From a virus (lineage: Duplodnaviria > Caudoviricetes), in the IMG/VR virus record IMGVR_UViG_3300044998_000632, positions 1 through 52,384 of that record: a stretch of DNA of 52,384 bases. One strand, written 5' to 3'. Positions 1 through 52,384 of the stretch are shown here, in pieces. The position numbers were made by a program, and so were the translations under genes. Positions within the stretch are counted from its first letter, which is position 1; every line of letters starts with the position of its first letter. The notes beneath the pieces were generated by a model. It ran no database searches. It was given only the letters and a program-made list of their open reading frames with translations, and was not told where the DNA came from.

Positions 1-2
1 TC

Positions 3-2072
3 CGCCAGCCGACGGCGACCGACAACAACGTCTTCAGCCGGCAGCAAGGCGCCGGCGGCGGTTACACGCCGACCTTCAAGTTCCGAGTCGCTTTCGGCTT
101 GTATTACGCCGAGACTGCTGACGTCGCGCAGTGCGAGATCAGCCACGGCGGCACGCCAGCCGGCACGCCGGTCGTGCTTGCCCAGGTGGTGTTCGGCACG
201 GGCCACAGCCTCTATGTCAACGGCGCCCTTCGAGACACCAGGACGGGCACCGTCGGGACGATTGACAACGTCCACTCGTCCAACCGCGTCAACATCGGCG
301 CTGCAGACGGCACAGAGAACGGCACGCCCTATGCCGGCGCTGGCATCGCGTGGGCCTACTACTGGAACCGCCAGCTTACCCCGGCCGAAATTGCGCGCAT
401 CTCGCGCGACCCGGCCTGCATCTTCGTCGCCACGCGGCGCCGGCCGACGCAAGCGCCACCTCCACCGCCTGCCACCGGCCCGCGCTCTGTCGCACTTGCC
501 GGCGCCGGTCCAACCGGCGCCGGCCCGGTCGGCCTGTACGTGCGTGGGGCGGCGGTGGCAGGTCCGCCAACACTCGCAGCCAACACCGGCGCATTCTCGT
601 ACGCGGGGAACGCAGCCAATCTCCTGTTCGGCCGGCGTGTGGCTGCCGACCCCGGCGAGTTCACGTACGCGGGGAATGCAGCCAATCTCCTGTTCGGCCG
701 GCGCGTTGCCGCCGATACGGGCACGTTCACCTACTCCGGCAACGCTGTTGACCTCCTGTTCAACCGGCGGGTGGCCGCCGATACGGGCACGTTCACCTAC
801 TCCGGGAACGCGGCTGATTTGCTGTATGCCCCTGTGGGGTCGTACACGCTCACCGCCGAGACCGGCGCATTCACCTACTCCGGGAACGATGCGGATCTCC
901 TGTTCAACCGGCGCGTTGCCGCCGATACGGGTACGTTTACCTACTCCGGGAACGCGGCCAATCTCCTGTTCGGCCGGCGCGTCGGAGCCGATACAGGCAC
1001 GTTCACGTACGCGGGGAACGACTCGGGGCTCCTGTACGCGCGGCGCATCACGGCTGATCCAGGCGCATTCACCTACTCCGGGAACAACGCCAATACGCTG
1101 TTTGGCCGGCGCGTCGGAGCCGACGCCGGTGCGTTCTCGTACAGCGGGAACGCAGCCAACCTACTGTACGCGCGGCGCATCGTCGCCGACGCTGGCGCGT
1201 TCGCCTACACAGGGAACGATGCGGATCTCCTGTTCAACAGGCGCGTCGCGGCGGACCCTGGCACGTTTTCGTACAGCGGGAACGCGGCTGATCTCCTGTT
1301 TGGCCGGCGTGTGGCCGCCGATACGGGCACGTTCACCTACTCCGGGAATGCTGCCGACTTCCTGTACGCGCGTCGACTGGCGGCGGACGCCGGTGCGTTC
1401 ACCTACACGGGGAACGACGCGGCGCTGGTGTACGCGCCCGTGGGGGCGTACACGCTGGTTGCTGAAACCGGTGCGTTCGTCTACTCCGGGAACGCCGTTG
1501 ACCTCCTGTTCAACCGGCGCGTTGCCGCCGATACGGGTACGTTCACCTACTCCGGCAACGCGGCTGATTTGCTGTTCGGGCGCAGAGTCGAGGTGGACCC
1601 TGGCACGTTCACCTATACGGGGAACGACGCTGACCTCGCGTACGCGCCGACCAACCGAACGCTCCTGGCGGATGGCGGCACCTTCGCTTACGCAGGCAAC
1701 GACGTCGAGCTGCGGTACGCTGCGTTTGGCGCTGGGGGATCGCGTGTCGCGGCCGCCCAAGCACTCTTGGCCGCGACGCAGCGTGAAGCAGCGCGCAAGC
1801 GAGCTCGCGAGCGCGCTCGCGCACCGGCGCTACCCGTCGCGCGCAACGTGCCGCGTCCGCCGAGCGAGCCGCTTCCGACGCAAGTTCTGCGGCCAGCTCC
1901 GGCTCCAGCTCCGGCTCCAGCTCCGGCTCCAGCTCCAGCTCCAGCTCCAGCTCCAGCTCCGGCAACCACCACCCCTGCGGCGGTCGCAGCGTCATCCCAA
2001 CGAGCGTTGATCCGTCGCGCGGTGGAGGACGCTGCGCTGCTTGCCGCCGCCCAGCCCAGGCTGCCACGCTAA
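3..2072 (+). CDS. Virion fibre/adhesin-like protein (5'-truncated): LamG/ConA-like domain, ~17 x 22-aa repeats, Pro-Ala linker
   Basis: The frame is open from the window start. It has a LamG-like C-terminal motif (SLYVNG...AYYWNRQLTPAEI), a repeat unit AxxGxFxYxGNxAxLLxxRRV and a (PA)n tract. Confidence 0.6.
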   Translation, partial: RQPTATDNNVFSRQQGAGGGYTPTFKFRVAFGLYYAETADVAQCEISHGGTPAGTPVVLAQVVFGTGHSLYVNGALRDTRTGTVGTIDNVHSSNRVNIGAADGTENGTPYAGAGIAWAYYWNRQLTPAEIARISRDPACIFVATRRRPTQAPPPPPATGPRSVALAGAGPTGAGPVGLYVRGAAVAGPPTLAANTGAFSYAGNAANLLFGRRVAADPGEFTYAGNAANLLFGRRVAADTGTFTYSGNAVDLLFNRRVAADTGTFTYSGNAADLLYAPVGSYTLTAETGAFTYSGNDADLLFNRRVAADTGTFTYSGNAANLLFGRRVGADTGTFTYAGNDSGLLYARRITADPGAFTYSGNNANTLFGRRVGADAGAFSYSGNAANLLYARRIVADAGAFAYTGNDADLLFNRRVAADPGTFSYSGNAADLLFGRRVAADTGTFTYSGNAADFLYARRLAADAGAFTYTGNDAALVYAPVGAYTLVAETGAFVYSGNAVDLLFNRRVAADTGTFTYSGNAADLLFGRRVEVDPGTFTYTGNDADLAYAPTNRTLLADGGTFAYAGNDVELRYAAFGAGGSRVAAAQALLAATQREAARKRARERARAPALPVARNVPRPPSEPLPTQVLRPAPAPAPAPAPAPAPAPAPAPAPATTTPAAVAASSQRALIRRAVEDAALLAAAQPRLPR
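577..1720 (+). repeat. ~17 degenerate ~66-bp coding tandem repeats
   Basis: Units such as AADTGTFTYSGNAVDLLFNRRV were counted in the translation. Three units carry a longer YAP-containing linker. Confidence 0.9.
1892..1963 (+). repeat. Hexamer tandem repeat CC(A/G)GCT encoding (PA)n
   Basis: Seen directly in the sequence. Confidence 0.9.
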
Positions 2073-2115
2073 CGGCCACTGCCGATGCAATCGAGAGTTT
2101 GAGGAGGGAAACTGA

Positions 2116-2331
2116 ATGAACCGGCAGATTCGCCACCTCCGTCGAGAGATGGACGAGCGACTCGACAACATCGTCCAAGCCATCCTGGCGGGCGGCATGA
2201 CGTATGAGGACTACCTGCGTGCTGCGGGGAAGGTTTCTGCGTATCGGGAATGCCTGGAAGAGATTACTCGCGTTGAGGCCAGCCTCGATGATTCTGATGA
2301 AACCGACTTAAACCTTGACGATTCTTCTTGA
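2116..2331 (+). CDS. Small hypothetical head-module protein
   Basis: Strong RBS (GAGGAGG) and a position just upstream of the GroES-like gene. Confidence 0.7.
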   Translation: MNRQIRHLRREMDERLDNIVQAILAGGMTYEDYLRAAGKVSAYRECLEEITRVEASLDDSDETDLNLDDSS

Positions 2332-2406
2332 ATCTATTACGCTGAATCTTGCAAGTGAAGCCCCACTTGCAACGCGCAACTACCCGGGTTCGCACCCCGC
2401 ACACTC

Positions 2407-2784
2407 ATGAAGCATCCCGAGAATCTCCCCCGTCCCGTCGGCTACAAGATCCTGGTCGTCGTGCCCAAGTTCGAGGACACCGACCCTACCGCAGCCCGTG
2501 CCCGTGCTCTGGGCATCGAAATCGCCAACAATGCGGCCCGCGTCGAAGAAGCCGCTTCCGTCGTGTTGCGAGTCGTCGCCATCGGCCCCGAGGCGTACAA
2601 AGACCGCTCACGGTTCCCTGACGGTCCCTGGTGCAAGGTCGGCGACTATGTGCTGACCCGGGCGTACTCTGGTACGCGCTTCTTCGTCGAGAATGCCGAC
2701 AAGAGCAAGATCGAGTACCGCTTCCTGAATGACGACGCCATCGAAGGCGTCACGTTCGACATCACCGGTATCAGCCGCATCTGA
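2407..2784 (+). CDS. GroES/Cpn10-like co-chaperonin
   Basis: Motifs RPVGYKILV, VVAIGPEAY and CKVGDYVL..YSGTRF..EYRFLNDDAI match the Cpn10 pattern. Confidence 0.8.
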   Translation: MKHPENLPRPVGYKILVVVPKFEDTDPTAARARALGIEIANNAARVEEAASVVLRVVAIGPEAYKDRSRFPDGPWCKVGDYVLTRAYSGTRFFVENADKSKIEYRFLNDDAIEGVTFDITGISRI

Positions 2785-2794
2785 GGAGCCCACC

Positions 2795-3874
2795 ATGCCG
2801 ATGGAAAAGACCGAGTACGACATCGACGTGAGCACGGACGACTCGCAGGACGCCAAGCCCCCGAGCGGTCCCTTTTCGGTGTTCGAGGACGAGGACGAGG
2901 ACGCAGGCATCGCGCCGGCGGGCAAGCCCGCGACCGCAGCGAGTGGCGAGGACGAAAACGAGAACGAGATCGAGGTCGTCGCTGATGACGAAGGCACGGC
3001 CAATGCTGCTCCGAGCGACGCGGACGGCGCGGATGACGCCGTTTCCGAGGAGGAGATGGCCGGCTACTCCGAGCGGGTCAAGAAGCGCATCAAGCAGATG
3101 ACGCTCAAGCAGCGCACGGCCGAGCGCAAGGCTGCGGAGTTTGCCCGCGAGAACGCGGTTGCTGTCGAGGTGCTGCGCCGCCAGCAAGAGAAGCTGAAGG
3201 AACTCAGCGCACTGATCAAGAACGGCGAGGCCCAGTACGTTTCCGCGGCGACCGCAGCACACGAGGGCAGTGTGGCTGCGGCGCGTACCGCGTTGCAATC
3301 GGCGATGGAGGAGGGCGACCCCGCCAAGATCGCTGATGCGCAAGTGGCGTTGACTGTGGCGGTTTCCCAACTCCAGCAGGCCAAGAGCTACCAGCCGGTG
3401 GCGCCGAAGGTCGAGCAGGACATCGAGGCGTTCACCCAGCCGGTTTCGCGTCCGGCGGAGGTCGATGCTGACGCGTTTGAACCCGACCCGGCGGCCAAGG
3501 CGTGGATGGGCAAGAACAAGTGGTTTGTCAAGCCGGCCGACACCACCGAGCGGCTCATGCGCAACATGGCCATCGAGTACGCCAATACCCTGGAGAGCCA
3601 GGGATACGACCCCATTGCGGACGCGGATGCGTACTACGCCGAGATCAACAAGCTCATGCGCCAGCGGTTTCCGGAGAAGTTTCCTGGAGCGCGTCCCGCG
3701 GCGACGCAGTCGCGTAGCGCGCCGTCAGCCGGTGCGGGGCAGTCCGCGCCGGCTGGGCAACCGGCCAAGCAGAAGATCAAGATCACCGAGTCGCAGGCCC
3801 GGATCGCGCGCAAGATGGGCATTCCGCTGGCGGAGTACGCCAAGGAGTACGCTCGTATGTACGGCACCTCTTGA
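2795..3874 (+). CDS. Putative capsid scaffolding protein
   Basis: Acidic N-terminus, coiled-coil middle and C-terminal ITESQARIARKMGIPLAEYAK. It lies upstream of the capsid genes, with RBS GAGGAG before ATG 2795. Confidence 0.65.
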   Translation: MPMEKTEYDIDVSTDDSQDAKPPSGPFSVFEDEDEDAGIAPAGKPATAASGEDENENEIEVVADDEGTANAAPSDADGADDAVSEEEMAGYSERVKKRIKQMTLKQRTAERKAAEFARENAVAVEVLRRQQEKLKELSALIKNGEAQYVSAATAAHEGSVAAARTALQSAMEEGDPAKIADAQVALTVAVSQLQQAKSYQPVAPKVEQDIEAFTQPVSRPAEVDADAFEPDPAAKAWMGKNKWFVKPADTTERLMRNMAIEYANTLESQGYDPIADADAYYAEINKLMRQRFPEKFPGARPAATQSRSAPSAGAGQSAPAGQPAKQKIKITESQARIARKMGIPLAEYAKEYARMYGTS

Positions 3875-3918
3875 CATCCACAGGTTTGTAAGTGCAAACT
3901 TCTACGAAGGGAATGGGT

Positions 3919-4416
3919 ATGGCCCAGCAGAATTCGCCGCAACGAATCCCCCGGGACACGGCGACCCGCGAGACCGAAGTCAGAACCCCCCGGCAGTGGC
4001 TTCCACCGTCACTGTTGCCTGAACCGGCCCCCGAGCCCGGCTATGTCCTCCACTGGAAGCGACTGTCGGTGCATGGCGAGCCTGACGTGACCCACTTCAA
4101 CAAGATCCTGCGGGAAGGCTGGGAGCCGTGCAAGCTCTCCGACCACCCCGAACTGCGGATGAACGTCAACCCACGGGCTGACGGACAGTTTGCGGACATG
4201 ATCGAGATGGGCGGGCTGATCCTGTGCCGGATGCCGAAGGAACTGCGCGACCAGCGTAACGCCTACTACAGCAATCTGGCCAATGCTCAGCAGCAACGCG
4301 TCACAACTGACTATCTGTCCAAGAGCGACCCCCGAATGCCCATGCTCGATCCGACTGTGACCTCCAAGGTCGAGTTCGGTCGAGACCGTGCAAGCGGGGA
4401 CTCCGACGAATCATGA
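3919..4416 (+). CDS. Conserved phage head-module protein
   Basis: W-PP-LLP-P, REGWEP and GGLILCRMP motifs are typical of the gene preceding the capsid genes in this phage type. Confidence 0.65.
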   Translation: MAQQNSPQRIPRDTATRETEVRTPRQWLPPSLLPEPAPEPGYVLHWKRLSVHGEPDVTHFNKILREGWEPCKLSDHPELRMNVNPRADGQFADMIEMGGLILCRMPKELRDQRNAYYSNLANAQQQRVTTDYLSKSDPRMPMLDPTVTSKVEFGRDRASGDSDES

Positions 4417-4436
4417 GCCTTTGAAGAGGTTTCCTC

Positions 4437-5048
4437 ATGGCACTCACCGCTGCTCCCTACGGCCTTCGGCCGGTCAATCGCCAGGGCGCGACGCCGTCTG
4501 CTGGCGGCAATACCCGCATGATGCACATGACGGTCAACGTGGCCACGTCGATGGCCGCGGGCGCCGTGGTGGTCCTGGGCACAAACGGCGAAGTGACCGT
4601 GCCCGCGACGACGCCGGCCATTGCCACGACTACGCCGATCCTTGGGGTGATCTCGGGCTTCCGCTTCGTGGATCCGATCCTACGTTACGAGCTGTACGAC
4701 ACCTTCCTGCCGGCCAACGCCATTACGGCGGGTTACACGCAGGTGCGCGTGTACGTGCATGACGATCCGGACCAGCTCTTCTTGGTCCAGGCCGGTGCGT
4801 CGGTGACCCGGGCGCAGATCGGCCTGAACTTCGGGCTGTCGAACACCCAGGCCAACTCGGCGGTCACCAAGCGGTCGACCACGGCGCTGAACGCGGCTTC
4901 GGCTACGGCAACCACCACGGCGGTCACCGTGCGGCTGGTGGACTTCTTGGAGTCGGGTACCTCCACGGCGGGCGACTCTTTCACGGACTGCATCGTGCGC
5001 TGGGTCCCCGGCGCCCATGCGTACGAAAAGGGCGCGGGTCCGAGCTGA
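4437..5048 (+). CDS. Putative capsid decoration/cement protein
   Basis: APYGLRPV N-terminus and V-DDPD-LF-VQ motif, directly upstream of the major capsid gene. Confidence 0.6.
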   Translation: MALTAAPYGLRPVNRQGATPSAGGNTRMMHMTVNVATSMAAGAVVVLGTNGEVTVPATTPAIATTTPILGVISGFRFVDPILRYELYDTFLPANAITAGYTQVRVYVHDDPDQLFLVQAGASVTRAQIGLNFGLSNTQANSAVTKRSTTALNAASATATTTAVTVRLVDFLESGTSTAGDSFTDCIVRWVPGAHAYEKGAGPS

Positions 5049-5092
5049 TCGGAACTCCTCCCCACCTGACATCCACCTGAAGGAGCCCCATC

Positions 5093-6022
5093 ATGGCCAT
5101 TTCTCGCGCACAGATGCTCAAGGAGCTGATCCCTGGGCTCAACAAGCTGTTCGGCATGACCTACAAGCGCTACGCGGAGCAGTGGCGCGCGATGTTCGAG
5201 GTCCAGCGCTCCGATCGTTCGTTCGAGGAGGAGGTCAAGCTCTCGGGCTTCGCCCTGCCATCGGCGAAGGAAGAGGGTGCCAGCATCGCCTACGACGAAG
5301 CCCAGGAAGCCTGGACGGCGCGTTATGTCCACCAGACGGTGGCCATGGGTTTCGCCATCACCGAGGAGGCGATTGAGGACAATCTGTACGACTCGCTGGC
5401 CACCCGCTACACCAAGGCGATGGCCCGGTCGATGGCGTATGCCAAGAACGTCCGCGGCGCGAACATCTTCAACAACGGCTTCAATTCGTCCTTTCCGGGC
5501 GGTGACGGCGTGTCGCTGTTCTCCACGGCCCACCCGTTGATTGGCGGCGGCGTCAACGCCAACCGCCCGGCCACCGGGGTGGACCTGAACGAGACCGCCA
5601 TCGAAGCCGGTGTGATCCAGATGGCCAAGTGGACCGATGAGCGCGGTCTGCTGGTGGCAGCCAAGCCGCAGAAGCTGATCGTGCCGCAGGATCTGGACTT
5701 CGTGGCCACCCGACTGCTGCGTTCCGAGCTGCGGACCACGCTCTCGGCGGTGAACACGTTCGCACCGAACGACGTCAACGCCATGGTCGTGAACTCGACC
5801 TTCCCGGGCGGGTACGTGGTCAACAACTTCCTGACCGACGTCAACGCGTGGTTCATGATGACGGACGTGGAAGACGGCCTGAAGTACTTCCAGCGGGTGA
5901 GCATGAAGACCTCTTCCGAGGGCGACTTCGACACGGGCAACATCCGGTACAAGGCCCGCGAGCGCTACAGCTTCGGCTGGAGCGATCCGCTGGCGGTGTG
6001 GGGCTCGCCCGGCTCGACCTGA
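5093..6022 (+). CDS. Major capsid protein (HK97 fold, Mu gpT-like family)
   Basis: MAISRAQMLKELIPGLN...SDRSFEEEV...GGDGVSLFSTAHP...GDFDTGNIRYKARERYSFGWSDP. Strong codon bias and RBS AAGGAG. Confidence 0.9.
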   Translation: MAISRAQMLKELIPGLNKLFGMTYKRYAEQWRAMFEVQRSDRSFEEEVKLSGFALPSAKEEGASIAYDEAQEAWTARYVHQTVAMGFAITEEAIEDNLYDSLATRYTKAMARSMAYAKNVRGANIFNNGFNSSFPGGDGVSLFSTAHPLIGGGVNANRPATGVDLNETAIEAGVIQMAKWTDERGLLVAAKPQKLIVPQDLDFVATRLLRSELRTTLSAVNTFAPNDVNAMVVNSTFPGGYVVNNFLTDVNAWFMMTDVEDGLKYFQRVSMKTSSEGDFDTGNIRYKARERYSFGWSDPLAVWGSPGST

Positions 6023-6041
6023 TCGAGTACACAACGGATAC

Positions 6042-6066
6042 GGCGGGGGCTTAGGCCCCCGTCTTT
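6042..6066 (+). terminator. Rho-independent terminator after the major capsid gene
   Basis: Hairpin GGCGGGGGC-TTAG-GCCCCCGTC followed by TTT. Confidence 0.7.
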
Positions 6067-6084
6067 CCATCTACGGAGTCCTGT

Positions 6085-6387
6085 ATGTCCGTCAACCTCT
6101 ACAGCATCGCTCCGGGCAGCTCGTTCCAAGTTGCCACGTCAGTGACCAGCGCGGCCACTGCCCCCATCACTGCCCGCTCGGTGATGCTCACCTGCACCGT
6201 GGGTACGTTCGTGCGGGTTGGTTCGCCTGACGGCGCGACGCCGACGGCGCTGGCCGACGGCACGGATGCGTACATTGCGCCGAACGAGGCGTATTTCCTC
6301 CGCATCACCCCCGGCTGCAGGCTCGCATTCATACTCCCGACCGGCACGGGAGTGGCGTATGTCACTCCCGGGGCCATGAATGTCTAA
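6085..6387 (+). CDS. Small virion protein (beta-rich)
   Basis: ORF with RBS GGAG, immediately after the capsid terminator. Confidence 0.6.
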   Translation: MSVNLYSIAPGSSFQVATSVTSAATAPITARSVMLTCTVGTFVRVGSPDGATPTALADGTDAYIAPNEAYFLRITPGCRLAFILPTGTGVAYVTPGAMNV

Positions 6388-6559
6388 GTCCAAGGCCAAC
6401 GCCGCGGGCAACTACACGAAGCCCGGCATGCGCAAGGCGATCTTCGAGAAGATCAAGGCCGCGCCCGTGCAGGGGACCAAGGCAGGGCAGTGGTCCGCGA
6501 GGAAAGCGCAGCTTCTGGTCAAGGAATACAAGGCCAAGGGCGGCGGGTACAAGGACTGA
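6380..6559 (+). CDS. 59-aa basic protein, DUF5872-like N-terminal half (not in ORF track)
   Basis: Manual translation: MSKSKANAAGNYTKPGMRKAIFEKIKAAPVQGTKAGQWSARKAQLLVKEYKAKGGGYKD. Confidence 0.75.
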   Translation: MSKSKANAAGNYTKPGMRKAIFEKIKAAPVQGTKAGQWSARKAQLLVKEYKAKGGGYKD

Positions 6560-6561
6560 TC

Positions 6562-6807
6562 ATGAAGGCCCCGCAGAAGTCTCTGAAGGCTTGGACCGAC
6601 CAGAAGTGGACGACCAAGAGCGGGAAGCCATCCAGTCAGACTGGCGAGCGGTACTTGCCCAAGGCAGCGATCGAGGCGCTGTCGGCCGAGGAGTACGCGG
6701 CTACCACCGCGGCGAAGCGTCGGGGCACTGCGGCGGGCAAGCAGTTCGTTGCCCAGCCCAGCAGAATCGCGGACAAGGTTCGCCCTTACCGCCAGAAAGG
6801 CAAGTGA
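6562..6807 (+). CDS. Basic protein, DUF5872-like C-terminal half
   Basis: Motifs QKSLKAWTDQKWTTKSGK, GERYLPKAA and GKQFVAQP. Confidence 0.7.
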   Translation: MKAPQKSLKAWTDQKWTTKSGKPSSQTGERYLPKAAIEALSAEEYAATTAAKRRGTAAGKQFVAQPSRIADKVRPYRQKGK

Positions 6808-7076
6808 TGGCCAAGACCCCTGCGTGGACCAGGAAAGAGGGGAAAGATCCGGACGGTGGCCTTAACGCCAAGGGCCGCGCCTCCTACAATCGGGCGAACC
6901 CCGGCAAGCCGGGGTTGAAAGCACCGGCACCGAACCCGAAAAACGAGAAGGATGCAGCGCGGCGGGATTCATTCTGTGCCCGGATGAAGGGAATGAAGGC
7001 CAAGCTCACGAGCAAGAAGACGGCCAATGACCCGAATTCGCGCATCAACAAGAGCCTGCGGGCTTGGAACTGCTGA
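6807..7076 (+). CDS. Basic phage protein (DUF6321-like)
   Basis: AWTRKEGKDPDGGLNAKGRASY...RRDSFCARM...LRAWNC, with TGATG translational coupling. Confidence 0.7.
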   Translation: MAKTPAWTRKEGKDPDGGLNAKGRASYNRANPGKPGLKAPAPNPKNEKDAARRDSFCARMKGMKAKLTSKKTANDPNSRINKSLRAWNC

Positions 7077-7087
7077 AGGAGCACGCC

Positions 7088-7225
7088 ATGAAGTCGATGA
7101 AGAAGCCGATGGGCAAGAGCAAGATGCCGATGCCGTTCGCACCCCGCATGGGCGCCCAGCCTGCCATGAAGCAGGGCAAGGGCAAGCCGTTCGCCATGGG
7201 CGGCAAAGTCAAGAAGGGTTGCTGA
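7088..7225 (+). CDS. 45-aa Lys/Met-rich peptide (not in ORF track)
   Basis: RBS AAGGAG. Translation: MKSMKKPMGKSKMPMPFAPRMGAQPAMKQGKGKPFAMGGKVKKGC. Confidence 0.65.
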   Translation: MKSMKKPMGKSKMPMPFAPRMGAQPAMKQGKGKPFAMGGKVKKGC

Positions 7226-7226
7226 C

Positions 7227-7493
7227 ATGTCGCGGTACATGTCCCAGGCCGAGTTCCTCTACGGCCCCAAGAAAGGCGAGGAGCGTACGTCGGAGCCCCC
7301 GCCCCGCACGCAGGGGCGTGAGGATTCGCGCCCGCCGCGGCGCCAGCCCCAGGCGTCCGAGATCCGCAATCCGCGCGAAACCATCGAGCGGCGCATGCGA
7401 GACGCCGAAGATGAGCAAAGGTTTGCCAAGGGCGGCGCGGTGCGCCTGCAGTACAAGCGAGCGTGCGGGCACCGCAAGGCCGGCATGAAGTAA
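7227..7493 (+). CDS. Small charged protein with FAKGG motif
   Basis: ORF tiles tightly between its neighbours. Confidence 0.65.
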   Translation: MSRYMSQAEFLYGPKKGEERTSEPPPRTQGREDSRPPRRQPQASEIRNPRETIERRMRDAEDEQRFAKGGAVRLQYKRACGHRKAGMK

Positions 7494-7494
7494 C

Positions 7495-8145
7495 GTGATT
7501 TTCGACCTGCACGAGTGTTTCGAGGACGCCGCCGAACGGGCGGGTATCGAACTGCGCACCGGCTTCGACTTCAAGTCGATGCGTCGCTCGCTGCACTTCC
7601 TGCTGCGCGAGTGGGCCAACGACGGCTACAACCTCTACGCCATTCAGCCGCTCACGTTGCCGTTGGTGGCAGGCACGACCACGTACGCGCTGCCGGCCGA
7701 CTGCATTGACGTCAGCGATGTCGTGATTCGCTCCAACGTAGGCACCGCGCAGCAGGCGGACATCACGGTCAACCGGATTTCATTGGCGGACTACCACGCG
7801 TACACCAACAAGCTCGCGCGCGGACGCCCGACGCAGTTCACTGTCGAGCGGCGCACGACGTCGTCGATCACTTTCTACCTGTGCCCGGAGCAGGCGTACA
7901 CGGCGGTCCTGTGGTATATGCAGTACGTCGTCGAGCCCGACGCGGGTGAGGCGGTGCCGTCGGTCCCCGACCGGTTCGTTCCTGCGTTGATCAGCGGCTT
8001 GGCCTACCACCTCGCGCTCAAGCGCCCTGCCTTGGCCGACCGCATCGCAACACTCGGGTCAGAGTACCAGCGCCAGTGGGGGCTCGCCAAGGACGAAGAC
8101 CGCGACCGCGCCGACTTCTACGTGCTGCCGTTCAACACGAGGTAA
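7495..8145 (+). CDS. Head-tail adaptor/connector-like protein
   Basis: Motifs EDAAERAG, RRSL-LL-EWAN, KLARGRPTQF and P-RF-PAL-GLAY-LA. Confidence 0.7.
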   Translation: MIFDLHECFEDAAERAGIELRTGFDFKSMRRSLHFLLREWANDGYNLYAIQPLTLPLVAGTTTYALPADCIDVSDVVIRSNVGTAQQADITVNRISLADYHAYTNKLARGRPTQFTVERRTTSSITFYLCPEQAYTAVLWYMQYVVEPDAGEAVPSVPDRFVPALISGLAYHLALKRPALADRIATLGSEYQRQWGLAKDEDRDRADFYVLPFNTR

Positions 8146-8147
8146 CC

Positions 8148-9080
8148 ATGCCCCGCTTCGCCTCGGGCAAATATGCGCTTGGTGAATGCGACCGGTGCGG
8201 GTTCGCCGTGCCATATCGGTCGCTGGTACCGGACACGACCATGGGTCGCCCCAACGGGTTGCGTGTGTGTCCATCCTGCGTTGACGCTGAGCAGCCCCAG
8301 GAGACCCTCCTACCCCGGCTGCGGGTTGACGACCCGCAGGCCCTGCAGTTCGCGCGCCCTCAGCAGAACCTGGAGCAGCAGCGGCGATTGCGCCGCCCGG
8401 TGTACGTCACGACGCCCTACATCGGCCGACTGCGGACCACTTGTACCTCGCTGTCCGTCTTGTCGGTGCCGTTCGTTTTCGGCAGTGCCGTTGACGTCGT
8501 GGGCGCAGCAACGCCTACCCTGACGGGTTCTCCCGCCATCACGTTCAGCGCTGGATATGCCGCCCTCCCGGGGAGTTCAACATCCCAACTTGCCTACACG
8601 GGAGGCTTGTTGACGCAGGATTCAAGCAGGGCGCTGACGTTGCAGTTCTGGACGCGTTGGAATGCTCTGTGGACGGATCAGGCGAGCAACCTCATCAGCA
8701 TCACATCGGGCGTTGGCCAGTCCAGGCTGCAGTTCACCTGGCTTCACAACAATCCAAGCATCCGGCGCTTGCAGATTGGTCAGGTCGGGCGCTTTTCCGA
8801 TACCGATGTGTCTACCGACATCGCATCGGGGACGTGGGTGCATGTGGCTCTGGTGATTCCCGCCGGTATCGACCCGATGGCTCGCGTGTACTTGAACGGC
8901 GTACAAACGTGGTCGGCCGCCATCGGCCGCAGTGCAGGCGGCACTCTTGACCCGATCATTGGGCCGCTTGGCGTCGGATCGGGCGGGCCGGCGCAGGTCG
9001 ACATCGATGACGTGTGGCTGTCGCGTAATGAGCTTTACGTCGGCGCCTTCACGCCGCCAGCGCGAAGCCTGCAACCGTGA
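8148..9080 (+). CDS. CxxC/CxxC Zn-ribbon domain fused to a LamG/ConA-like domain
   Basis: N-terminus GECDRCG...VCPSC, C-terminus TLQFW...WVHVALV...RVYLNG...IDDVWLS...Y-GAFTPP. Confidence 0.7.
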   Translation: MPRFASGKYALGECDRCGFAVPYRSLVPDTTMGRPNGLRVCPSCVDAEQPQETLLPRLRVDDPQALQFARPQQNLEQQRRLRRPVYVTTPYIGRLRTTCTSLSVLSVPFVFGSAVDVVGAATPTLTGSPAITFSAGYAALPGSSTSQLAYTGGLLTQDSSRALTLQFWTRWNALWTDQASNLISITSGVGQSRLQFTWLHNNPSIRRLQIGQVGRFSDTDVSTDIASGTWVHVALVIPAGIDPMARVYLNGVQTWSAAIGRSAGGTLDPIIGPLGVGSGGPAQVDIDDVWLSRNELYVGAFTPPARSLQP

Positions 9081-9820
9081 CCACTGGACCTAATCCCGAC
9101 CTCGATGGACTCAAGGAGTTCGACATCGAGATCGTCTTCGCCACGTCGTTTGGCACGTATCTGCACACCGCCAAAGGTGTCGCGCGAGAGGGGTGTACCT
9201 TGAGCATTCAATTCCAGGACGAGTCCATCAACCTCGGATTGCCGGATGCCGATACGGTTGATTTTGTGGGCGCCGGAGTAACCGCCACCCGGGTTGGCAA
9301 CAAGATCACGGTCACCATCCCCGGCAGTATCGGTGGCGCTGCGCCAGTGCTGGTGCTGTCGCTCGTCGGCGCCGCCAATGGCACTTTTGATGGGTCCGGC
9401 GGTACAGTGTACTTCTCCAACTGGAATGGCACGGTGCGGCAAACCAGCGCCGACGCGACGTGGAACGAAGCCAACGACCAGATCGAATTCACGCAGACCG
9501 GGCTCTACGAGATCACAATCGTCGGGCGCATTGAACCCGTCGGAGCATGGCCGACGGAGCAAGTTTTCTACGGCAGCGACGTTATCGGCCCCGTCTACGA
9601 CCCGCAGGGGGCGCGCCACGCGGCAAGCCTTACCGGCTGGCAGGCGAGTGTGATTGGGCACGTGGCTTTCACGGACTCGTATGTCGTCAACATTGACGAC
9701 ATCGCCATCGATACCGTCACGCCACGCTTGTACGCCAATGCTTACGCCGACAGCACTGCAGCCGCATTCAGCGCCTTGATGCTCGTGCGCCGCATTGGCG
9801 ATGCGATCAGCGGATACTGA
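9077..9820 (+). CDS. Putative tail/virion protein
   Basis: Beta-rich sequence with a DFVGAGVTAT motif and GTGA overlap with the upstream gene. Confidence 0.55.
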   Translation: MTTGPNPDLDGLKEFDIEIVFATSFGTYLHTAKGVAREGCTLSIQFQDESINLGLPDADTVDFVGAGVTATRVGNKITVTIPGSIGGAAPVLVLSLVGAANGTFDGSGGTVYFSNWNGTVRQTSADATWNEANDQIEFTQTGLYEITIVGRIEPVGAWPTEQVFYGSDVIGPVYDPQGARHAASLTGWQASVIGHVAFTDSYVVNIDDIAIDTVTPRLYANAYADSTAAAFSALMLVRRIGDAISGY

Positions 9821-9822
9821 CC

Positions 9823-10482
9823 ATGCGTCTGCGCGTCATCACCACCACGCAGCCACACCGACCGGCCGAGTGGCTGAGGGAGTGCATGCAGTCGGTGGCG
9901 GCTTCGTTGCCCGACGGCGCCGAGCACTTCGTGGTCCTGTCGCCCAGCGATCCGCAGGGCTGGATGGCCGCCTCGTGGGACGCCGCGCACAAGACCGACC
10001 TGGTGGCATTCGTGGACGACGACGACATCGTGGCGCCCGGTGCGATGCAGGCGTGCGTGGATGCGCTGCAGGCCACCGGTGCGGCGATGGCGTTCACCGA
10101 CGAGGACGAGGTCGACGAGTCGGGGCAGTTCCTGCGCGCTGGCATGATGGGCCGCCGCACGCTGCGCGACATCGGCATGCACCCGCGCAGCGCCCACCAT
10201 CTGGCCGTCTTCCGCCGCGACGTGGTGCCGGACGAGGTGTTCGGCGTTGCCAAGCGCGAGGGCATCGGCCTTGACTGGCTCATGCGCGCCTCAGCGGCCA
10301 TGCTGGGCGGCGCGGTGCATGTTCCGATGGTCGGCTACCACTGGCGCCGCCACGGCACGCAGTTCAGCAAGGTGACGCACGCCGAGCCATACGCTCGGGC
10401 GATACCCGCGCTGCGGCGATACTTGCGGGGGCTGATGCAATTCGACCGAGTGATCAAGCAATATCGCAAGGAGCTGGAATGA
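9823..10482 (+). CDS. Glycosyltransferase family 2-like protein
   Basis: WLRECMQSV, DxD motif in DLVAFVDDDD, HHLAVFRR, DW and YHWRRH. Confidence 0.8.
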   Translation: MRLRVITTTQPHRPAEWLRECMQSVAASLPDGAEHFVVLSPSDPQGWMAASWDAAHKTDLVAFVDDDDIVAPGAMQACVDALQATGAAMAFTDEDEVDESGQFLRAGMMGRRTLRDIGMHPRSAHHLAVFRRDVVPDEVFGVAKREGIGLDWLMRASAAMLGGAVHVPMVGYHWRRHGTQFSKVTHAEPYARAIPALRRYLRGLMQFDRVIKQYRKELE

Positions 10483-11105
10483 ACCTCGCAGAGCTGACAA
10501 CGTCAATCGAGGATTACACCGAGAACCGCAACGCGACGTTCGTGGCGAACATCCCCACGTTCATTCGCAACGCCGAGCGGCGCATTCACATCGACTGTCC
10601 CGATCTGCCCCGGTCGCGACTGATGTCTTTTGCTGCGATGACGCCGACGGTGCGGGTCTATCCCACTCCCGTCCGGCTCCTGACGCCCCTGTCGCTGTCG
10701 GTATCGTCTCCGGCCGGAGTGTTCATCGACTATCTGGACAATAAGGAGCCGGAGTACGTCTACTCCGCTTTCGGCAACTCTGCCCAAGCGCGACCGCGCG
10801 TGTACGCCTTGCTGGACAACAATGAATTCGTGGTGTCCCCGGCGCCTGATTTGGCGTACCGGATGGACTTCGCCTACACCGGGTACCCGGAATCCATCGT
10901 CGAATCCGGGACGTCCTGGATCGGCGACAACTTCGAATTCGTGCTGCTGTACGGCGCACTGGTCGAAGCGTACACTTTCATGAAAGGGGAGGCGGATGTC
11001 CTCCAAGGCTACGCTTTGCAGTACAAAGACTCCCTGCGCCTACTGAAAGACTTCAGTCAGGCTCGCTCGCACCAAGACGCATTCCGCGTCGCTCAAGGAA
11101 GGTGA
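10479..11105 (+). CDS. Tail adaptor-like protein
   Basis: MNLAELTTSIEDYTE...FIRNAERRI...P-PD-AY...LLYGALVEAYTFMKGE is a conserved podophage pattern. Confidence 0.7.
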   Translation: MNLAELTTSIEDYTENRNATFVANIPTFIRNAERRIHIDCPDLPRSRLMSFAAMTPTVRVYPTPVRLLTPLSLSVSSPAGVFIDYLDNKEPEYVYSAFGNSAQARPRVYALLDNNEFVVSPAPDLAYRMDFAYTGYPESIVESGTSWIGDNFEFVLLYGALVEAYTFMKGEADVLQGYALQYKDSLRLLKDFSQARSHQDAFRVAQGR

Positions 11106-11111
11106 TCTGCC

Positions 11112-11516
11112 ATGCCGATTCAGTTTTCCATCGCCGTGCGGAACGCGCGCCTCGACTCGATCGAGACCACGATCGGCACCTCTGCGCGTCTGCGCATCCT
11201 GACTGGAACCCCGCCAGCCAACTGCGCCGCGGCGGAGACGGGCACCATTCTTGCCACCCTCGTACTGCCGTCTGACTGGTTGGCGAATGCAGCGTCGGGC
11301 GCCAAGGCACTCGCCGGCACCTGGACTGGTACCGCCGTCGCCAGTGGTACGGCGGGGTACTACCGGATCTACGACTCTTCCGTGACGACGTGCCATGAAC
11401 AGGGCACGATCACAGCGACGGGTGGTGGTGGGGATCTGACGTTCGACAACGTGTCGATCGCGAACGGACAGACCATCAACATCACCACCTTCACCAAGAC
11501 CGACGGCAACGCGTAA
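11112..11516 (+). CDS. Virion structural protein
   Basis: RNARLD-I...GTAGYYRI...GGGGDLTFDN pattern seen in phage tail-associated proteins. Confidence 0.65.
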   Translation: MPIQFSIAVRNARLDSIETTIGTSARLRILTGTPPANCAAAETGTILATLVLPSDWLANAASGAKALAGTWTGTAVASGTAGYYRIYDSSVTTCHEQGTITATGGGGDLTFDNVSIANGQTINITTFTKTDGNA

Positions 11517-11524
11517 GGTAGCCA

Positions 11525-12160
11525 ATGTCGACCGGCTCCCAGTCTCTTACACTGGCGAGCCCGACACAGGTCGCCACGGGCGGGGTGCCTGGGCAGCAGG
11601 CGACGCTCGCCAGCCCGGAGCCCGACACCGCGGGTACGGTCATCGTGTCGGGCTCGCAAGCTGCCACGCTTGCCGAAGCGCAAAACGACGCCGATTTCGG
11701 CGTGTCTGCGCAAGTGCTCGCGAGCGTGGTGGCGAGCACAGACGCCCGGCTATACCTTGCCGGCGTGCAGGCCGCCACACTGGTAAGTCCGGTGGCTGCC
11801 ACTGCTGGCGGGCCCGTCAACATCAACGTGCAGGTCGTCACGCTACCCGACGTCGAACAGACGCAGGAGGGGGTGACGCTGATCGGTGGGGCGCAGTTCC
11901 GAGCGCTGGCTGGGGTCAGTCGAGCGCAGGCCGGGGAGGTGGGCGTAGTCGGGGCGCAGGCGAGGACGCTGGCTCCCCCTAGCGCGGCAACTGCGGGGCA
12001 GATCGTTGTCGAGGGAAGCCAAGCAATCACCCTGGACGCTGCGTTGACCAATCTGGTTTCTTTCGGCCGCCAGAACCAGGCCCTGGGCCCAGTGACCAAC
12101 GGCCAGCCCACGTGGTTGCCGTCGCTGCCGCCCACACCTACCATATGGATTGATCGTTAG
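11525..12160 (+). CDS. Putative virion protein (Ala/Val/Gln-rich)
   Basis: ORF in the structural cluster with weak internal QAATL repeats. Confidence 0.55.
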   Translation: MSTGSQSLTLASPTQVATGGVPGQQATLASPEPDTAGTVIVSGSQAATLAEAQNDADFGVSAQVLASVVASTDARLYLAGVQAATLVSPVAATAGGPVNINVQVVTLPDVEQTQEGVTLIGGAQFRALAGVSRAQAGEVGVVGAQARTLAPPSAATAGQIVVEGSQAITLDAALTNLVSFGRQNQALGPVTNGQPTWLPSLPPTPTIWIDR

Positions 12161-12168
12161 GAGCCACC

Positions 12169-13137
12169 GTGCCGAGCACTTTCACTCCCGTCATCCAACT
12201 CGAAAAACCCGGCGATGGTGAGCAGGCGGGCTTTTGGGGTTCCACGGTCAACGCCAACATGGACCGGCTGGAGGCGGCGGTGCTGTCTTCACTGGCCATG
12301 AATGGCGGAGCCCCCATCACGGCCACCCCGCCAGCAGGTACCCGGCGCATCACGGAGCCGGCATCCGGGGAGATTATCGTTCAGGAATTCAATGGGACCA
12401 CGTGGGTGGTCCTTTTCGATTCCCGGACCAAGCAGGCTGGGGGTACGTCATTCCTTCCGCTGGCTGGGGGCACCATGACAGGCGCCGTGGTGCTGGCGGG
12501 CAACGCGACGGCGTCACTCAATCCCACTACGTTGCAGCAGATGCAGGCTGCAGACGCGGCCACGCTGGCGTCGGCGAATGCCTACGCAGATTCGGTGATC
12601 GGCAGTGGGGGCATCCCCCCGGGGACGATTACGATGTTCGGTGGTTCCGTGGCACCTGCCGGTTGGCTCTTGTGTCGCGGACAGGCGGTCAGCCGTACCA
12701 CGTACGCGGCGCTGTTCGCCGCCATTGGCATCAACTACGGCGGCGGCGATGGCGTTACGACGTTTAATGTCCCCGACATGCGCGGGGAGTTTCCTCGCGG
12801 CCACGACGCGGGTCGGGGCGTGGACCCCGGTCGCACGCTTGGGACCGCGCAGGCAGACGCATTGCAGGACATGAACGGCTACTTTGGGGTGGATGACCGG
12901 GCGTACAACTCGGTCCTCAACGCGGTGCCGGCGTCCGCCTCGGGGGTATTCAAGGCGGTCCAGCCGATCTCGCCCCCCAACGAAGCGTTCACAGCAGGCA
13001 TGCCGGTGATGGACACCACCAGCTCGGGCGGTGACGGGCTGGCCCTGTATCTCAAGTTCGAGGCATCTCGTGTCGCACGTACGGCGGCTGAGACCCGTCC
13101 GCGCAACGTGGCTTTCAACTTCATCATCCGCATATGA
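12169..13137 (+). CDS. Tail fibre with tail-collar domain
   Basis: PPGTITMFGG..APAGWLLCRGQAVSRTTYAALFAAIG...FNVPDMRGEFPRG...ETRPRNVAFNFII. Confidence 0.9.
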   Translation: MPSTFTPVIQLEKPGDGEQAGFWGSTVNANMDRLEAAVLSSLAMNGGAPITATPPAGTRRITEPASGEIIVQEFNGTTWVVLFDSRTKQAGGTSFLPLAGGTMTGAVVLAGNATASLNPTTLQQMQAADAATLASANAYADSVIGSGGIPPGTITMFGGSVAPAGWLLCRGQAVSRTTYAALFAAIGINYGGGDGVTTFNVPDMRGEFPRGHDAGRGVDPGRTLGTAQADALQDMNGYFGVDDRAYNSVLNAVPASASGVFKAVQPISPPNEAFTAGMPVMDTTSSGGDGLALYLKFEASRVARTAAETRPRNVAFNFIIRI

Positions 13138-13451
13138 GCCAGTCAGTTCGCTCCGAGGAGCCGGATCGCCCCGAGATCAAGATCGTCCGGGAGGTCTCCT
13201 TTCGGCTGCTCGCCGCCTTGATGACGCCGATCTTTTTCGCGGTGGCCGGCACGGGGCTGACGGTGTGGCGGGAGTTCCATCTACAGACTGAGTTGCTGCG
13301 GCAGATGCGGGAGGATATGCGAGTCTACATGGAGCGGGTCAACGCGGAGAAGGCTCGCAACGACGTGCAAGACGCACAGCTTCAGCAGCTCATTAAACAG
13401 GGCGACATCAGCAACGCGCGACTGCAGAGTCTCGAAAGGACTGGACGATGA
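13134..13451 (+). CDS. Membrane-anchored coiled-coil protein (lysis module)
   Basis: One hydrophobic segment followed by a coiled coil. Confidence 0.6.
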   Translation: MSQSVRSEEPDRPEIKIVREVSFRLLAALMTPIFFAVAGTGLTVWREFHLQTELLRQMREDMRVYMERVNAEKARNDVQDAQLQQLIKQGDISNARLQSLERTGR

Positions 13452-13687
13452 ATTTCCAACTACTCCCTGACTGGAAGGACGTGGCCAAGTCGTCCTGGTC
13501 GTTCAAGCTGTGGAGCGCGGCTGCGTCGCTGCTGTTGCTGTGGCAGATTTCCGATCTCGTATTTGATTACCCTCAAGTGGTCGAGAGGAGTTTCGCAATG
13601 GCGGTGCTCATCATTGGGGTCCTTGGGGTCCTAGCTCGACTGCTGGACCAGTCGACGGAGCAGCCGCCGAAGGGCGGCGGTGAGTGA
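13448..13687 (+). CDS. Putative holin
   Basis: 79 aa with two TM segments, LLPDWK..KSSWS N-terminus and ARLLDQ end. Confidence 0.65.
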   Translation: MNFQLLPDWKDVAKSSWSFKLWSAAASLLLLWQISDLVFDYPQVVERSFAMAVLIIGVLGVLARLLDQSTEQPPKGGGE

Positions 13688-13880
13688 AGTGATCTCGCTC
13701 ACGCTGTGGCAGGCAGGACTGCTCGCCATCCTGCTGCTCGCCTTGGGCGCGGTGTGGGGCCGAGGTTTCGAGGTCTACCGCGCGGCGTCGATGGAGATGG
13801 CCGCGTTCCAGCGCGGGCTCGGAGCGGGCATTGCGCTGTGTGCAGGGGTACCCGATGAAGATCGAGACCTATCGCGATAA
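13680..13880 (+). CDS. Small membrane protein
   Basis: N-terminal TM segment; overlaps both neighbours. Confidence 0.5.
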   Translation: MSEVISLTLWQAGLLAILLLALGAVWGRGFEVYRAASMEMAAFQRGLGAGIALCAGVPDEDRDLSR

Positions 13881-14019
13881 GGCTGGGCAGTGGCGCTGGC
13901 GCATGCGGGGCCGCAACGGACGCATCGTTGCCTGCTCCGGTGAGGGATACACGCGGCGTTGGAGTGTGCGTCGCGCGCTGCGTCGCGTGCTCGACGCCAT
14001 GAAAGGAACGCTGCCATGA
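13855..14019 (+). CDS. DUF1508/YegP-family protein
   Basis: YRDKAGQWRWRMRGRNGRIVA-SGEGY signature. Confidence 0.8.
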   Translation: MKIETYRDKAGQWRWRMRGRNGRIVACSGEGYTRRWSVRRALRRVLDAMKGTLP

Positions 14020-14645
14020 GGATGGATGTGGTCACGCTGATCCGGGCGGGCATGACGCCGACGACCGCGAAAGCGTGGGCGCCGTTCTTCGAGCCAGCAG
14101 GCGAGCGGTTTCAGATCAACACGCCCGAGCGCATCGCGGCGTTCGTCTCGCAGATGCGGGTGGAGACGGCCGAGTTCTCGACGCTCGAAGAGAACCTGCG
14201 CTACCGCCCTGAGCGCGCCATCCAGATTCCGGGGTGGTCGAAGCGGCTTGGCGGGCTTGAAGGCGCTCGGCGCATCATCGCGCAAGGCCCACAGGCGCTG
14301 GCCAACGTCGTTTACGCCAACCGGATGGGTAACGGTCCGCCCGAGTCGGGTGATGGATGGCGATACCGAGGATCAGGCTGCAAGCAACTCACCTTCCGCG
14401 ACAACTACCGCGCGGTTGACATGGATCTGCTAACGGATTACGAAGCGCACCCCGAGAAAGTGCGCGAGCCCGAGGGTGCGGCGCTGACGGCGGCGCATTA
14501 CTGGGCGCGCAACAAGTGCAACATCTTCGCTGACCGTCGAGACTGGAACGGCATCACGCTGCTCGTAAATGGCCCCGGCATGATGGCAGCCGCCACTCGA
14601 CGTAACCTCACTGTTGCTGCGCTTGCGGAACTTCAAGGAGCTTGA
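14016..14645 (+). CDS. Endolysin, glycoside hydrolase family 19
   Basis: INTPERIAAFVSQ..VET, EENL-Y, ANVVYANRMGN, GDGWRYRGSG-KQLT-RDNY and IT-LVNG. Confidence 0.9.
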   Translation: MRMDVVTLIRAGMTPTTAKAWAPFFEPAGERFQINTPERIAAFVSQMRVETAEFSTLEENLRYRPERAIQIPGWSKRLGGLEGARRIIAQGPQALANVVYANRMGNGPPESGDGWRYRGSGCKQLTFRDNYRAVDMDLLTDYEAHPEKVREPEGAALTAAHYWARNKCNIFADRRDWNGITLLVNGPGMMAAATRRNLTVAALAELQGA

Positions 14646-14646
14646 G

Positions 14647-14879
14647 ATGGACATCGTGCTTGCCTTCCTCATCAGCCAACTCCCCGGCTTCATCATCGCT
14701 GCCGTGGCGGGTTCGCCGTGGGCTGCTGGTGGTACCGCTACACGCTCAAGCGGGACCCCGCCAAACTGGAGCGACTTGCGGCCGAGGCTGACAAGCTCAA
14801 GGCCAAGCTCCCTCCGGAGCTGGTCGAGCTGATCAATCAGATGCAGGTCAAGATTCGCGACCTCGAAGCCAAGAAGTGA
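14647..14879 (+). pseudogene. Membrane protein interrupted by a -1 frameshift at ~14710
   Basis: MDIVLAFLISQLPGFIIAAVA continues in the -1 frame as GFAVGCWWYRYTLKRDPAKLERL...LEAKK*. That stop overlaps the next GTG start. Confidence 0.65.
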
Positions 14880-15385
14880 TCCCGCTGGCGCCACTTCTTG
14901 CCGCTGCAGCCATCGCGGGCGCGGGCTGGTACGGCTTTGTTCGTGGGGAGTCCCACGGCGTCGCCGTGACTGTTGCGCATTGGCAGGGAGTGGTCCAGAA
15001 GATGCTTGAGCGTGCCGCTGAGGCGGCGGAAACCGCCCGGGCTGACCGCGAGGTCCTTGAAGCCAACTGGAGGAACCGCTATGACGCCGCGATTCGGACC
15101 CAGGCTGCCGAGCAAGCTCGCGCGCAACGCATGGCTCGTGATCTTCAGCTTGCTCGTACTGAGCGTGACGGGCTGCGCACACAACTCGACGCCTTCGCTC
15201 GCGGTCCCGCCGACGCCGGTGACGATTCCCTTGCCGCCGCCCGTGACCGCGCCGCCGCCCTCGGGAGCGTACTGGATCGAGTATTGCAAGACCTTGAACG
15301 ACGTACGCTCGCGGCTGAAACTCACGCCGCCGATGTCCGATCCTTGCTCGCAGCTTGGCCTACCAGCTTCATGAAGGACGAGTAA
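14876..15385 (+). CDS. Rz-like inner-membrane spanin
   Basis: N-terminal TM segment plus an Ala/Arg-rich coiled coil, downstream of the endolysin. Confidence 0.8.
   Translation: MIPLAPLLAAAAIAGAGWYGFVRGESHGVAVTVAHWQGVVQKMLERAAEAAETARADREVLEANWRNRYDAAIRTQAAEQARAQRMARDLQLARTERDGLRTQLDAFARGPADAGDDSLAAARDRAAALGSVLDRVLQDLERRTLAAETHAADVRSLLAAWPTSFMKDE
15081..15374 (+). CDS. Rz1-like outer-membrane lipoprotein spanin, nested in the +1 frame
   Basis: RBS GGAGG at 15069-15073, signal peptide ending in lipobox VTGC, and a Pro-rich mature part with two more Cys. Confidence 0.8.
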   Translation: MTPRFGPRLPSKLARNAWLVIFSLLVLSVTGCAHNSTPSLAVPPTPVTIPLPPPVTAPPPSGAYWIEYCKTLNDVRSRLKLTPPMSDPCSQLGLPAS

Positions 15386-15386
15386 C

Positions 15387-17309
15387 GTGCCCCTGCAGCG
15401 CATCCAGCTTCGTCCGGGGGTCGTGCGGGACACGACGAACTTCGCGGCGGAAGGGACTTGGTGGGACTGCAACAACGTGCGGTTTCGCGCCGGACTGCCG
15501 GAAAAGATCGGCGGATGGGTGCGCGCGTTCCCTACGCCGCTGGAAGGTGTCGGGTACTCGATCCGTGCGTGGGCCACCATCACCCCGCCGCGCATCCTGA
15601 CGGGCATCGGCACCTCGCGGCGGTTCTATATCGAGTCGAACGGGCAGGCATTCGACATCACCCCTGCGGTTCGCAGCGCCACGCCGGTGAACCCCTTCGC
15701 CACCGTGGCAGGGTCGTCGATTGTCGTGGTGACCTACCCCTCGCACGGCGTCGAGGTCGGAATGTCAGTGGTGATCAGCGGTGTGCTGGTGGCGGTTGGC
15801 GGCATCCCCGCCAGCGCGTTCAATCAGTCGTTCATCGCAGACCCCATCGACATCAATACCTTCCGCATTGACGTGGGGGTCAACGCCACATCGACCGTGG
15901 TTGCGGGGGGCGGTGCGCCGCTCGTGAGCATCCTGGCGCCGTCCGCCGCGGACGTCGTGGGCCTCGCTACCGGCTGGGGCGCGAGTCCATGGAGTTTTGG
16001 TGGATGGGGCGATGCCTTCGTGGGGTCCGCGTCGCCCAGCCGACAGCCGCAGTTGTGGAGTCAGGACAACCTGGGCTCGAACCTGTTCATCTGCCCTCGC
16101 GGGGGGCGCATCTACTACTGGGCCTTCGACAATGGCGGCGGGCTCGGTCGGCGGGCCGTCTCTTTGCAGACGTTCGTTGCATCACTTCCCCCACAAGATC
16201 CTGAGCCCGATCCCGAGTGGCTGCCCAAAGCGTGCAACATCGCGCTGTTCCACGCCGAGAGCGAGATTCTCGTGGCGGTCGGAGTGAACCCTACCCCGAC
16301 TGATGAAACCATTGATCCGATGTTCGTGCGCTGGTCCGACGAGTCTGACCCGTTTGACTGGGAGCCGCGGGTGACCAACCGCGCAGGGGGGCAGCGCCTC
16401 ACGTCGGGGTCGCAGCTCATCGCCGCGTTGCGCGTGCGCGAGAACATCCTGATCTGGAGCGACACGACGGTGTACTCGATGCAGTTCATCGGCGGCGGGG
16501 AGCAGTTCAGCATTGAAGCGCAGTTCGAGGGGGTGACAATTCAGGGACCCAACGCCGCTGTGGTCATCGGCGGTGCCGCGTACTGGATGGGCGACCGAGC
16601 GTTCTACAAGTACGACGGTACCCTGCGACCGCTTGCGTGTCCCATCACGGATCGGGTGTTCAGCGACATCAGCCGGATTCGCGGCTTTCAGGTCGCCTGT
16701 GGGTACAACGAGCGGTTCAACGAGATCTGGTGGTACTACTGCGACGCCAACGATCTGCTCCCCTCGAAGTACATCATCTACAACTTCGCGGAGGATGTCT
16801 GGACCTTCGGCGAAATGAGCCGCACTGCGTGGTCCCGGCATCAGTTTGCCAACCGTCCATACGCCACCTTGCCAGCCCTTGACGTGGACGTATGGGGCAA
16901 TGTGCGCTACACCTCCACGGTGCTTATTCATGAGACCGGCCCGGACGATGTGGCGTCGGGGACTCCAGCCGCGATTCCTGCGTTCATCGAGTCCACTGAC
17001 TTCGACATCTCCGAGGGGCATGTGTTCTCGTTTGTCTCGAAGATGATCCCCGATCTGCGATTTGACAACTCGACTGCGATCCTCCCGACGGTCACGATCA
17101 CGATGAAGTGGCGCAACGAGCCGGGGCGGCTGCCGTCAGCGGACCCTGCGCTGAACGTGGAGCAGATTGCTGCGAATCAGTACACCCCGCAGCTCGACTT
17201 TCGGCTTCGTGCCCGGCAGAGCGCCATTCGCATCGAGAGTAACCAGATCGGTTGCCAGTGGCGATGGGGTGTTCCGCGGCTTGACGTGCGCCCGGACGGC
17301 CGGCAATGA
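15387..17309 (+). CDS. Tail nozzle/tubular protein B-like protein
   Basis: 640-aa beta-propeller-like protein: W-DCNNVRFR-GLPEKIGGW, DPMFVRWSD, FNEIWWYY and C-terminal R-DVRPDGR. Confidence 0.75.
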   Translation: MPLQRIQLRPGVVRDTTNFAAEGTWWDCNNVRFRAGLPEKIGGWVRAFPTPLEGVGYSIRAWATITPPRILTGIGTSRRFYIESNGQAFDITPAVRSATPVNPFATVAGSSIVVVTYPSHGVEVGMSVVISGVLVAVGGIPASAFNQSFIADPIDINTFRIDVGVNATSTVVAGGGAPLVSILAPSAADVVGLATGWGASPWSFGGWGDAFVGSASPSRQPQLWSQDNLGSNLFICPRGGRIYYWAFDNGGGLGRRAVSLQTFVASLPPQDPEPDPEWLPKACNIALFHAESEILVAVGVNPTPTDETIDPMFVRWSDESDPFDWEPRVTNRAGGQRLTSGSQLIAALRVRENILIWSDTTVYSMQFIGGGEQFSIEAQFEGVTIQGPNAAVVIGGAAYWMGDRAFYKYDGTLRPLACPITDRVFSDISRIRGFQVACGYNERFNEIWWYYCDANDLLPSKYIIYNFAEDVWTFGEMSRTAWSRHQFANRPYATLPALDVDVWGNVRYTSTVLIHETGPDDVASGTPAAIPAFIESTDFDISEGHVFSFVSKMIPDLRFDNSTAILPTVTITMKWRNEPGRLPSADPALNVEQIAANQYTPQLDFRLRARQSAIRIESNQIGCQWRWGVPRLDVRPDGRQ

Positions 17310-17554
17310 CCCGCCGCAGCGTCCCCATCCTCCCAGACCCGCCAGGAAACCTGCCGCCCGAGGTGGCGGAGTATCTGCGGGATGTGATCGGCCGGTTGCG
17401 AACACACTTCCGAGACGCGGCGCAACCTGCCACAATCGGCGCGGAGCGCATTTCCGTACCCGCGAATCGATTCCCGACCGCGGCACAATTTGCCGACCTG
17501 CGCAGTGGCGATTTCTACGTGGACGCTTCCAACTTCGTCAGGATGAAGCCATGA
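17306..17554 (+). CDS. Small virion protein
   Basis: ATGA-coupled on both sides. Confidence 0.6.
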   Translation: MTRRSVPILPDPPGNLPPEVAEYLRDVIGRLRTHFRDAAQPATIGAERISVPANRFPTAAQFADLRSGDFYVDASNFVRMKP

Positions 17555-18540
17555 GCATCGACTTCAAAGACTTGTTGAAGTTTGGCGGCCTTGCCGCGGC
17601 AACGTATGCGACGGGTGGCCTGCTTGCTCCGGTGCTCGGCAGCATGGGGCTTGGCGCCACTGCGGCGGGTATTGGCGGCAACGCCATTGCCGGCGGGCTC
17701 GTGGGCAAGATAGCCAATCCCAATATGACGCGGGATCAGATGATCGGCAACATGATCGGCGGCGCCGTCATGGGCGCCGGGCTTCAAGGGCTCGGCTCGA
17801 CCATGGGACAGTTCGGCGCGACCCCGGGTACGGGTCTGACGGTTCCCAACCCGATGGTTTCCACCCCGGCAGTTTCCTCCGCACTCGAATCCGGCGCTGC
17901 AGCGGTGCCGACTTCCAACTTCTCACTTGCGCCCGCACCCGGGCCTGGGGTGGGCGTTGGTGAGGGGATCAGGCTTGGTGCGACGCAGGCTGGGACGATA
18001 ACCCCCGTGCTGCCGGGCAGCGTTGCGCAGCCCCTTCCGGCAACCAACCCGATGGCGGGCCTTCAACGAGGCATGGACGCCCCGGGGGCGTTCGCTCACC
18101 ACATGGCTACCGCCGGGCGTAACAGCCTCGTCAAGACTGGCCTGGGCGCGGCGATGATGGACTACGGCATAGCGCCTAACGCCCCCGCGTCATCGGCCAG
18201 CGTCGGCGGGGAGTACACCATTCATGACGTCTACGGCTCTCCGCTCAGCGGCGGTGACGGATCGTCCGAAGCGACATACGTCAAGGCGCGCAAGGTCCGC
18301 TTCGCCGATGGCGGCAACGTGGCCACCTACGCCAGCGGCGGGCGACTGGTGGACCCGAAGAAGACCGCTCCCAAGGGCGTGGATACCGTGCCGGCCACCA
18401 TCGACGGCGTGCAGCCCGCTCGGCTGAACTCCGGCGAGTACGTCATGACCAAGAAAGCGGTCAAAAACGTGGGCGGGCCGGCGCAAATGGACAAGCTGCA
18501 TGCCAGGCTCAAGCGGGGCGGGATCGGAAAGTACGCATGA
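17551..18540 (+). CDS. Internal virion/ejection protein (Gly/Ala-rich)
   Basis: Hydrophobic Gly-rich N-terminus and C-terminal FADGG/YASGG...DTVPA...RLNSGEYVMTKKAV motif. Confidence 0.6.
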   Translation: MSIDFKDLLKFGGLAAATYATGGLLAPVLGSMGLGATAAGIGGNAIAGGLVGKIANPNMTRDQMIGNMIGGAVMGAGLQGLGSTMGQFGATPGTGLTVPNPMVSTPAVSSALESGAAAVPTSNFSLAPAPGPGVGVGEGIRLGATQAGTITPVLPGSVAQPLPATNPMAGLQRGMDAPGAFAHHMATAGRNSLVKTGLGAAMMDYGIAPNAPASSASVGGEYTIHDVYGSPLSGGDGSSEATYVKARKVRFADGGNVATYASGGRLVDPKKTAPKGVDTVPATIDGVQPARLNSGEYVMTKKAVKNVGGPAQMDKLHARLKRGGIGKYA

Positions 18541-19010
18541 CGGCGTCGGTGTACACCACCATTGCAGGGTTGCTGGAAGGTCATCCGGCTGCGGCATCGT
18601 TCTGTCGTGACCTGCTCGACGTGCTCGACGTGTGGGACGATCTCGTGGATCGCGACAAGCCTGTCTGCGACGAACAGATCAACCACGCGTTTCAGACGGC
18701 GATCTTCCGCTTTGCGGCCAACCCCTTTTACCAGCAGCATCAGTTGTCGCTACTGCCAATCATGAACGCGGCCGCGATCAACTGGGAAGTGGCCACCACG
18801 TTGGAGCGTGGCGGGCAGGTCAGCGACCTGAACATCGCCTTCATCCTGCGATCCAGCTACGTGGACGTGCTCGTGGCGTGCGTAGGGCTGACTTGCGGCC
18901 CGCAAGCTGCGCTAGCGGCCGCGCTGCTGCTGCGCAGCGCAGCGCACTCGGAAGGGCTGGCACAGTACGTGGAGAATTTGCAGGCCGAGCGCCGCGAACG
19001 AGGAGACTGA
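18537..19010 (+). CDS. All-alpha protein with DDxxD motif (isoprenoid-synthase-like fold?)
   Basis: LDVWDDLVDRD and NPFY motifs. The function is inferred only. Confidence 0.5.
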   Translation: MTASVYTTIAGLLEGHPAAASFCRDLLDVLDVWDDLVDRDKPVCDEQINHAFQTAIFRFAANPFYQQHQLSLLPIMNAAAINWEVATTLERGGQVSDLNIAFILRSSYVDVLVACVGLTCGPQAALAAALLLRSAAHSEGLAQYVENLQAERRERGD

Positions 19011-19011
19011 C

Positions 19012-19914
19012 ATGTGCATGCGCGGCGGTGGCGGTGGCGGCGGTGCCCAGACGGTGATGAACACCAACGTCCCGGCGGAAGTGATGCCTATCTATCGCTC
19101 TGCGATAGAGCGCGCGAATGCCGTGTCGAATCGGGAGTACACCCCGTACGCGGGCCAGCGGATCGCGGAGTTCAGCCCACTGCAGCAACAAGCGCAGGCG
19201 CGGGCGAGCGGGCTGGACGTCCCCCGTCAAATCGGCACGGCTTCCAATATGGTGACGCAGGCGGGGCAGGCCGGTGTAGGGACGCAGCGGTTCATCGACC
19301 CCGGGGTCGCCGGCGCGTACATGAACCCCTACACTGAGCAGGTTGTCAGCCGCAACCTGCGTGAGGCAGAACGCGGGTTCAACATCGGCGAGATGAACCG
19401 GACTGCCGACACCATCAAGCGGGGCGGGCTCGGCGGCTATCGCGATCAGCTCCTGCGTTCCGAGGCGCGCCGCAACCAAGACATGCGGCTGGACGACATC
19501 GCCAATACCGGCTACGCGGCGGCGTTCGACAACGCGGGCCGGATGTTCACCAGCGATGCGGGGCGGCAATTGCAGGCCGACATGGGCACCATGCAAGGCC
19601 GCATCCAGGCAGGGCAGACGCTGGGCGGGCTGGGGCGCATGGAACTCGACGCGCAGCGCGGCGTCATCGACATGCAAAATCAGATCGGCAGCCAGCAGCA
19701 ACAGCAGGTGCAGCGCGGGCTGACGCAGAGTTACCAGGACTTTTTGGACCAGCGCAACTGGGACTGGGGACAGTTGGCCAACCTGCGTAACATCATCAGC
19801 GGGGTCAACACCGGGAGCACGTCGACCACGACGTCACAGGCCGGCAACCCGATGGCGCAGGCAATTGGCACCGGCCTATCCGCGCTTGCAGCGTACAACT
19901 TGGGTCAGGGGTAA
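19012..19914 (+). CDS. Internal virion/ejection protein (Gln/Gly-rich)
   Basis: MCMRGGGGGG start, YTPY-GQRIAEFSPLQQQA and YMNPY motifs. Confidence 0.65.
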   Translation: MCMRGGGGGGGAQTVMNTNVPAEVMPIYRSAIERANAVSNREYTPYAGQRIAEFSPLQQQAQARASGLDVPRQIGTASNMVTQAGQAGVGTQRFIDPGVAGAYMNPYTEQVVSRNLREAERGFNIGEMNRTADTIKRGGLGGYRDQLLRSEARRNQDMRLDDIANTGYAAAFDNAGRMFTSDAGRQLQADMGTMQGRIQAGQTLGGLGRMELDAQRGVIDMQNQIGSQQQQQVQRGLTQSYQDFLDQRNWDWGQLANLRNIISGVNTGSTSTTTSQAGNPMAQAIGTGLSALAAYNLGQG

Positions 19915-19917
19915 GAC

Positions 19918-21309
19918 ATGCTCGACCCATCGATCCCCCGACTGCAATCCCAGCTTCAAAAGCTGCCCGACGCGCAGCTCGCCCGCCTGTTGTCGGGTGG
20001 GGATACGCCCGTGCCGCCGTTCCTTGTCTTGGCCGAGATGGAGCGGCGCAAGTCGATGCGCAACCGAGCGCAGGCACAGACCCCGCCAGGGACGATGGTG
20101 AGTGAACTCACCGATGGCGGCGGGATCGCCAAGTTCGCCGAGGGCGGGACGGTGGAATCTCCTGGGCTCAACCGAGTCGGGCGGTATCTCGTCTCCCCCC
20201 TGTGGGGATTCATGCAAGACCTGCAGGACACCGCCTCGCGCAACCTGGAAGACTACACGCTTCGACGTAGGAAGGAGTTGGGGCATTTCGATCCGCCGCG
20301 TCCGGCTCACATGACGCCGCAGCAGATCGAGCGTGCGGTCAAGCCCGCGCCTGCGCCCGCCATTCTCGTGGATGCCGCACCAAGCGGCAGCATGGGAGGC
20401 GGTATCGGGGGCGAAATGCCGAGCTACACCCCGCAGTACATCGAGGTTCCGGAAGTCCGTGACATTGAGTATTACCGTGGGCAACTCGGACCGACGCCAC
20501 AGATGCAAGCGGTGACCCCGGAACAGCGCGACGCCATCCGCAAGAAGCTGCAGAGCGAATACGGTTACGACTGGTCGAAGGAGCGTCAGGCGCAGGACGA
20601 ACGCCGCCAAGGGCTCGCCAAGATGAAGCGCGACGGCGCCAACCAAGCGCTACTGCGGCTAGGTCTGGGGATGATGGCCACACGCGAGCGCAACGGGCTG
20701 GCTGCCATCGGGCAGGCCGGGCTGCCGGCGCTCGATGCGTACGCTCAGGCGCAGCAGGCGGCACGTGCCGAGGCTGCGGCCATTCAGCGCGGCGACTTGG
20801 AAATCGCTCGCGCCGCCAATGCCGAGAAGCTGAACTTCCTGGCCATGGCAGATCGGCAAGCTGCGAGCGAGAACGATGTCGCGTTCCGTAACGCAGCGGC
20901 GCAGGGCCAGCACACGCGCAGCGCGATCGACCTGCGGCGCGGGGACATCGAGCGCAATGAGGCGGCGCTGCGGTACAACCTGGGCGAATCCAACGCTGCC
21001 CGCCGGTTCAATTTTGCGGCGACTCGGGCCGGGCGTGCGCCGGCCATCGAGATGGCACCGTCGCCGTGGGCATCCGAGGCGTTCAAGCAGGCTTCCGCGG
21101 CGCTTGAAGCACGCTACGCGGAGCTTGCGGCTCGGGCGAAGAAGGGTCCGCAACTGACGCGGGAAGAGTTCGCCGAGATGAACCGGTTGGCGGACCCCAT
21201 GGTGCGCGTGCGCTTGGCGGGGGAAGCGGCGCAGCGCGTGGCGCCGATGTACATGAAGCGTGGTGGAATCAGCGCCATCCCGGCGGAAACCCCCGTCGCC
21301 GAAGAGTGA
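19918..21309 (+). CDS. Internal virion/ejection protein
   Basis: Helical Ala/Gln/Arg-rich protein upstream of the giant virion protein. Confidence 0.6.
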   Translation: MLDPSIPRLQSQLQKLPDAQLARLLSGGDTPVPPFLVLAEMERRKSMRNRAQAQTPPGTMVSELTDGGGIAKFAEGGTVESPGLNRVGRYLVSPLWGFMQDLQDTASRNLEDYTLRRRKELGHFDPPRPAHMTPQQIERAVKPAPAPAILVDAAPSGSMGGGIGGEMPSYTPQYIEVPEVRDIEYYRGQLGPTPQMQAVTPEQRDAIRKKLQSEYGYDWSKERQAQDERRQGLAKMKRDGANQALLRLGLGMMATRERNGLAAIGQAGLPALDAYAQAQQAARAEAAAIQRGDLEIARAANAEKLNFLAMADRQAASENDVAFRNAAAQGQHTRSAIDLRRGDIERNEAALRYNLGESNAARRFNFAATRAGRAPAIEMAPSPWASEAFKQASAALEARYAELAARAKKGPQLTREEFAEMNRLADPMVRVRLAGEAAQRVAPMYMKRGGISAIPAETPVAEE

Positions 21310-21310
21310 C

Positions 21311-24300
21311 ATGGCCGGCATCACCGATTACAACGCCAACTTTGTCCGGCCGTACGACCCGGGGCTCGTTCGACGCCGCGCGCAGGCATTGCAGCAGCCG
21401 ACTCCGTACGACGACCTGTTCATCAAGTATGGTCGGATGTATGGGATCGACCCGATCGAGCTGAAGCTGCGCGCTCTGGTCGAGTCGGGGTTCAATCCGA
21501 CCGCCCGCAGCCCCGCGGGCGCAGTGGGGCTGATGCAGTTCATGCCGTCAACGGCTCGTGAGCTTGGCATCAACCCCATGAACCCGGAGGAAGCAGTCAA
21601 GGGCGCGGCGCAGTTGATGGCCGAGGCACTGAAGTCGACTGGCTCGATGCGCGGCGTCGACATGACGTACTACGGCGGGCCGAATCCGAAGCAATGGGGG
21701 CCCAACACCCGGCAGTACGCAGCCAACCTTGATGCAGTCCGCCGTGCGGCGGGCGTAGGAGGCGGCGAAGTTCTGGATGACGACGACCCGCGGCTGATGC
21801 AGCCAACGGGCGGCGCCCGCCCACTGCGGTTCATGCACCCGGAAACGGGAGAGACGTTTGCGTTCCCTGCGGGCACGACCGGGGAGCAGGCACGCGCGCT
21901 GATGGACGCGAAGTACGCCCAGCGCGAGCAACAGGCGCAAGCGCGAGCAGCGGAAGAAGCCAAGGCGTACCGGCAGTACCTGCGGGACAACAACAACGCC
22001 ATCGCGTCCGGTGTACGCCGCGGCATCGGGCAACTCCCTATTCTGGGCGCACAGGCGCTCGCGGCGGGGGCCGGGACACTGGGTGCGACCGGAGTACGCG
22101 ACTCACTGCTGGATGCGGCCGCGCAACGCCAAGACCAGCTTAACCAGGACGCGCCGCAGTTGTACGACTCCTTCATGGAGTCTCCCCTGGGCTACCTCGG
22201 CGAGCGCCTTGGCGAGCAGGTTCCCAACATGGCCGCGGTCGTGGCTGGCGGCGGCATCGGCGGACTCACTGGGCGGGCGCTCGTCGCCCGTTCAGCAGCG
22301 GGTGCAGCGAGGCAAGCCGCAGCACGCGCCGCAACGACTCGACGGGGCGCCATTGCCGGCGCAACCGTGCCGTCCTACGGGCTACAGGCGGGAGAGAACT
22401 ACGGCTCGTACGTCGATGAGTACGGCGTCGACAAGGCCAGCCCCGGAGCCGCCCTGCTGGGTGCAATCCCGCAGACGGCGCTCGATGTGTGGGCGCTCGG
22501 TCGGCTGGGACGCATGCTGACCCCGCAAGAAATCAGCTCGCTGAATCCCATGCAACTTCGCCGGCTTTCACGCGAAGGTATGGCCATGCAAGCGGCGCGC
22601 GGCGCTGCGCGCGGCCTTGGGCGTGGGGTGGTCATCGAAGCCCCCACGGAAGCTGGGCAGGAATCGCTCAAGTACGCCTTCGGCGACATGTCCCAAGGGC
22701 AGGCGCCAACTGCGTTCCTGTCTGATCCGGAGAAGCGCGCGCAGGTCGGTGAGGCGGGTTTCGTGGGCGGGCTCACTGGCGGCACCATTGGCGGCATCGG
22801 GGGCGGCATTGGCGGTGCGCGTCGCCCCGCCCTTGCCGCGGAGCGGTTCCAGGCGATGCGCGAGGGCCGCAGGAACGAAGTGGAAGCCCGGGTGCGCGAT
22901 GCCAAGGAGATGGGTCCGCCAGCGCCGTGGGGCGCCAGCACGCCGCTGCCAGGCCCCCCGGAGCGAGTCGGTCCTCCGGCCCCATGGGAGGCTGCGTTCC
23001 CGCCTGCGGGCATGCCAGCGCCGCAGCCGCTGCAGCTCGGCTATGACCCGATGGCCGACTTCCGTCAGCGCGCTGCGGATATGACTGCGGCCGCCAACGA
23101 GCCGCGCAACATCGTTGAGAGCGTCCGCACTCCGGGGCAGGGCATGGCAGGTCCGCGGTTCCCGCAGCTTGGCATGGACCCCGAGGCGATCGATCGCGAG
23201 CGTAGCGCTCGTGAGCGCGCGGTGCAAAACCAGATCGCCCTGGAGACGGCGAAGCAGAACGTTTTAGCGCGTCAGCGTCAGAGCCAGGAACAACTCGCAG
23301 CGCTGCAGCGGCTCGAAGGGGAGCGGCAGGATGCTCGTCGCCAGATCGACGACCTGACACCACGCCAACTGGACCTGGTGGCTGATATGGGTCGAGGCGG
23401 GGCGCGGCCGTTGGCGCGGCCGTTCGAAGACCCGTACGTCCCGCTGAACGAGCGCGATCCGATCCTGATGCGGTCGACGGACGAGGAGACAGCATCGCTG
23501 CCTGGAATGGAGCCCGCGCTGCTGGACGATGGTGTCCCCGGTACGCGCGACGAGACCATGGCGCTGCTGCGGCAGGCGGGCATCGTGGCTGACGGTGACG
23601 TCCGCCCGGCAACGGTGCGCAACCGTTCCTTCGGTCTGCCTGGACCGACCACCATGCCGGGGCCGACCGGCATGAGCCCGTATGACCGTGCGGCTCGTGC
23701 GCTCGGCGAGCGGATGGCCAGCAACGCTGGTCCGGAGGGCTACAGCCTCGCGAGCCCTGAGGGGCTCGCCGGCGTCTACAACGAGCTGGTGAATCTGCGC
23801 GCCATACTTGCCCGCCAGCAGCGCACCATGGGTCGTACCCCGCGCCGGGAGCGGCAAGCCCAAGCCCTCGATGCGCTGATCAATTCGGTGCGCCCAACAG
23901 AAGCCCCGTCCGGTCCGCGCACCGCCCGGCCAGATGCGGACACTCCGATCCGCCGCCCCACGCGCGAAGAGCGGGAGACGTCTCGCGCGCAGGCCCGCGA
24001 GACACCGCGGGTCGCAGGGATTCCCGCCGCTGCGCAGGATGTCGCGCAGGTCGCGGACAAGGTGCGGAGGGACGTTGCCGAGGGCCGCGTGCTGGGCGAC
24101 CCGGTCAAGGACGAGAAGACGGGCGAGATGCGCCCGCGTACGCTGCGCGACCTGTTGACTGGGCGCAAGTACACAGAAGCCAAGACTCTGGCCAAGGAGC
24201 AGGAGCGCCTGCGAGCCACGCCGGAAGAACTCGCTGCTGGGCAGAAGCTCTGGGACAGCGTCGTTCCGGCGGGCAATCTGAAGTGGAGTGATCTTCCCGA

Positions 24301-27300
24301 GCCCCCGGTGATCGAGATGGACACCGGCAAGGAACTCACGGGCGGCAAAGGCAAAGCGAAAACGGAAGTCGACCAAGCGATCGTCGACGACGTGCGCAAC
24401 ATGTTTGCGCTGTGGAATGCGACTAACCCCCGTGCGACGCCGGAGCAGGTTCGGCAGTGGGTGACGGATGCAATCAACGACGTGCGCCAGCCCACGCTAG
24501 CCAAGCGCGACATCGGACCCAAGGCTCAACGAAAGCGCAAGGACTCGGAAGAGGACATGTTCGAGTCCCTCGCCGACTCCGAAGAGTCGCTGATCAAGGA
24601 CATCGAGCAGCAACTCAAGAAGCCTGGGCTGCGTCCCAAGCAGCGAGCTGAGCTGGAAGTGGCGCTGGAAGACGCCCGGGAAGCGTTGCGCAAGCTCCGC
24701 GAAGACGAGAAGGCATCGAATGCGCGCGAGGCGACGCGGGAGCCCGCAACACTTGCTGCGCCCCTGAACTGGAACTCGGCGGTCGACCTGCTGACGCAGA
24801 ACGGCGCCGCTCTGTTCGATGACCGGCCGTCGTCCACACCGCCGCTGAGATCGCGCCGCAAGGCGACCAAGGCAAAGAATTCGCTCGAAGAGCGGCGTCG
24901 CGCGGCGCAGGAAAAGATCCTCGCGATGTTCCGGGAAGCCGCGGAATCAGTTGATGCCGAGCCCACGGATACGGTCGACGACATCGAAGCCAAGACCCGT
25001 CGCGCAGCACTCTTACTGCCGAAGGGCGCTGGCACGCCGATGCGGCGGTCGGACCATGCGGACACTGCGACGCGGCTACGTCGGCTGGCTCAGGCGCGCT
25101 TGCCGGATGCCAACATCGTGGTGGTCGCAGACCGCGCGGAGCTGACCGATCCAGAAGCGCTGGCGGCGTTCGATGCCGGCGAGCTTGGACTCGCTGCATC
25201 GAATGGTTCGGCGTACGTGTTCGTCCCCAACCACCGCACCATCGAGGATGCGGAGGTAACGCTATTCCATGAACCGGGCCACCTGTTCATGCGGGCGGTG
25301 CCGGTATCAGCGCTGGCGCGCATGATGGAGCCGTTCCGAGCAAACCAACAGGTACAGAAGCTCAAGGACGCATGGCTGGCCAACACGGCCAACCGCGAGC
25401 GCATGGCGCAGCGGCCTGGCTACGACTGGGATACGCACGCCACGGAAGAAGCCATCGTCGAGTTCGGGCAGACCGCGTTCGGCAAGCCCACCATCACGGC
25501 ACTTGCTGCGCGGGTGATCAACTGGGTGCGCCGGCTTGGCGGCAACCGCTTGGCTGACTTCCTGGCGGGCCGCAACGACAAATTGCAGGTGGTCGAGTTC
25601 TTGATCGAGATGCGTCGGCGCTACGCCGAGGCTGGTGCGCCGAAAGGACCGCCGGGGCCGTCGCGGTTCCGTACGCCTACCGAGGGCAATCTCACCTCGA
25701 CCAGCGCGTCAGACCTGGAGGCAGACCGCCGGCTGAACGCCGCAGTCGACAGGGCTATCGGAAGTCGCGGAGAGCTGTTCCGCGCTGCATGGGGAAACGC
25801 GACCGGCCGAGCCGGTCGCGCCGCTTTGATGTCGCTACTTGACCTGCGCTCCCTCGGCCGGCTATTGGATGACGTGGCGTCGCAGGCAGGGATCGACCGC
25901 TTCCAGGGCGTTGGCATGCGCATCTACAACCTGCTCAACCAGCAGGATGCCGTGGACCAGGGCGTGCGCGCCACGTTCATGCGCGACGCCATCAACCCGC
26001 TCGTGGAGCTTCGCAACGCCAACCAGCCGATGTTCGAGCGCGTGCAGTCGATGCTGTACAAAGCGTCGTTCATGCGGTTCGATCCGCGCACCAAGGTCCA
26101 GGAAGAGGGCAAGGGCAGCCCCGAAATCCGGGCGCAGCGCCTTGAGCTGCAGCGGCAGTACAACGCACTGAATCCACAGGCTCGACGCGCGTTCGACCAA
26201 GTATTCGATTCCACCCGCCGGTCCTTCGAGGAAATGACCAGCCAGATGCGGGCACATGCCGAGCGGATGCTGGCGGCTGCGAAACAGACAGCCGCCAACG
26301 CAACGCCGGACGAGCGCGCTGCAGCGCAGGCCGATGTGCTGCGGCGTGTCAATGGACTGGAGAAGCTGAATCGGGCCATCGAGGAGCTGGGCAACGTCAT
26401 GCCCTACGTCCCGTTCCGTCGTGCGGGCGACTTCCTGATCTCATACATCCACCCGAGTACCAAGGTTCCCGGCGTGCGGGCGTTTGAGACCGCGGCGCAA
26501 CGGGATCGGGCATTCGATGCCATGCGCCGCCTCGGCGTCAAGCAGGCGGAGAAGTTCAACCGCTACGAGGAGCCGAGCAAGTTCTTCGATTCCTTGGACG
26601 CTACCACGAAGTCAGTGATCCGCGCACTGCGTGAAGCCCGCGGCGTGGATCCCGATGCGCCGGCCACTCCGTCTGACCCGTCGGAAACTGGTCGCGCGCA
26701 GCGCGGCGACCCCACGCCCGAGGAGGTTCGTGAGGCTGTCTTCGCGCAGATCGAGGACAACATCATTGACGTCCTGCGTTCGATGTCGCCGGCGGGGCGC
26801 ATGTTCGATGCGGCGATGAAACGCGAGAACTACCCTGGCTTCGACGAGAACATCCTCGAAGCCCTCAGTGCATACGCCACCTCGGCGGGCCGCAACATGT
26901 CCAATCTGCTGACGGGTGCGGAGATCGGCGAAGCGTTTGCTGACGCAAACCGGATGCGCGCCGCGTCTGTCACCCGGCCGGGCATGGAGGTCAACGACCC
27001 TAGCACAAAGACGTATCTCACCGACGATCAGCTCGACAGCGTTCACGCCGTTGTCGGCGAGTTGAACAAGCGGCGAGAATTTCTGATGGCGCCGTTCTAC
27101 TCGCCGGTGGCCAATACGCTGACCAAGGGCGGCTTCTACTTCTTCATGGGGCTGAACCCGTCATCTGCGCTACTGCAGGCGTTCCAGATGGTCATGGTGC
27201 AGGCCCCGGTTCTGGCAGGACGCTACGGGGTTCCACGGGCGTTTCGGTCCATGTGGAGCGCGGCCACCCGGGTCTACGGCACTGAGGCACCGCTGCGGTC

Positions 27301-28747
27301 GTTCCTGGATAGCGGCGAGGGTTATCGGTTGGCCCGGTACGACGCCACGATGCTCAACCCGGACGGATCGGCTAAGGAGGGCGCGGACACGTACACCCGC
27401 GACTATGCGCGCTTGCGCACGAGCAGCCGCCGAACGGATCAGTACCGGGCGATGATGGTCGACATGCTGCGCCGAGGCATCATGAACGACCAAGCGACGC
27501 AGGAGCTGAACGACATGCGAGAGGGTAAGGACCCGACTCGCGTGGCTGCCAAAGTTGAGCACTACATGTCGCTGATGATGAAGCACATGGAGCAGACCAA
27601 CCGCATGGCGTCGACTATCGCCGCGTTCGATCTGGCTGCGCGCCGGGGTCGTTCGTGGGAAGACGTGATGAACGAGGTAGAGCAGGCGGTGTACGAGGGA
27701 CACGGCAACTACAGCGCCCTCAACTCCCCGCGGCCGTGGCACAGCAACACCGGCAAGGTGCTGTTGCTCTTCCGCAAGTTCGCGTTCCACATGTTCACTA
27801 CGATGGGCATGATGGTGCGCGACTACATCCGCGCGCAGCGGGGATCCCAGGAACGCCGCGAAGCGGCGACCAAGCTGGGCATGATGCTGCTCACGACCGG
27901 TGCGCTGACGGGCGCTGCGGGGCTGCCGCTATACGGCGTAGCACAGACGCTCTTCCAGATGTTCCAGTCTGCATTCGGAGACGAGGAAGAGACTCGCAAC
28001 CTGACGATCGCGCTGCATAAGTGGGCCGAGGAGAAGGGCGCGAATCGGGAGCTGGTGAACGTGGCCATGGGCGGCATCCCGAGCTTGCTGGGCTTGAATC
28101 TGACCAGCCGGCTGGGCTATGCGGACGTGTTCTTTCGCGACCCGGACGAGAACCTGGATCAGAAGAAGGCTCTGGAGTGGGCCGTGCAGACCATCGGCGG
28201 TCCAATGTACGGCGCAGGCGCACAGATTGCTCGCGGCATCAGCAACGTGGCCAACGGCAACATCATGCTCGGCGCCAGCGAGATGGTCGGCGCAATGCCG
28301 CGCAACCTGGCCAAAGGGCTTGACATGTACATGAGCGGCGAGGTGACGACGCGCCGCGGCGACGTGATCGCAGAGGTGGGCGCGGGGGATGCACTGCTCC
28401 AGGCATTCGGCTTCGTCCCCGGCGACGTACAGCGACAGCAGCAGATCATCTTTGCCGCCAAGGCGGCGGACGTGCGGCTGAACTCGATCCGTGCCGAGGC
28501 ACTGAATCTGTACCGCAACGCCTACGCCATCGGCGATGCGGACATGATGGAGCGGGCGAAGACGGAAATCGAGCGGGTCAACGCGATCGCCGCGCGAAAT
28601 AATCTGCCCAAGTACCGCATTACGCAGGATACTCTGACTCGGTCGGTGCGGGCTCGATTCGAGAACGACGAGAACTTCGTCAGCGGCGTTCGGTTCGCCC
28701 CTGCCACAGCCCCGGCAACCGCCAGCATTCGGGCACTGATCCAGTGA
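21311..28747 (+). CDS. Giant internal virion polyvalent protein: SLT lytic transglycosylase + zincin-like metallopeptidase + PLxRFG-like region
   Basis: VESGFNPTARSPAGAVGLMQFMP (SLT), TLFHEPGH...TEEAIVE (HExxH) and YVPFRRAGDF. Confidence 0.8.
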   Translation: MAGITDYNANFVRPYDPGLVRRRAQALQQPTPYDDLFIKYGRMYGIDPIELKLRALVESGFNPTARSPAGAVGLMQFMPSTARELGINPMNPEEAVKGAAQLMAEALKSTGSMRGVDMTYYGGPNPKQWGPNTRQYAANLDAVRRAAGVGGGEVLDDDDPRLMQPTGGARPLRFMHPETGETFAFPAGTTGEQARALMDAKYAQREQQAQARAAEEAKAYRQYLRDNNNAIASGVRRGIGQLPILGAQALAAGAGTLGATGVRDSLLDAAAQRQDQLNQDAPQLYDSFMESPLGYLGERLGEQVPNMAAVVAGGGIGGLTGRALVARSAAGAARQAAARAATTRRGAIAGATVPSYGLQAGENYGSYVDEYGVDKASPGAALLGAIPQTALDVWALGRLGRMLTPQEISSLNPMQLRRLSREGMAMQAARGAARGLGRGVVIEAPTEAGQESLKYAFGDMSQGQAPTAFLSDPEKRAQVGEAGFVGGLTGGTIGGIGGGIGGARRPALAAERFQAMREGRRNEVEARVRDAKEMGPPAPWGASTPLPGPPERVGPPAPWEAAFPPAGMPAPQPLQLGYDPMADFRQRAADMTAAANEPRNIVESVRTPGQGMAGPRFPQLGMDPEAIDRERSARERAVQNQIALETAKQNVLARQRQSQEQLAALQRLEGERQDARRQIDDLTPRQLDLVADMGRGGARPLARPFEDPYVPLNERDPILMRSTDEETASLPGMEPALLDDGVPGTRDETMALLRQAGIVADGDVRPATVRNRSFGLPGPTTMPGPTGMSPYDRAARALGERMASNAGPEGYSLASPEGLAGVYNELVNLRAILARQQRTMGRTPRRERQAQALDALINSVRPTEAPSGPRTARPDADTPIRRPTREERETSRAQARETPRVAGIPAAAQDVAQVADKVRRDVAEGRVLGDPVKDEKTGEMRPRTLRDLLTGRKYTEAKTLAKEQERLRATPEELAAGQKLWDSVVPAGNLKWSDLPEPPVIEMDTGKELTGGKGKAKTEVDQAIVDDVRNMFALWNATNPRATPEQVRQWVTDAINDVRQPTLAKRDIGPKAQRKRKDSEEDMFESLADSEESLIKDIEQQLKKPGLRPKQRAELEVALEDAREALRKLREDEKASNAREATREPATLAAPLNWNSAVDLLTQNGAALFDDRPSSTPPLRSRRKATKAKNSLEERRRAAQEKILAMFREAAESVDAEPTDTVDDIEAKTRRAALLLPKGAGTPMRRSDHADTATRLRRLAQARLPDANIVVVADRAELTDPEALAAFDAGELGLAASNGSAYVFVPNHRTIEDAEVTLFHEPGHLFMRAVPVSALARMMEPFRANQQVQKLKDAWLANTANRERMAQRPGYDWDTHATEEAIVEFGQTAFGKPTITALAARVINWVRRLGGNRLADFLAGRNDKLQVVEFLIEMRRRYAEAGAPKGPPGPSRFRTPTEGNLTSTSASDLEADRRLNAAVDRAIGSRGELFRAAWGNATGRAGRAALMSLLDLRSLGRLLDDVASQAGIDRFQGVGMRIYNLLNQQDAVDQGVRATFMRDAINPLVELRNANQPMFERVQSMLYKASFMRFDPRTKVQEEGKGSPEIRAQRLELQRQYNALNPQARRAFDQVFDSTRRSFEEMTSQMRAHAERMLAAAKQTAANATPDERAAAQADVLRRVNGLEKLNRAIEELGNVMPYVPFRRAGDFLISYIHPSTKVPGVRAFETAAQRDRAFDAMRRLGVKQAEKFNRYEEPSKFFDSLDATTKSVIRALREARGVDPDAPATPSDPSETGRAQRGDPTPEEVREAVFAQIEDNIIDVLRSMSPAGRMFDAAMKRENYPGFDENILEALSAYATSAGRNMSNLLTGAEIGEAFADANRMRAASVTRPGMEVNDPSTKTYLTDDQLDSVHAVVGELNKRREFLMAPFYSPVANTLTKGGFYFFMGLNPSSALLQAFQMVMVQAPVLAGRYGVPRAFRSMWSAATRVYGTEAPLRSFLDSGEGYRLARYDATMLNPDGSAKEGADTYTRDYARLRTSSRRTDQYRAMMVDMLRRGIMNDQATQELNDMREGKDPTRVAAKVEHYMSLMMKHMEQTNRMASTIAAFDLAARRGRSWEDVMNEVEQAVYEGHGNYSALNSPRPWHSNTGKVLLLFRKFAFHMFTTMGMMVRDYIRAQRGSQERREAATKLGMMLLTTGALTGAAGLPLYGVAQTLFQMFQSAFGDEEETRNLTIALHKWAEEKGANRELVNVAMGGIPSLLGLNLTSRLGYADVFFRDPDENLDQKKALEWAVQTIGGPMYGAGAQIARGISNVANGNIMLGASEMVGAMPRNLAKGLDMYMSGEVTTRRGDVIAEVGAGDALLQAFGFVPGDVQRQQQIIFAAKAADVRLNSIRAEALNLYRNAYAIGDADMMERAKTEIERVNAIAARNNLPKYRITQDTLTRSVRARFENDENFVSGVRFAPATAPATASIRALIQ

Positions 28748-28749
28748 CG

Positions 28750-28938
28750 CTACTGCGGGTTGGATTCTTCATCCCACAGGAAAAACGCTGGCGGGTGATG
28801 GACATTGTCGTGTAGCACGATACCCTTGAATCGGAGGCACGCATGACCACAGACAACGCAGTAGTACGGCGGAGATTCCTCGGGCTCGTCTTCAAGGGGG
28901 AACGAGTCCGGGAGGAGCCCTGTAAGGTCCCAGATCAC
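28750..28938 (-). CDS. Small Cys/His protein
   Basis: CVVCGH..HDNVHH, with GTGA overlap on the primase stop. Confidence 0.5.
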   Translation of the reverse strand: MIWDLTGLLPDSFPLEDEPEESPPYYCVVCGHACLRFKGIVLHDNVHHPPAFFLWDEESNPQ

Positions 28939-31931
28939 GCTTCACGCTCGTTGGCAGGCGCTGCGCGTGCAACGCTAGTTCCGGTGTCCGCCGCGACGGC
29001 GTCCACCGCATCAGCGGGCATCACGACACGAACGAACTCAGTGCGGACTCCCAGGACCATCTCCGTGACGACGTCCAGCGAGTAGCCGCTGCCCTGCAGC
29101 CGCATCGGAACGGTCTTGAGCGGATCGGTCCGCACCGACGGAAAGAGCCGACGCCGTCCACTCACCAACTGCGCGCGACTGACGTACAGCGCAGGGCGCG
29201 TACCAACGCCGATGGTCGGTACCCCGTGATTCGGCCAGTCGTTGATGACGATGAACGCGTCAGTGCGCGTAGCCGCCGGCGCGTTGCCGATCCGACTCAG
29301 CGAGCGGGACAGCACCCCATCCATTCGATTCGCCAGGCTCAGACTGCCGCGCTCATCGCGCAGCAGGCGGGGGAGGAAGCTGTTGTTGGTGGCGATGAAG
29401 GTGGAAACGTCCTCGATGATCTGGGAGGTCGGGTCTGCCACCATGCTCTTCGCAGCGCGAAGCAGACGCATCGCAACATCGACCAACGCAGATTCCTTGA
29501 AGTTGGTTAGGCCGCATTCAGTCGCCACGCGATTGGCCACGATGATGCAGGCGAAGGTGGCGAACTTGAACCGCAGTGCGCTGCGCGCTGCTTCGGTCGG
29601 CGATACCCGGCGCACCAGGTCTCGTTCGACGGCGGCAATGGCGTCGCGAATCGCAGGCGCGCCGTGCGCCATGACGGCCAGAATGAACGCACGTCCGGCG
29701 TGCCCGTAATTGGTCTGGATCTGCTGAAAGACGTCGTGCTTGGCGTAGTCCAGCCGGCCTGCTGGAATCTCGATGGACGTGATCCGCGCCATCTCCCCCT
29801 CTGCGTTGCCGGTGCGTCGGATTTCGTACTCGATGTCAACGTTGGCGGACGACACCCCAATGAGTTCCCAGGACTTGCCATGCACTACACGCTGCCCGGA
29901 CTGCAGCAGGCGGGCGCGGGGCTCCCCTGCAGCAACGTCAAGCGCAAGTCGGCGCAGAGTATCGGAGTCGAGCAGCGTGATCTCGTCGATGATGCCGGGC
30001 AGGCAGCCGTACACGCTGAACCGGTCCATCATGGCGTTGTACGTGGACCGCCCCTTGTCGATGACGGGCTCGCCCCATATCGACCAGATGGCCTGCTGCA
30101 GAGAAGTCTTCCCCGAGCCCGAGGCGTCGCTGAAGACGTGGATGAGGTGCGACCAGCGCTGCGCGGTGAACGGAATCAATGCGGAAGCGAACCCCGCAGC
30201 AAGCCCAAACTGATAGCACTCGCGCCCCTCGCCTTCGTAGGTCGCCACGGCTTCGCGCCATCTTTCGAGCGTGCCGGCCACGCTCATCCGCAGGCCGTAG
30301 CTCGTGATCTTGGGGGAAACAAGGCACGGATGTAGCACGGGGGTGCCTTCCTCCGTGGAAGCGTACGCGTGCCCGAAATTGAAGTGCCGGCGGGACTCAT
30401 CCCACCCAAGGCACTCGGACATCAGCGAGTCCCGAGTCAACTCGTTGATCAAGTCCAGACAACGCGCGAAGTACGTGGTCGCCAACTTGCGGAAGTTGGC
30501 TGCGAGCGGAAAGCCGTACCGCACCAGCAGGTTGATGATTGGCTGATCAGCGCCGTACAGGCTAGGGTCGATGATGACGCGGACCGGGTGCTCATCGCGG
30601 CGAGCCCAAAAGACGAACTCGTACACCATGACCCCGCGCGAGTCCCGCATCTTGTGCTGCGGCCAGAAGACGCCGGCCCACAAGGGTTTCGTGACTCGGC
30701 GTTGGATGCGGTTGCCTTCCTCGTCCTGGTCCTCGACCATCTCGAAATACAGGGTTCGGAAGGTCGTAGGGTCGAAGCCAAACCCGTACGGCCAACGCAC
30801 CATGGGGCGGTATCGGTCGAGGAACTCCTGATCCTCTTCCGGGTAGAACACCCGAAGCTGCGTCTGCAGCAGTGCGGCGATCAGCTTGGATGGGTCCGTG
30901 CTCCCCGGGGCCACCTCTGCGGGGGGCAGGTAGCCATGGCGGATCGGTGTCGAGTTGGACACCGCGTGCGGGCACCCGCCGCACTTGCCGTGACCCGCCA
31001 TATGGGCGCATGTACGAGGGTGTTGGTTGCCCTTCCAGGCGGCCAGCTTCGCGTCAACCGCGGCGCCGTCGGCGTACCGCTCCGAATCATGTCTGGAGAA
31101 CTCGTGGGCGTAGAACACGCCGTCCTCGGCCTTGCTGCACATCGCCAGCAGGTCCGCCCACAGCGCTTCATTCATCGAGCTGCGTGTCTGGTTCTCAGGC
31201 TTGAGCGCCCAATGCACCAGTCGGCACTCATTGGACTCCACAATGCTCTTGATCCAGAACGGGCGGTACCTGGACTCTGCGCTTCCCTGCGGCAATTCGA
31301 GTCCGGCGAACGCCGTGTTGGTGCTTGGCGGAGCCCCCGAGGTCAGCAGCGTGTCAAACGCGGCCAGCGCGTGGGCTTTGCCCGTGAGCCGGCCCTCGGT
31401 CAGATATGGAGGATCGTACTTGCGGTTGTGCGAGCCCAGTGGCCGCAGCACACGAGCCAAATCCCCGGTGATCGCGTGATCTGCCGGAATGCCTGCGGCC
31501 TTGGTCGCTACTTTCAGCGCGTCGGCGTACAGCTTCCAGGTGGTCGGATCGGTGTCTGCGTCCAGCGCCCAATAGACGTGGATGCCGCCACCGGTTGACA
31601 TGATATAGGTGGGGGCGGGAAGCTGGTACGCCTTGGTGAATGCCTTGAGTTGGCGGATGACCGCCACGAGCGGGTCTTCTTCGGGAACGTTCTTGAAGTC
31701 GATGTCAAGGTAGAGCGCCCGCTTGGCCGCGACTTCAGCAGTCAATCGATCGGCGCCAGAGAACGTCGCTGTGGCGTAGTAGGCTTCGCCGCCCCGCGCG
31801 TCGATCGCCTGGAGGGCAGCGACGAGCCCCTCCAACGTGGCATGCGCTGAGTGTGCTTTGGACCTACCGTCCCACGCGATGTAGTTCCCTGACCCCTCTG
31901 ACGGCAGCACGAGGGACAGGAAGTCTTTCAT
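28935..31931 (-). CDS. DNA primase-helicase fusion (RepB/AEP-like primase + DUF927 + P-loop domain)
   Basis: LYLDID, STGGGIHVYW, D-ARVLRP-GS-N-K, Cys cluster, LGW, Walker A SGSGKTS and IIDEIT. Confidence 0.85.
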   Translation of the reverse strand: MKDFLSLVLPSEGSGNYIAWDGRSKAHSAHATLEGLVAALQAIDARGGEAYYATATFSGADRLTAEVAAKRALYLDIDFKNVPEEDPLVAVIRQLKAFTKAYQLPAPTYIMSTGGGIHVYWALDADTDPTTWKLYADALKVATKAAGIPADHAITGDLARVLRPLGSHNRKYDPPYLTEGRLTGKAHALAAFDTLLTSGAPPSTNTAFAGLELPQGSAESRYRPFWIKSIVESNECRLVHWALKPENQTRSSMNEALWADLLAMCSKAEDGVFYAHEFSRHDSERYADGAAVDAKLAAWKGNQHPRTCAHMAGHGKCGGCPHAVSNSTPIRHGYLPPAEVAPGSTDPSKLIAALLQTQLRVFYPEEDQEFLDRYRPMVRWPYGFGFDPTTFRTLYFEMVEDQDEEGNRIQRRVTKPLWAGVFWPQHKMRDSRGVMVYEFVFWARRDEHPVRVIIDPSLYGADQPIINLLVRYGFPLAANFRKLATTYFARCLDLINELTRDSLMSECLGWDESRRHFNFGHAYASTEEGTPVLHPCLVSPKITSYGLRMSVAGTLERWREAVATYEGEGRECYQFGLAAGFASALIPFTAQRWSHLIHVFSDASGSGKTSLQQAIWSIWGEPVIDKGRSTYNAMMDRFSVYGCLPGIIDEITLLDSDTLRRLALDVAAGEPRARLLQSGQRVVHGKSWELIGVSSANVDIEYEIRRTGNAEGEMARITSIEIPAGRLDYAKHDVFQQIQTNYGHAGRAFILAVMAHGAPAIRDAIAAVERDLVRRVSPTEAARSALRFKFATFACIIVANRVATECGLTNFKESALVDVAMRLLRAAKSMVADPTSQIIEDVSTFIATNNSFLPRLLRDERGSLSLANRMDGVLSRSLSRIGNAPAATRTDAFIVINDWPNHGVPTIGVGTRPALYVSRAQLVSGRRRLFPSVRTDPLKTVPMRLQGSGYSLDVVTEMVLGVRTEFVRVVMPADAVDAVAADTGTSVARAAPANEREA

Positions 31932-31937
31932 GCGAGG

Positions 31938-32180
31938 CTAGGCTGGAGGAGTGGAGGTGGAAACGGCGACGCGGAGGCGGCGGACAGTGTCACCGCGGGC
32001 GTCGCCGTAGGGCTTCTGGATGATGGCGTACAGGGTGGAAGCGGTCAACCCTGCAGCGGTCGCGAGTGCCGGCAGCGTCCACCCCACATCAAGCGCATCC
32101 AGAAGAACCTGCTTGATGGGGGCGTCATCCGGTAGGTTATTGACTTTCCGGATGACTTTGCTGGAAACCCGTCGCCTCAT
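31938..32180 (-). CDS. HTH DNA-binding protein
   Basis: WTLPALATAAGLTASTLYAII is a Cro/XRE-type HTH. Confidence 0.7.
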   Translation of the reverse strand: MRRRVSSKVIRKVNNLPDDAPIKQVLLDALDVGWTLPALATAAGLTASTLYAIIQKPYGDARGDTVRRLRVAVSTSTPPA

Positions 32181-33019
32181 GTTCCAGTGCGCGGCTTACA
32201 CACCTGGACCACTTTCTGGCCCTCGGGGCAATCCACCTTGGGGTTGCGCTTCGGCTGGCCCTGCGGGGCGCGCACCGGGGCGGCCTGCTCGACCTGGACG
32301 ATGACGGTGGTCTGATCCGCCGGGGCAGCCTGGACGGTCGGGGCCGGGGCCGGGGCCGGGGCCGGGGCCGGGGCCGGGGCCGGGGCCGGGGCCGGGGCCG
32401 GCCGCGCGACACACTGCATCGGGTCGACGTCCACAAGCGAGTCGGGCAGCGGCGGCGGCTCGACGCCGAGCGCTTTGGCGGCCTCGGCCCGGTAGTGCGC
32501 AGCCGTGCGCCACTGGCACTGCGAGGCAGCTTCGCGGCTCAGGGCGCGCAGGTTGCACACCTTGGCCTCGACGATGGTCGGCGTGGTCTTGGTGGCAAAG
32601 CCCCAGCCAACGCTGGTGCCGTCCGGCCCGGCCGCGAGGCAGTCGCCTGCGCTGGCCGAGCCGAACGAGATCGAAGGAAACGCCAGACCGAGTGCTCGGC
32701 TAGTGCTGGTCGACGTGTCGCCGCCGACTTGGATCGGGCCGGTCGATCCACCCGCGCCGCCAGAGGACGTCACGGGGCCGGTGGATCCGCCCGCGCCGCC
32801 CGCGCCGCCAGAGGACGTCACGGGGCCGGTGGCCGCACTGGCTCCTGCTGCGGCCTTGGCGGCCGCGTTGGCCGTCGCATTGGCATCCGCTGAAACGGGC
32901 GCGGGGGGCGAGGGCAGATCGTAGTTGGTCGCCGCTGCGGCCGAAGCAAAGAGCAGCAGGCCGAGAGCAAGGGGGTACTCGATGACGTCGAGTCCGGGGA
33001 TGGCATTGCGGGTAATCAT
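32177..33019 (-). CDS. Secreted/exported low-complexity protein with 6 Cys
   Basis: Signal-like LALGLLLFASAAAA, TGPVTSSGGAGG repeats and a (PA)n tract. Confidence 0.6.
   Translation of the reverse strand: MITRNAIPGLDVIEYPLALGLLLFASAAAATNYDLPSPPAPVSADANATANAAAKAAAGASAATGPVTSSGGAGGAGGSTGPVTSSGGAGGSTGPIQVGGDTSTSTSRALGLAFPSISFGSASAGDCLAAGPDGTSVGWGFATKTTPTIVEAKVCNLRALSREAASQCQWRTAAHYRAEAAKALGVEPPPLPDSLVDVDPMQCVARPAPAPAPAPAPAPAPAPAPAPTVQAAPADQTTVIVQVEQAAPVRAPQGQPKRNPKVDCPEGQKVVQVCKPRTGT
32340..32400. repeat. (GGGGCC)x10 perfect hexamer repeat encoding (PA)n on the - strand
   Basis: Seen directly in the sequence. Confidence 0.9.
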
Positions 33020-33309
33020 GGCTTTTCCTTGTTGATACGGGCTTCGGCAGCTTCCTTGGCCTCGCGCAGAAGTTCTTCGATGCGCCGCAGCTCATCGAAG
33101 AAGTATTCGAGATCAGCGCGCAGTCGGACACGGACCTCCTCCGCCTGCTCAGCATCGATGCGCAGCGCGGTGTCGCGCAGCGATTCAATCGTTCGCACGC
33201 GCCACTCTTCGAGGGCCGTGATGTCGATGGGCACACCACCGCAGCCGCCGAGTTGCACGGCGGCTGCGATGATCCCTGCCCCGACGAGTCGATGCAAGGG
33301 AGAGGTCAT
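33016..33309 (-). CDS. Putative lipoprotein
   Basis: Hydrophobic leader ending in lipobox LGGC; ATGA-coupled on both sides. Confidence 0.55.
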   Translation of the reverse strand: MTSPLHRLVGAGIIAAAVQLGGCGGVPIDITALEEWRVRTIESLRDTALRIDAEQAEEVRVRLRADLEYFFDELRRIEELLREAKEAAEARINKEKP

Positions 33310-34163
33310 GCGGTCTCCTCTCCACTGTCTGCGCCCCAGGACTCGACCGCTTCGCTGAGCTTGGCTGCGCCGGTGGCGCGCGGCTTGGACGTCTTGGCCG
33401 AAGCCGCCGGGGTCGAAACTGCCGGCGCGGCCACCGGGGCCGGCAGTTCGGCATCCGCCGTCTTGGCGATCACCCGTAATTCGATGGCGCGCTTGACGTC
33501 GTCGTGCTGCATCTGGCGCTTGATGATGTCGACGTCGGCCTCAGAGATTTGGCGGAGCGGCTTGAACAGCAGTTTGGGCACCGCCGCATCCTTGTCGAAG
33601 CGCATCTCCGTGACCACAGACGGCATCGGCGCCTTGTTGGCGCGCAGGAACGTGGCGTACGCCTGGAAGGGGTAGTACCCGTTGCTGCCCTCGCCGAAGA
33701 TCGACATGGACGGCAGCTTCATCGCGTAGATGTCACCCCCGATGTCGTTCGCCAGCACAACCGCGATGCGGCGTGCAAAGCGGCACGCGCGCCCCCCGTT
33801 CACGGGGTTGCTGCCCTTCTGGTTCTGCGGACACGACGCGCAGTCGCTCGCCTGCTTCTTGATGGCGTCCTTGTCCGGCGTGCGGCCGTCGTTGGAGTAG
33901 CACACCGGGACCGCCTCGACGCCCTCGACGTACTGCCCCTCGTAATACTCGCGCTGCACGTGCGGCGATGCGCCGACCACGACCACCGGCAGGAACCGGT
34001 CGTCGATGGAGTCGATTTCCTGCTTGCCGTCGTGCCGCCGGAATACGCCGCCGCGGATCGAGATCCGCTTCATGCTGTTGGACGCGACATCCTTGGTGAA
34101 GTCGTTGTCCGCAAACGCCGCTGCGACCGCGCCGGGCTTGAAGATGCTCAGTTCGTTGCTCAT
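33306..34163 (-). CDS. Putative ssDNA-binding/annealing protein
   Basis: RISIRGG-FR, P-CYSNDG-TP, CASCPQN-KGS, GRACRFARRIAV and an acidic C-terminal tail. Confidence 0.65.
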   Translation of the reverse strand: MSNELSIFKPGAVAAAFADNDFTKDVASNSMKRISIRGGVFRRHDGKQEIDSIDDRFLPVVVVGASPHVQREYYEGQYVEGVEAVPVCYSNDGRTPDKDAIKKQASDCASCPQNQKGSNPVNGGRACRFARRIAVVLANDIGGDIYAMKLPSMSIFGEGSNGYYPFQAYATFLRANKAPMPSVVTEMRFDKDAAVPKLLFKPLRQISEADVDIIKRQMQHDDVKRAIELRVIAKTADAELPAPVAAPAVSTPAASAKTSKPRATGAAKLSEAVESWGADSGEETA

Positions 34164-34194
34164 GAAAACTCCTGAAATGAGACCGATTAGACGG

Positions 34195-34629
34195 TCAGTT
34201 GGTTGTCGGCTTGCGCACGACGGCTTTCCGCTCGACCTCGATGTTGAGGCCGACCGGCACGTCCCCCGGGTGGTCCCGGAGGAATTGGGTCATGTTGGTG
34301 TTGTGGATCCGACGCTCCAGCAAGTGGAACGCCGCGTGCTCGCTGATGAAGTCGTACATGGACTGCCAGTCGGACGGCCAGTACCGGATCGTCTCCTGCA
34401 GCAGCACGGTGCCTGCAGGGGTGCGGATGGACGTGGCCCCCGCCGCCTGCAATGCCTGTCGCAGGACCAGCTCGATGCTGGCCATCTCGTCGGTGAGCAC
34501 CTTGTCAGCGGCCTCGTACTCGCGCTTGAGCGCTTCACGCCGCGCGCGTAGATGCAGTACACGCGCGGCAGCGGTCGGCAAATCGGGCAGATCGGGCAGA
34601 TCGGGAGGGGGTAGATGGGATTCATTCAT
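34195..34629 (-). CDS. Conserved phage replication-module protein
   Basis: Coiled coil plus SIRTPAGT..DW..Y-FI...LLERRI...PVGLN. Confidence 0.65.
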   Translation of the reverse strand: MNESHLPPPDLPDLPDLPTAAARVLHLRARREALKREYEAADKVLTDEMASIELVLRQALQAAGATSIRTPAGTVLLQETIRYWPSDWQSMYDFISEHAAFHLLERRIHNTNMTQFLRDHPGDVPVGLNIEVERKAVVRKPTTN

Positions 34630-34632
34630 TGG

Positions 34633-36183
34633 CTAGCTCCTTGCGATGTCGGTGAACAGGCTCACCGCGGCCTCATGCACGTTGATGTTTCTACGTAGCG
34701 TGGAATATACCTTAGTTTCCGCCGCAGATCCAGTGAGGTGAATCACGGTGCATCGCTGGGTCTGTCCGATGCGATGGAAGCGGTCATTGGCCTGCTTGTA
34801 CATCTCGACTGACATCGTCGGGGACCACCAGACAGTGGTGTCCGCCCGAGTCAGCGTCAGGCCGTGTGCGGCCGCTTGCGGCTGCAGCACCAGGACTCGC
34901 AGATGGTCGGTCTGTTGAAACTGAAAGATCAGATTGCGTCGTTCGTGTGCGCTGACGTCCCCGTGGATGGCCATTGCAGGGACCCCCGCTGCGTTCAGCC
35001 GCGTAGTGAGGTCCTCGATGATGCCGCGAAAGAGCGCGAAGACCAGCACCTTCTCTGTCGTCTGCTCGATGATGTTGATCAACTCCGTGAACCGCGAGGT
35101 GTAATCCAGCGCGATGGGCTCCCGGTCGTTGGCGTAGACCACCCCGGAGCTGATCTGCAGCAGCTTGCCCAGCAACACGGCGGCGTTGGCCGCGGTGATC
35201 TCGCCACGCTCCGTGTCGAGCAGCATCTCTTTCTTGAGTCGTGTGTAGTGGTCGAGCTGTTCCTTGGACAGCGCCACGTGCCGGTCCAGGTAGACCCGCT
35301 CTGGTAGGTCGAGGCACTGCTCCTTGGTGAACCGGATCGACGGCTTGAGGATCTCGTTGACGCGCTGCGCAGCGTCGGCCTTGGGGGACCAGACAAACCG
35401 CGACTGCTGAACCATGACCGCGTCCCGCCACGTCGAAAAGTACTTCGGACACTGCGAGTTGCCCAGCAACCGCGACAGCCCGTACGCGTCCACGGGGGAC
35501 TGACTCGCCGGGGTGCCGGTGAGCAGCACCACGCGGGTCTCCGGCTTGATGAGCCGTACCAGCGCCTTGTATCGACGGATTGTGTGGTTCTTAAACGCGT
35601 TGGCCTCGTCGATCACGATCATGTCGAAGTCCGACGCGAGCAGTTTGTCGGTCTCGACATGCAACAGACCGTCGAAGTTCATCACGACGATCTCCGCGGG
35701 TGATTTCAGGACATCAAGCCGCCGAGGCAGAGTGCCGTGGGCGACGCCGACCTGCCGGTGTGGCGCCGCTACCGCAAAGTCGTTGACCCATGCGGAGTAC
35801 ATGACGCTGACGGGGCACAGCACCAGCACGCGTCGTACGCGCTTGCGCAGCAGAAGGTAGTCACATGCCGCGACCGCAGCGATGGTCTTCCCGGTACCCT
35901 GCTCGTTCCATACCCCGCAGCGCATGTGCGCGGTAATGAACTCCGCCGTGCGGACTTGATGTTGATAGGGCTGGATGTGCCACTTGTAGAAATGGCGAAA
36001 CGGCGTGGGCGGATCAAACCCGGCAAGTCCGAGGCGAACAGCGTTGTCCAGCGTCCAGTGGACGAGCAGCCCGTCGTCGGTGGGCTGGGTGTTGCTCAGC
36101 AATGGCGCAAGCTGGTCGTTCGTGCCTCCGCGGACCTTGATCGCCGCGTCGCCCACAATCTCGATGCGCGGATCGTGGTTCAT
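34633..36183 (-). CDS. SNF2-family helicase
   Basis: EQGTGKT, IVIDEA, LLTGTP, HGLTL and QANDRFHRIGQ. Confidence 0.9.
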   Translation of the reverse strand: MNHDPRIEIVGDAAIKVRGGTNDQLAPLLSNTQPTDDGLLVHWTLDNAVRLGLAGFDPPTPFRHFYKWHIQPYQHQVRTAEFITAHMRCGVWNEQGTGKTIAAVAACDYLLLRKRVRRVLVLCPVSVMYSAWVNDFAVAAPHRQVGVAHGTLPRRLDVLKSPAEIVVMNFDGLLHVETDKLLASDFDMIVIDEANAFKNHTIRRYKALVRLIKPETRVVLLTGTPASQSPVDAYGLSRLLGNSQCPKYFSTWRDAVMVQQSRFVWSPKADAAQRVNEILKPSIRFTKEQCLDLPERVYLDRHVALSKEQLDHYTRLKKEMLLDTERGEITAANAAVLLGKLLQISSGVVYANDREPIALDYTSRFTELINIIEQTTEKVLVFALFRGIIEDLTTRLNAAGVPAMAIHGDVSAHERRNLIFQFQQTDHLRVLVLQPQAAAHGLTLTRADTTVWWSPTMSVEMYKQANDRFHRIGQTQRCTVIHLTGSAAETKVYSTLRRNINVHEAAVSLFTDIARS

Positions 36184-36350
36184 CGCTGGATGACGCTGCG
36201 AAGTTCTCCGTGGCGCTCGCCAAGTTCGTAGAACGCCTCACACAGCCGCGCCTCGTAGTTCTCAGCGGTCTCGTTCTCCCCCTTCGGGTTGTGGCGCTTC
36301 CACTGTTGGATGGCGTACAGCAGTTCAGTCAGTGAAAAGGATGTGCTCAT
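36180..36350 (-). CDS. 56-aa hypothetical protein (not in ORF track)
   Basis: RBS GAGGA, translation MSTSFSLTELLYAIQQWKRH...RSVIQR*, and ATGA overlap with the helicase start. Confidence 0.6.
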   Translation of the reverse strand: MSTSFSLTELLYAIQQWKRHNPKGENETAENYEARLCEAFYELGERHGELRSVIQR

Positions 36351-36370
36351 GGGTTCCTCAGTTGATTGAT

Positions 36371-36391
36371 GGGGTCACCGTGACCCCGTGA
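36371..36391. repeat. Palindrome copy 1 (partial left arm)
   Basis: GGGGTCAC-C-GTGACCCCGTGA. Confidence 0.9.
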
Positions 36392-36394
36392 AAG

Positions 36395-36676
36395 CTACTT
36401 CTTCGGTGCGTTGAGCTTCACGCTCCTGTCAGAGTTGCGATGGAAAGACCTGTTCTTCGACGGAGACGTCAGGGACAGGTTGGACCGGGCGTTCGTCCCG
36501 CCCTTGGACAGCGGTACCTTGTGGTCGATGTCCTTGCCGGTGCGGTCCACACCCGCCCGGTCAAACATGTCTCGGGCGCGTTCACGCTCCCGGCGAGCCG
36601 GAGCCTCGTTGCGCTTGAGTTGAAGCTGGTACTCCCGCTTGTACGGGCGATCCCGTTTCGGATTCTTGTACGCCAT
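36395..36676 (-). CDS. HNH endonuclease-like protein
   Basis: GKDIDHKVPLSKGGTN-RSNL...NRS. Confidence 0.8.
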   Translation of the reverse strand: MAYKNPKRDRPYKREYQLQLKRNEAPARRERERARDMFDRAGVDRTGKDIDHKVPLSKGGTNARSNLSLTSPSKNRSFHRNSDRSVKLNAPKK

Positions 36677-36781
36677 AAACGTGCTCCAGGAGGGAGAGCA
36701 ATTTTTGAGCGTCTTCCACCGGGAGCGCAAGCACGGCGTAATCCCTGTACGCCCCGGAGATGGCTTCCTGAAGGCGGCTGA

Positions 36782-37468
36782 TCAGAAGGTCCATGATGGA
36801 TGCGACATGCAGTGGGTGACGGGACAGAACTTGCACAGCCCGCTTGGGTTGGCGGGCCACTCAGACCGTTCACGGGCTCGACGGAGTTGATCCAGCTCTG
36901 CATGCCAGCGCAACCACAGGTGTTTGGCATCCTTGCGATGGAACTCCTGGGTGAAGCTGGCTTCGCTGCCGGGCTTGGTGAACAGCAGCATGGCCGTGAC
37001 GATGTCGACGTCGGGCTCGTGAGAGAACGTCGCCAGCGCGTACACCTCAAGCTGATCCATGTCTGCGTACTTCGGGTTGCCGGTCTTGAAGTCGCCAACC
37101 AGCGCGCGGCGCTTGTCCGCCTGCACGACCATGACGTCTGCGAACGCCTTGAACCAGACATGCGGGTGTCCTGCGTTGCACGCGGTGTAGTCGGACAGCA
37201 GGGACAGATCTCGCTCGGCGTACAGCGTGCCGGGGATGGACCGCAATCCGTCGAGCAAAGGAGTGATGTACTCGAACTCCGGGGGCAGGGGCGCGGTACC
37301 GAGGAGGTACCGCTCGGCTGCTTCGTGCAGCAGCGTGCCGTACGTGGTGTGCTCGCTGGGGCCGTCAACCACGGAGCGGACCTCACGGGTCTCGTAGAAC
37401 CGTTTGGGACAGTTCTTGAATGTCTTCAGGGATGAGAACGACCAGTGAATGGGCGCGCTAGATGACAT
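36782..37468 (-). CDS. PD-(D/E)XK (Cas4/RecB-like) exonuclease
   Basis: WSFSSLKTFKNCP, GT-LH, AD..GDFKTG, QL-VYA and CKFCPV-HC. Confidence 0.85.
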   Translation of the reverse strand: MSSSAPIHWSFSSLKTFKNCPKRFYETREVRSVVDGPSEHTTYGTLLHEAAERYLLGTAPLPPEFEYITPLLDGLRSIPGTLYAERDLSLLSDYTACNAGHPHVWFKAFADVMVVQADKRRALVGDFKTGNPKYADMDQLEVYALATFSHEPDVDIVTAMLLFTKPGSEASFTQEFHRKDAKHLWLRWHAELDQLRRARERSEWPANPSGLCKFCPVTHCMSHPSWTF

Positions 37469-39363
37469 CAGGCTTCTCCGTAACTTGCCCCCGCGCCGAT
37501 GTCGCACTTCAGCGGCATCGCTCCGAGCCACTCGGGCGCGGTGAGCATTGCTTTGCGCCCGAAGTCTACTGCTTCCTCGCGGTCACGTTCCGGCGCGATG
37601 AAAGCGATTTCGTCGTAGGTTGACGTCACGACCTCGTAGCGCTGAGCGATCTTGACCTTCTGCCACATCACGACATCACGCGCGATTGCCTGAATGAGGT
37701 TCTCCGTGAAGAGCCCCGGATGCACAAACACGCGGCGCGTGGCGCGGCGCTGCTTGCGCTCGTAGACGAACGCTGCCTGCGACTCGTCCGACCCCGGGCG
37801 TTTCACCATCTCCACGTGCAGTCCTGGGTAGCGCAAGAACCGACCCGAAGGAAGGCGCACGGTTTTCTCGTCCGCGTCCGACTGCAGCCAATCGCCGCGA
37901 CCGAAATGGAAGGACTGCCCCGTCACCATGCCTTGCAATACCAGTTTCGCGACCTTCCAGAAGTTGGCGATGAACGGGTAGCGAGCGCGGTACGCAGTGA
38001 TCACCTGCTGCGCCTCTTCCGTGGTCAGCATGAGCCCCGCTTCGATCCGCACGTACTCGCGAAAGCGCGCTGCGCCCATCATGAAACCACAGCCGAGCAC
38101 GGCGCTCTTGGCCACCTGTCGCTGCCGGGCGTCAACGGCATCGAGATCCACATGGTAGATGCTCTCGGCGGCGAACTCACGGTACACGTCACGCCCCGCA
38201 GCGAACGCAGCGATGAGGTCGTCCTGCCCTGCGTTCCATGCATTCAAGCGTGCTTCGATCTGCCCGGAGTCTCCCGCGACCACGACGTAACCGGGCGGGG
38301 CACGCAAGGCTTTCTTCAGCACGGGTTCACGCTTGCGCGCCGACAGGTTGAGCACGTTCATGGACATCGTGCCGGTCCCGCGACCGGTGTGCGCTCCGTG
38401 GTAGCGCTGGGGCATCGGCATCAAGCCGCCCATGCGCTTGGCGGTGTCGAGGAACCGATGCGTGCGCGTCAGTTCGATGGTCGACTTGACCCCAAGGCGC
38501 GCGGCCGCGAGCGCGGCAACATCCTCATCGTCGTGTTCCAGCAACTCCTTCATGCCTTGGTCTGACTTCGCGAAGGCGTAGATGAGCTTCTCTGGATGCG
38601 TCGGGCTTGGCTTGGTCGGCGGATCGACGCCGAGTCCACGCAGTAGCTCGGCAAACCGATCCGACGAAGACAGGTCTTCCGATTTGACCCCGAGCGCCGC
38701 CAGCCGCGTCTCGCCCTCGGACTCCAACCGTGCTGCGTACTGCGTCAGCAGGTCTTCATCGAGCACGAGGCGTGGACGGGCCAAGCACTTCGTCAGCAGG
38801 TCCATGATCCTCCACTCAATTGGCGGCACGCCCTCGGCCATCCGCATGAGCAGGTCATAGCATCGGTCAACGTCATTGAGGCAGTACGCTCCGTAGCGCG
38901 CCAGCCCAGCCGCATCGAAATCGATGCGACGCTTGCCCTTGGCGTAAATGACTTCGTCCCCTTTCGGAGGCAGGCCGAAGTGGGTACACAGCGCGGCCAA
39001 GGAACCCCCAGCAAGGTCGGACAGACCGCGCAGGCGCGCAAGCTGCAAGGTACAGATGTACTGCTTGGGCACCAGCCCCAGCCGCCAGATGATGAGCGCG
39101 TCGAACTCGCTCATGTTGTGGCCGGCAGCCGCAAGTTGACTGATCCCCGCATCAGTCAAGCATGCAGCGTACTCCTGCTCCGACGCGAACGAGTACCACT
39201 GCGCAAGGTAGTCGTCGCGCTTGATGCCGACCCCGATGATCTCGAAGCGAGGATCGAAGACGTACTCGATCGCGGACATCCGCGACAGGCTGTACTCATC
39301 GTCGTAGTAGGTCTCGAAGTCAATCGTCAGGATTCCCATTGGTTCCTTCTTTCCTGCGAACAA
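37468..39363 (-). CDS. DNA polymerase family A with 3'-5' exonuclease domain
   Basis: TIDFET, HN-EFD, motif A DSGQIEAR, motif B RQVAKSAVLGCGF, ENLIQAIARD and motif C TYDE. Confidence 0.9.
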   Translation of the reverse strand: MFAGKKEPMGILTIDFETYYDDEYSLSRMSAIEYVFDPRFEIIGVGIKRDDYLAQWYSFASEQEYAACLTDAGISQLAAAGHNMSEFDALIIWRLGLVPKQYICTLQLARLRGLSDLAGGSLAALCTHFGLPPKGDEVIYAKGKRRIDFDAAGLARYGAYCLNDVDRCYDLLMRMAEGVPPIEWRIMDLLTKCLARPRLVLDEDLLTQYAARLESEGETRLAALGVKSEDLSSSDRFAELLRGLGVDPPTKPSPTHPEKLIYAFAKSDQGMKELLEHDDEDVAALAAARLGVKSTIELTRTHRFLDTAKRMGGLMPMPQRYHGAHTGRGTGTMSMNVLNLSARKREPVLKKALRAPPGYVVVAGDSGQIEARLNAWNAGQDDLIAAFAAGRDVYREFAAESIYHVDLDAVDARQRQVAKSAVLGCGFMMGAARFREYVRIEAGLMLTTEEAQQVITAYRARYPFIANFWKVAKLVLQGMVTGQSFHFGRGDWLQSDADEKTVRLPSGRFLRYPGLHVEMVKRPGSDESQAAFVYERKQRRATRRVFVHPGLFTENLIQAIARDVVMWQKVKIAQRYEVVTSTYDEIAFIAPERDREEAVDFGRKAMLTAPEWLGAMPLKCDIGAGASYGEA

Positions 39364-39449
39364 GCTGGACCGTCACGGTCCGTTCACGAAAACTCGCCGA
39401 GGATGTAGTCCCACGGTCCCTCGCCGTGCCGGCGCCGCTTAAGCTGGCG

Positions 39450-39998
39450 TTAGGCCGCTTCAAAATTTTGCCTTGCGGTCGCCAGCGTGATGTCGCCTTT
39501 GCCATTGTGGTACACGCAGCAGTCGTCGGGCCACCCGAGGTCTTCGCTGCCGCTGCCAACTGCAACCGTCGGCTCCTCCCAGCGCTCAATCTCGCGCACA
39601 AGTTTTTCGGCAGCATCTTGGCTTTCGGCCAGCACGTAGCCCGCGCGCACCACCGGCTCGCCCAGGAACGTCGGCGAATCGCTGGCCGATCGGCAGGTGA
39701 TGGAGATGGGCGGTAGGGCGCGCGTGCCATAGATTGCGTTAGGCTCACGAAAACGCAGCGTCCGCTCGCCCGTTCGATCCATCTCCACCAAGCCATTGCG
39801 CAACAGCCACGCAATCACCTTGCTCGGGTCGAAGTAGTAGGTTCGTTCCACGATCCCCGCGCGCTCTATCTCGTTCAGCAGCTCACCGCGAGGAAAGCCG
39901 CGCGGCAATCCGCCCTTTGGCACTGTCAGCACCACGCCGACAGTCCCTGGCTCGGCCAGTGCGCGGACCGCTGTGGCGGCAAGTTCAAGCGGTTTCAT
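39450..39998 (-). CDS. Hypothetical protein
   Basis: ORF on the coding strand of the early region; RBS GGAG upstream. Confidence 0.45.
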   Translation of the reverse strand: MKPLELAATAVRALAEPGTVGVVLTVPKGGLPRGFPRGELLNEIERAGIVERTYYFDPSKVIAWLLRNGLVEMDRTGERTLRFREPNAIYGTRALPPISITCRSASDSPTFLGEPVVRAGYVLAESQDAAEKLVREIERWEEPTVAVGSGSEDLGWPDDCCVYHNGKGDITLATARQNFEAA

Positions 39999-40016
39999 CG
40001 CATCTCCATCGTGAGC

Positions 40017-40322
40017 CTAACTGTCGCTTGCAGCGGACGGCCTTCGGTCGCCGCTGAAGCTGGCGTTGTGCCGCTTCATTGCTTCGTCAACTGCGTCGCG
40101 CAACGTGCGGCCCGTGATCGGCCGGCCGGTCAGCGTGTCATGCCACACCTGCACAAGGTTGTCCGGGTCAGCAACCATGTCCACGAACAAGGCTTTCTCC
40201 GCGAGCCACCGGAACCGCCGTGCGTCGTCGATGCAGTCGCGCAGGATTTGCGCGTGCTCGCCGTGTCCGTCCTGCGCAAGTCTGCGCGCCAACTTCATCA
40301 GCTCGTGGGCGTTGGCGTTCAT
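40017..40322 (-). CDS. Hypothetical phage protein (DARRFRWL motif)
   Basis: D-RR-RWL and LRDAVDEAM motifs are common in small phage early proteins; ATGA coupling. Confidence 0.55.
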   Translation of the reverse strand: MNANAHELMKLARRLAQDGHGEHAQILRDCIDDARRFRWLAEKALFVDMVADPDNLVQVWHDTLTGRPITGRTLRDAVDEAMKRHNASFSGDRRPSAASDS

Positions 40323-40444
40323 CTCCATCCTCCGTTCCCCTTCATCGCGTGCCACATCAACCACGTCAGCACTCCCAGCGCCATCAACGCCGGAATCGCC
40401 GCTATCGCCAGCAGCACGTACAACAGGTTCAATAAGCAGTCCAT
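40319..40444 (-). CDS. 41-aa transmembrane peptide (not in ORF track)
   Basis: MDCLLNLLYVLLAIAAIPALMALGVLTWLMWHAMKGNGGWR, with RBS GAGGTG. Confidence 0.55.
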   Translation of the reverse strand: MDCLLNLLYVLLAIAAIPALMALGVLTWLMWHAMKGNGGWR

Positions 40445-40537
40445 ACGTCACCTCGTCGCTCTGCACGCGAGAGGCGTGCGCCCATGTGGCCAAAACGGAT
40501 CGCGCTGTAAAGCGCATCTTTCCGCCTACCATCTCCG

Positions 40538-40879
40538 TTACTCTCGTTGCAGTGATGCTTCTCGGCACGCGCGGCGGTACTCATCGAGCAGCGCGTGGCC
40601 ATCTTCCCACGTCCCGGGCCGGTCAAGCAGGGCGCACTCCAGCATGATCGCCAGGCGGTGCGCGTAGGCGCTGCCGACCTCGTGAAGGGCGAGGGCTTCG
40701 CGCAGCTCGGCGATCTCTTGCTCGGCTTCCGCAAGGCGATCGTCGTCGCCACGGCATGATGCAAAGCCGCGCGCCACTGCAAGCTCGCGCTCCACGAATC
40801 CGCCGCCGCTGGTCGGACTGCTGCTGCGCACTTCGGCGCATGGGGCCATTACCGGGGGCTGGCGCGAGGTGGCGCTCAT
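40538..40879 (-). CDS. Hypothetical protein
   Basis: ATGA-coupled ORF. Confidence 0.5.
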   Translation of the reverse strand: MSATSRQPPVMAPCAEVRSSSPTSGGGFVERELAVARGFASCRGDDDRLAEAEQEIAELREALALHEVGSAYAHRLAIMLECALLDRPGTWEDGHALLDEYRRACREASLQRE

Positions 40880-41283
40880 GGCTTCGCCTCGCGCAGCGCC
40901 TGCCGCAGGCGTTCAGCCGCCTTCTGGTGCCGCTCTAGCGCGGCCGCCATCGCCGCCTGCGTGTCCAGGCGGTGCTGGCCCCACTGCGCTTTTCGCTCAG
41001 CCAACAGCTCGGCGCTGTCCTCCAGGCAGTACTCCAAGGCTTCCAAGACGGCTTTGAGTTCACCGTCGTCGGCCATGGCAGCGGCAATCGCCGCTTCCAG
41101 GTCGGAGATGGTGTCATGCGAAAGGGTGCGTAACGCCTCGCCGCACTGGCAGCAGTACCTTGCATTGCGCTGCACGTCTGCGCCGCACCGAGGGCAGTTC
41201 ATGCCGCCGTTATCCGTCACGCTCCACCCGCGCTCGGCCAGCACGGCTGCAGCGCGACGGGCACGATCCGTAGGTTCAGTCAT
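40876..41283 (-). CDS. Zinc-ribbon protein
   Basis: CPRCG...YCCQCG. Confidence 0.6.
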   Translation of the reverse strand: MTEPTDRARRAAAVLAERGWSVTDNGGMNCPRCGADVQRNARYCCQCGEALRTLSHDTISDLEAAIAAAMADDGELKAVLEALEYCLEDSAELLAERKAQWGQHRLDTQAAMAAALERHQKAAERLRQALREAKP

Positions 41284-41522
41284 GTTCTGCTCCGCTTCGG
41301 CCACCAATCAGCCCGTTCGCGCCACTGAATCGTGTCCTGCCGCGCATTGGCGGCACGCAACGACGCCCACTGTGCGGCTTCATCGGCCGGGTTGTGAGCG
41401 AAAGCACATACGCTCCATCCACGTTCGCGGCTGTACCACCGCAAGGAGTACGTCCCTACAGGCCACCATCCCTCCGATGGCGGCGGCCCGCTCCGCAGCG
41501 GTCCTTTTCCGATGTCTTTCAT
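41280..41522 (-). CDS. Trp-rich hypothetical protein
   Basis: SGPPPSEGWWP..LRWY..GWS..IQWR, with RBS AAGGAG. Confidence 0.55.
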   Translation of the reverse strand: MKDIGKGPLRSGPPPSEGWWPVGTYSLRWYSRERGWSVCAFAHNPADEAAQWASLRAANARQDTIQWRERADWWPKRSRT

Positions 41523-41527
41523 ATGCC

Positions 41528-41806
41528 CTACTCCTTGCAGTCTTGTGGCGCCATGCGCACGATATTCGGGCCAGCACCGTAGACGTTGACGAGCCGTCCT
41601 TGTCTTTCGATCCGCTTGCTCAGCAGGCCGGCCAGCACCGCCAGTTCCAGAATCGCGGTCACGCTCTGGCGAGCGATGTCGAATTTGATGGTGATGTCCG
41701 CAGACGTCAGTTCTTCGTCCGGGTTCTCGGCAAAGAACCGGCAGACGTGCAGTGGGATACCGCGTGGCACGTACTCCTCGATTGGCTTGATGCGTGGTCT
41801 TGGCAT
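41528..41806 (-). CDS. Winged-helix-like DNA-binding protein
   Basis: FFAENPDEELTSADITIKFDIARQSVTAILELAVLAGLL..VYGAG. Confidence 0.55.
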   Translation of the reverse strand: MPRPRIKPIEEYVPRGIPLHVCRFFAENPDEELTSADITIKFDIARQSVTAILELAVLAGLLSKRIERQGRLVNVYGAGPNIVRMAPQDCKE

Positions 41807-41821
41807 TTTTGGTCAGGTCCC

Positions 41822-42079
41822 CTATAAAACTACGAACGTCATCAGTAGCGCCAGGAACGACGCCACGGCGGCCAAGAAGGCCACTGCCGCCGCGGCCATC
41901 GCCATGTCGACGATGGTCCAAGTGCGTTCGAGCCGCGCTCGCTCGGCCGCAGTCAGTTGCGGCCGAGCCGGACAGACACGGCCCTGCAGGCAGTTGCCAT
42001 TGCACGGTGGGCACTGCAGGGTGTCCAGGTCGCCCGGTGCCGTCTCCATGGCATCAGGGCGGGTGTTGCGCCACGTCAT
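41822..42079 (-). CDS. Small Cys-rich membrane protein
   Basis: CPPCNGNCLQGRVCPAR plus a C-terminal TM segment. Confidence 0.55.
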   Translation of the reverse strand: MTWRNTRPDAMETAPGDLDTLQCPPCNGNCLQGRVCPARPQLTAAERARLERTWTIVDMAMAAAAVAFLAAVASFLALLMTFVVL

Positions 42080-42264
42080 AGCAACGCCTCCGCCCAAGCC
42101 CGACGCGCCTCGTCGGCGGCGCGCTTCAAGCGCTCGCGCTCAAGGCGCTCCAGCGCGCGGCGCTGCTCCTCAAGGCGCCGCATCTGCAGGTCGGTCAAGG
42201 TGCCGAACGGCCATCCGTCCGGGGTTGTGTCGTCGCGAATGCCGTTGGGGCTGTAGCCGGTCAT
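42076..42264 (-). CDS. Hypothetical protein
   Basis: WPFGTLT motif, coiled coil and ATGA coupling. Confidence 0.5.
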   Translation of the reverse strand: MTGYSPNGIRDDTTPDGWPFGTLTDLQMRRLEEQRRALERLERERLKRAADEARRAWAEALL

Positions 42265-42476
42265 ACGGCCTCCTTCCCCGCACGCTGCGACGCCACGGCG
42301 GCAGTCAGGCTGGCGATCAATCGCTCGGCCTGCTCGATCGACAGCATGGCCCGCAGGCCGCCGCCCTCGACGTCCAACGCGATCCACACCTGTCGGTGGC
42401 CTTCGTCCCGGTCGAGGGTGTAGACCAACACCGTCGGGCCGAACTGGGACTCGATTTTCGGGAAGTTGTTGAGCAA
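42261..42476 (-). CDS. Hypothetical protein (probable TTG start)
   Basis: RBS AAAGGAGAG just upstream of TTG at 42476. Confidence 0.45.
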   Translation of the reverse strand: MLNNFPKIESQFGPTVLVYTLDRDEGHRQVWIALDVEGGGLRAMLSIEQAERLIASLTAAVASQRAGKEAV

Positions 42477-42492
42477 GATGACTCTCCTTTGA

Positions 42493-42864
42493 TCAAACCG
42501 CCGGCACAAATCCGGCGTGACGGAATACGGCAATCTTCCGAACTGATCCGTCCGGCTGCGTCTGTTCCTCCGTCTCGCGGACGGAGAACGCAAACAGCGG
42601 TTCGACGCCTCGCTGCCGCAACGCAGCGGCAAGCGGTGCCATCAACCAAGGCGCTCCGCCGATCATCGCGCGCTTGATTCTTACGGCCGCCGCCACCTCC
42701 GCGATCTGCTCGGCGCGGTCGCGGATCGTCTCCGGGCTGGGGAGATCGAAGAACGTCAACAGCGTTTGCAGCTCGGCTTGAGCTTCATCGGACGGGTCAA
42801 TGACCCCCGCAGCCAGTTGTTCTGCGGTTGCGGCGTGTTGGGTGAGGTTGAGGATCCGAATCAT
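42493..42864 (-). CDS. Csx20-like CARF-related protein; candidate viral ring nuclease
   Basis: ILNLTQH-AT-EQ..GV-D..ELQ-L..AMIGG..G-EPLFAFS-R..E..DG..K..F-H-GF parallels the Csx20 motif order as recalled; no search was run. Confidence 0.6.
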   Translation of the reverse strand: MIRILNLTQHAATAEQLAAGVIDPSDEAQAELQTLLTFFDLPSPETIRDRAEQIAEVAAAVRIKRAMIGGAPWLMAPLAAALRQRGVEPLFAFSVRETEEQTQPDGSVRKIAVFRHAGFVPAV

Positions 42865-42898
42865 TCGTCGTTACTTTCTTCTCTCTTAGATTGAGGAA

Positions 42899-42925
42899 AT
42901 CACGGGGTCACCGTGACCCCGTGAT
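42899..42925. repeat. Palindrome copy 2
   Basis: ATCACGGGGTCAC-C-GTGACCCCGTGAT. Confidence 0.95.
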
Positions 42926-42928
42926 AGA

Positions 42929-43213
42929 TTACTTGGCCATGCGACGCTTGATGCTGTCCATCGTTCGGACAGCGTTGGCGATCCGCTCGTCGGGGATGCG
43001 CTTGCTCAAGCGAGTGAGCATGCGGTGGATGCTGAACGCGATGTCCTCCCAGCCCGAGAGCTGGGCTTCGTAGCGGAACTCCGCTTCGAGCTGCTCGCGT
43101 ATCAGCGCCTGCCGGTCCACGAGGAGCTGTGCAATGGCCGCCGCGGCTTCATGGGCCAGCGGGTCGTCTATGCGCAACAAGGTTGCGAGGACCCGGTCAG
43201 GATCGACCGACAT
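42929..43213 (-). CDS. Hypothetical helical protein
   Basis: ORF tiles after the stop at 43218; the start choice is uncertain. Confidence 0.5.
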   Translation of the reverse strand: MSVDPDRVLATLLRIDDPLAHEAAAAIAQLLVDRQALIREQLEAEFRYEAQLSGWEDIAFSIHRMLTRLSKRIPDERIANAVRTMDSIKRRMAK

Positions 43214-43217
43214 CGCA

Positions 43218-43472
43218 CTACTCGGATGGGTCAAGGGCAACCGATTGACGCCCGACAGCGCGGGCGGGAGCGGGTGCCTTGGGGGTTTCGGCGACTTGCT
43301 TGGCTTCTTGCGCGACATTGGCTCCTTCCTGATGATCTTCGTAGGGGTTGATGCCGAGCAGCCGGCAAACGTGCTCGCACGCGCCGCCGATCTCCCCGGT
43401 CGGGGGTACGTCGTCGCGGTCGAGCCCCAACGCGTTGCGAATGCCGTTGTACACGGCTTGCATCTTCTGCAT
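43218..43472 (-). CDS. Hypothetical protein
   Basis: TAATG coupling and RBS CAGGAG. Confidence 0.5.
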   Translation of the reverse strand: MQKMQAVYNGIRNALGLDRDDVPPTGEIGGACEHVCRLLGINPYEDHQEGANVAQEAKQVAETPKAPAPARAVGRQSVALDPSE

Positions 43473-43702
43473 TACGTTCTCCTGAACAGTCCAGCCAGCC
43501 AGTTGATGAACCGCGGCACCGCAGGCTGGCGATTGCGGCGCGGCAGGAGCAGCGCACGCTGCACCGCGTGTTCGTCTGCATCCATGGGGGCGCACCGCGC
43601 GGCGAACGTCCGATCGTCGTTGCGACGCTCGTACCACGCGGGTTCGAACCTACACCCGATGCGCACCGGCACCAAGGGCTTCACTTCTCCGTGAGCAGGC
43701 AT
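43472..43702 (-). CDS. Hypothetical protein
   Basis: RBS AAGGA; tiles with its neighbours. Confidence 0.5.
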   Translation of the reverse strand: MPAHGEVKPLVPVRIGCRFEPAWYERRNDDRTFAARCAPMDADEHAVQRALLLPRRNRQPAVPRFINWLAGLFRRT

Positions 43703-44016
43703 GGGGATTCCTTCAGCTCGTTGTCAATCTGATCGAGCAGTCGCCCGACCTCCGTGACCTTGGCCAGCCCGCACACGACCAAGGCGTCTCCCTTGGCTGC
43801 GCGGATGGCCGCGATCTCACGGTCCTGCAGCGCCGTCGTGGTGTTGCCTTCAGCCTTGCATTCGATGCCGATGAAGCGGCCGCGATAGCAGACGAGGAAA
43901 TCCGGCACCCCGCTACGACCGTATCCAGCGGTGGCCGGGTAGCAGTACCACGCATTGCGGGCTGTCAGCACGGCGGCTACAGCGTTCTTCACACGCCGTT
44001 CGGGAGTGATGCTCAT
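43681..44016 (-). CDS. VRR-NUC domain nuclease/resolvase
   Basis: TPE-RVK, GYGRSGVPDFL, FIGIECKA and TALQ. Confidence 0.85.
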   Translation of the reverse strand: MSITPERRVKNAVAAVLTARNAWYCYPATAGYGRSGVPDFLVCYRGRFIGIECKAEGNTTTALQDREIAAIRAAKGDALVVCGLAKVTEVGRLLDQIDNELKESPCLLTEK

Positions 44017-44603
44017 GCGGCCCTCCAGATGTAGAAGCCCGTACCCTGCGGCCCACGTTCGACATGTCGCTGGACGATCCGTGCGTCCGGACCGGCAACC
44101 TCCCGCAATGTCGCTTGCAACCCAGCGAGCCCGGTACCACTGACGCGAGGCTTTCCAACGAACACTGCGTCACCTACCTGCATGCATGCTGCAATCTCCC
44201 TCAACTGTTTGGAAAAGACGTTGCTGCGCGTGGCGGGCGGGATCGGGAAGTTCTTGATAAGCGTGAGGCTTGTCGGGCGGCCCTGCTTCGGCGGGGGTGT
44301 GGCCGGCACGTTGCTGGACTGCCGGCTCAACGCGGCTTCCTGCAACGTCTCGTTCGCGGCGTAGAAGTAGCCGTACCGGGTCGTAGTCCCCGGGATCCTG
44401 AGGTGTACTCGTCCGATCACTCCGCGCTGAAGCGCGGATTGCAGCACGACGTGCGGGTTGTAATTCGGCGGCAGGCTCAGCGCCTTCCACTCCGGCGAGG
44501 CCGCGATCTCCGACCACGGGATGGGCATTGAACGGTCCCGCCGCGACAGCACGGTCAGGATGGCGTTCTCGACGAGGGCGGCGGTGCGAATAGGTTGGTT
44601 CAT
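44013..44603 (-). CDS. Hypothetical, possibly DNA-binding protein
   Basis: IKNFPIPP..MQVGDAVFV..G-YIWR C-terminal domain; RBS GGAG. Confidence 0.55.
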   Translation of the reverse strand: MNQPIRTAALVENAILTVLSRRDRSMPIPWSEIAASPEWKALSLPPNYNPHVVLQSALQRGVIGRVHLRIPGTTTRYGYFYAANETLQEAALSRQSSNVPATPPPKQGRPTSLTLIKNFPIPPATRSNVFSKQLREIAACMQVGDAVFVGKPRVSGTGLAGLQATLREVAGPDARIVQRHVERGPQGTGFYIWRAA

Positions 44604-44622
44604 ATTGGCTGACTCCAGTAGG

Positions 44623-44964
44623 TCAGGGATTGGCGATATAGAACACGCGAGTTGCAACGATCCGGTCCGACGCGTCGCGTTCCGCGCTGGCTCCGTGCGA
44701 GACGATGACGTCGTCGCGGTGGATGTCGTGGGCCTGCATCGCCTCGGCAACGACAGGGTCTACGAGGTACAGCGTGTTCGCCTCCGGTGGAGGGAGTTCC
44801 GGACGGGCGTAATCCCGCTTGGCAATGGTGGCGTCTCCGATGAACTTGCCCGTGGGAGCAAGTTGTCGGTCACCGATAAGCCGCCACCCAGAAGGGCGGA
44901 TCGTCTCCAACTTCTCGCCATTGCGAAAGGCAATGGTGATGCCGGTTAGATTGATGATGTTCAT
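44623..44964 (-). CDS. Crn4/Unk01-like protein lacking the NLTPH histidine
   Basis: IINLT..I..I-PSG...Y..LPPP..NTLYLV..VA-A..R-D..V....RD...I pattern as recalled for this family; reads NLTGI instead of NLTPH. Confidence 0.5.
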   Translation of the reverse strand: MNIINLTGITIAFRNGEKLETIRPSGWRLIGDRQLAPTGKFIGDATIAKRDYARPELPPPEANTLYLVDPVVAEAMQAHDIHRDDVIVSHGASAERDASDRIVATRVFYIANP

Positions 44965-44965
44965 G

Positions 44966-45985
44966 TCAGTGTGCTTTCATGATGTTGCGAAGTTCCTGGA
45001 CCTCGGCGCTACCAGTTTCCTCGTCCGCGCCGTCGAGCGGGTCCTGCGCATTGTCGGCGCTGAGCGTATACCATTCGAGCAGGTCATCGAAGTCGCACAT
45101 GCCGGCTTCCAGGTACTCAATCGTCGCCGTCAACTCCACGAGTGCCTCGTCCGCAGACAGGTGTAACACCGGCAAGATGTCGAGCAATTCTTCCTCGGTG
45201 GCGTAGACCTGCAAGAAGCGACGCGCGGACGCATCCCCGTGCCGGCTGTAGTCCTCCACGAGGTCGAACAACTCCACGAGCTTCGCTGCCAGCTCCGTGT
45301 GGGCGCGGAACGAGTCACCCACGGCGTCGACGTCGGTCACGACGTTTTTCTTAGGCGGCGTCCATGACGGGAAGCCGGGTTCGTCGCTCCAATCGTGGAA
45401 GCTCATCCGACCCGAGCCGTACACACCCCACAGATGCGGAGTCCATGCGTAGGTGTTGCTGAACCAGCAACCGGGGAACATATCCGTCGTGACGCCAGCG
45501 CTCTCGTTGACCAACAGCAAGCCGTGCTCGGCGTGGATGAAGATGAAACGGTTCTGGCGGCCGATGTGTTCGCCGATCATCTGCCGGACCAACGGCTCAT
45601 GCACCACCGGTGCGACCGCCACTCCGTAGGTGCGGGCGTAGATCTGTGTGTCGGACTCCTTGGTGGTGTCGCCGCCAATCGACAGCACGCCGTTGTGCAT
45701 GAGGTAGAGCTTGCCGTCGTGAATGGCGTAGGGATGCACGCGCTCCAGGTCGACCGCGCCGTGCGTGCGCATGCGCCAGTGCAGTGCGTACTCGACCCCC
45801 CGCGGAGCGTGCTCCAGCCACCACAGACGGGCGGCGGCCGCATCGGCCGGCAGCGTCTTCTCGACGATGATCGTGCCGTCCTTCACGTAAGCGATGCCGA
45901 GACCGTCGGGGTTTTTGCGGAAGCAGTCCTCGAACCAGTCGGCAGGAAAGACGGTATCGGGGGCGACTTTGACGAGCAAACACAT
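44966..45985 (-). CDS. Class-II (Ntn) glutamine amidotransferase, copy 2
   Basis: Cys2 (MCLLV), NPDGLG, HWRMRTHG, VHPY, MHNGVL, SDT and WFSN. Confidence 0.85.
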   Translation of the reverse strand: MCLLVKVAPDTVFPADWFEDCFRKNPDGLGIAYVKDGTIIVEKTLPADAAAARLWWLEHAPRGVEYALHWRMRTHGAVDLERVHPYAIHDGKLYLMHNGVLSIGGDTTKESDTQIYARTYGVAVAPVVHEPLVRQMIGEHIGRQNRFIFIHAEHGLLLVNESAGVTTDMFPGCWFSNTYAWTPHLWGVYGSGRMSFHDWSDEPGFPSWTPPKKNVVTDVDAVGDSFRAHTELAAKLVELFDLVEDYSRHGDASARRFLQVYATEEELLDILPVLHLSADEALVELTATIEYLEAGMCDFDDLLEWYTLSADNAQDPLDGADEETGSAEVQELRNIMKAH

Positions 45986-46009
45986 GATCGATTCTCCTTC
46001 TTGGTTGAG

Positions 46010-47509
46010 TCAGTTGCAGAATTGGAACTCGCGCCGAGCGTTGTAGGCGAGTTTGGCGAGGTCGGGAACTACTGGTACGAGTCGCGACTGCACGGGGCGC
46101 GCAGTCAACAGCCGCCGCAGTGCGGCCGTGCAAGTGCGGTCCATGTCCATGACGTGCGAGACGAACTGCGACATCGTGGGCTCGGACAGCAGTACGTCGG
46201 TGGAGCGGACGCGGAAGAAATCCACCAGCGCATGAATGAACTGGAACTGAGCCAGTGCCCCGATGAACCGCGGCTGCGCGATGGGGCGGCGCCACTCATA
46301 AGTGGCGGCGCCTCGCTCCAGCCGCGAAAGGTTGACTTCATAGTACCGGGTCAGGTTCGACGTGAGGCTGCCGAGACCCGCGCGCCTGACCAGCTCCCCC
46401 CACGGAAGCGAGAACTGTGGCGGCATCTTGTGGCAGTAGCGGGTGTTGGGACGCCCTGCCACAACGGCGTGTACCTCGGTATTACGAGCAAGGAACGCGG
46501 CCAGCAACGCGGCATACATCAGGTCCGGGATGCGACCGTACTCGCCGATGTGAACGTGCATGCCGGCACGGCGCGACCTTCGCCATGCGATTCGCGGCGC
46601 GTACACCCGACGCATGGCGTCCACCACGTCCTCGTATGCACCGAAGCCGGTGACGACCTCGAATCCTTCATTGATGGACCCATCGCGCTCGATATTGATC
46701 TTCTCCTTCGCGTTCATCTTCACCCAGGTGAGCGCCACGTCCCGGGACAGTGCTCGCGATGGCAGAAGCTCCAACTCGACGCCGAACGTAGGCCCCTTGT
46801 AGTTGGGGTCGCGCAGCCCCACGAGATCGCAATAGCCGGACCGTTGGGTTGAATGGTACTCGTTGCACCGCAGGGTGTTGAGCATCCAAGTCACCCTATC
46901 AGGCGCTCGCGGGAAGTGGGAGATCGCGAGCGGGTCCAGGTCACGCACCGTGACGCACTCGCCATCGGATGACACCATAACTGCAGTCGCGCCGCCTGCC
47001 TGCCTGCGAATCCACTGGCGCTTTTGGCCCGGCATTTCTATGGGCACGAACTCCTTCAACATGCATCGCACACACTTGGCGTGCCTCACGCCGCTCGTGT
47101 CGCAGTGCAAATGTCCGTCGGCGTACTCCAGATGTCCGCACGCGGCACGGGAGTAGGAGCGGCTGAACACGTGGTACGCGGCGCCGGAAAACGCCATGAT
47201 GTCGTCCTCGGACGCCGCGGAGGAGTCCAGCCGCGGCCGCGTCAAAAGCGCTGCCACGGATTCAATATCCGGCATTCCGGGCCGTGAGAGCCGAACCAGA
47301 TGTGCCCGCATCGCCGCGGTGTACGCCCGTACGTTGCGCAGCTTACGGAGCTCGCTGAACGACCGGTAGGTGCCGTCGCGGCTCGTGCGCTCATTGGCGC
47401 GCATCTGCTGTCGAATGCACTCCCGGGCCAACCCCACGCCACCGACGGCGAACGTGTGCATCAGAGGCGTCCGGGGATGCCGGCTCGGAGAACTGTAGTT
47501 GAATGGCAT
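46010..47509 (-). CDS. Putative amidoligase (COOH-NH2 ligase, GS/GCS2-like fold), copy 2
   Basis: EYHS, FGVELE, ERDGSI..GFEVVT, AGMHVHI, RYYEVN and TYEWR. Confidence 0.8.
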   Translation of the reverse strand: MPFNYSSPSRHPRTPLMHTFAVGGVGLARECIRQQMRANERTSRDGTYRSFSELRKLRNVRAYTAAMRAHLVRLSRPGMPDIESVAALLTRPRLDSSAASEDDIMAFSGAAYHVFSRSYSRAACGHLEYADGHLHCDTSGVRHAKCVRCMLKEFVPIEMPGQKRQWIRRQAGGATAVMVSSDGECVTVRDLDPLAISHFPRAPDRVTWMLNTLRCNEYHSTQRSGYCDLVGLRDPNYKGPTFGVELELLPSRALSRDVALTWVKMNAKEKINIERDGSINEGFEVVTGFGAYEDVVDAMRRVYAPRIAWRRSRRAGMHVHIGEYGRIPDLMYAALLAAFLARNTEVHAVVAGRPNTRYCHKMPPQFSLPWGELVRRAGLGSLTSNLTRYYEVNLSRLERGAATYEWRRPIAQPRFIGALAQFQFIHALVDFFRVRSTDVLLSEPTMSQFVSHVMDMDRTCTAALRRLLTARPVQSRLVPVVPDLAKLAYNARREFQFCN

Positions 47510-47535
47510 AGGTTGCTCCTTGTAGGTTCAATTGA

Positions 47536-48723
47536 TCAAACACCGGCCGGGGTGTCGGCCACGAGGCACAGATCATGCACCCGCTTCTCTGCGGCCTCCA
47601 GTTCACTTGCGAGCGCGACTGCGCTCGTGAACATGTTCCACTTGCGCTGAACACCGCACAGGGCTTCGTGGAAATCCAGGATCGCTTTCTTGCGCTTGTC
47701 CGTCGTCATGCTCTGAAGGCTGTCGGTGAAGGCGATCACATCCTGCGGTAACGCGCCACTCCACCCCACTGTGGCCAGCAGCAACGTGGACACCGTCCAC
47801 AGATGAGATGGTGCGGTCGTCATCGGCAGCAACTCGACATGGCGCATCAGTGTCTTGACCGCAGAGGCCAGGTCGGCAGGCAGGTGACTCGCCCAGGTGT
47901 AGTTGCGCGGGATGTAGATCATCTCCTTTCCGGTAAGCCCGCGAAACTCCAAGATGCGCAGATCACCGAACTGCGAAGAGTGCGAAAGCTCCCCGAAGGG
48001 CGCAGTCGAAGGCGCAGTCGAAGGCGCAGTCGAAGGCGCAGTCGAAGGCGCAGTCGAAGGCGCAGTCGAAGGCGCAGTCGAAGGCGCAGTCGAAGGCGCA
48101 GTCGGACGCGGGAATGACGTGTATCCCCACGTCGGCCGCGCAAACTCGGGCAGCGAAGGCCACAACGTGTGGTCGGTCACCGCGTAGTTGTTGGACAGCA
48201 GCATGCCGTCGCACTCGAACCAATCCTTGCGGTTGAGCACGTGGAAATGCTTGCGCCCGGCATCGAGGAGCAGGATGCGGTTCTCGCCGATCGCCCGCTC
48301 GATGAACTTGATGACCCCGCTGCACTCCAGCGCATCGGGGCGCATCTGGTCGAGCAAGTCGGCCAGCAGGCGCGTATCACTGGAACCGCGCCTGAGGTCG
48401 GCATCCACCAGCCGGGACGGCAAGGTTCCGTTGTGCATCATGGCGAATCGCGTGCCGAACGCGAAGGGATGCACATTGGCGAGGCTGCGCGACCCCCTCG
48501 TCACGCGGCGGAAGTGCAGCGCATAGGGCGTGTCGCTGGGCCGCCACCGCTCGATGAACTTCACCACGTTGGAGGGCTTCGTCGCCAGCGTGCGAGCCGT
48601 CACCGGCGTGCCGTCGTCGCTGGCAAACATGATCCCCGTGCCGTCGGGGTTGTACTTCATGGCGTCGGTGATCTGCTCTGGAGTGAGCCTCCTGCCGGCG
48701 GGGATGTGGATGATCAAGCACAT
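47536..48723 (-). CDS. Class-II (Ntn) glutamine amidotransferase, copy 1
   Basis: MCLII, NPDGTG, HFRRVTRG, NVHPF, MHNG, SDT and LSN. Confidence 0.85.
   Translation of the reverse strand: MCLIIHIPAGRRLTPEQITDAMKYNPDGTGIMFASDDGTPVTARTLATKPSNVVKFIERWRPSDTPYALHFRRVTRGSRSLANVHPFAFGTRFAMMHNGTLPSRLVDADLRRGSSDTRLLADLLDQMRPDALECSGVIKFIERAIGENRILLLDAGRKHFHVLNRKDWFECDGMLLSNNYAVTDHTLWPSLPEFARPTWGYTSFPRPTAPSTAPSTAPSTAPSTAPSTAPSTAPSTAPSTAPFGELSHSSQFGDLRILEFRGLTGKEMIYIPRNYTWASHLPADLASAVKTLMRHVELLPMTTAPSHLWTVSTLLLATVGWSGALPQDVIAFTDSLQSMTTDKRKKAILDFHEALCGVQRKWNMFTSAVALASELEAAEKRVHDLCLVADTPAGV
47999..48104. repeat. 12-bp perfect tandem repeat (GGCGCAGTCGAA, ~9 units) encoding (TAPS)n
   Basis: Seen directly in the sequence. 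Confidence 0.95.
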
Positions 48724-48765
48724 GTTCACTTTCCTTTCGTTGGTGAGTTGGTTGATGGAACGGTT

Positions 48766-48790
48766 TCACGGGGTCACGGTGACCCCGTGA
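48766..48790. repeat. Palindrome copy 3
   Basis: TCACGGGGTCAC-G-GTGACCCCGTGA. Confidence 0.95.
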
Positions 48791-48793
48791 CTG

Positions 48794-50452
48794 CTACGCC
48801 CTGGCATACGCCTGCTGGGCTTGCGCCTTGCGCATCTCGGCATTGCGCAACTCACGCAGGCGGGGGGCGAACGCCAGCGACTCGGGATGGTCGACGATGT
48901 AGTGTCGCAGCGTCTTCGTGTTGCGCCGCAGGTACGGATCATCAACCAGCGCGTTAGCGAACCCGCTCGCCGTGAGCGGGTTGCACGCGACGGGGTCGCA
49001 ATACTTGGTCAGCGCCCACACCAGTTCAAGTCGCGCCTTGATGCGCCGCGACCGTCCCGTGCCGGCGAAGATGCGCCACTCGATCGACCCATCACGGCGG
49101 ACATTGATCGCGTTGTAGCGATCGACCGGGCTGCCGAACTGCCGCTTCCAGGCGTCCTTGAGCACCTTGCGCGCCGCGTGCCCGCACAGCGGGTTGCGTG
49201 CATACGAGTTGAACCCGCGGCCGAACAGCGGGCGCAGGAAGGGATAGTTCTCCCCGGCGCAGACGGCTCCGAAGAGCCGCTCAATGTGCGCCTCAGGCAG
49301 GCTGCTCGTGCTGATGTGCAACCCGCAATGGTCGGTGTTGTATCTGTAGTCCCGGACGATGCCGCCGAGCCTGTCCGCCCAGTTACGCACCGTGCCAAGC
49401 GTGGACCACCCGGTGATGATCTCTACTCCGTTGTGCTCGTCCAGCGAGGCGTCCTGTTCGAGTACGACGACCGAAGACAAGTCGTCCGAGTCCATGACAT
49501 CGTCCACGAACGAACTGCGCCCCTCGACGTTGAGTTCGCACTCGAAACCGAGGGTGAGCGTATCCACTTGCAGCGGGTCGTCGTAGTGCGACGCGTGACG
49601 CCGGACGGCCAGTTGCCGCTGACGGCTCCCGCTGTGGTACTCGTACAACTGCGGGTGCCCCGTGCCGTCCTCGTCCTCGTCTCCGTCCTCGTCTCCGTCC
49701 TCGTCTCCGTCGGGGTAGATGTCTTCGAGGGAGTCGAGGGCGGGGTCGAAGTAGCTGTCCGAGCGGACGTCGTACCGCAGCGCGTTCATCGCGAACTCTC
49801 GCGACGCGATCGTGGTGCCGTAGAACTCGATCGTGCGCTCCCCGATCAACGAACTCACCTGCCACACGGACTGGCTCTGCCACCGCGTGACGGGAAGCCC
49901 GCCGATGCAGCCCACTGCGACGAGACACGCGCCGTACTTCGGGATCACCCGGAGTTCGACCTCGCACGTCACGTACTTGTCCCCGAACGCAGCGAGCAGG
50001 CGAGAGCCCAGGCAGGACTGGGGAGTGATGAACCGCGTCTTCAGGAGGTGGTTCACTGCCGGCTGGCATTCCGACAGGTCGAGATCGAATCGGTTGCTCC
50101 CCGCCCAACGACCGATGTCCCGGAACTCCCGCCGGTAGCCGATCGGCCGCGTCCGGGCAGGGGTGTTGACCGTGTCGGTCGCGATGTCGCGGCCGACTGC
50201 GAGCATGTTGCTCGCGAAGTTCACGACGCGGCCGACTGCGAGCATGTTGCTCGCGAAGTTCACGACGCGGCACATGCGGTCGAAACTTTTCCAGTCGCCA
50301 TCCAGCGTGACGACGTACGGTGCGGCGGTCTCGACCACCCGGACGGTGGGGTCGCGGCGCACGAGCACCGCCGCGGCCTGATGGAAGTAGTTGAGCACGC
50401 GAGCGTGCAGCCACGAGCACACGCCCGAGTTGAAGTTGAAAGTGATACGCAT
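48794..50452 (-). CDS. Putative amidoligase, copy 1
   Basis: EYHS, LGFECE, EQDASL..GVEIIT, CGLHIS, RYNAIN and SIEWRIF. A (GGAAA)n purine tract precedes ATG 50452. Confidence 0.8.
   Translation of the reverse strand: MRITFNFNSGVCSWLHARVLNYFHQAAAVLVRRDPTVRVVETAAPYVVTLDGDWKSFDRMCRVVNFASNMLAVGRVVNFASNMLAVGRDIATDTVNTPARTRPIGYRREFRDIGRWAGSNRFDLDLSECQPAVNHLLKTRFITPQSCLGSRLLAAFGDKYVTCEVELRVIPKYGACLVAVGCIGGLPVTRWQSQSVWQVSSLIGERTIEFYGTTIASREFAMNALRYDVRSDSYFDPALDSLEDIYPDGDEDGDEDGDEDEDGTGHPQLYEYHSGSRQRQLAVRRHASHYDDPLQVDTLTLGFECELNVEGRSSFVDDVMDSDDLSSVVVLEQDASLDEHNGVEIITGWSTLGTVRNWADRLGGIVRDYRYNTDHCGLHISTSSLPEAHIERLFGAVCAGENYPFLRPLFGRGFNSYARNPLCGHAARKVLKDAWKRQFGSPVDRYNAINVRRDGSIEWRIFAGTGRSRRIKARLELVWALTKYCDPVACNPLTASGFANALVDDPYLRRNTKTLRHYIVDHPESLAFAPRLRELRNAEMRKAQAQQAYARA
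50188..50270. repeat. Exact 39-bp in-frame tandem duplication (RVVNFASNMLAVG x2)
   Basis: Seen directly in the sequence. Confidence 0.95.
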
Positions 50453-50493
50453 GATTCTTCCTTTCCTTTCCTTTCCTTGGTTGGAACCGCGTG

Positions 50494-50518
50494 TCACGGG
50501 GTCACGGTGACCCCGTGA
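50494..50518. repeat. Palindrome copy 4
   Basis: TCACGGGGTCAC-G-GTGACCCCGTGA; supplies the TGA stop of ORF 50502-50714. Confidence 0.95.
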
Positions 50519-50714
50519 TCATGGCGAGGAACGCCGGGAACGCACGCTCGGCGACGAGCGCGAGCGTGAAGACGACGGCGACGGCGATTGCGAGCGCCAG
50601 CATGACCCACTCCGCCGGGTGCTCGTTGCCACCAGTTTCCGCGCCCTCCAGGTGCGAGTACACCTCGCACGCGCCGGGATCGCCGGCGAAGTTGGGGTCA
50701 GCGTGCTCGTCCAT
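50502..50714 (-). CDS. Small membrane protein
   Basis: RBS GGAGG/CAGGA and a C-terminal hydrophobic segment. Confidence 0.5.
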   Translation of the reverse strand: MDEHADPNFAGDPGACEVYSHLEGAETGGNEHPAEWVMLALAIAVAVVFTLALVAERAFPAFLAMITGSP

Positions 50715-50913
50715 TCCTGGCCACCTCCTTGGTGGGTTGCTTGGTGGCGAAGACGCGGGCGATGCGCTCGCGCTCGGTGTCGACGGCACGGGGCACGAGA
50801 GAGAAGCGGTCGCCCTCCCGCGTCGTGCGCTCGACCTCTTGACGCACCATCTCGGCGATGGCGCGCATCCTGCGCTCGTGGTCGGGAATCAGGTGGCTCC
50901 AGATCAACGTCAT
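50698..50913 (-). CDS. Hypothetical early protein
   Basis: RBS AAAGGAAG; its leader is nearly identical to that of the gene starting at 48723. Confidence 0.55.
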   Translation of the reverse strand: MTLIWSHLIPDHERRMRAIAEMVRQEVERTTREGDRFSLVPRAVDTERERIARVFATKQPTKEVARNGRAR

Positions 50914-50947
50914 GATCTTCCTTTCGTTGGTTGGTGAGTTGAGGGAT

Positions 50948-50974
50948 TTCACGGGGTCACGGTGACCCCGTGAA
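50948..50974. repeat. Palindrome copy 5
   Basis: TTCACGGGGTCAC-G-GTGACCCCGTGAA. Confidence 0.95.
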
Positions 50975-51570
50975 TCGACGCAGAAAATGCAGCGGTGCGT
51001 CGGGTATAGCGTGCGTGATACACGACATACCCGGCGCACCGTAGCTACCGGGATGCTTGCCACTTACCCTGTTAGGGCCACACGTAGGTTGCCGCGTCGG
51101 TTTGAGTATGCGCCTGAGCGCGAAAATACCGTCTTGGTTTCCATAGTAGGTATGCAAGTCTTATGGGGTTGAAATAAATCGCCATGGACAGCCCAGTTCA
51201 ATCCATGCGTCACCCTTGTCTCGTCGGTGAGCCTACGCCGCCATTGCTATCGTGAGTCGTCGCCAGTCCATCCCCTCGTGTCTTGGGTACGACTGGGCAG
51301 GTCACGTAAGCGGTCATGGGGGCTCTTACCCCGCACCCTGAGCGTGTCACTCACATGGGAAGCGACCTTCCACCAGCCTTCACTGCGCATGTGTTGGTAC
51401 GTGGTGCGTCGCTGCATGCTTGCCATTACGGCAGGTGCGCTTGCTCGCATATGCACGAAGCGTAGGTTAGGTACTCGGTTTCGTCCGATTCACGGGGTCA
51501 CGGTGACCCCGTGAAATCCTGCCACGAGGGGGGCAGGTACTACGCAATCTGCTTGCGATATCGACTGGAT
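50975..51570 (-). ncRNA. Candidate long structured non-coding RNA / 5' leader
   Basis: No credible ORF, many hairpins, a long-range CCTACGC/GCGTAGG pair, and a position downstream of promoter + boxA. Confidence 0.45.
51489..51515. repeat. Palindrome copy 6
   Basis: TTCACGGGGTCAC-G-GTGACCCCGTGAA. Confidence 0.95.
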
Positions 51571-51582
51571 TGTTAAAGAGCG
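51571..51582 (-). promoter_or_regulatory. boxA antitermination element
   Basis: The - strand reads CGCTCTTTAACA, matching the lambdoid/rrn boxA consensus. Confidence 0.8.
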
Positions 51583-51585
51583 GCG

Positions 51586-51610
51586 ATTGAAGGCGATATT
51601 CACCTTCAAT
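51586..51610 (-). promoter_or_regulatory. 5' hairpin at a boxB-like position
   Basis: - strand ATTGAAGGTGA-ATA-TCGCCTTCAAT: 11-bp stem with one G-U pair. Confidence 0.6.
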
Positions 51611-51617
51611 ACTACGT

Positions 51618-51646
51618 ATTATATCGTATATACCCCCCCTTGTCAA
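51618..51646 (-). promoter_or_regulatory. Consensus sigma70 early promoter
   Basis: TTGACA (51646-51641), 17-bp spacer, TATAAT (51623-51618). Confidence 0.9.
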
Positions 51647-51694
51647 ATGGAAGTAATACTTTGAAACTGGGCCAAGACGGAGTCTACGGGGTAT

Positions 51695-52384
51695 TCACCC
51701 GCTCAGCCTGGGGGTAAACGGCTCGTACCACGGATTGATGACGACGCCGGGGCGCAGCGAGGGGATCAACTCATCCGGGTCAGGCTTGCGCCAGTGGGTG
51801 GCGAGTGCATTGGGGGGCTCGTGATGCGTGGGCAGGCAGCGCACATCGATTGCCTCGTGGATGGCCGCGAGGTTGTCGCGGGTGATCCGCCGCAGGTGGT
51901 CGACGGGCAGGGCGACGGTCACGGCATCGGCCGTGCGACGCACGGGCACGTCGTCAGTGAGCAGGATGTCGAGCAGGACGGACAGCGGGCTGACGAACGA
52001 CAACGCGGTGCGCGGCACGCCCAGGCACGAGGCGTCGGGCATCAGGGGCATGAAGGTCTGGTGGTTGTGGGTGGGGTTGAGCAGGTTGAGCGGGGTGAGT
52101 GGATTGGGTGAGTCGGGGAGGTTGAGCGCCCCGGTGCGGGCGAGCAGCGCGATGGCGTTGTCCTCCAGGAACGGTCCGTAGGCGAGTTGAAGCTGGGTGA
52201 GGATCTGCTCGGGGGTGCGACGGTTGAGCGACCCCGGCGGCCGGCCGCGGCGGGAACTGGTGGGGGCTTCCTGCGGGGCGTGGGCCGAGTGGGCCGAGTG
52301 GGCCGCGCCGGGCAGGCGTGCATCGAGCCTCAGCAGCAGCCGGTATGCCGGCAGGGGCAGGGTGCGGGGGCGGATCGGCGTGGG
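51695..52384 (-). CDS. Hypothetical protein (5'-truncated) with an AT-hook-like RRGRPPGS
   Basis: The frame of ORF 51695-52051 stays open to the window end. Confidence 0.55.
   Translation of the reverse strand, partial: PTPIRPRTLPLPAYRLLLRLDARLPGAAHSAHSAHAPQEAPTSSRRGRPPGSLNRRTPEQILTQLQLAYGPFLEDNAIALLARTGALNLPDSPNPLTPLNLLNPTHNHQTFMPLMPDASCLGVPRTALSFVSPLSVLLDILLTDDVPVRRTADAVTVALPVDHLRRITRDNLAAIHEAIDVRCLPTHHEPPNALATHWRKPDPDELIPSLRPGVVINPWYEPFTPRLSG

Follow-up and report, generated by a model that had tools for sequence, protein, structure and literature searches.

A perfect 25-nt palindrome, TCACGGGGTCAC-N-GTGACCCCGTGA, is repeated along the early/replication arm of an uncultured phage (Caudoviricetes, IMGVR_UViG_3300044998_000632; the window, meaning the whole stretch analysed, is 52,384 nt). 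The best explanation for the repeats, held tentatively and at a little under an even chance, is that they are transcribed as intercistronic hairpins of a boxA-protected early operon that the host RNA polymerase transcribes, with a role in RNA processing, stabilisation or insulation, and also serve as promoterless cassette junctions similar to the PeSLs of T4-type phages.

A pattern search allowing up to three mismatches gave six matches in the window, five of them perfect (42900, 48766, 50494, 50949 and 51490) and one (36367-36391) with two mismatches, while none of 100 shuffles contained any match, confirming the six dispersed copies reported in the initial annotation. All six keep an unaltered 17-nt core, GGGGTCAC-N-GTGACCCC. 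The 12-nt half-site has 11 matches in the window, all inside palindrome copies (two in each of five, plus one), and lone half-sites do not occur. All copies lie within the minus-strand early/replication arm, and the exhaustive motif search found none in 1-36366, a stretch that takes in the entire structural arm, as originally stated. The features of the right end and the arm are as follows.

51618..51646, minus strand: sigma-70-type promoter, TTGACA-17-TATAAT, 12/12, directed leftward into the early arm
51587..51609, minus strand: hairpin of 10 bp with which the predicted leader opens (5' end), immediately before boxA
51568..51582, minus strand: boxA-like element, CGCTCTTTAACAATC, predicted to be unpaired
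51490..51514, no strand assigned: palindrome copy 1, perfect, a part of the leader, 53 nt past the boxA 15-mer; hairpin of -22 kcal/mol
50974..51489, minus strand: spacer of 516 nt between copies 1 and 2, without a convincing ORF
50949..50973, no strand assigned: palindrome copy 2, perfect; 35 nt to the ATG (50913) of a 71-aa gene
50494..50518, no strand assigned: palindrome copy 3, perfect, spanning the TGA stop codon of a gene for a 70-aa membrane-like product; 41 nt to the ATG (50452) of a 552-aa gene
48766..48790, no strand assigned: palindrome copy 4, perfect, 3 nt past the stop of the 552-aa gene; 42 nt to the ATG (48723) of a GATase-like gene
42900..42924, no strand assigned: palindrome copy 5, perfect, with the opposite central base, 4 nt past a TAA stop; 35 nt to the start codon (ATG) of a gene for a 123-aa, weakly Csx20-like protein
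36367..36391, no strand assigned: palindrome copy 6, with two outer mismatches in one arm and the 17-nt core intact; 3 nt past the stop of an HNH gene, 16 nt to the following ATG

A stop codon lies 0-4 nt from the palindrome in four of the six copies (inside it at 50494, and at 3-4 nt at 48766, 36367 and 42900), and the next ATG is 16-42 nt away in five of the six; both placements had been noted from the sequence and hold. The leaders were described as pyrimidine/TTGG-rich, which is correct for the plus strand only: the genes here run on the minus strand, so that the coding-strand leaders are purine/CCAA-rich, with AAGGA Shine-Dalgarno motifs. The arm has about 16 intergenic gaps of at least 19 nt and a palindrome in only six of them, which counts against the hairpin reading. 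In the 516-nt spacer no tRNA and no Rfam match was found, and its fold z was -1.47; the two palindromes that border it can pair with each other, as seen in the long-range pairing of the MFE fold. A duplex of 25-27 bp forms only when two copies pair in this way.

The promoter at 51646-51618 is the sole 12/12 consensus in the window, since scans of the remainder gave only 9/12 sites, and in these scans no match of at least 9/12 adjoined any palindrome. All six palindromes are downstream of it and of the boxA. The nearest begins 103 nt downstream of the -10 element, and no palindrome site or half-site overlaps the promoter. The leader (51480-51612, minus strand) is strongly structured (fold z = -5.64), and the position of the hairpin at its 5' end matches that of the boxB hairpin of rrn leaders in PMC2724277. 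The 12-mer core of boxA occurs once in the window and in none of 100 shuffles. The 15-mer is identical to one in the early leader of T7 (record 812-826, between promoter A3 and gene 0.3), where it is located between A3 and the hairpin-forming region ahead of that gene; the E. coli rrn boxA-spacer is given as ugcucuuuaacaauuua in Table 1 of the same paper (PMC2724277). Only copy 1 has a boxA near it, the other five having none, and boxA was not found in the examined parts of related phages, which also counts against the hairpin reading.

In RNA folds the perfect copies form hairpins with a 3-nt loop and a stem of 11-12 bp, at some -20 to -22 kcal/mol, and the degenerate copy at 36367 one of only -12.2 kcal/mol. 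These are the only strong hairpins in the arm, where no canonical terminator was found above shuffle level. No T run follows any copy on either strand; the argument made at the outset against classical terminators therefore stands, and an intrinsic terminator was rejected because the G+C-rich stem is present without the T run. Canonical U-tract terminators form a separate class in two of the related contigs, L005 (with a T7 run, after a gene) and L067. The leaders directly after the hairpins are C/A-rich and G-poor, in the relatives as well.

No close relative of the window itself was present in the collections searched. Four contigs of distant relatives (L042, L048, L059 and L067) carry their own genome-specific palindromes in the context stop–palindrome–CA-rich leader–ATG, and in L042 the order is promoter, palindrome, RBS. 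In L005, a contig otherwise non-overlapping with the window, the identical 27-nt palindrome with its flanks (a 31-nt identical copy) lies in a 5' UTR; a promoter was not found in this contig, and the order there is likely the same as in L042. The central base is G or C in all 30 copies that have one (six in the window, one in L005, three in L042, five in L048, and 15 of 17 in L059 and L067, whose remaining two lack it). Both orientations of this base are found. On the plus strand of the window, copies 5 (42900) and 6 (36367) have C and the four at the right end have G, as first read. Such a G/C centre in both orientations is expected of a double-stranded DNA site for a symmetric dimer, and thus speaks against the hairpin reading.

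Between L067 and L059, which share 77-79% identity, palindrome units are where homology blocks stop or resume, and two units flank a 1.04-kb insertion, suggesting that similar repeats in related phages mark points at which gene cassettes are swapped. The earlier proposal of cassette boundaries gains indirect support from this; on the other side, the family searches found no recombinase, and rearranged contigs were not seen at the sites of this phage. The core of one L067 unit differs by a double compensatory change, from GAACCT/AGGTTC to GAAAAT/ATTTTC. Covariation across L059 and L067 is statistically weak (3 pairs, reached by 42 of 500 shuffles), and an A·C mismatch on the sense strand in 8 of their 17 copies is evidence against the hairpin reading. 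An analogue in Rhizobium phage RHph_TM3_14A (TTACC-N5/6-GGTAA, with conserved stems and variable loops) has 34 sites genome-wide against 0.07 expected, and 17 of 25 sites checked against the annotation fall inside annotated CDSs. This motif looks more like a protein-binding DNA site, which also counts against the hairpin reading.

A search of 185,579 species genomes with the 18-base core gave 104 matching stretches. Among the matches listed (80 of 104), one was a coding tandem repeat and every other a single site, and the motif was not multi-copy in the other contigs found either. The concern that the motif might be a common host REP element was thus not borne out; the motif is phage-specific, and the host REP element was rejected. 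The scan of 31 minus-arm ORFs (33016-33309 being left out) detected neither a tyrosine or serine recombinase nor an HUH or RAYT-type enzyme. Assembled contigs cross five of the six palindrome sites colinearly, and no joint among those listed ends at a palindrome, which is weak evidence as it comes from contigs only. Family searches of the record, which is 83% complete (17% of the genome is missing), found no integrase/repressor module, and the gene set looks virulent. The two proposed regulators were a wHTH protein (41528-41806), whose MarR_2 match of 20.2 bits is below the Pfam cutoff of 27, and an 'HTH' protein (31938-32180) without a family match; neither is conserved in the palindrome-bearing relatives. 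The proposal that the palindromes are operators for these proteins received no positive support, whereas the RNA-processing or stabilising hairpin, the candidate that fits the context best, is supported by the upstream promoter with its T7-type boxA, the intercistronic position and the stability of the hairpins.

In the favoured model, transcription would begin at the single consensus promoter, with the host RNA polymerase producing one long early operon. The rrn/T7-type boxA in the leader may recruit host Nus factors, and the polymerase so modified would resist premature, mainly Rho-dependent, termination over about 23 kb, a stretch which covers the untranslated C/A-rich, G-poor intergenic leaders. 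At the six junctions the RNA would fold into a G+C-rich hairpin of 11-12 bp, placed right after a stop codon and with 16-42 nt to the next ribosome-binding site, and RNA rather than DNA would be the active form. These hairpins may bound processed or stabilised mRNA segments, as RNase III sites do in the T7 early region; at the 3' end of a cistron they could shield it, and they could uncouple the unstructured translation-initiation region downstream from the cistron upstream. Because the junction unit has the same sequence everywhere, it would also serve as a homology patch for duplication, loss and exchange of cassettes, as the PeSLs do, and such exchange would keep the copies identical. The symmetry through the dyad centre and the sequence identity of five copies exceed what hairpin function alone needs, and for RNase III processing the 11-12-bp stem is shorter than classical substrates and has no internal loop.

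Perfect symmetry and identical copies are evidence for the main rival, in which the palindromes are double-stranded DNA sites for a dimeric phage regulator that acts as a roadblock to, or modulates, early elongation, or organises the arm. This is unlikely, if well short of negligible. A central pair that is always G:C in either orientation, a lineage-specific sequence as expected from co-evolution with a phage protein, the small protein with its weak MarR-type match in the arm, and the conserved half-sites of RHph_TM3_14A with a fixed 5-6-bp spacing and a variable spacer all agree with it. It is opposed by the sole recognisable promoter, which has no overlapping site or half-site, so that repression would need a roadblock; by the poor family matches and lack of conservation of the candidate regulators; by the virulent-looking gene set; and by the length of 25 bp, which exceeds that of a typical dimer operator. 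Nor does it predict the strict post-stop placement or the compensatory double change in L067. Attenuators or pause sites, either without a U-tract or Rho-dependent with the C/A-rich leaders as rut, could define temporal classes, with read-through via boxA/Nus and possibly an N-like protein; this is improbable. The boxA, the G+C-rich hairpins followed by C/A-rich leaders, and the arginine-rich 71-aa product of the first gene after the leader would suit such a scheme, and T4-type PeSL stem-loops terminate transcription in reporters according to PMC2839356. However, no copy has a U-tract, canonical terminators exist as a class of their own in L005 and L067, and the boxA, 53 nt from the first copy and near no other, is unlike a lambda nut site. 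Moreover, no promoter follows the palindromes, and therefore efficient termination would silence the replication genes.

A primary role in DNA recombination or mobility, with integron-attC-like or REP-like sites spread by insertion and an enzyme such as the adjacent HNH nuclease or one encoded in the missing part of the genome, is quite improbable. Both orientations occur, in contiguous blocks; cassette differences in L067/L059 are bounded by units; L005 shares the 31-nt copy; and the degenerate copy lies 3 nt from the end of the HNH gene. Yet the arm has no suitable enzyme among the ORFs scanned, the contigs are colinear, the motif is not multi-copy elsewhere among the matches listed, and ordinary homologous recombination between junction repeats accounts for the same pattern. 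In phage N4, hairpin promoters are used by a virion-carried RNA polymerase, and a comparable role here, with the 2495-aa virion protein as the enzyme, has very little probability. The odd-centred palindrome does give a 3-nt loop, the copies are clustered at the genome end ahead of early genes, and the gene of the giant protein closes the structural arm. This protein, however, shows an SLT domain, resembles polyvalent-protein domains (LPD39, LPD1, MuF_C) and has no polymerase match in the PDB; the arm already starts with a perfect promoter of host type and a boxA, and the palindromes occur in both orientations though all genes run one way.

Stoperators of mycobacteriophage L5 and the conserved inverted repeats of Streptomyces phage phiC31 are dispersed repressor sites of temperate actinophages. 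Like the palindromes, they are many, short and near-identical, and lie in short intergenic spaces near stops and starts of one transcription arm; unlike them, stoperators are asymmetric and orientation-biased, and have a cognate repressor and a temperate life style, not found here. REP and other bacterial interspersed palindromes are also extragenic, behind stops, and able to stabilise upstream mRNA, but the present motif is phage-specific and was not multi-copy in any genome stretch among the matches listed. Integron attC sites were rejected, as no recombinase family match was found and the palindrome is a perfect 25 nt rather than long and imperfect with extrahelical bases. PeSLs (promoter-early stem-loops) of T4-type phages are, according to PMC2839356 and PMC4122927, intergenic units in which a stop codon is followed by a stem-loop containing G and C tracts and then by a Shine-Dalgarno sequence and a start codon, each unit with its own sigma-70 promoter. 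The window likewise has a stable stem-loop between stop and Shine-Dalgarno/start, repeated among variable early genes, and in L059/L067 indels and replacements are bounded by such units; it differs from the PeSLs so described in having one promoter for the entire arm and a repeat of just 25 nt. With rrn and lambda nut leaders, as described in PMC2724277, the window shares a promoter followed by a boxA, which has the rrn-type CUUUA and the spacer ACAAU and lies between hairpins. Lambda-type nut sites, in which each boxA runs straight into a boxB hairpin and an N-like protein acts, were rejected, as there is a single boxA, 53 nt from copy 1, and no family match to an N-like protein.

The T7 early region has RNase III processing sites R0.3 to R1.3. 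There, too, an early operon is transcribed by the host polymerase from strong sigma-70 promoter(s), the same boxA 15-mer is followed by a hairpin before the first gene, and further hairpins, similar within the genome, lie between early cistrons. The T7 sites are longer (about two helical turns), irregular, with internal loops and only partial similarity, whereas the window has perfect 11-12-bp stems, five of them identical, and no phage RNA polymerase gene; the context is thus of the T7 type and the duplex is not. On the likeliest reading, the palindromes would fold as RNA hairpins and break up the early transcript in a T7-like manner.

The initial annotation's repeated palindrome was recovered as a 25-nt repeat, with five perfect copies and one carrying two mismatches, against none in 100 shuffles. 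All six copies are confined to the minus-strand arm, a 17-nt core is perfect in each of them, and no lone half-site was found in the window. The window spans an entire IMG/VR virus record, which is linear (CheckV completeness estimate 83%), and its ORFs, called by composition, fall into two arms. The features concerned are as follows.

Features of the window
1-28747, plus strand: structural arm, with major head protein, tail fibre, ejection protein and a 2495-aa virion protein
99-2072, plus strand: first ORF, 657 aa
21260-28747, plus strand: gene of the 2495-aa virion protein
28935-52384, minus strand: early/replication arm, with PolA, PD-(D/E)XK nuclease, HNH, SNF2 helicase and DUF927 primase-helicase
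51646-51618, minus strand: predicted sigma-70 promoter, TTGACA-17-TATAAT
51582-51568, minus strand: boxA-like element CGCTCTTTAACAATC, about 30-45 nt into the predicted transcript
51490: palindrome copy 1
50974-51489, minus strand: 516-nt spacer between copies 1 and 2, without a convincing ORF
50949: palindrome copy 2
50494: palindrome copy 3
50453-50493, minus strand: leader of the gene for a 552-aa protein
48766: palindrome copy 4
47536-48723 and 44966-45985, minus strand: paralogous class-II glutamine-amidotransferase-like genes
42900: palindrome copy 5
42493-42864, minus strand: gene for a 123-aa protein, directly 3' of copy 5
36367: palindrome copy 6, degenerate

On the coding strand, the upstream stop codon lies directly beside or within four of the copies, and in five the next ATG lies 16-42 nt past the palindrome. 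The intervening leaders are C/A-rich, with an AAGGA-type Shine-Dalgarno motif. When the six sites were aligned, the repeat was essentially the palindrome only, plus a weak (T)CAAC(C/T) a few bases downstream. The leader of the 552-aa gene was seen to consist of AAGGA repeats (CCAACCAAGGAAAGGAAAGGAAAGGAAGAATC), i.e. several tandem Shine-Dalgarno motifs; no relative of the 552-aa protein was found among viral or metagenome contigs.

The perfect copies are predicted to fold into an 11-bp stem with a 3-nt loop (-20 to -22 kcal/mol), and the degenerate copy reaches only -12.2 kcal/mol. The absence of a U-tract, remarked on in the initial annotation, holds for every copy, none of which is followed by a T run, and terminator-like matches in the window were not above shuffles. 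The 516-nt spacer shows no significant structure (z = -1.47), and in the MFE fold the palindromes on either side of it pair with each other. Provided that the promoter is called correctly, this spacer would be the first stretch to be transcribed past the leader. No tRNA or Rfam family was detected in the window or the leader region, the spacer included.

Only one site in 52 kb matched the sigma-70 consensus at 10 or more of 12 positions. It is a perfect match and points into the early arm, upstream of all six palindromes. The 12-mer core of the boxA-like element occurs once in the window and not at all in shuffles. The same boxA 15-mer is present in T7 (812-826), past host promoter A3 (750) and ahead of gene 0.3 (925); directly behind it comes a hairpin-forming stretch that we take to be the R0.3 RNase III site, which the T7 record does not annotate. 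In PMC2724277 (text and Table 1), the boxA-spacer of E. coli rrn is given as ugcucuuuaacaauuua and lambda boxA as cgcucuua. The leader of the window folds strongly (z = -5.64), in the predicted order 10-bp 5' hairpin, unpaired boxA, two small hairpins and palindrome 1. From the sole promoter, the T7-identical boxA and the leader fold, the early arm has the appearance of an operon in the style of T7, transcribed by the host polymerase, protected by boxA and carrying hairpins at its junctions. Judged by sequence, the promoter and boxA also hint at a proteobacterial-type host transcription apparatus. When the boxA 12-mer was sought in five bacterial genomes, single matches came from one genome of Pseudomonas and one of Rhodocyclaceae; it was absent from the three others, which are possibly incomplete, and this is too sparse a result to indicate a host. 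In the stretches of relatives examined no boxA was found, except for a near-match in the relative L057.

The nearest named phages by PolA are Rhizobium phage RHph_TM3_14A (MN988472.1), which has the same gene order, and Pseudomonas KPP25/phiR18, with identities of only ~32-35%; no near-identical phage was found among GenBank phages. DNA of the window was present in sequencing runs labelled as hot-spring or microbial-mat metagenomes, two of which may be the source of the record itself; the runs listed include none of RNA. Forty viral contigs whose PolA relatives are 22-40% identical were examined for recurrent palindromes, judged against 10 shuffles.

Recurrent palindromes in viral contigs with PolA relatives, all clearly above shuffles
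L042: TCCCTAC-N-GTAGGGA
L048: GTTACCGT-N-ACGGTAAC
L059 and L067: TTRGAACCT-S-AGGTTCYAA, 7 and 10 copies, respectively

RHph_TM3_14A also has a recurrent palindrome clearly above shuffles, and none was found in the other loci within ~10 kb on each side of PolA. The order of stop codon, palindrome, C/A-rich leader and ATG is as in the window in L042, L059, L067 and part of L048, and in the window and relatives alike every copy with a central base has G or C there. One L042 copy is preceded, ~35 nt upstream, by a TTGACA-16-TACAAT promoter; L067 has canonical U-tract terminators elsewhere. A shared (A)TCAAC(C/T) or CAAC-rich leader motif was also seen a few nt downstream of the palindromes in the window, L042, L048 and L005 (another IMG/VR contig, carrying the palindrome of the window); the palindromes themselves differ in sequence between phages. 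The leaders of L059 and L067 consist of long CAAC/CCCA repeats, most copies without an obvious Shine-Dalgarno motif.

L067 and L059 are 77-79% identical over ~14 kb of replication genes, followed by short homologous blocks. Four block ends coincide with palindrome units or fall no more than ~50 nt from them, and the small genes found between units are not the same in the two contigs. Two units that share ~75 nt including flanks border a 1.04-kb insertion in L067 (18705-19744); one of these units has the doubly compensatory core GAAAAT-G-ATTTTC. Covariation over the 17 L059/L067 copies was weak (three pairs with double changes, a level reached in 42 of 500 shuffles), and on the sense strand 8 of the 17 show A·C mismatching.

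L005 is 7.5 kb long (1-7475) and equals the window in G+C (0.64). It carries a 27-nt palindrome, identical to copy 1 over 31 of 31 nt, which lies 83 nt ahead of the ATG of a leftward gene (216 aa), within that gene's 5' UTR. The gene ends in a canonical terminator (12-bp stem and a run of seven T). A divergent control region has three 31-nt direct repeats and a TTGACA-17-CAGAAT promoter. By weak, sub-threshold Pfam matches, L005 encodes a terminase large subunit and a portal; the window has neither gene. Its end and the right end of the window both reach short GGCCC-rich tandem repeats, and assemblies often break at such repeats. On these sequence features, L005 is probably a missing segment of the same phage or of a sister phage, in which case it adds a seventh palindrome copy and shows canonical U-tract terminators to form a class of their own in the lineage.

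The 18-base core of the palindrome matched 104 stretches among 185,579 species, one genome each; of the 80 matches listed, all were single sites except in one contig, in which a tandem Ig-like gene holds two copies that encode a GVTVTP repeat. L005 was the one other viral contig with the 22-base form, the 16-base core gave 31 single-copy viral matches, and metagenome contigs gave two single matches with unrelated flanks. A host REP element, which the initial annotation had named as a possible refutation, is not what was found, as the 18-base core is not dispersed in the genomes listed. Both a REP element and chance were rejected, the sites in genome, viral and metagenome collections being scattered and single.

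The two glutamine-amidotransferase-like paralogues match PF13230/PF13522 and both belong to phrog_25883; the 499-aa protein encoded between them had no family match. The label "amidoligase" received no confirmation from Pfam, PHROGs or NCBIfam. For the gene called Csx20-like, a match does exist for the 123-aa protein (CRISPR-associated Csx20, NF040559, E = 4.8e-6), at a sub-threshold 27 bits against the NCBIfam cutoff of 70. In the structural arm, 13-mers inside the first ORF recur at 726, 792, 870, 1068, 1332 and 1542 (region 700-1560), suggesting a repeat whose period is some multiple of 66 nt.

We tentatively prefer, at a little short of an even chance, that the palindromes are RNA punctuation, i.e. 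intercistronic hairpins in one early operon, and that their behaviour as cassette junctions is a by-product of repeated identical junctions. This is based on their position in the transcript, between cistrons and behind stop codons, on the leader resembling that of T7, on the stem stability, on true terminators forming a class apart and on the order of promoter before palindrome in relatives. Unlikely, yet still to be taken seriously, is a DNA roadblock or operator. Symmetry that is perfect through the centre, identity of sequence in all copies and a central pair that is G:C throughout, in one orientation or the other, favour such a site; no regulator candidate could be tied to the palindromes. 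The pattern in RHph_TM3_14A also favours a DNA site. There, TTACC-N5/6-GGTAA has 34 sites in 60.9 kb (0.07 expected), 22 of them in the early/middle and 10 in the structural arm. A slightly looser motif (0-10-nt spacer) gave 25 sites over 42 kb, 17 of them inside annotated CDSs, including 4 within 10 nt of the CDS end. About half of the sites were seen at gene ends, and the motif has no annotation in the record. With its fixed stems and variable loops, this pattern would suit a DNA-binding dimer better than an RNA hairpin, and it may or may not be the same phenomenon as the palindrome of the window.

It is improbable that the palindromes are attenuators read through by a boxA-modified polymerase. 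Dedicated recombination or mobility sites are more improbable still; no recombinase or nuclease candidate could be tied to them. Assembled Logan contigs run colinearly across 36367, 42900, 48766, 50494 and 50949, and none of the 15 contig joints listed, out of 30, ends in a palindrome; contigs being blind to rare rearrangements, this speaks neither for nor against such sites. One Logan contig ends and the next begins at 51487-51515. There is very little to recommend N4-type hairpin promoters, given that the giant virion protein has only an N-terminal SLT transglycosylase domain and a middle part resembling polyvalent-protein domains (LPD39, LPD1, MuF_C), not a polymerase; its C-terminal part matches giant phage proteins (phrog_10089 and others). 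A small remainder of the probability falls to none of these readings.

A broader and rather doubtful proposal is that each phage of the PolA–SNF2–primase clade has a private palindrome read by a co-evolving phage factor, with stop, palindrome and CA-leader forming a system for cassette capture and expression. The reader could be a sequence-specific hairpin endoribonuclease, an antiterminator, a DNA roadblock or a junction protein, and the arm would be a promoterless, integron-like array of early accessory genes in virulent phages, served by one boxA-protected promoter. The genome-specific palindromes across the clade pose the question of a private reader protein versus identity kept by recombination alone.

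If the palindromes are RNA punctuation, the early arm would represent a compact natural design, in which a long modular operon is expressed from one host promoter, a T7/rrn-type boxA protects elongation, and hairpin junctions of identical sequence divide the RNA into segments and insulate the cistrons. These junctions may also account for the gain and loss of orphan early genes, such as those for the glutamine-amidotransferase-like proteins and the sub-threshold Csx20 match. N4 hairpin promoters, L5 stoperators, phiC31 repeats and the named T7 RNase III sites are known systems with which the palindromes can be compared. The breakpoints at palindrome units in L067 and L059 resemble the promoter-early stem-loops (PeSLs) of T4-type phages, as these are described in PMC2839356 and PMC4122927; in contrast to PeSLs as described there, the units found here are without promoters. 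The PeSL idea would then reach beyond T4-type myoviruses to an unrelated podovirus-like clade with promoterless units.

Follow-up and report, generated by a model that had tools for sequence, protein, structure and literature searches.

The virus record analysed here (52,384 bases, referred to below as the window) carries on its minus strand, at positions 44623–44964, an open reading frame of 113 codons followed by TGA, and its product raises the question of what a ring-nuclease fold does when its catalytic histidine is gone. The encoded protein (P0001) resembles Crn4 (CRISPR ring nuclease 4, formerly Unk01), for which the structures of Crn4b (PDB entry 9r7b) and Crn4a (PDB entries 9sma and 9qs9) have been described (Chi et al., Nat Commun 2025; PMC12830947), but its signature motif reads N-L-T-G-I and not N-L-T-P-H. 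The initial annotation of this locus, made by inspection of the letters, had taken it for the second ring-nuclease-like gene of the phage and had suggested that its product could be catalytically dead and able only to bind, as a possible signal sponge, or repurposed.

The reading of the gene itself is straightforward. The codons at 44938–44952 (minus strand) translate as N5-L6-T7-G8-I9; this is the loop that bears the catalytic histidine in Crn4, with the threonine retained and the histidine replaced by isoleucine. The start codon ATG (44962–44964) is separated by exactly 1 nt from the stop codon TGA (44966–44968) of the upstream gene, the second of two genes of glutamine-amidotransferase (GATase) type in the same run. 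On both points, the motif and the spacing, the initial annotation was accurate. The resulting TGA-C-ATG junction (44965–44968 on the minus strand for the stop codon and the spacer) shows no clear Shine–Dalgarno sequence, which together with the 1-nt spacer makes translational coupling likely. The frame has a coding pattern (GC contents of 0.64, 0.45 and 0.73 at the first, second and third codon positions), and P0001 has five database homologues at 58–78% identity. An ORF on the plus strand (44521–44949) was considered and rejected as the gene, as its GC3 is lower and the homologues back the minus frame.

P0001 taken alone has no match in Pfam or NCBIfam, and phmmer finds none among the PDB sequences; in PHROGs it gives a single weak match (phrog_21731, E = 9.5e-4). 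It does match the PADLOC profile PDLC01138 (Unk_01) with E = 3.9e-7, residues 1–110 being aligned on profile positions 1–100 of 103. The six close sequences that form the clade of P0001 were combined into a profile which, searched over 1.84 billion representatives, retrieved 108 proteins at E ≤ 1e-3, mostly of about 110 residues. The alignment used below contains the six clade members and 71 of the 107 non-self profile matches; six long repetitive, 19 longer or fused and 11 short or partial proteins were omitted, and the canonical NLTPH is present in all seven of the omitted relatives that were inspected. Pfam, applied to 52 of the 107 relatives, recognized no real family. The consensus of the 71 relatives is NLTPH..PSG..LPxP..YIVS..RxD..PDT..VRD..G.I, and the string of motifs recognized by eye at the outset (NLTPH..PSG..LP-P..YIVS..R-D..RD..I) is this computed consensus. 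The clade profile and the profile of the 71 relatives match each other at 99.8% in hhalign (E = 2.5e-28); this resemblance, like the direct match of P0001 to Unk_01, is well outside what chance would give. Without the clade, the 71 relatives reach Crn4b (9r7b) in the PDB with E = 1.6e-19, Crn4a (9sma) with E = 8.5e-14 and the H15A variant of Crn4a (9qs9) with E = 3e-12, and Unk_01 is matched by 76 of the 77 aligned sequences. The clade profile by itself finds Crn4b at E = 0.58 only, so that the sequence link to the solved Crn4 structures is transitive; the direct match to Unk_01 and the fold are evidence independent of this link.

The AF2 model of P0001 has a pLDDT of 97.0. Foldseek returns seven matches at E ≤ 0.001, all of which are Crn4 chains (the next match is at E = 0.41), and the TM score of the model to 9r7b is 0.67. 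Compared by VIA, the model gives Z scores of 11.1 for Crn4a (r.m.s.d. of 2.8, 106 aligned residues), 10.9 for Crn4b (9r7b) and 10.3 for a further Crn4 chain, and only seven of 513 chains attain Z ≥ 2. The prediction as a homodimer gives an ipSAE of 0.81, compared with 0.00 for the best control. Among proteins solved as pairs 20 of 30 attain this mark, and among those solved as single chains one of 23 does. The dimer runs agree in at least 97% of their contacts, with a partner pLDDT of at least 92. In the predicted interface the hairpin of residues 42–50 packs against residues 13–16 and 104–110 of the partner, and His90 and Ser93 also lie within it. The predicted homodimer is arm-swapped like that of Crn4, although the prediction may partly reflect a likeness to the solved Crn4 dimers. 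By sequence and fold P0001 is thus homologous to the ring nuclease Crn4/Unk01: the direct profile match, the profile–profile match, the structure matches (Crn4a and Crn4b only) and the predicted dimer all agree, and the family assignment first made by eye is upheld. P0001 has the same beta-rich fold with one short helix and about the same length (113 residues) as Crn4a and Crn4b and shares with them the motifs N-L-T, P-S-G, L-P, Y-x-V, R-x-D and R-D; like Crn4b, it is phage-borne. Nevertheless, the catalytic histidine and a ligand-contacting serine are absent, and we therefore class P0001 in a His-less variant clade of the family and not as a Crn4 ring nuclease.

The replacements in this clade can be read against the described chemistry of Crn4, a family that takes up and cleaves cA3, cA4 or cA6. 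Thr13, His15 and Arg112 (Crn4a numbering) are stated to be conserved in all members of the family, cleavage is abolished in the H15A and R112A variants, and the contacts of Crn4a with cA6 are described as involving Ser91, Arg92, Glu16 and Arg112 (Chi et al., 2025; PMC12830947). We mapped the residues of P0001 to Crn4a through HMM alignments and column counts. Thr13 corresponds to Thr7 of P0001 and is a threonine in all six clade members and in 70 of the 71 other relatives. Arg112 (Arg103 in Crn4b) corresponds to Arg96, the arginine of the V-R-D motif, which is also kept in six of six. His15, on the other hand, corresponds to Ile9: this position is isoleucine in 6/6 clade members and in a further copy on a metagenome contig (L001), whereas 67/71 other relatives have histidine, so that the loss of the signature residue noticed in P0001 proves to be a conserved property of its clade. 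The rule of a threonine, a histidine and an arginine in every member, as stated in PMC12830947, is broken by the clade at the histidine.

The change is not restricted to this residue. The equivalent of Glu16 is Thr10, and those of the contacts Ser91 and Arg92 are Asp69 and Pro70 (codons 44755–44760, minus strand; contacts from PMC12830947); the aspartate is found in all six clade members, compared with a serine in 66 of the 71 other relatives. The family arginine on a strand (Arg36 in Crn4a) has become a hydrophobic residue. A Trp27-Arg28 pair (codons 44881–44886, minus strand), immediately after the family P-S-G motif, is new and invariant in the clade. The segment that precedes the conserved arginine also differs: it is P-D in Crn4a, P-L in Crn4b and P-D-T-G (followed by A-V) in most relatives, but S-H-G-A-S-A-E in P0001 and its clade. 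In summary, the positions given as His15/His17 in Crn4 are isoleucine in P0001. His90, Asp69 and Glu95 are invariant (6/6) where the family consensus has Asp/Asn, Ser and Val/Ile, respectively, and would lie near the pocket to judge from the alignment and the predicted list of interface residues. At 58–78% identity, 44 of the 113 columns of the clade are invariant, and they are concentrated in both active-site loops. The two longest invariant blocks are these very loops of Crn4, INLTGI (residues 4–9) and VSHGASAER (residues 88–96; codons 44677–44703, minus strand), the latter being the longest, holding the new His90 and Glu95 and ending with the kept arginine; a run of at least nine invariant columns has a permutation p of 0.0085.

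The history of the clade fits this pattern. In a quick maximum-likelihood tree it is monophyletic (SH-aLRT 98), with a stem of 0.89 that is the longest inner branch shown and short branches within. A burst of change and then a strong constraint would leave just such a trace. The sister protein (P0069, support 95) is also devoid of the histidine (N-L-T-D-E) and has the aspartate and the Ala-Glu of the clade, with a histidine at the position of the arginine; four other scattered relatives lack the catalytic histidine, but none of them has the set of changes of the clade. The clade is rare. It amounts to six clusters at 90% identity among 5.8 billion proteins; no member was found in IMG/VR besides the record of the window itself, and none in 185,579 species genomes. 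Metagenome contigs yielded a single locus, the 1.5-kb L001, the copy on which differs by one residue from the clade member P0005. Neither tblastn with P0001 nor megablast with positions 42000–50600 found anything in 50,697 phage records, and searches for related viral loci through the GATase-like protein or through P0069 returned none.

Such rarity, with the loss of the catalytic histidine, might suggest a functionless remnant of Crn4 on its way to decay. We regard this as very improbable: the frame is intact in every copy, the model reaches a pLDDT of 97, the invariant columns are concentrated in the two active-site loops, the dN/dS between P0001 and the L001 copy is 0.29 (with a dS of 1.17, near saturation), and the clade gene is better conserved between the window and L001 (59% identity) than its GATase-like neighbour (44%). 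The dN/dS value and the invariant loops are the grounds on which we reject a decaying pseudogene. These same two observations, with the long stem and the short inner branches, indicate that the site of the clade is rebuilt, not decayed. Since more than the histidine has been altered (serine to aspartate, strand arginine lost, new S-H-G-A-S-A-E loop), the term 'repurposed' is at least as apt for P0001 as 'dead'.

P0001 is located in a long co-directional operon of early type behind a perfect σ70 consensus. This candidate promoter (TTGACA-17-TATAAT; 51618–51646, minus strand) has 12 of 12 matches, although the total number of promoter-like sites in the region is no higher than in shuffled sequences and terminator-like sites show no excess over shuffles either. 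The minus-strand run consists, in order, of a 567-residue protein, a GATase-like protein, an Amidoligase_2-like protein, the second GATase-like protein, P0001, a 196-residue protein, an endonuclease of the VRR-NUC type (phrog_93), small ORFs and a Csx20-like protein. The gene of the 567-residue protein (48794–50497) matches phrog_16683 (E = 9.8e-6) and has no Pfam match; its product may be amidoligase-like, on motifs judged by eye and not on a library match. The first GATase-like gene (47536–48729) matches GATase_4 (E = 1e-5; 25.1 bits, cutoff 23) and probably starts at the ATG at 48723, which gives a Met-Cys N-terminus. The Amidoligase_2-like protein (46010–47509, 499 residues) has no Pfam match and was recognized through the ESM Atlas, where PF12224 is found in 28 of its 30 nearest clusters (score 0.94), with a structural match over residues 207–490. 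The second GATase-like protein (44966–45985, 339 residues) is of class II (Ntn) and starts with Met-Cys; it matches phrog_25883 (E = 1.9e-7) and, below the cutoff, GATase_6 (E = 0.0056). On the other side of P0001, the gene of the 196-residue protein (44013–44603) starts 19 nt past the P0001 stop, with a GGAG 9 nt before its ATG, and a possible N-terminal winged helix in its product is a lead only. All of these genes are on the minus strand. The tight spacing is consistent with the co-expression of P0001 with the GATase/amidoligase genes that had been proposed initially. For the amidoligase cluster a part in thymidine hypermodification was considered, but no thymidylate-synthase-like gene was found among the early genes scanned. 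The DNA polymerase of the phage shows at most 35% identity to its counterparts in phages of Rhizobium and Pseudomonas.

The last gene of this run (42493–42864, minus strand) encodes a 123-residue protein with an N-L-T-Q-H motif, the 'first' ring-nuclease-like gene of the initial annotation, and lies 1.8 kb downstream of the P0001 gene. It resembles Csx20, described as a confirmed cA4 ring nuclease (10.1101/2024.09.24.614671). In NCBIfam the resemblance stays below threshold (E = 4.8e-6; 27 bits, cutoff 70), and the PADLOC Csx20 profile is matched over the C-terminal 40 residues or so (E = 2.4e-6). The family of this neighbour (1700 matches) shows it more clearly, as 40 of 40 members match the PADLOC Csx20 profile, the best at 8.9e-11. 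The structural model is generic and Rossmann-like, and neither Foldseek nor VIA singles out one fold family: CARF and SAVED chains have Z values of about 5 and are interspersed with numerous unrelated chains, whose Z goes as high as 7.2. The likeness to Csx20, which is CARF-like, concerns the 42493–42864 protein only (collinear match, similar length, profile match), and the fold of Csx20 is unlike that of P0001. The proposal that two different folds handling cyclic oligoadenylates (cOA) occur within 2.5 kb holds in so far as both genes lie within 2.47 kb, with the Csx20 resemblance of one of them remaining sub-threshold for the protein itself.

We may ask at this stage whether such neighbourhoods are usual for viral Crn4 genes. 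Canonical homologues were found in 11 phage records and in 284 IMG/VR stretches. Examples in phages are KLER1-1 gp50 and P1312_051, in which the domain is inside a protein of 329 residues, neither with the neighbours seen in the window. None of 80 canonical (NLTPH) loci of IMG/VR carries relatives of the GATase-like, amidoligase, Csx20-like or other neighbours, so that 'anti-cOA islands' are not a recurring arrangement. As a separate observation, a single pattern was enough to give the 284 confirmed IMG/VR stretches, so that canonical Crn4 homologues turn out to be far commoner in uncultivated viral contigs than the reported figure of 11 among 28,137 cultured phage genomes.

The reading that we favour, tentatively and with a probability of roughly 0.4, is that P0001 is an anti-defence protein that neutralizes a signal without canonical cleavage, most likely as a sponge; the binding, its ligand, the lack of turnover and the anti-defence role are what we infer. 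P0001 would form a homodimer of the Crn4 fold whose interfacial nucleotide pocket would have been rebuilt in this small phage clade. An immune signal of the cOA type would be captured between the two subunits and neutralized with no His-dependent cleavage of the canonical kind, sequestration being the most likely means, and the protein would act as an early-expressed anti-defence factor. Capture of a cOA-type signal without canonical cleavage is suggested by the sole known activity of the fold, by the behaviour of His-less variants, which bind but do not cut, and by the retained arginine; the early-type operon and the nearby Csx20-like gene suggest that a non-cleaving P0001 would be an anti-defence sponge. 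The only activity known for the Crn4 fold is the binding of cOA at the dimer interface, and the sole ligand known for it besides cyclic oligoadenylates is short polyA RNA, which is bound weakly, as described in PMC12830947. In the same account, the H15A variant of Crn4a no longer cleaves but still holds cA6 in the crystal. The H481A variant of TSR1 likewise has no cleavage activity and is reported to bind cA3 in native mass spectrometry (10.64898/2026.09.16.751991). In both, the general-acid histidine is absent, as in P0001, and they are a precedent for binding without turnover. Yet both are engineered point mutants whose pocket is canonical in all other respects, whereas in the natural clade about nine residues have been replaced in concert. 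That the changes of the clade are unlike those of a simple dead enzyme counts against the sponge reading. Against a plain sponge also counts that Asp69 and Glu95, beside the phosphate-binding arginine, may disfavour a polyanionic cOA, if the alignment places them correctly, and the GATase-like gene before the clade gene in both visible loci could point to another role.

These objections lead to two other readings. In one of them P0001 would still be a nuclease with a moved catalytic centre, in which His90 would be the general acid, Asp69 or Glu95 the general base acting on the 2′-OH and Arg96 the residue stabilizing the phosphate, or in which His, Asp and Glu would form a metal site; on this view P0001 would be a ring nuclease or phosphodiesterase that works by another mechanism and perhaps on another range of substrates. 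A set of His90, Asp69 or Glu95 and Arg96 resembles the Glu/His/Arg of metal-independent cyclizing RNases such as RNase T1. The three new residues depart from the family consensus and are invariant in all six members, they fall in or beside the active-site segments of Crn4, and His90 and Ser93 belong to the predicted interface, where the ligand cavity of Crn4 sits. An invariant loop of nine residues moreover exceeds what a binder that simply lacks its histidine would seem to need, and the sister protein has the same aspartate and Ala-Glu, with a histidine in the place of the arginine. However, the migration of catalytic residues is rarer than the loss of an activity, no cleavage at all is left in the H15A and H481A variants despite their remaining residues, and the equivalent of His90 in the active Crn4b is a leucine in a loop that is three residues shorter, so that this position has no known catalytic role. 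We find a relocated catalytic centre doubtful.

In the other reading the fold would serve a ligand or partner unrelated to cOA and connected with the adjacent GATase/amidoligase genes, either by binding a substrate or product or by regulation. Here the context of the clade matters. The clade gene of L001 starts 3 nt after a GATase-like gene that is homologous to the one in the window (44% identity by BLASTP), where the spacer is 1 nt, so that a GATase-like gene directly precedes the clade gene in both of the two loci with a visible context; since no canonical locus among the 80 has neighbours of this type, the linkage is specific to the His-less clade. The alteration of the pocket residues as a set would also suit a new ligand. 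On the other hand, the two loci, from related phages, may share their gene order by descent, the adjacency to the GATase-like gene says little in an operon that also includes replication and nuclease genes, and fused or longer clade forms, which were looked for, were not found (this last point being weak evidence). The known ligands of the fold, the retained phosphate-binding arginine and the Csx20-like gene of the operon all point towards cOA, and we hold a role tied to the GATase/amidoligase genes to be unlikely. A broader formulation would see in the clade no dead enzyme but a Crn4 fold with a new active or recognition centre made of His90, Asp69, Glu95, Arg96, Trp27 and Arg28, which would cleave immune nucleotides by another chemistry or recognize a signal beyond the reach of canonical Crn4, and which may form, with the co-translated GATase/amidoligase genes, a hitherto unseen counter-defence module of phages; this, too, seems to us improbable.

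If the favoured reading of P0001 as a non-cleaving, signal-sequestering protein is correct, it would join the cyclic-nucleotide sponges of phages, namely Acb2, Tad1 and Tad2 as described in PMC13577387, and Csx15, described as a candidate sponge (10.1101/2024.09.24.614671). P0001 would follow the same principle as these, a small viral oligomer that neutralizes an immune nucleotide by sequestering it, but the folds of these four proteins are unrelated to that of P0001. Members of the Crn4 family are encoded in type III CRISPR loci or else on phages or plasmids; the gene of P0001 stands in a phage operon and not beside a type III CRISPR locus. The literature searched describes neither a His-less Crn4 clade nor a sponge with this fold.

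In 2025 Crn4 was presented as a new fold that recognizes cyclic nucleotides (PMC12830947), and from the residues given there as shared by all members the clade departs in a manner that is itself conserved and selected. Within a single phage operon two different ring-nuclease-like folds are brought together, with the Csx20 resemblance of one of them sub-threshold. The clade is a natural test of whether the active site of Crn4 can be rebuilt on other residues. It is equally a natural test of whether the Crn4 fold can be a sponge, which, if true, would add a new structural class to the signal sponges of viruses.

The run of leftward genes that includes the Crn4-like gene is preceded by a perfect sigma-70 consensus on the same strand (TTGACA-17 nt-TATAAT, 12/12 matches; 51618-51646, minus strand). 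This sequence is located upstream of the entire run, which includes the amidoligase/GATase cluster as well as the Crn4-like and Csx20-like genes, and it is likely to be a strong early promoter used by the host RNA polymerase.

The amidoligase/GATase cluster (44966-50497, minus strand) consists of two class-II GATase-like genes (Met-Cys start) that alternate with genes for two large proteins, one of which is Amidoligase_2-like according to both its Atlas features and its structure. The listed start of the first GATase-like gene (47536-48729, minus strand) is a GTG codon, giving V-N-M-C, and an alternative ATG at 48723 would yield a Met-Cys N-terminus, like that of its 339-aa paralogue. A Met-Cys N-terminus is expected for an Ntn-type amidotransferase. 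The translation of window positions 47900-48120 reveals a tandem (A/T)-P-S-T-A-P-S-T... repeat, with about nine copies of a five-residue unit, which separates the N-terminal domain of the first GATase-like protein from its C-terminal part. Comparable amidoligase and GATase pairs apparently feature in papers on LUZ24-like and OM43 phages, and tblastn gave matches to the MEP401/402 phages.

On the other side of the Crn4-like gene, a gene for a 196-aa protein (44013-44603, minus strand) begins with an ATG 19 nt past the Crn4-like stop codon, with a GGAG located 9 nt upstream of this ATG. Structural matches in the Atlas, all of them below the bar for naming a family, hint at a PadR-like winged helix at the N-terminus of the protein. 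Further along, a SNF2-family helicase gene (34633-36183, minus strand; Pfam SNF2-rel_dom, E = 7e-22) also matches the PADLOC helicase models of ZorD and DpdE. It lies within the phage replication module, and its neighbours encode a DUF927 primase-helicase-like protein, a PD-(D/E)XK nuclease and a family A DNA polymerase.

Uncultivated viral contigs often carry canonical homologues of Crn4: of the 350 IMG/VR stretches containing I-N-L-T-P-H-x-[IV]-x-[ILV], 284 were confirmed as such, a count obtained with this single pattern. Among cultured phages, the Crn4 paper (PMC12830947) gives 11 carriers in 28,137 genomes. The domain also occurs in other arrangements. In protein P0009 (238 aa), the whole Crn4 domain is tandemly duplicated in one chain, with N-L-T-P-H in both copies, which would make a single-chain pseudo-dimer. 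In Thermobifida phage P1312, P1312_051 (329 aa) carries the Crn4 domain between N- and C-terminal extensions, a layout that matches phrog_21731, in which profile positions 96-203 align with the Crn4-like protein of the window. Finally, P0069 (119 aa) branches as sister to the His-less clade, with an SH-aLRT support of 95. Its motifs are N-L-T-D-E, I-V-D and A-E-H-D; the catalytic His is thus missing, and a His stands in place of the phosphate-binding Arg. A search for a viral locus for P0069 found none.

The product of the Csx20-like gene (42493-42864, minus strand) is 123 aa long and carries an invariant N-L-T-Q-H motif. Database searching gives 1700 hits for its family, which bears the tag PF27247. 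Judged by sequence, it is related to Csx20: 40 of 40 family members match the PADLOC Csx20 model, and the 123-aa protein matches the NCBIfam Csx20 model below cutoff (E = 4.8e-6). A fold search with its model (pLDDT 95) singled out no fold family. Our alignments (A3 and A4) show an N-terminal β1-N-L-T-x-H element in two families, as N-L-T-P-H in canonical Crn4 and as N-L-T-Q-H in the Csx20-like proteins. Yet the folds differ, the Crn4 model being β-rich whereas the Csx20-like model is Rossmann-like. The common N-L-T-x-H could have arisen by convergence of the two families on one catalytic loop, or it could be an element inherited from a common ancestor.

What the first reader, a model, noticed from the sequence alone, without database searches (positions are those of the whole stretch)
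44966..50452. Tandem duplicated amidoligase + glutamine amidotransferase pairs as the first large early genes
Seen: ligase1 - GATase1 - ligase2 - GATase2. The paralogues are highly diverged but keep the catalytic motifs. Known: COOH-NH2 ligase/GATase-II gene pairs occur in phages such as phiEco32-like viruses and are proposed to amidate or peptide-modify a target. Unusual here: two complete pairs with unrelated long N-terminal (ligase) and C-terminal (GATase) extensions, and variant residues (GLHIS vs GMHVH; HFRRVTRG vs HWRMRTHG). This suggests two substrate-specific modification systems acting early on host proteins, cell wall or a signalling metabolite, next to candidate anti-defence genes.
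Basis: partly seen in the sequence, partly recalled or inferred. Interest (0 to 1): 0.72.

Follow-up and report, generated by a model that had tools for sequence, protein, structure and literature searches.

The report
Doubled phage amidoligase–amidotransferase gene pair
A hot-spring phage carries two very different copies of a widespread two-gene enzyme module whose function has never been tested (an ATP-dependent ligase plus a glutamine-splitting enzyme) at the head of its early genes. The module is known; carrying two copies is rare but not unique.

Summary
Four intact minus-strand genes read ligase1 – GATase1 – ligase2 – GATase2 (50452→44966). Both GATases are class-II (N-terminal Cys) amidotransferases and clear paralogues (29% identity, E 4e-16). 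The ligases are alike only at profile level (hhalign 99.8%). Neither reaches the Pfam Amidoligase_2 model, but 12 of 21 homologues of ligase2 do. The ligase2 model matches YbdK and glutamine synthetases (Z 12.8). All ten invariant ligase positions are kept in both; ligase1 lacks one His of the HxH motif.

The ligase→GATase pair is a conserved phage module. It is adjacent in 80 of 81 IMG/VR loci, and none of the 81 has a second pair. The long N- and C-terminal extensions are normal for the family. Doubling recurs elsewhere: a Nocardia africana element carries the same tandem four-gene order, and an Acinetobacter phage carries two separate pairs. Here the pairs belong to different subfamilies, so this is not a recent duplication.

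The genes lie behind a perfect σ70 promoter, ahead of the replication genes. The most likely function is two glutamine-dependent amidations of unknown carboxylates. This is inferred and untested. I rate it a new variant of a known, uncharacterised module, of moderate interest.

The parts
48794..50452 (-). Ligase1, 552 aa. It has an N-terminal part of about 255 aa with no known family, an acidic linker, and a C-terminal Amidoligase_2-like (GS/GCS-fold) domain at about 260-530. The motif is GLHIS: one His of the family's HxH motif is missing.
   Evidence: ORF, start; hhalign 99.8% to the ligase2 family; 10 of 10 invariant positions kept; HxH exception shared with its orthologue P0002; tblastn E 3e-4 to a phage 'putative amidoligase'; phrog_16683, E 9.8e-6; protein-atlas lead; no Pfam family in the N-terminal part
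47536..48723 (-). GATase1, 395 aa. It has a class-II (Ntn) glutaminase domain at 1 to about 190 starting Met-Cys, an (APST)n linker, and a C-terminal part of about 150 aa with no known family.
   Evidence: Pfam GATase_4, 25.1 / 26.2 bits, cut-off 23; paralogue of GATase2; 24 of 28 conserved positions kept; 12-bp x 9.2 repeat
46010..47509 (-). Ligase2, 499 aa. It has an N-terminal part of about 210 aa (low model confidence, with a Cys/His cluster shared with P0003) and a C-terminal Amidoligase_2-like domain at about 215-499 with the motif GMHVH.
   Evidence: 22 phmmer hits including itself; 12 of 21 homologues pass Pfam PF12224; invariant positions; model, residues 220-499 at pLDDT 80-97; YbdK / GS / GCL fold, Z 12.8; start
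44966..45985 (-). GATase2, 339 aa. It has a class-II (Ntn) glutaminase domain at 1-190 starting Met-Cys, a disordered linker at 191-217, and a helical C-terminal domain at 218-309.
   Evidence: 407 homologues; A3 invariant positions; model pLDDT 83.4; Foldseek: GlmS glutaminase E 3.9e-7, EgtC 4e-5, PurF; Pfam below cut-off: GATase_4 15.1 bits
51618..51646 (-). Consensus sigma-70 promoter (TTGACA, 17 nt, TATAAT; 12 of 12). It is the only such site in 40000-52384 and lies upstream of the gene row.
50495..50517 (-). Copy of the 23-nt palindrome CACGGGGTCACCGTGACCCCGTG, 43 nt before the ligase1 ATG.
48767..48789 (-). Copy of the same palindrome in the 70-nt gap between ligase1 and GATase1. As RNA it folds into an 11-bp stem with a 3-nt loop.
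50188..50271 (-). Perfect in-frame 39-bp x 2.2 tandem repeat (a 13-aa duplication) in the ligase1 N-terminal part.
   Evidence: contigs of a public run break here
47994..48104 (-). A 12-bp x 9.2 tandem repeat that encodes the (APST)n linker of GATase1.

Best explanation
The four genes are two cognate two-gene modules. Each module is a GS/GCS-fold, ATP-dependent carboxylate-amine ligase (Amidoligase_2-like) followed by a free-standing class-II (N-terminal-Cys, Ntn) glutamine amidotransferase. SHOWN: domain identity and fold; retention of the family-invariant positions in all four proteins; the fixed ligase-then-GATase order of this module in other phages; that the two modules belong to different subfamilies; and their place behind a consensus sigma-70 promoter, ahead of the replication genes. 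INFERRED: in each module the GATase splits glutamine and passes ammonia to the ligase. The ligase has meanwhile activated a carboxylate with ATP as an acyl-phosphate, so the net reaction is R-COOH to R-CONH2. The two modules would then act on two different carboxylates, or on two carboxyls of one molecule, early in infection. The substrate is unknown. A cell-wall peptide was proposed for phiEco32, as reported in PMC10580990. The variable ligase N-terminal and GATase C-terminal extensions would give partner or target specificity.
For: Ligases: phmmer of ligase2 against 1.84 billion representatives gave 22 hits at E<=1e-3, itself included. Of the 21 others, 15 match Pfam Amidoligase_2 at E<=0.01 and 12 reach its cut-off, one of them at 150.8 bits. 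Ligase1 against that family: hhalign 99.8%, E 6.5e-30. The AF2 model of ligase2 (residues 220-499 at pLDDT 80-97) gave VIA Z 12.8, 217-219 aligned residues, rmsd 4.0, to YbdK-type ligases 1r8g/1tt4. All 50 listed entries are YbdK, GS, GCL or GmaS enzymes. Foldseek found 64 matches at E<=1e-3. In 90 non-redundant ligase domains, ten positions (G, E, E, D, S, E, G, R, E, R) are 90 of 90, ligase1 and ligase2 included. GATases: both start Met-Cys. GATase1 passes Pfam GATase_4. The GATase2 model matches the GlmS glutaminase domain, EgtC and PurF. The Cys, Arg, Asn-Gly and Asp positions are kept in both. Coupling: the ligase ORF lies directly upstream on the same strand in 79 of 80 IMG/VR loci (the exception is cut at the contig end), with gaps of 2-79 nt, median 30. 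The same holds in L118 and in 10 of 11 bacterial-genome loci. Ligase and GATase were duplicated together in three lineages: this window, Nocardia africana and an Acinetobacter phage. Early position.
Against: Neither ligase matches the Pfam PF12224 model directly: no hit at E<=0.1 and none at E<=1 on the window. Ligase1 and its orthologue P0002 are the only 2 of 90 ligase domains that lack one His of the HxH motif, so ligase1 may bind metal or nucleotide differently. GATase1 departs at 4 of 28 conserved positions. No substrate, complex or expression was shown. From recall, not tested here: characterised ammonia-donating subunits that are separate proteins are class I, while the characterised free-standing class-II enzyme EgtC is a gamma-glutamyl hydrolase. 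EgtC is the second-best structural match of GATase2. The ligase1-GATase1 gap holds a strong hairpin, which could uncouple their expression.
Confidence: 0.5

Rival explanations
1. Gamma-glutamyl logic instead of ammonia transfer. The ligase would join glutamate (or another amino acid) to an amine, as YbdK/EgtA-type GCS2 ligases, PuuA or GmaS do. The class-II enzyme would be an EgtC-like hydrolase that removes or trims a gamma-glutamyl group.
For: The best structural matches of ligase2 are YbdK-type ligases, then gamma-glutamylmethylamide synthetase, GS and GCL. EgtC is the second family in the GATase2 Foldseek list (E 4e-5). The Pfam family hit is GATase_4; that this family holds EgtC and YafJ is recalled.
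Against: A ligase plus a hydrolase of the same bond is a futile cycle unless a third enzyme acts in between. In 121 flanking ORFs of 14 related loci no third conserved enzyme appeared; only replication and recombination families did (26 further ORFs of two near-duplicate loci were not sent). GlmS, a true ammonia donor, is the top structural match.
Confidence: 0.2
2. Protein or peptide tagging. The GS-fold ligase would attach an amino acid or peptide to a host or phage protein, as PafA does in pupylation, and the Ntn enzyme would act as a deamidase or peptidase that prepares or removes the tag.
For: The fold is the same as that of the PafA/Dop superfamily (that assignment is recalled; the GS-type fold is shown). 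The extensions are large and variable, as expected for protein recognition. Ten of the 12 closest GATase2 homologues end in a conserved Y-[AS]-G carboxy terminus. Nocardia relatives have Cys-rich, zinc-ribbon-like extensions on both partners.
Against: GATase2 of this window lacks the Y-[AS]-G tail. No tag-like small gene is conserved beside the pair. No PafA or Dop chain is among the 50 best structural matches listed.
Confidence: 0.12
3. DNA or nucleotide hypermodification. The modules would finish a base modification that protects phage DNA.
For: PMC8989533 (passages read) reports amidoligase and glutamine-amidotransferase domains of unknown function beside thymidine-hypermodification genes in some viral contigs. 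The modules here lie just upstream of the replication genes.
Against: Pfam scans of 20 other minus-arm ORFs found only DUF927 primase, SNF2 helicase and family-A DNA polymerase. There was no kinase, pyrophosphorylase-type transferase, dUMP hydroxymethylase or TET/JBP hit. None appeared in 121 flanking ORFs of related loci either.
Confidence: 0.08
4. One pair, most likely ligase1/GATase1, is a decaying or redundant copy with no separate function.
For: Ligase1 lacks one His of HxH. GATase1 differs at 4 of 28 conserved positions. Both genes hold perfect tandem repeats. No relatives of GATase1 were found in IMG/VR.
Against: All four frames are open. Ligase1 keeps 10 of 10 invariant positions, and its HxH variant is shared with an orthologue at 44-46% identity (P0002), which points to selection rather than decay. 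GATase1 is the one that passes the Pfam cut-off. Each pair has its own ribosome-binding sites.
Confidence: 0.07

Closest known systems
Phage Amidoligase_2 + class-II GATase pairs: phiEco32-like and LUZ24-like phages (UFV-P2 ORF23/ORF25), OM43 phages MEP401/402, and podovirus MW202733
   Same: The two domains, the ligase-then-GATase order and the early-region position are the same. MW202733 has PF12224 at 30 bits followed by GATase_4 at 26.7 bits. MEP401/402 are. UFV-P2 is in PMC3890496 (passages). The function is untested in all of them, and PMC10580990 says so (passages).
   Different: This window has two pairs in tandem, from different subfamilies. Neither ligase reaches the Pfam model. LUZ24-like cassettes also carry a COOH-NH2_lig (PF14395) protein and an ATP-grasp enzyme; neither was found here.
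Doubled modules elsewhere: Nocardia africana NBRC 100379 (two loci, each LIG-GAT-LIG-GAT) and Acinetobacter phage vB_AciJM_313 (two separate pairs)
   Same: The whole module is duplicated, ligase and GATase together. In Nocardia the tandem four-gene order is the same as here.
   Different: Their paralogues are much closer to each other: ligases 47-52% and GATases 47-65% identical. Here the GATases are 29% identical and the ligases show no BLASTP similarity. The pairs in the Acinetobacter phage are about 16 kb apart on opposite strands.
YbdK / GCS2 carboxylate-amine ligases (PDB 1r8g, 1tt4) and glutamine synthetase
   Same: The catalytic domain has the same fold: Z 12.8 and 10-12. Three motifs align in the same order, GxELE, GxHVHvG and TxExR (not significant on its own).
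   Different: Sequence identity is 14-15%. Sequence searches against PDB gave nothing significant. The phage proteins also carry an extra N-terminal part of about 200-250 aa.
MurT/GatD peptidoglycan amidation complex
   Same: The proposed logic is the same: a separate glutaminase protein feeds ammonia to an ATP-dependent ligase that amidates a carboxylate. The genes are co-transcribed (abstract of PMC3267633 seen in the listing).
   Different: The folds differ. MurT is a Mur-ligase relative according to that abstract. That GatD is a class-I (triad) glutaminase is recalled. No homology to either was tested or claimed.
EgtA/EgtC of ergothioneine synthesis
   Same: It pairs a GCS-type ligase with a free-standing class-II Ntn enzyme. 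EgtC is a close structural match of GATase2.
   Different: EgtC is a hydrolase acting after an intervening enzyme (recalled). No such third gene is conserved beside the phage pair.

Membership tests
Pfam Amidoligase_2 (PF12224) | Score at or above the model's gathering cut-off (22 bits) | tested here: not met
   Neither ligase hits at E<=0.1, and there is no match on the window at E<=1. I therefore call them Amidoligase_2-like relatives, not members by Pfam's own rule.
Pfam Amidoligase_2 (PF12224) | Significant sequence homology to proteins that do pass the cut-off | tested here: met
   Ligase2: 12 of 21 phmmer homologues pass, and P0013 scores 150.8 bits. Ligase1: hhalign 99.8% to that alignment, and tblastn E 3e-4 to the MW202733 protein, which passes at 30 bits.
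GS/GCS-fold carboxylate-amine ligases | Glutamine-synthetase-type catalytic fold | tested here: met
   Ligase2 model: Z 12.8 to 1r8g/1tt4, Z 10-12 to GS, Z 11.1 to plant GCL. Ligase1 was not modelled; its fold rests.
GS/GCS-fold carboxylate-amine ligases | Conserved acidic, His and Arg positions of the active site | tested here: met
   Ten positions are 90 of 90 in non-redundant domains, both ligases included. The HxH motif is complete in ligase2 but lacks one His in ligase1. The roles of these residues (metal, ATP) are recalled from GS, not tested.
Class-II (Ntn) glutamine amidotransferase, Pfam GATase_4 (PF13230) | Score at or above the cut-off (23 bits) | tested here: met
   GATase1 scores 25.1 and 26.2 bits. 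GATase2 scores only 15.1 bits, which is not met for GATase2 on its own. GATase2 is tied to the family by E 4e-16 to GATase1, by homologues carrying PF13230 and by fold.
Class-II (Ntn) glutamine amidotransferase | Cys directly after the initiator Met; Arg, Asn-Gly and Asp of the glutamine site | tested here: met
   Both start Met-Cys. R71/72, N98-G99 and D112/116 are kept in both. In that count the Cys column is partly fixed by construction, because the database rows were chosen to start Met-Cys. Residue roles are recalled from PurF and GlmS.
Class-II (Ntn) glutamine amidotransferase | Ntn four-layer fold | tested here: met
   GATase2 model (residues 1-190 at pLDDT >90): Foldseek gives GlmS glutaminase domain E 3.9e-7, EgtC, GFAT and PurF, with 51 matches at E<=1e-3. 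GATase1 was not modelled.
Conserved phage ligase-then-GATase two-gene module | Ligase directly upstream of the GATase on the same strand, with a short gap | tested here: met
   Window gaps are 70 nt (pair 1) and 24 nt (pair 2). In 79 related loci the gaps are 2-79 nt, median 30.
Glutamine-dependent amidoligase (functional class) | Physical complex and ammonia transfer from GATase to ligase | not testable with these tools
   This needs biochemistry; the one complex job gave no verdict (see Tried and rejected).

The most novel reading that the evidence does not exclude
The ligase-GATase module is a co-evolving, target-specific modification device. The two partners duplicate and diverge together, as seen in three independent lineages. 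Their hypervariable ligase N-terminal and GATase C-terminal extensions would set cognate pairing and target choice. On this reading the phage uses two non-interchangeable modules at the very start of infection to amidate two different host carboxylates, for example two positions of the peptidoglycan stem peptide or a defence or signalling component. They would sit in one early takeover block with candidate anti-type-III-CRISPR genes.
Probability: 0.15. Interest if true: 0.75.

Novelty: new variant of a known kind. Interest (0 to 1): 0.42.

Why it matters
The amidoligase + class-II GATase pair is one of the commonest enzyme modules in phage early regions. A single scan found 183 relatives in IMG/VR. 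Yet none of the papers I found reports an experimental function (full-text searches). A genome with two deeply diverged but intact modules side by side is a natural test bed. Cognate versus cross pairing, and the product of each module, can be compared in one background. The recurrence of whole-module duplication suggests that the two proteins work as a specific pair. If the products were identified, this would assign a function to a large family of unexplained phage genes.

Tried and rejected
Searches for close relatives and their gene context:
- Megablast of the region and tblastn of ligase2 against the phage collection found nothing.
- Single-protein scans of IMG/VR with ligase1, ligase2, P0002, P0003 and GATase1 found no relatives.
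- Alignment A1 was too diverse for that tool.
- A2 and A6 in JGI metagenomes found nothing. A6 in IMG/VR found nothing. A2 in IMG/VR found one distant single pair.
- The word-index search found only one homologue of ligase1 and none of ligase2.
- I could therefore not see whether the closest relatives (P0002, P0003, P0025 and others, all on assemblies I could not fetch) also carry both pairs.

Family and structure searches:
- PDB sequence searches were blank or not significant (YbdK-type chains at E 0.96 and 2).
- NCBIfam gave nothing useful.
- The N- and C-terminal extensions match no Pfam family.
- A profile of the C-terminal parts of IMG/VR GATases does not match either window GATase.

Binding and expression:
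- The complex prediction for ligase2 + GATase2 scored 0.00, which the tool counts as no verdict. It is not used as evidence either way.
- No RNA holder was listed among the public runs, so expression could not be examined.

Other checks:
- Contigs of the runs break at the tandem repeats, so repeat copy numbers are unconfirmed.
- The small neighbouring ORFs have no homologues in 95 related loci.
- The two small CRISPR-related ORFs are not detectably alike.
- PADLOC has no hit for the four enzymes.
- I looked for an RNA polymerase that might use the hairpins as promoters. The giant virion protein shows only an SLT domain in Pfam and no polymerase was found.
- Iyer et al. 2009 (Mol Biosyst 5:1636) is not held. 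What I say of it is recalled or taken from papers that cite it.
- The PNAS 2026 fimbriae paper concerns an ATP-grasp enzyme and is not relevant.
- Supplementary files of papers were not consulted; the gene tables of PMC3517423 and PMC10580990 may list more pairs.

Full report
SETTING. The window is one IMG/VR virus record of 52,384 bases, linear, with CheckV completeness 83%. G+C is 62-70% and there is no tRNA gene. Genes on the plus strand up to 28747 are structural: major head protein, tail fibre, and a 2,495-aa virion protein with an SLT transglycosylase domain at its start and a DarB-like end. Genes on the minus strand from 52384 down to 28935 include family-A DNA polymerase, SNF2-type helicase and a DUF927 primase. 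The finding lies at the upstream end of this minus-strand arm. The only sigma-70-type site in 40000-52384 is a perfect one (TTGACA, 17 nt, TATAAT) at 51646-51618 on the minus strand. After it come a few small ORFs and then ligase1. 'First large early genes' is therefore reasonable, but it rests on position; expression was not seen. Near-identical DNA occurs in contigs of runs labelled hot-springs and microbial-mat metagenomes. Two of those runs may be the source of the record.

THE OBSERVATION. Four open frames follow one another on the minus strand: ligase1 48794-50452, GATase1 47536-48723, ligase2 46010-47509 and GATase2 44966-45985. Each has a purine-rich ribosome-binding site before its ATG. 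Contigs of run X1 bridge GATase2-ligase2-GATase1 and GATase1-ligase1 without a difference. X1 may be the source sample, so this is not independent support. The gaps are 70, 26 and 24 nt.

THE GATASES. GATase1 and GATase2 align over their first 190 residues at 29% identity, E 4e-16. GATase1 passes the Pfam GATase_4 cut-off (25.1 bits; 26.2 bits). GATase2 does not (15.1 bits), but it has 407 database homologues at E<=1e-3. Its AF2 model (pLDDT 83.4) matches the glutaminase domain of GlmS (E 3.9e-7), EgtC, GFAT-1 and PurF, with 51 matches at E<=1e-3. Both proteins begin Met-Cys, as an Ntn enzyme must. In an alignment of 176 non-redundant N-domains, GATase1 keeps 24 of 28 conserved positions. It differs at H75R, D79S, Y86F and G164W in GATase2 numbering. 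Both proteins keep the Cys, Arg, Asn-Gly and Asp positions. In that count the database rows were chosen to start Met-Cys, and the residue roles are recalled from PurF and GlmS.

THE LIGASES. Neither ligase matches any Pfam family. The Amidoligase_2 model finds nothing on the window even at E<=1. BLASTP between the two finds nothing. The link is transitive but strong.
- phmmer of ligase2 against 1.84 billion representatives gave 22 hits, itself included.
- Of the 21 others, 15 match PF12224 at E<=0.01 and 12 reach its cut-off.
- The alignment of these (A1) has invariant G243, E245, E247, D276, S278, E284, G316, H318, H320, R353, E405 and R407.
- Ligase1 with its one homologue (P0002, 44% identity) matches A1 by hhalign at 99.8%, E 6.5e-30 over 249 columns.
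- The AF2 model of ligase2 is confident over 220-499 and poor over 1-212.
- Foldseek puts YbdK-type ligases, gamma-glutamylmethylamide synthetase, GS and GshF on top.
- VIA-align gives Z 12.8 (217-219 residues, rmsd 4.0) to 1r8g/1tt4, Z 10-12 to GS and Z 11.1 to plant GCL. All 50 listed entries are of this fold.
In 90 non-redundant ligase domains, ten positions are invariant, ligase1 included. The HxH motif is complete in 88. The two exceptions are ligase1 (GLHIS) and its orthologue P0002. This is a clade feature, not random decay. Two protein-atlas look-ups pointed to viral PF12224 clusters as well; I treat those as leads only.

THE PAIR IS A CONSERVED MODULE. An IMG/VR scan with the GATase2 alignment found 183 relatives, of which 80 loci were kept. 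I scanned their six frames with profiles of A1 and A3. In 79 of 80 loci a ligase ORF lies directly upstream of the GATase on the same strand; the exception is cut at the contig end. One more locus shows the same. The gap is 2-79 nt, median 30. None of the 81 loci has a second ligase or GATase. However, the loci span only 4.4-20.6 kb, so a second pair further away would be missed. Deposited phages show the same pair: MW202733, MEP401/402, C75C1 and vB_AciJM_313. LUZ24-like phages show it too (PMC3890496 and PMC3517423, passages). Pfam scans of 121 flanking ORFs from 14 loci found only replication and recombination families and no third conserved enzyme. Two near-duplicate loci, 26 ORFs, were left out of that scan.

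THE EXTENSIONS ARE NORMAL. Related ligase ORFs are 429-1241 aa, median 482. Related GATases are 228-432 aa. The catalytic domains are about 280 and 190 aa. Ligase N-terminal and GATase C-terminal extensions are therefore the family rule. They are variable: no Pfam family matches them, no similarity was found between the two window copies, and a profile of the IMG/VR C-terminal parts does not match either window GATase. The C-terminal domain of GATase2 is a confidently modelled helical bundle at 218-309, and it is shared by about a dozen homologues.

DOUBLING IS RARE BUT NOT UNIQUE, AND IT IS OLD HERE. Of 11 loci found in bacterial genomes, 9 have one pair, one has a GATase alone, and one has LIG-GAT-LIG-GAT; that one is from Nocardia africana. 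Searching that genome found the four-gene cassette at two loci. Of 9 flanking ORFs at one of them, 4 match phage protein families. Acinetobacter phage vB_AciJM_313 has one pair at 20.4-22.1 kb. It has another at 4.0-5.7 kb that recurs with identical scores at 103.5-105.2 kb, probably a terminal repeat. In both cases ligase and GATase were duplicated together. Their paralogues are 47-52% (ligases) and 47-65% (GATases) identical. In the window the GATases are 29% identical and the ligases are not alignable by BLASTP.

The trees agree. GATase2 sits in an 8-row clade (SH-aLRT 99) with database proteins, while GATase1 is a long branch outside the 77-row main group (80 rows). Ligase2 pairs with P0003 (99) inside a 10-row clade (97). 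Ligase1 pairs with P0002 (100) and joins that clade only at 86 (90 rows, quick search, many long branches). Each ligase thus has its own orthologue elsewhere. The two modules are different subfamilies, not a recent tandem copy.

MECHANISM. What is shown is two intact enzyme pairs of known folds, with conserved active-site positions and a fixed gene order. What I infer is the textbook chemistry of the two folds. The GS-type ligase phosphorylates a carboxylate with ATP. The Ntn enzyme hydrolyses glutamine. The ammonia then makes the amide. The strict linkage and the joint duplication of both genes argue that they work as a specific pair. Their membership of different subfamilies argues for two substrates. 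The substrate is open. PMC10580990 (passages) reports that Iyer et al. 2009 suggested cell-wall modification and exclusion of other phages for phiEco32, and states that the functions remain to be explored. PMC4281155 lists the GATase among early gene products detected by proteomics in a phiEco32-like phage (passage).

The main rival is gamma-glutamyl chemistry (YbdK/EgtA-type ligase with an EgtC-type hydrolase). The structural matches cannot exclude it, but it lacks a conserved third enzyme. Protein tagging, DNA hypermodification (PMC8989533; no such genes here) and decay of one pair are less likely.

VERDICT. This is a new variant (doubled, deeply diverged, with a one-His ligase clade) of a known and widespread phage module that nobody has characterised. 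Interest is moderate. Its value is as a test bed for a long-unexplained family rather than as a new kind of system.

Noticed in passing
window 51491-51513, 50950-50972, 50495-50517, 48767-48789, 42901-42923, 36368-36390 (2 mismatches): There are six copies of a 23-nt palindrome (CACGGGGTCACCGTGACCCCGTG), all in minus-arm intergenic gaps and none expected by chance. Each lies within about 50 nt upstream of the next minus-strand start codon. As RNA it folds into an 11-bp stem with a 3-nt loop and no U tail. One copy separates ligase1 from GATase1. It could be an RNA processing or stabilising hairpin, an operator or a hairpin promoter. No phage RNA polymerase was found.
   Followed up: partly
window 44623-44964 (-) and 42493-42864 (-): The 113-aa ORF whose ATG overlaps the GATase2 stop matches PADLOC PDLC01138, 'unknown small protein, sometimes fused to CARF' (E 3.9e-7, full length). 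A 123-aa ORF behind another palindrome copy partly matches Csx20 (E 2.4e-6, residues 79-119 only). Csx20 is a confirmed cA4 ring nuclease (bioRxiv 10.1101/2024.09.24.614671, passages). These are candidate anti-type-III-CRISPR genes. The two are not alike by BLASTP and are absent from related loci.
   Followed up: partly
window 50188-50271, 49672-49711, 47994-48104: There are perfect in-frame tandem repeats inside ligase1 (39 bp x 2.2, and a 12-bp acidic repeat x 3.3) and GATase1 (12 bp x 9.2, giving (APST)n). Contigs of the public runs break exactly at these places, so copy numbers are unconfirmed and may vary.
   Followed up: partly
proteins P0026-P0034, P0036, P0052, P0139 (homologues of GATase2): Twelve of 120 listed homologues end in Y-[AS]-G, including 10 of the 12 closest. 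GATase2 of the window and P0025 end differently. A conserved carboxy-terminal Gly tail on an enzyme paired with a carboxylate ligase is unexplained.
   Followed up: no
L102 (Nocardia africana contig) 782-4911; G001 contigs C12 and C35: The LIG-GAT-LIG-GAT cassette is present twice in this genome at 86-95% identity between copies. Both the ligase N-terminal and the GATase C-terminal extensions are rich in CxxC pairs. Neighbouring ORFs match phage protein families and ParB.
   Followed up: partly
L010 (Acinetobacter phage vB_AciJM_313) 1192-9885: In this phage one ligase-GATase pair lies about 3 kb downstream of genes annotated ribose-phosphate pyrophosphokinase and nicotinamide phosphoribosyltransferase. 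A second pair lies in what looks like a long terminal repeat.
   Followed up: no
window 47065-47140 (ligase2 residues about 124-149): A Cys/His cluster (C-G-H ... R-H-x(0-2)-C-x2-C) is shared with P0003 but not with P0005 or P0008. It may be a zinc site. One atlas cluster of related proteins carries a LIM domain in 14% of members.
   Followed up: no
window 21260-28747 (+): This is a 2,495-aa virion protein with an SLT transglycosylase domain at residues 53-152 and a C-terminal third that matches 'DarB-like antirestriction' PHROGs (E 4.9e-47). Residues from about 250 to 1650 have no match.
   Followed up: no
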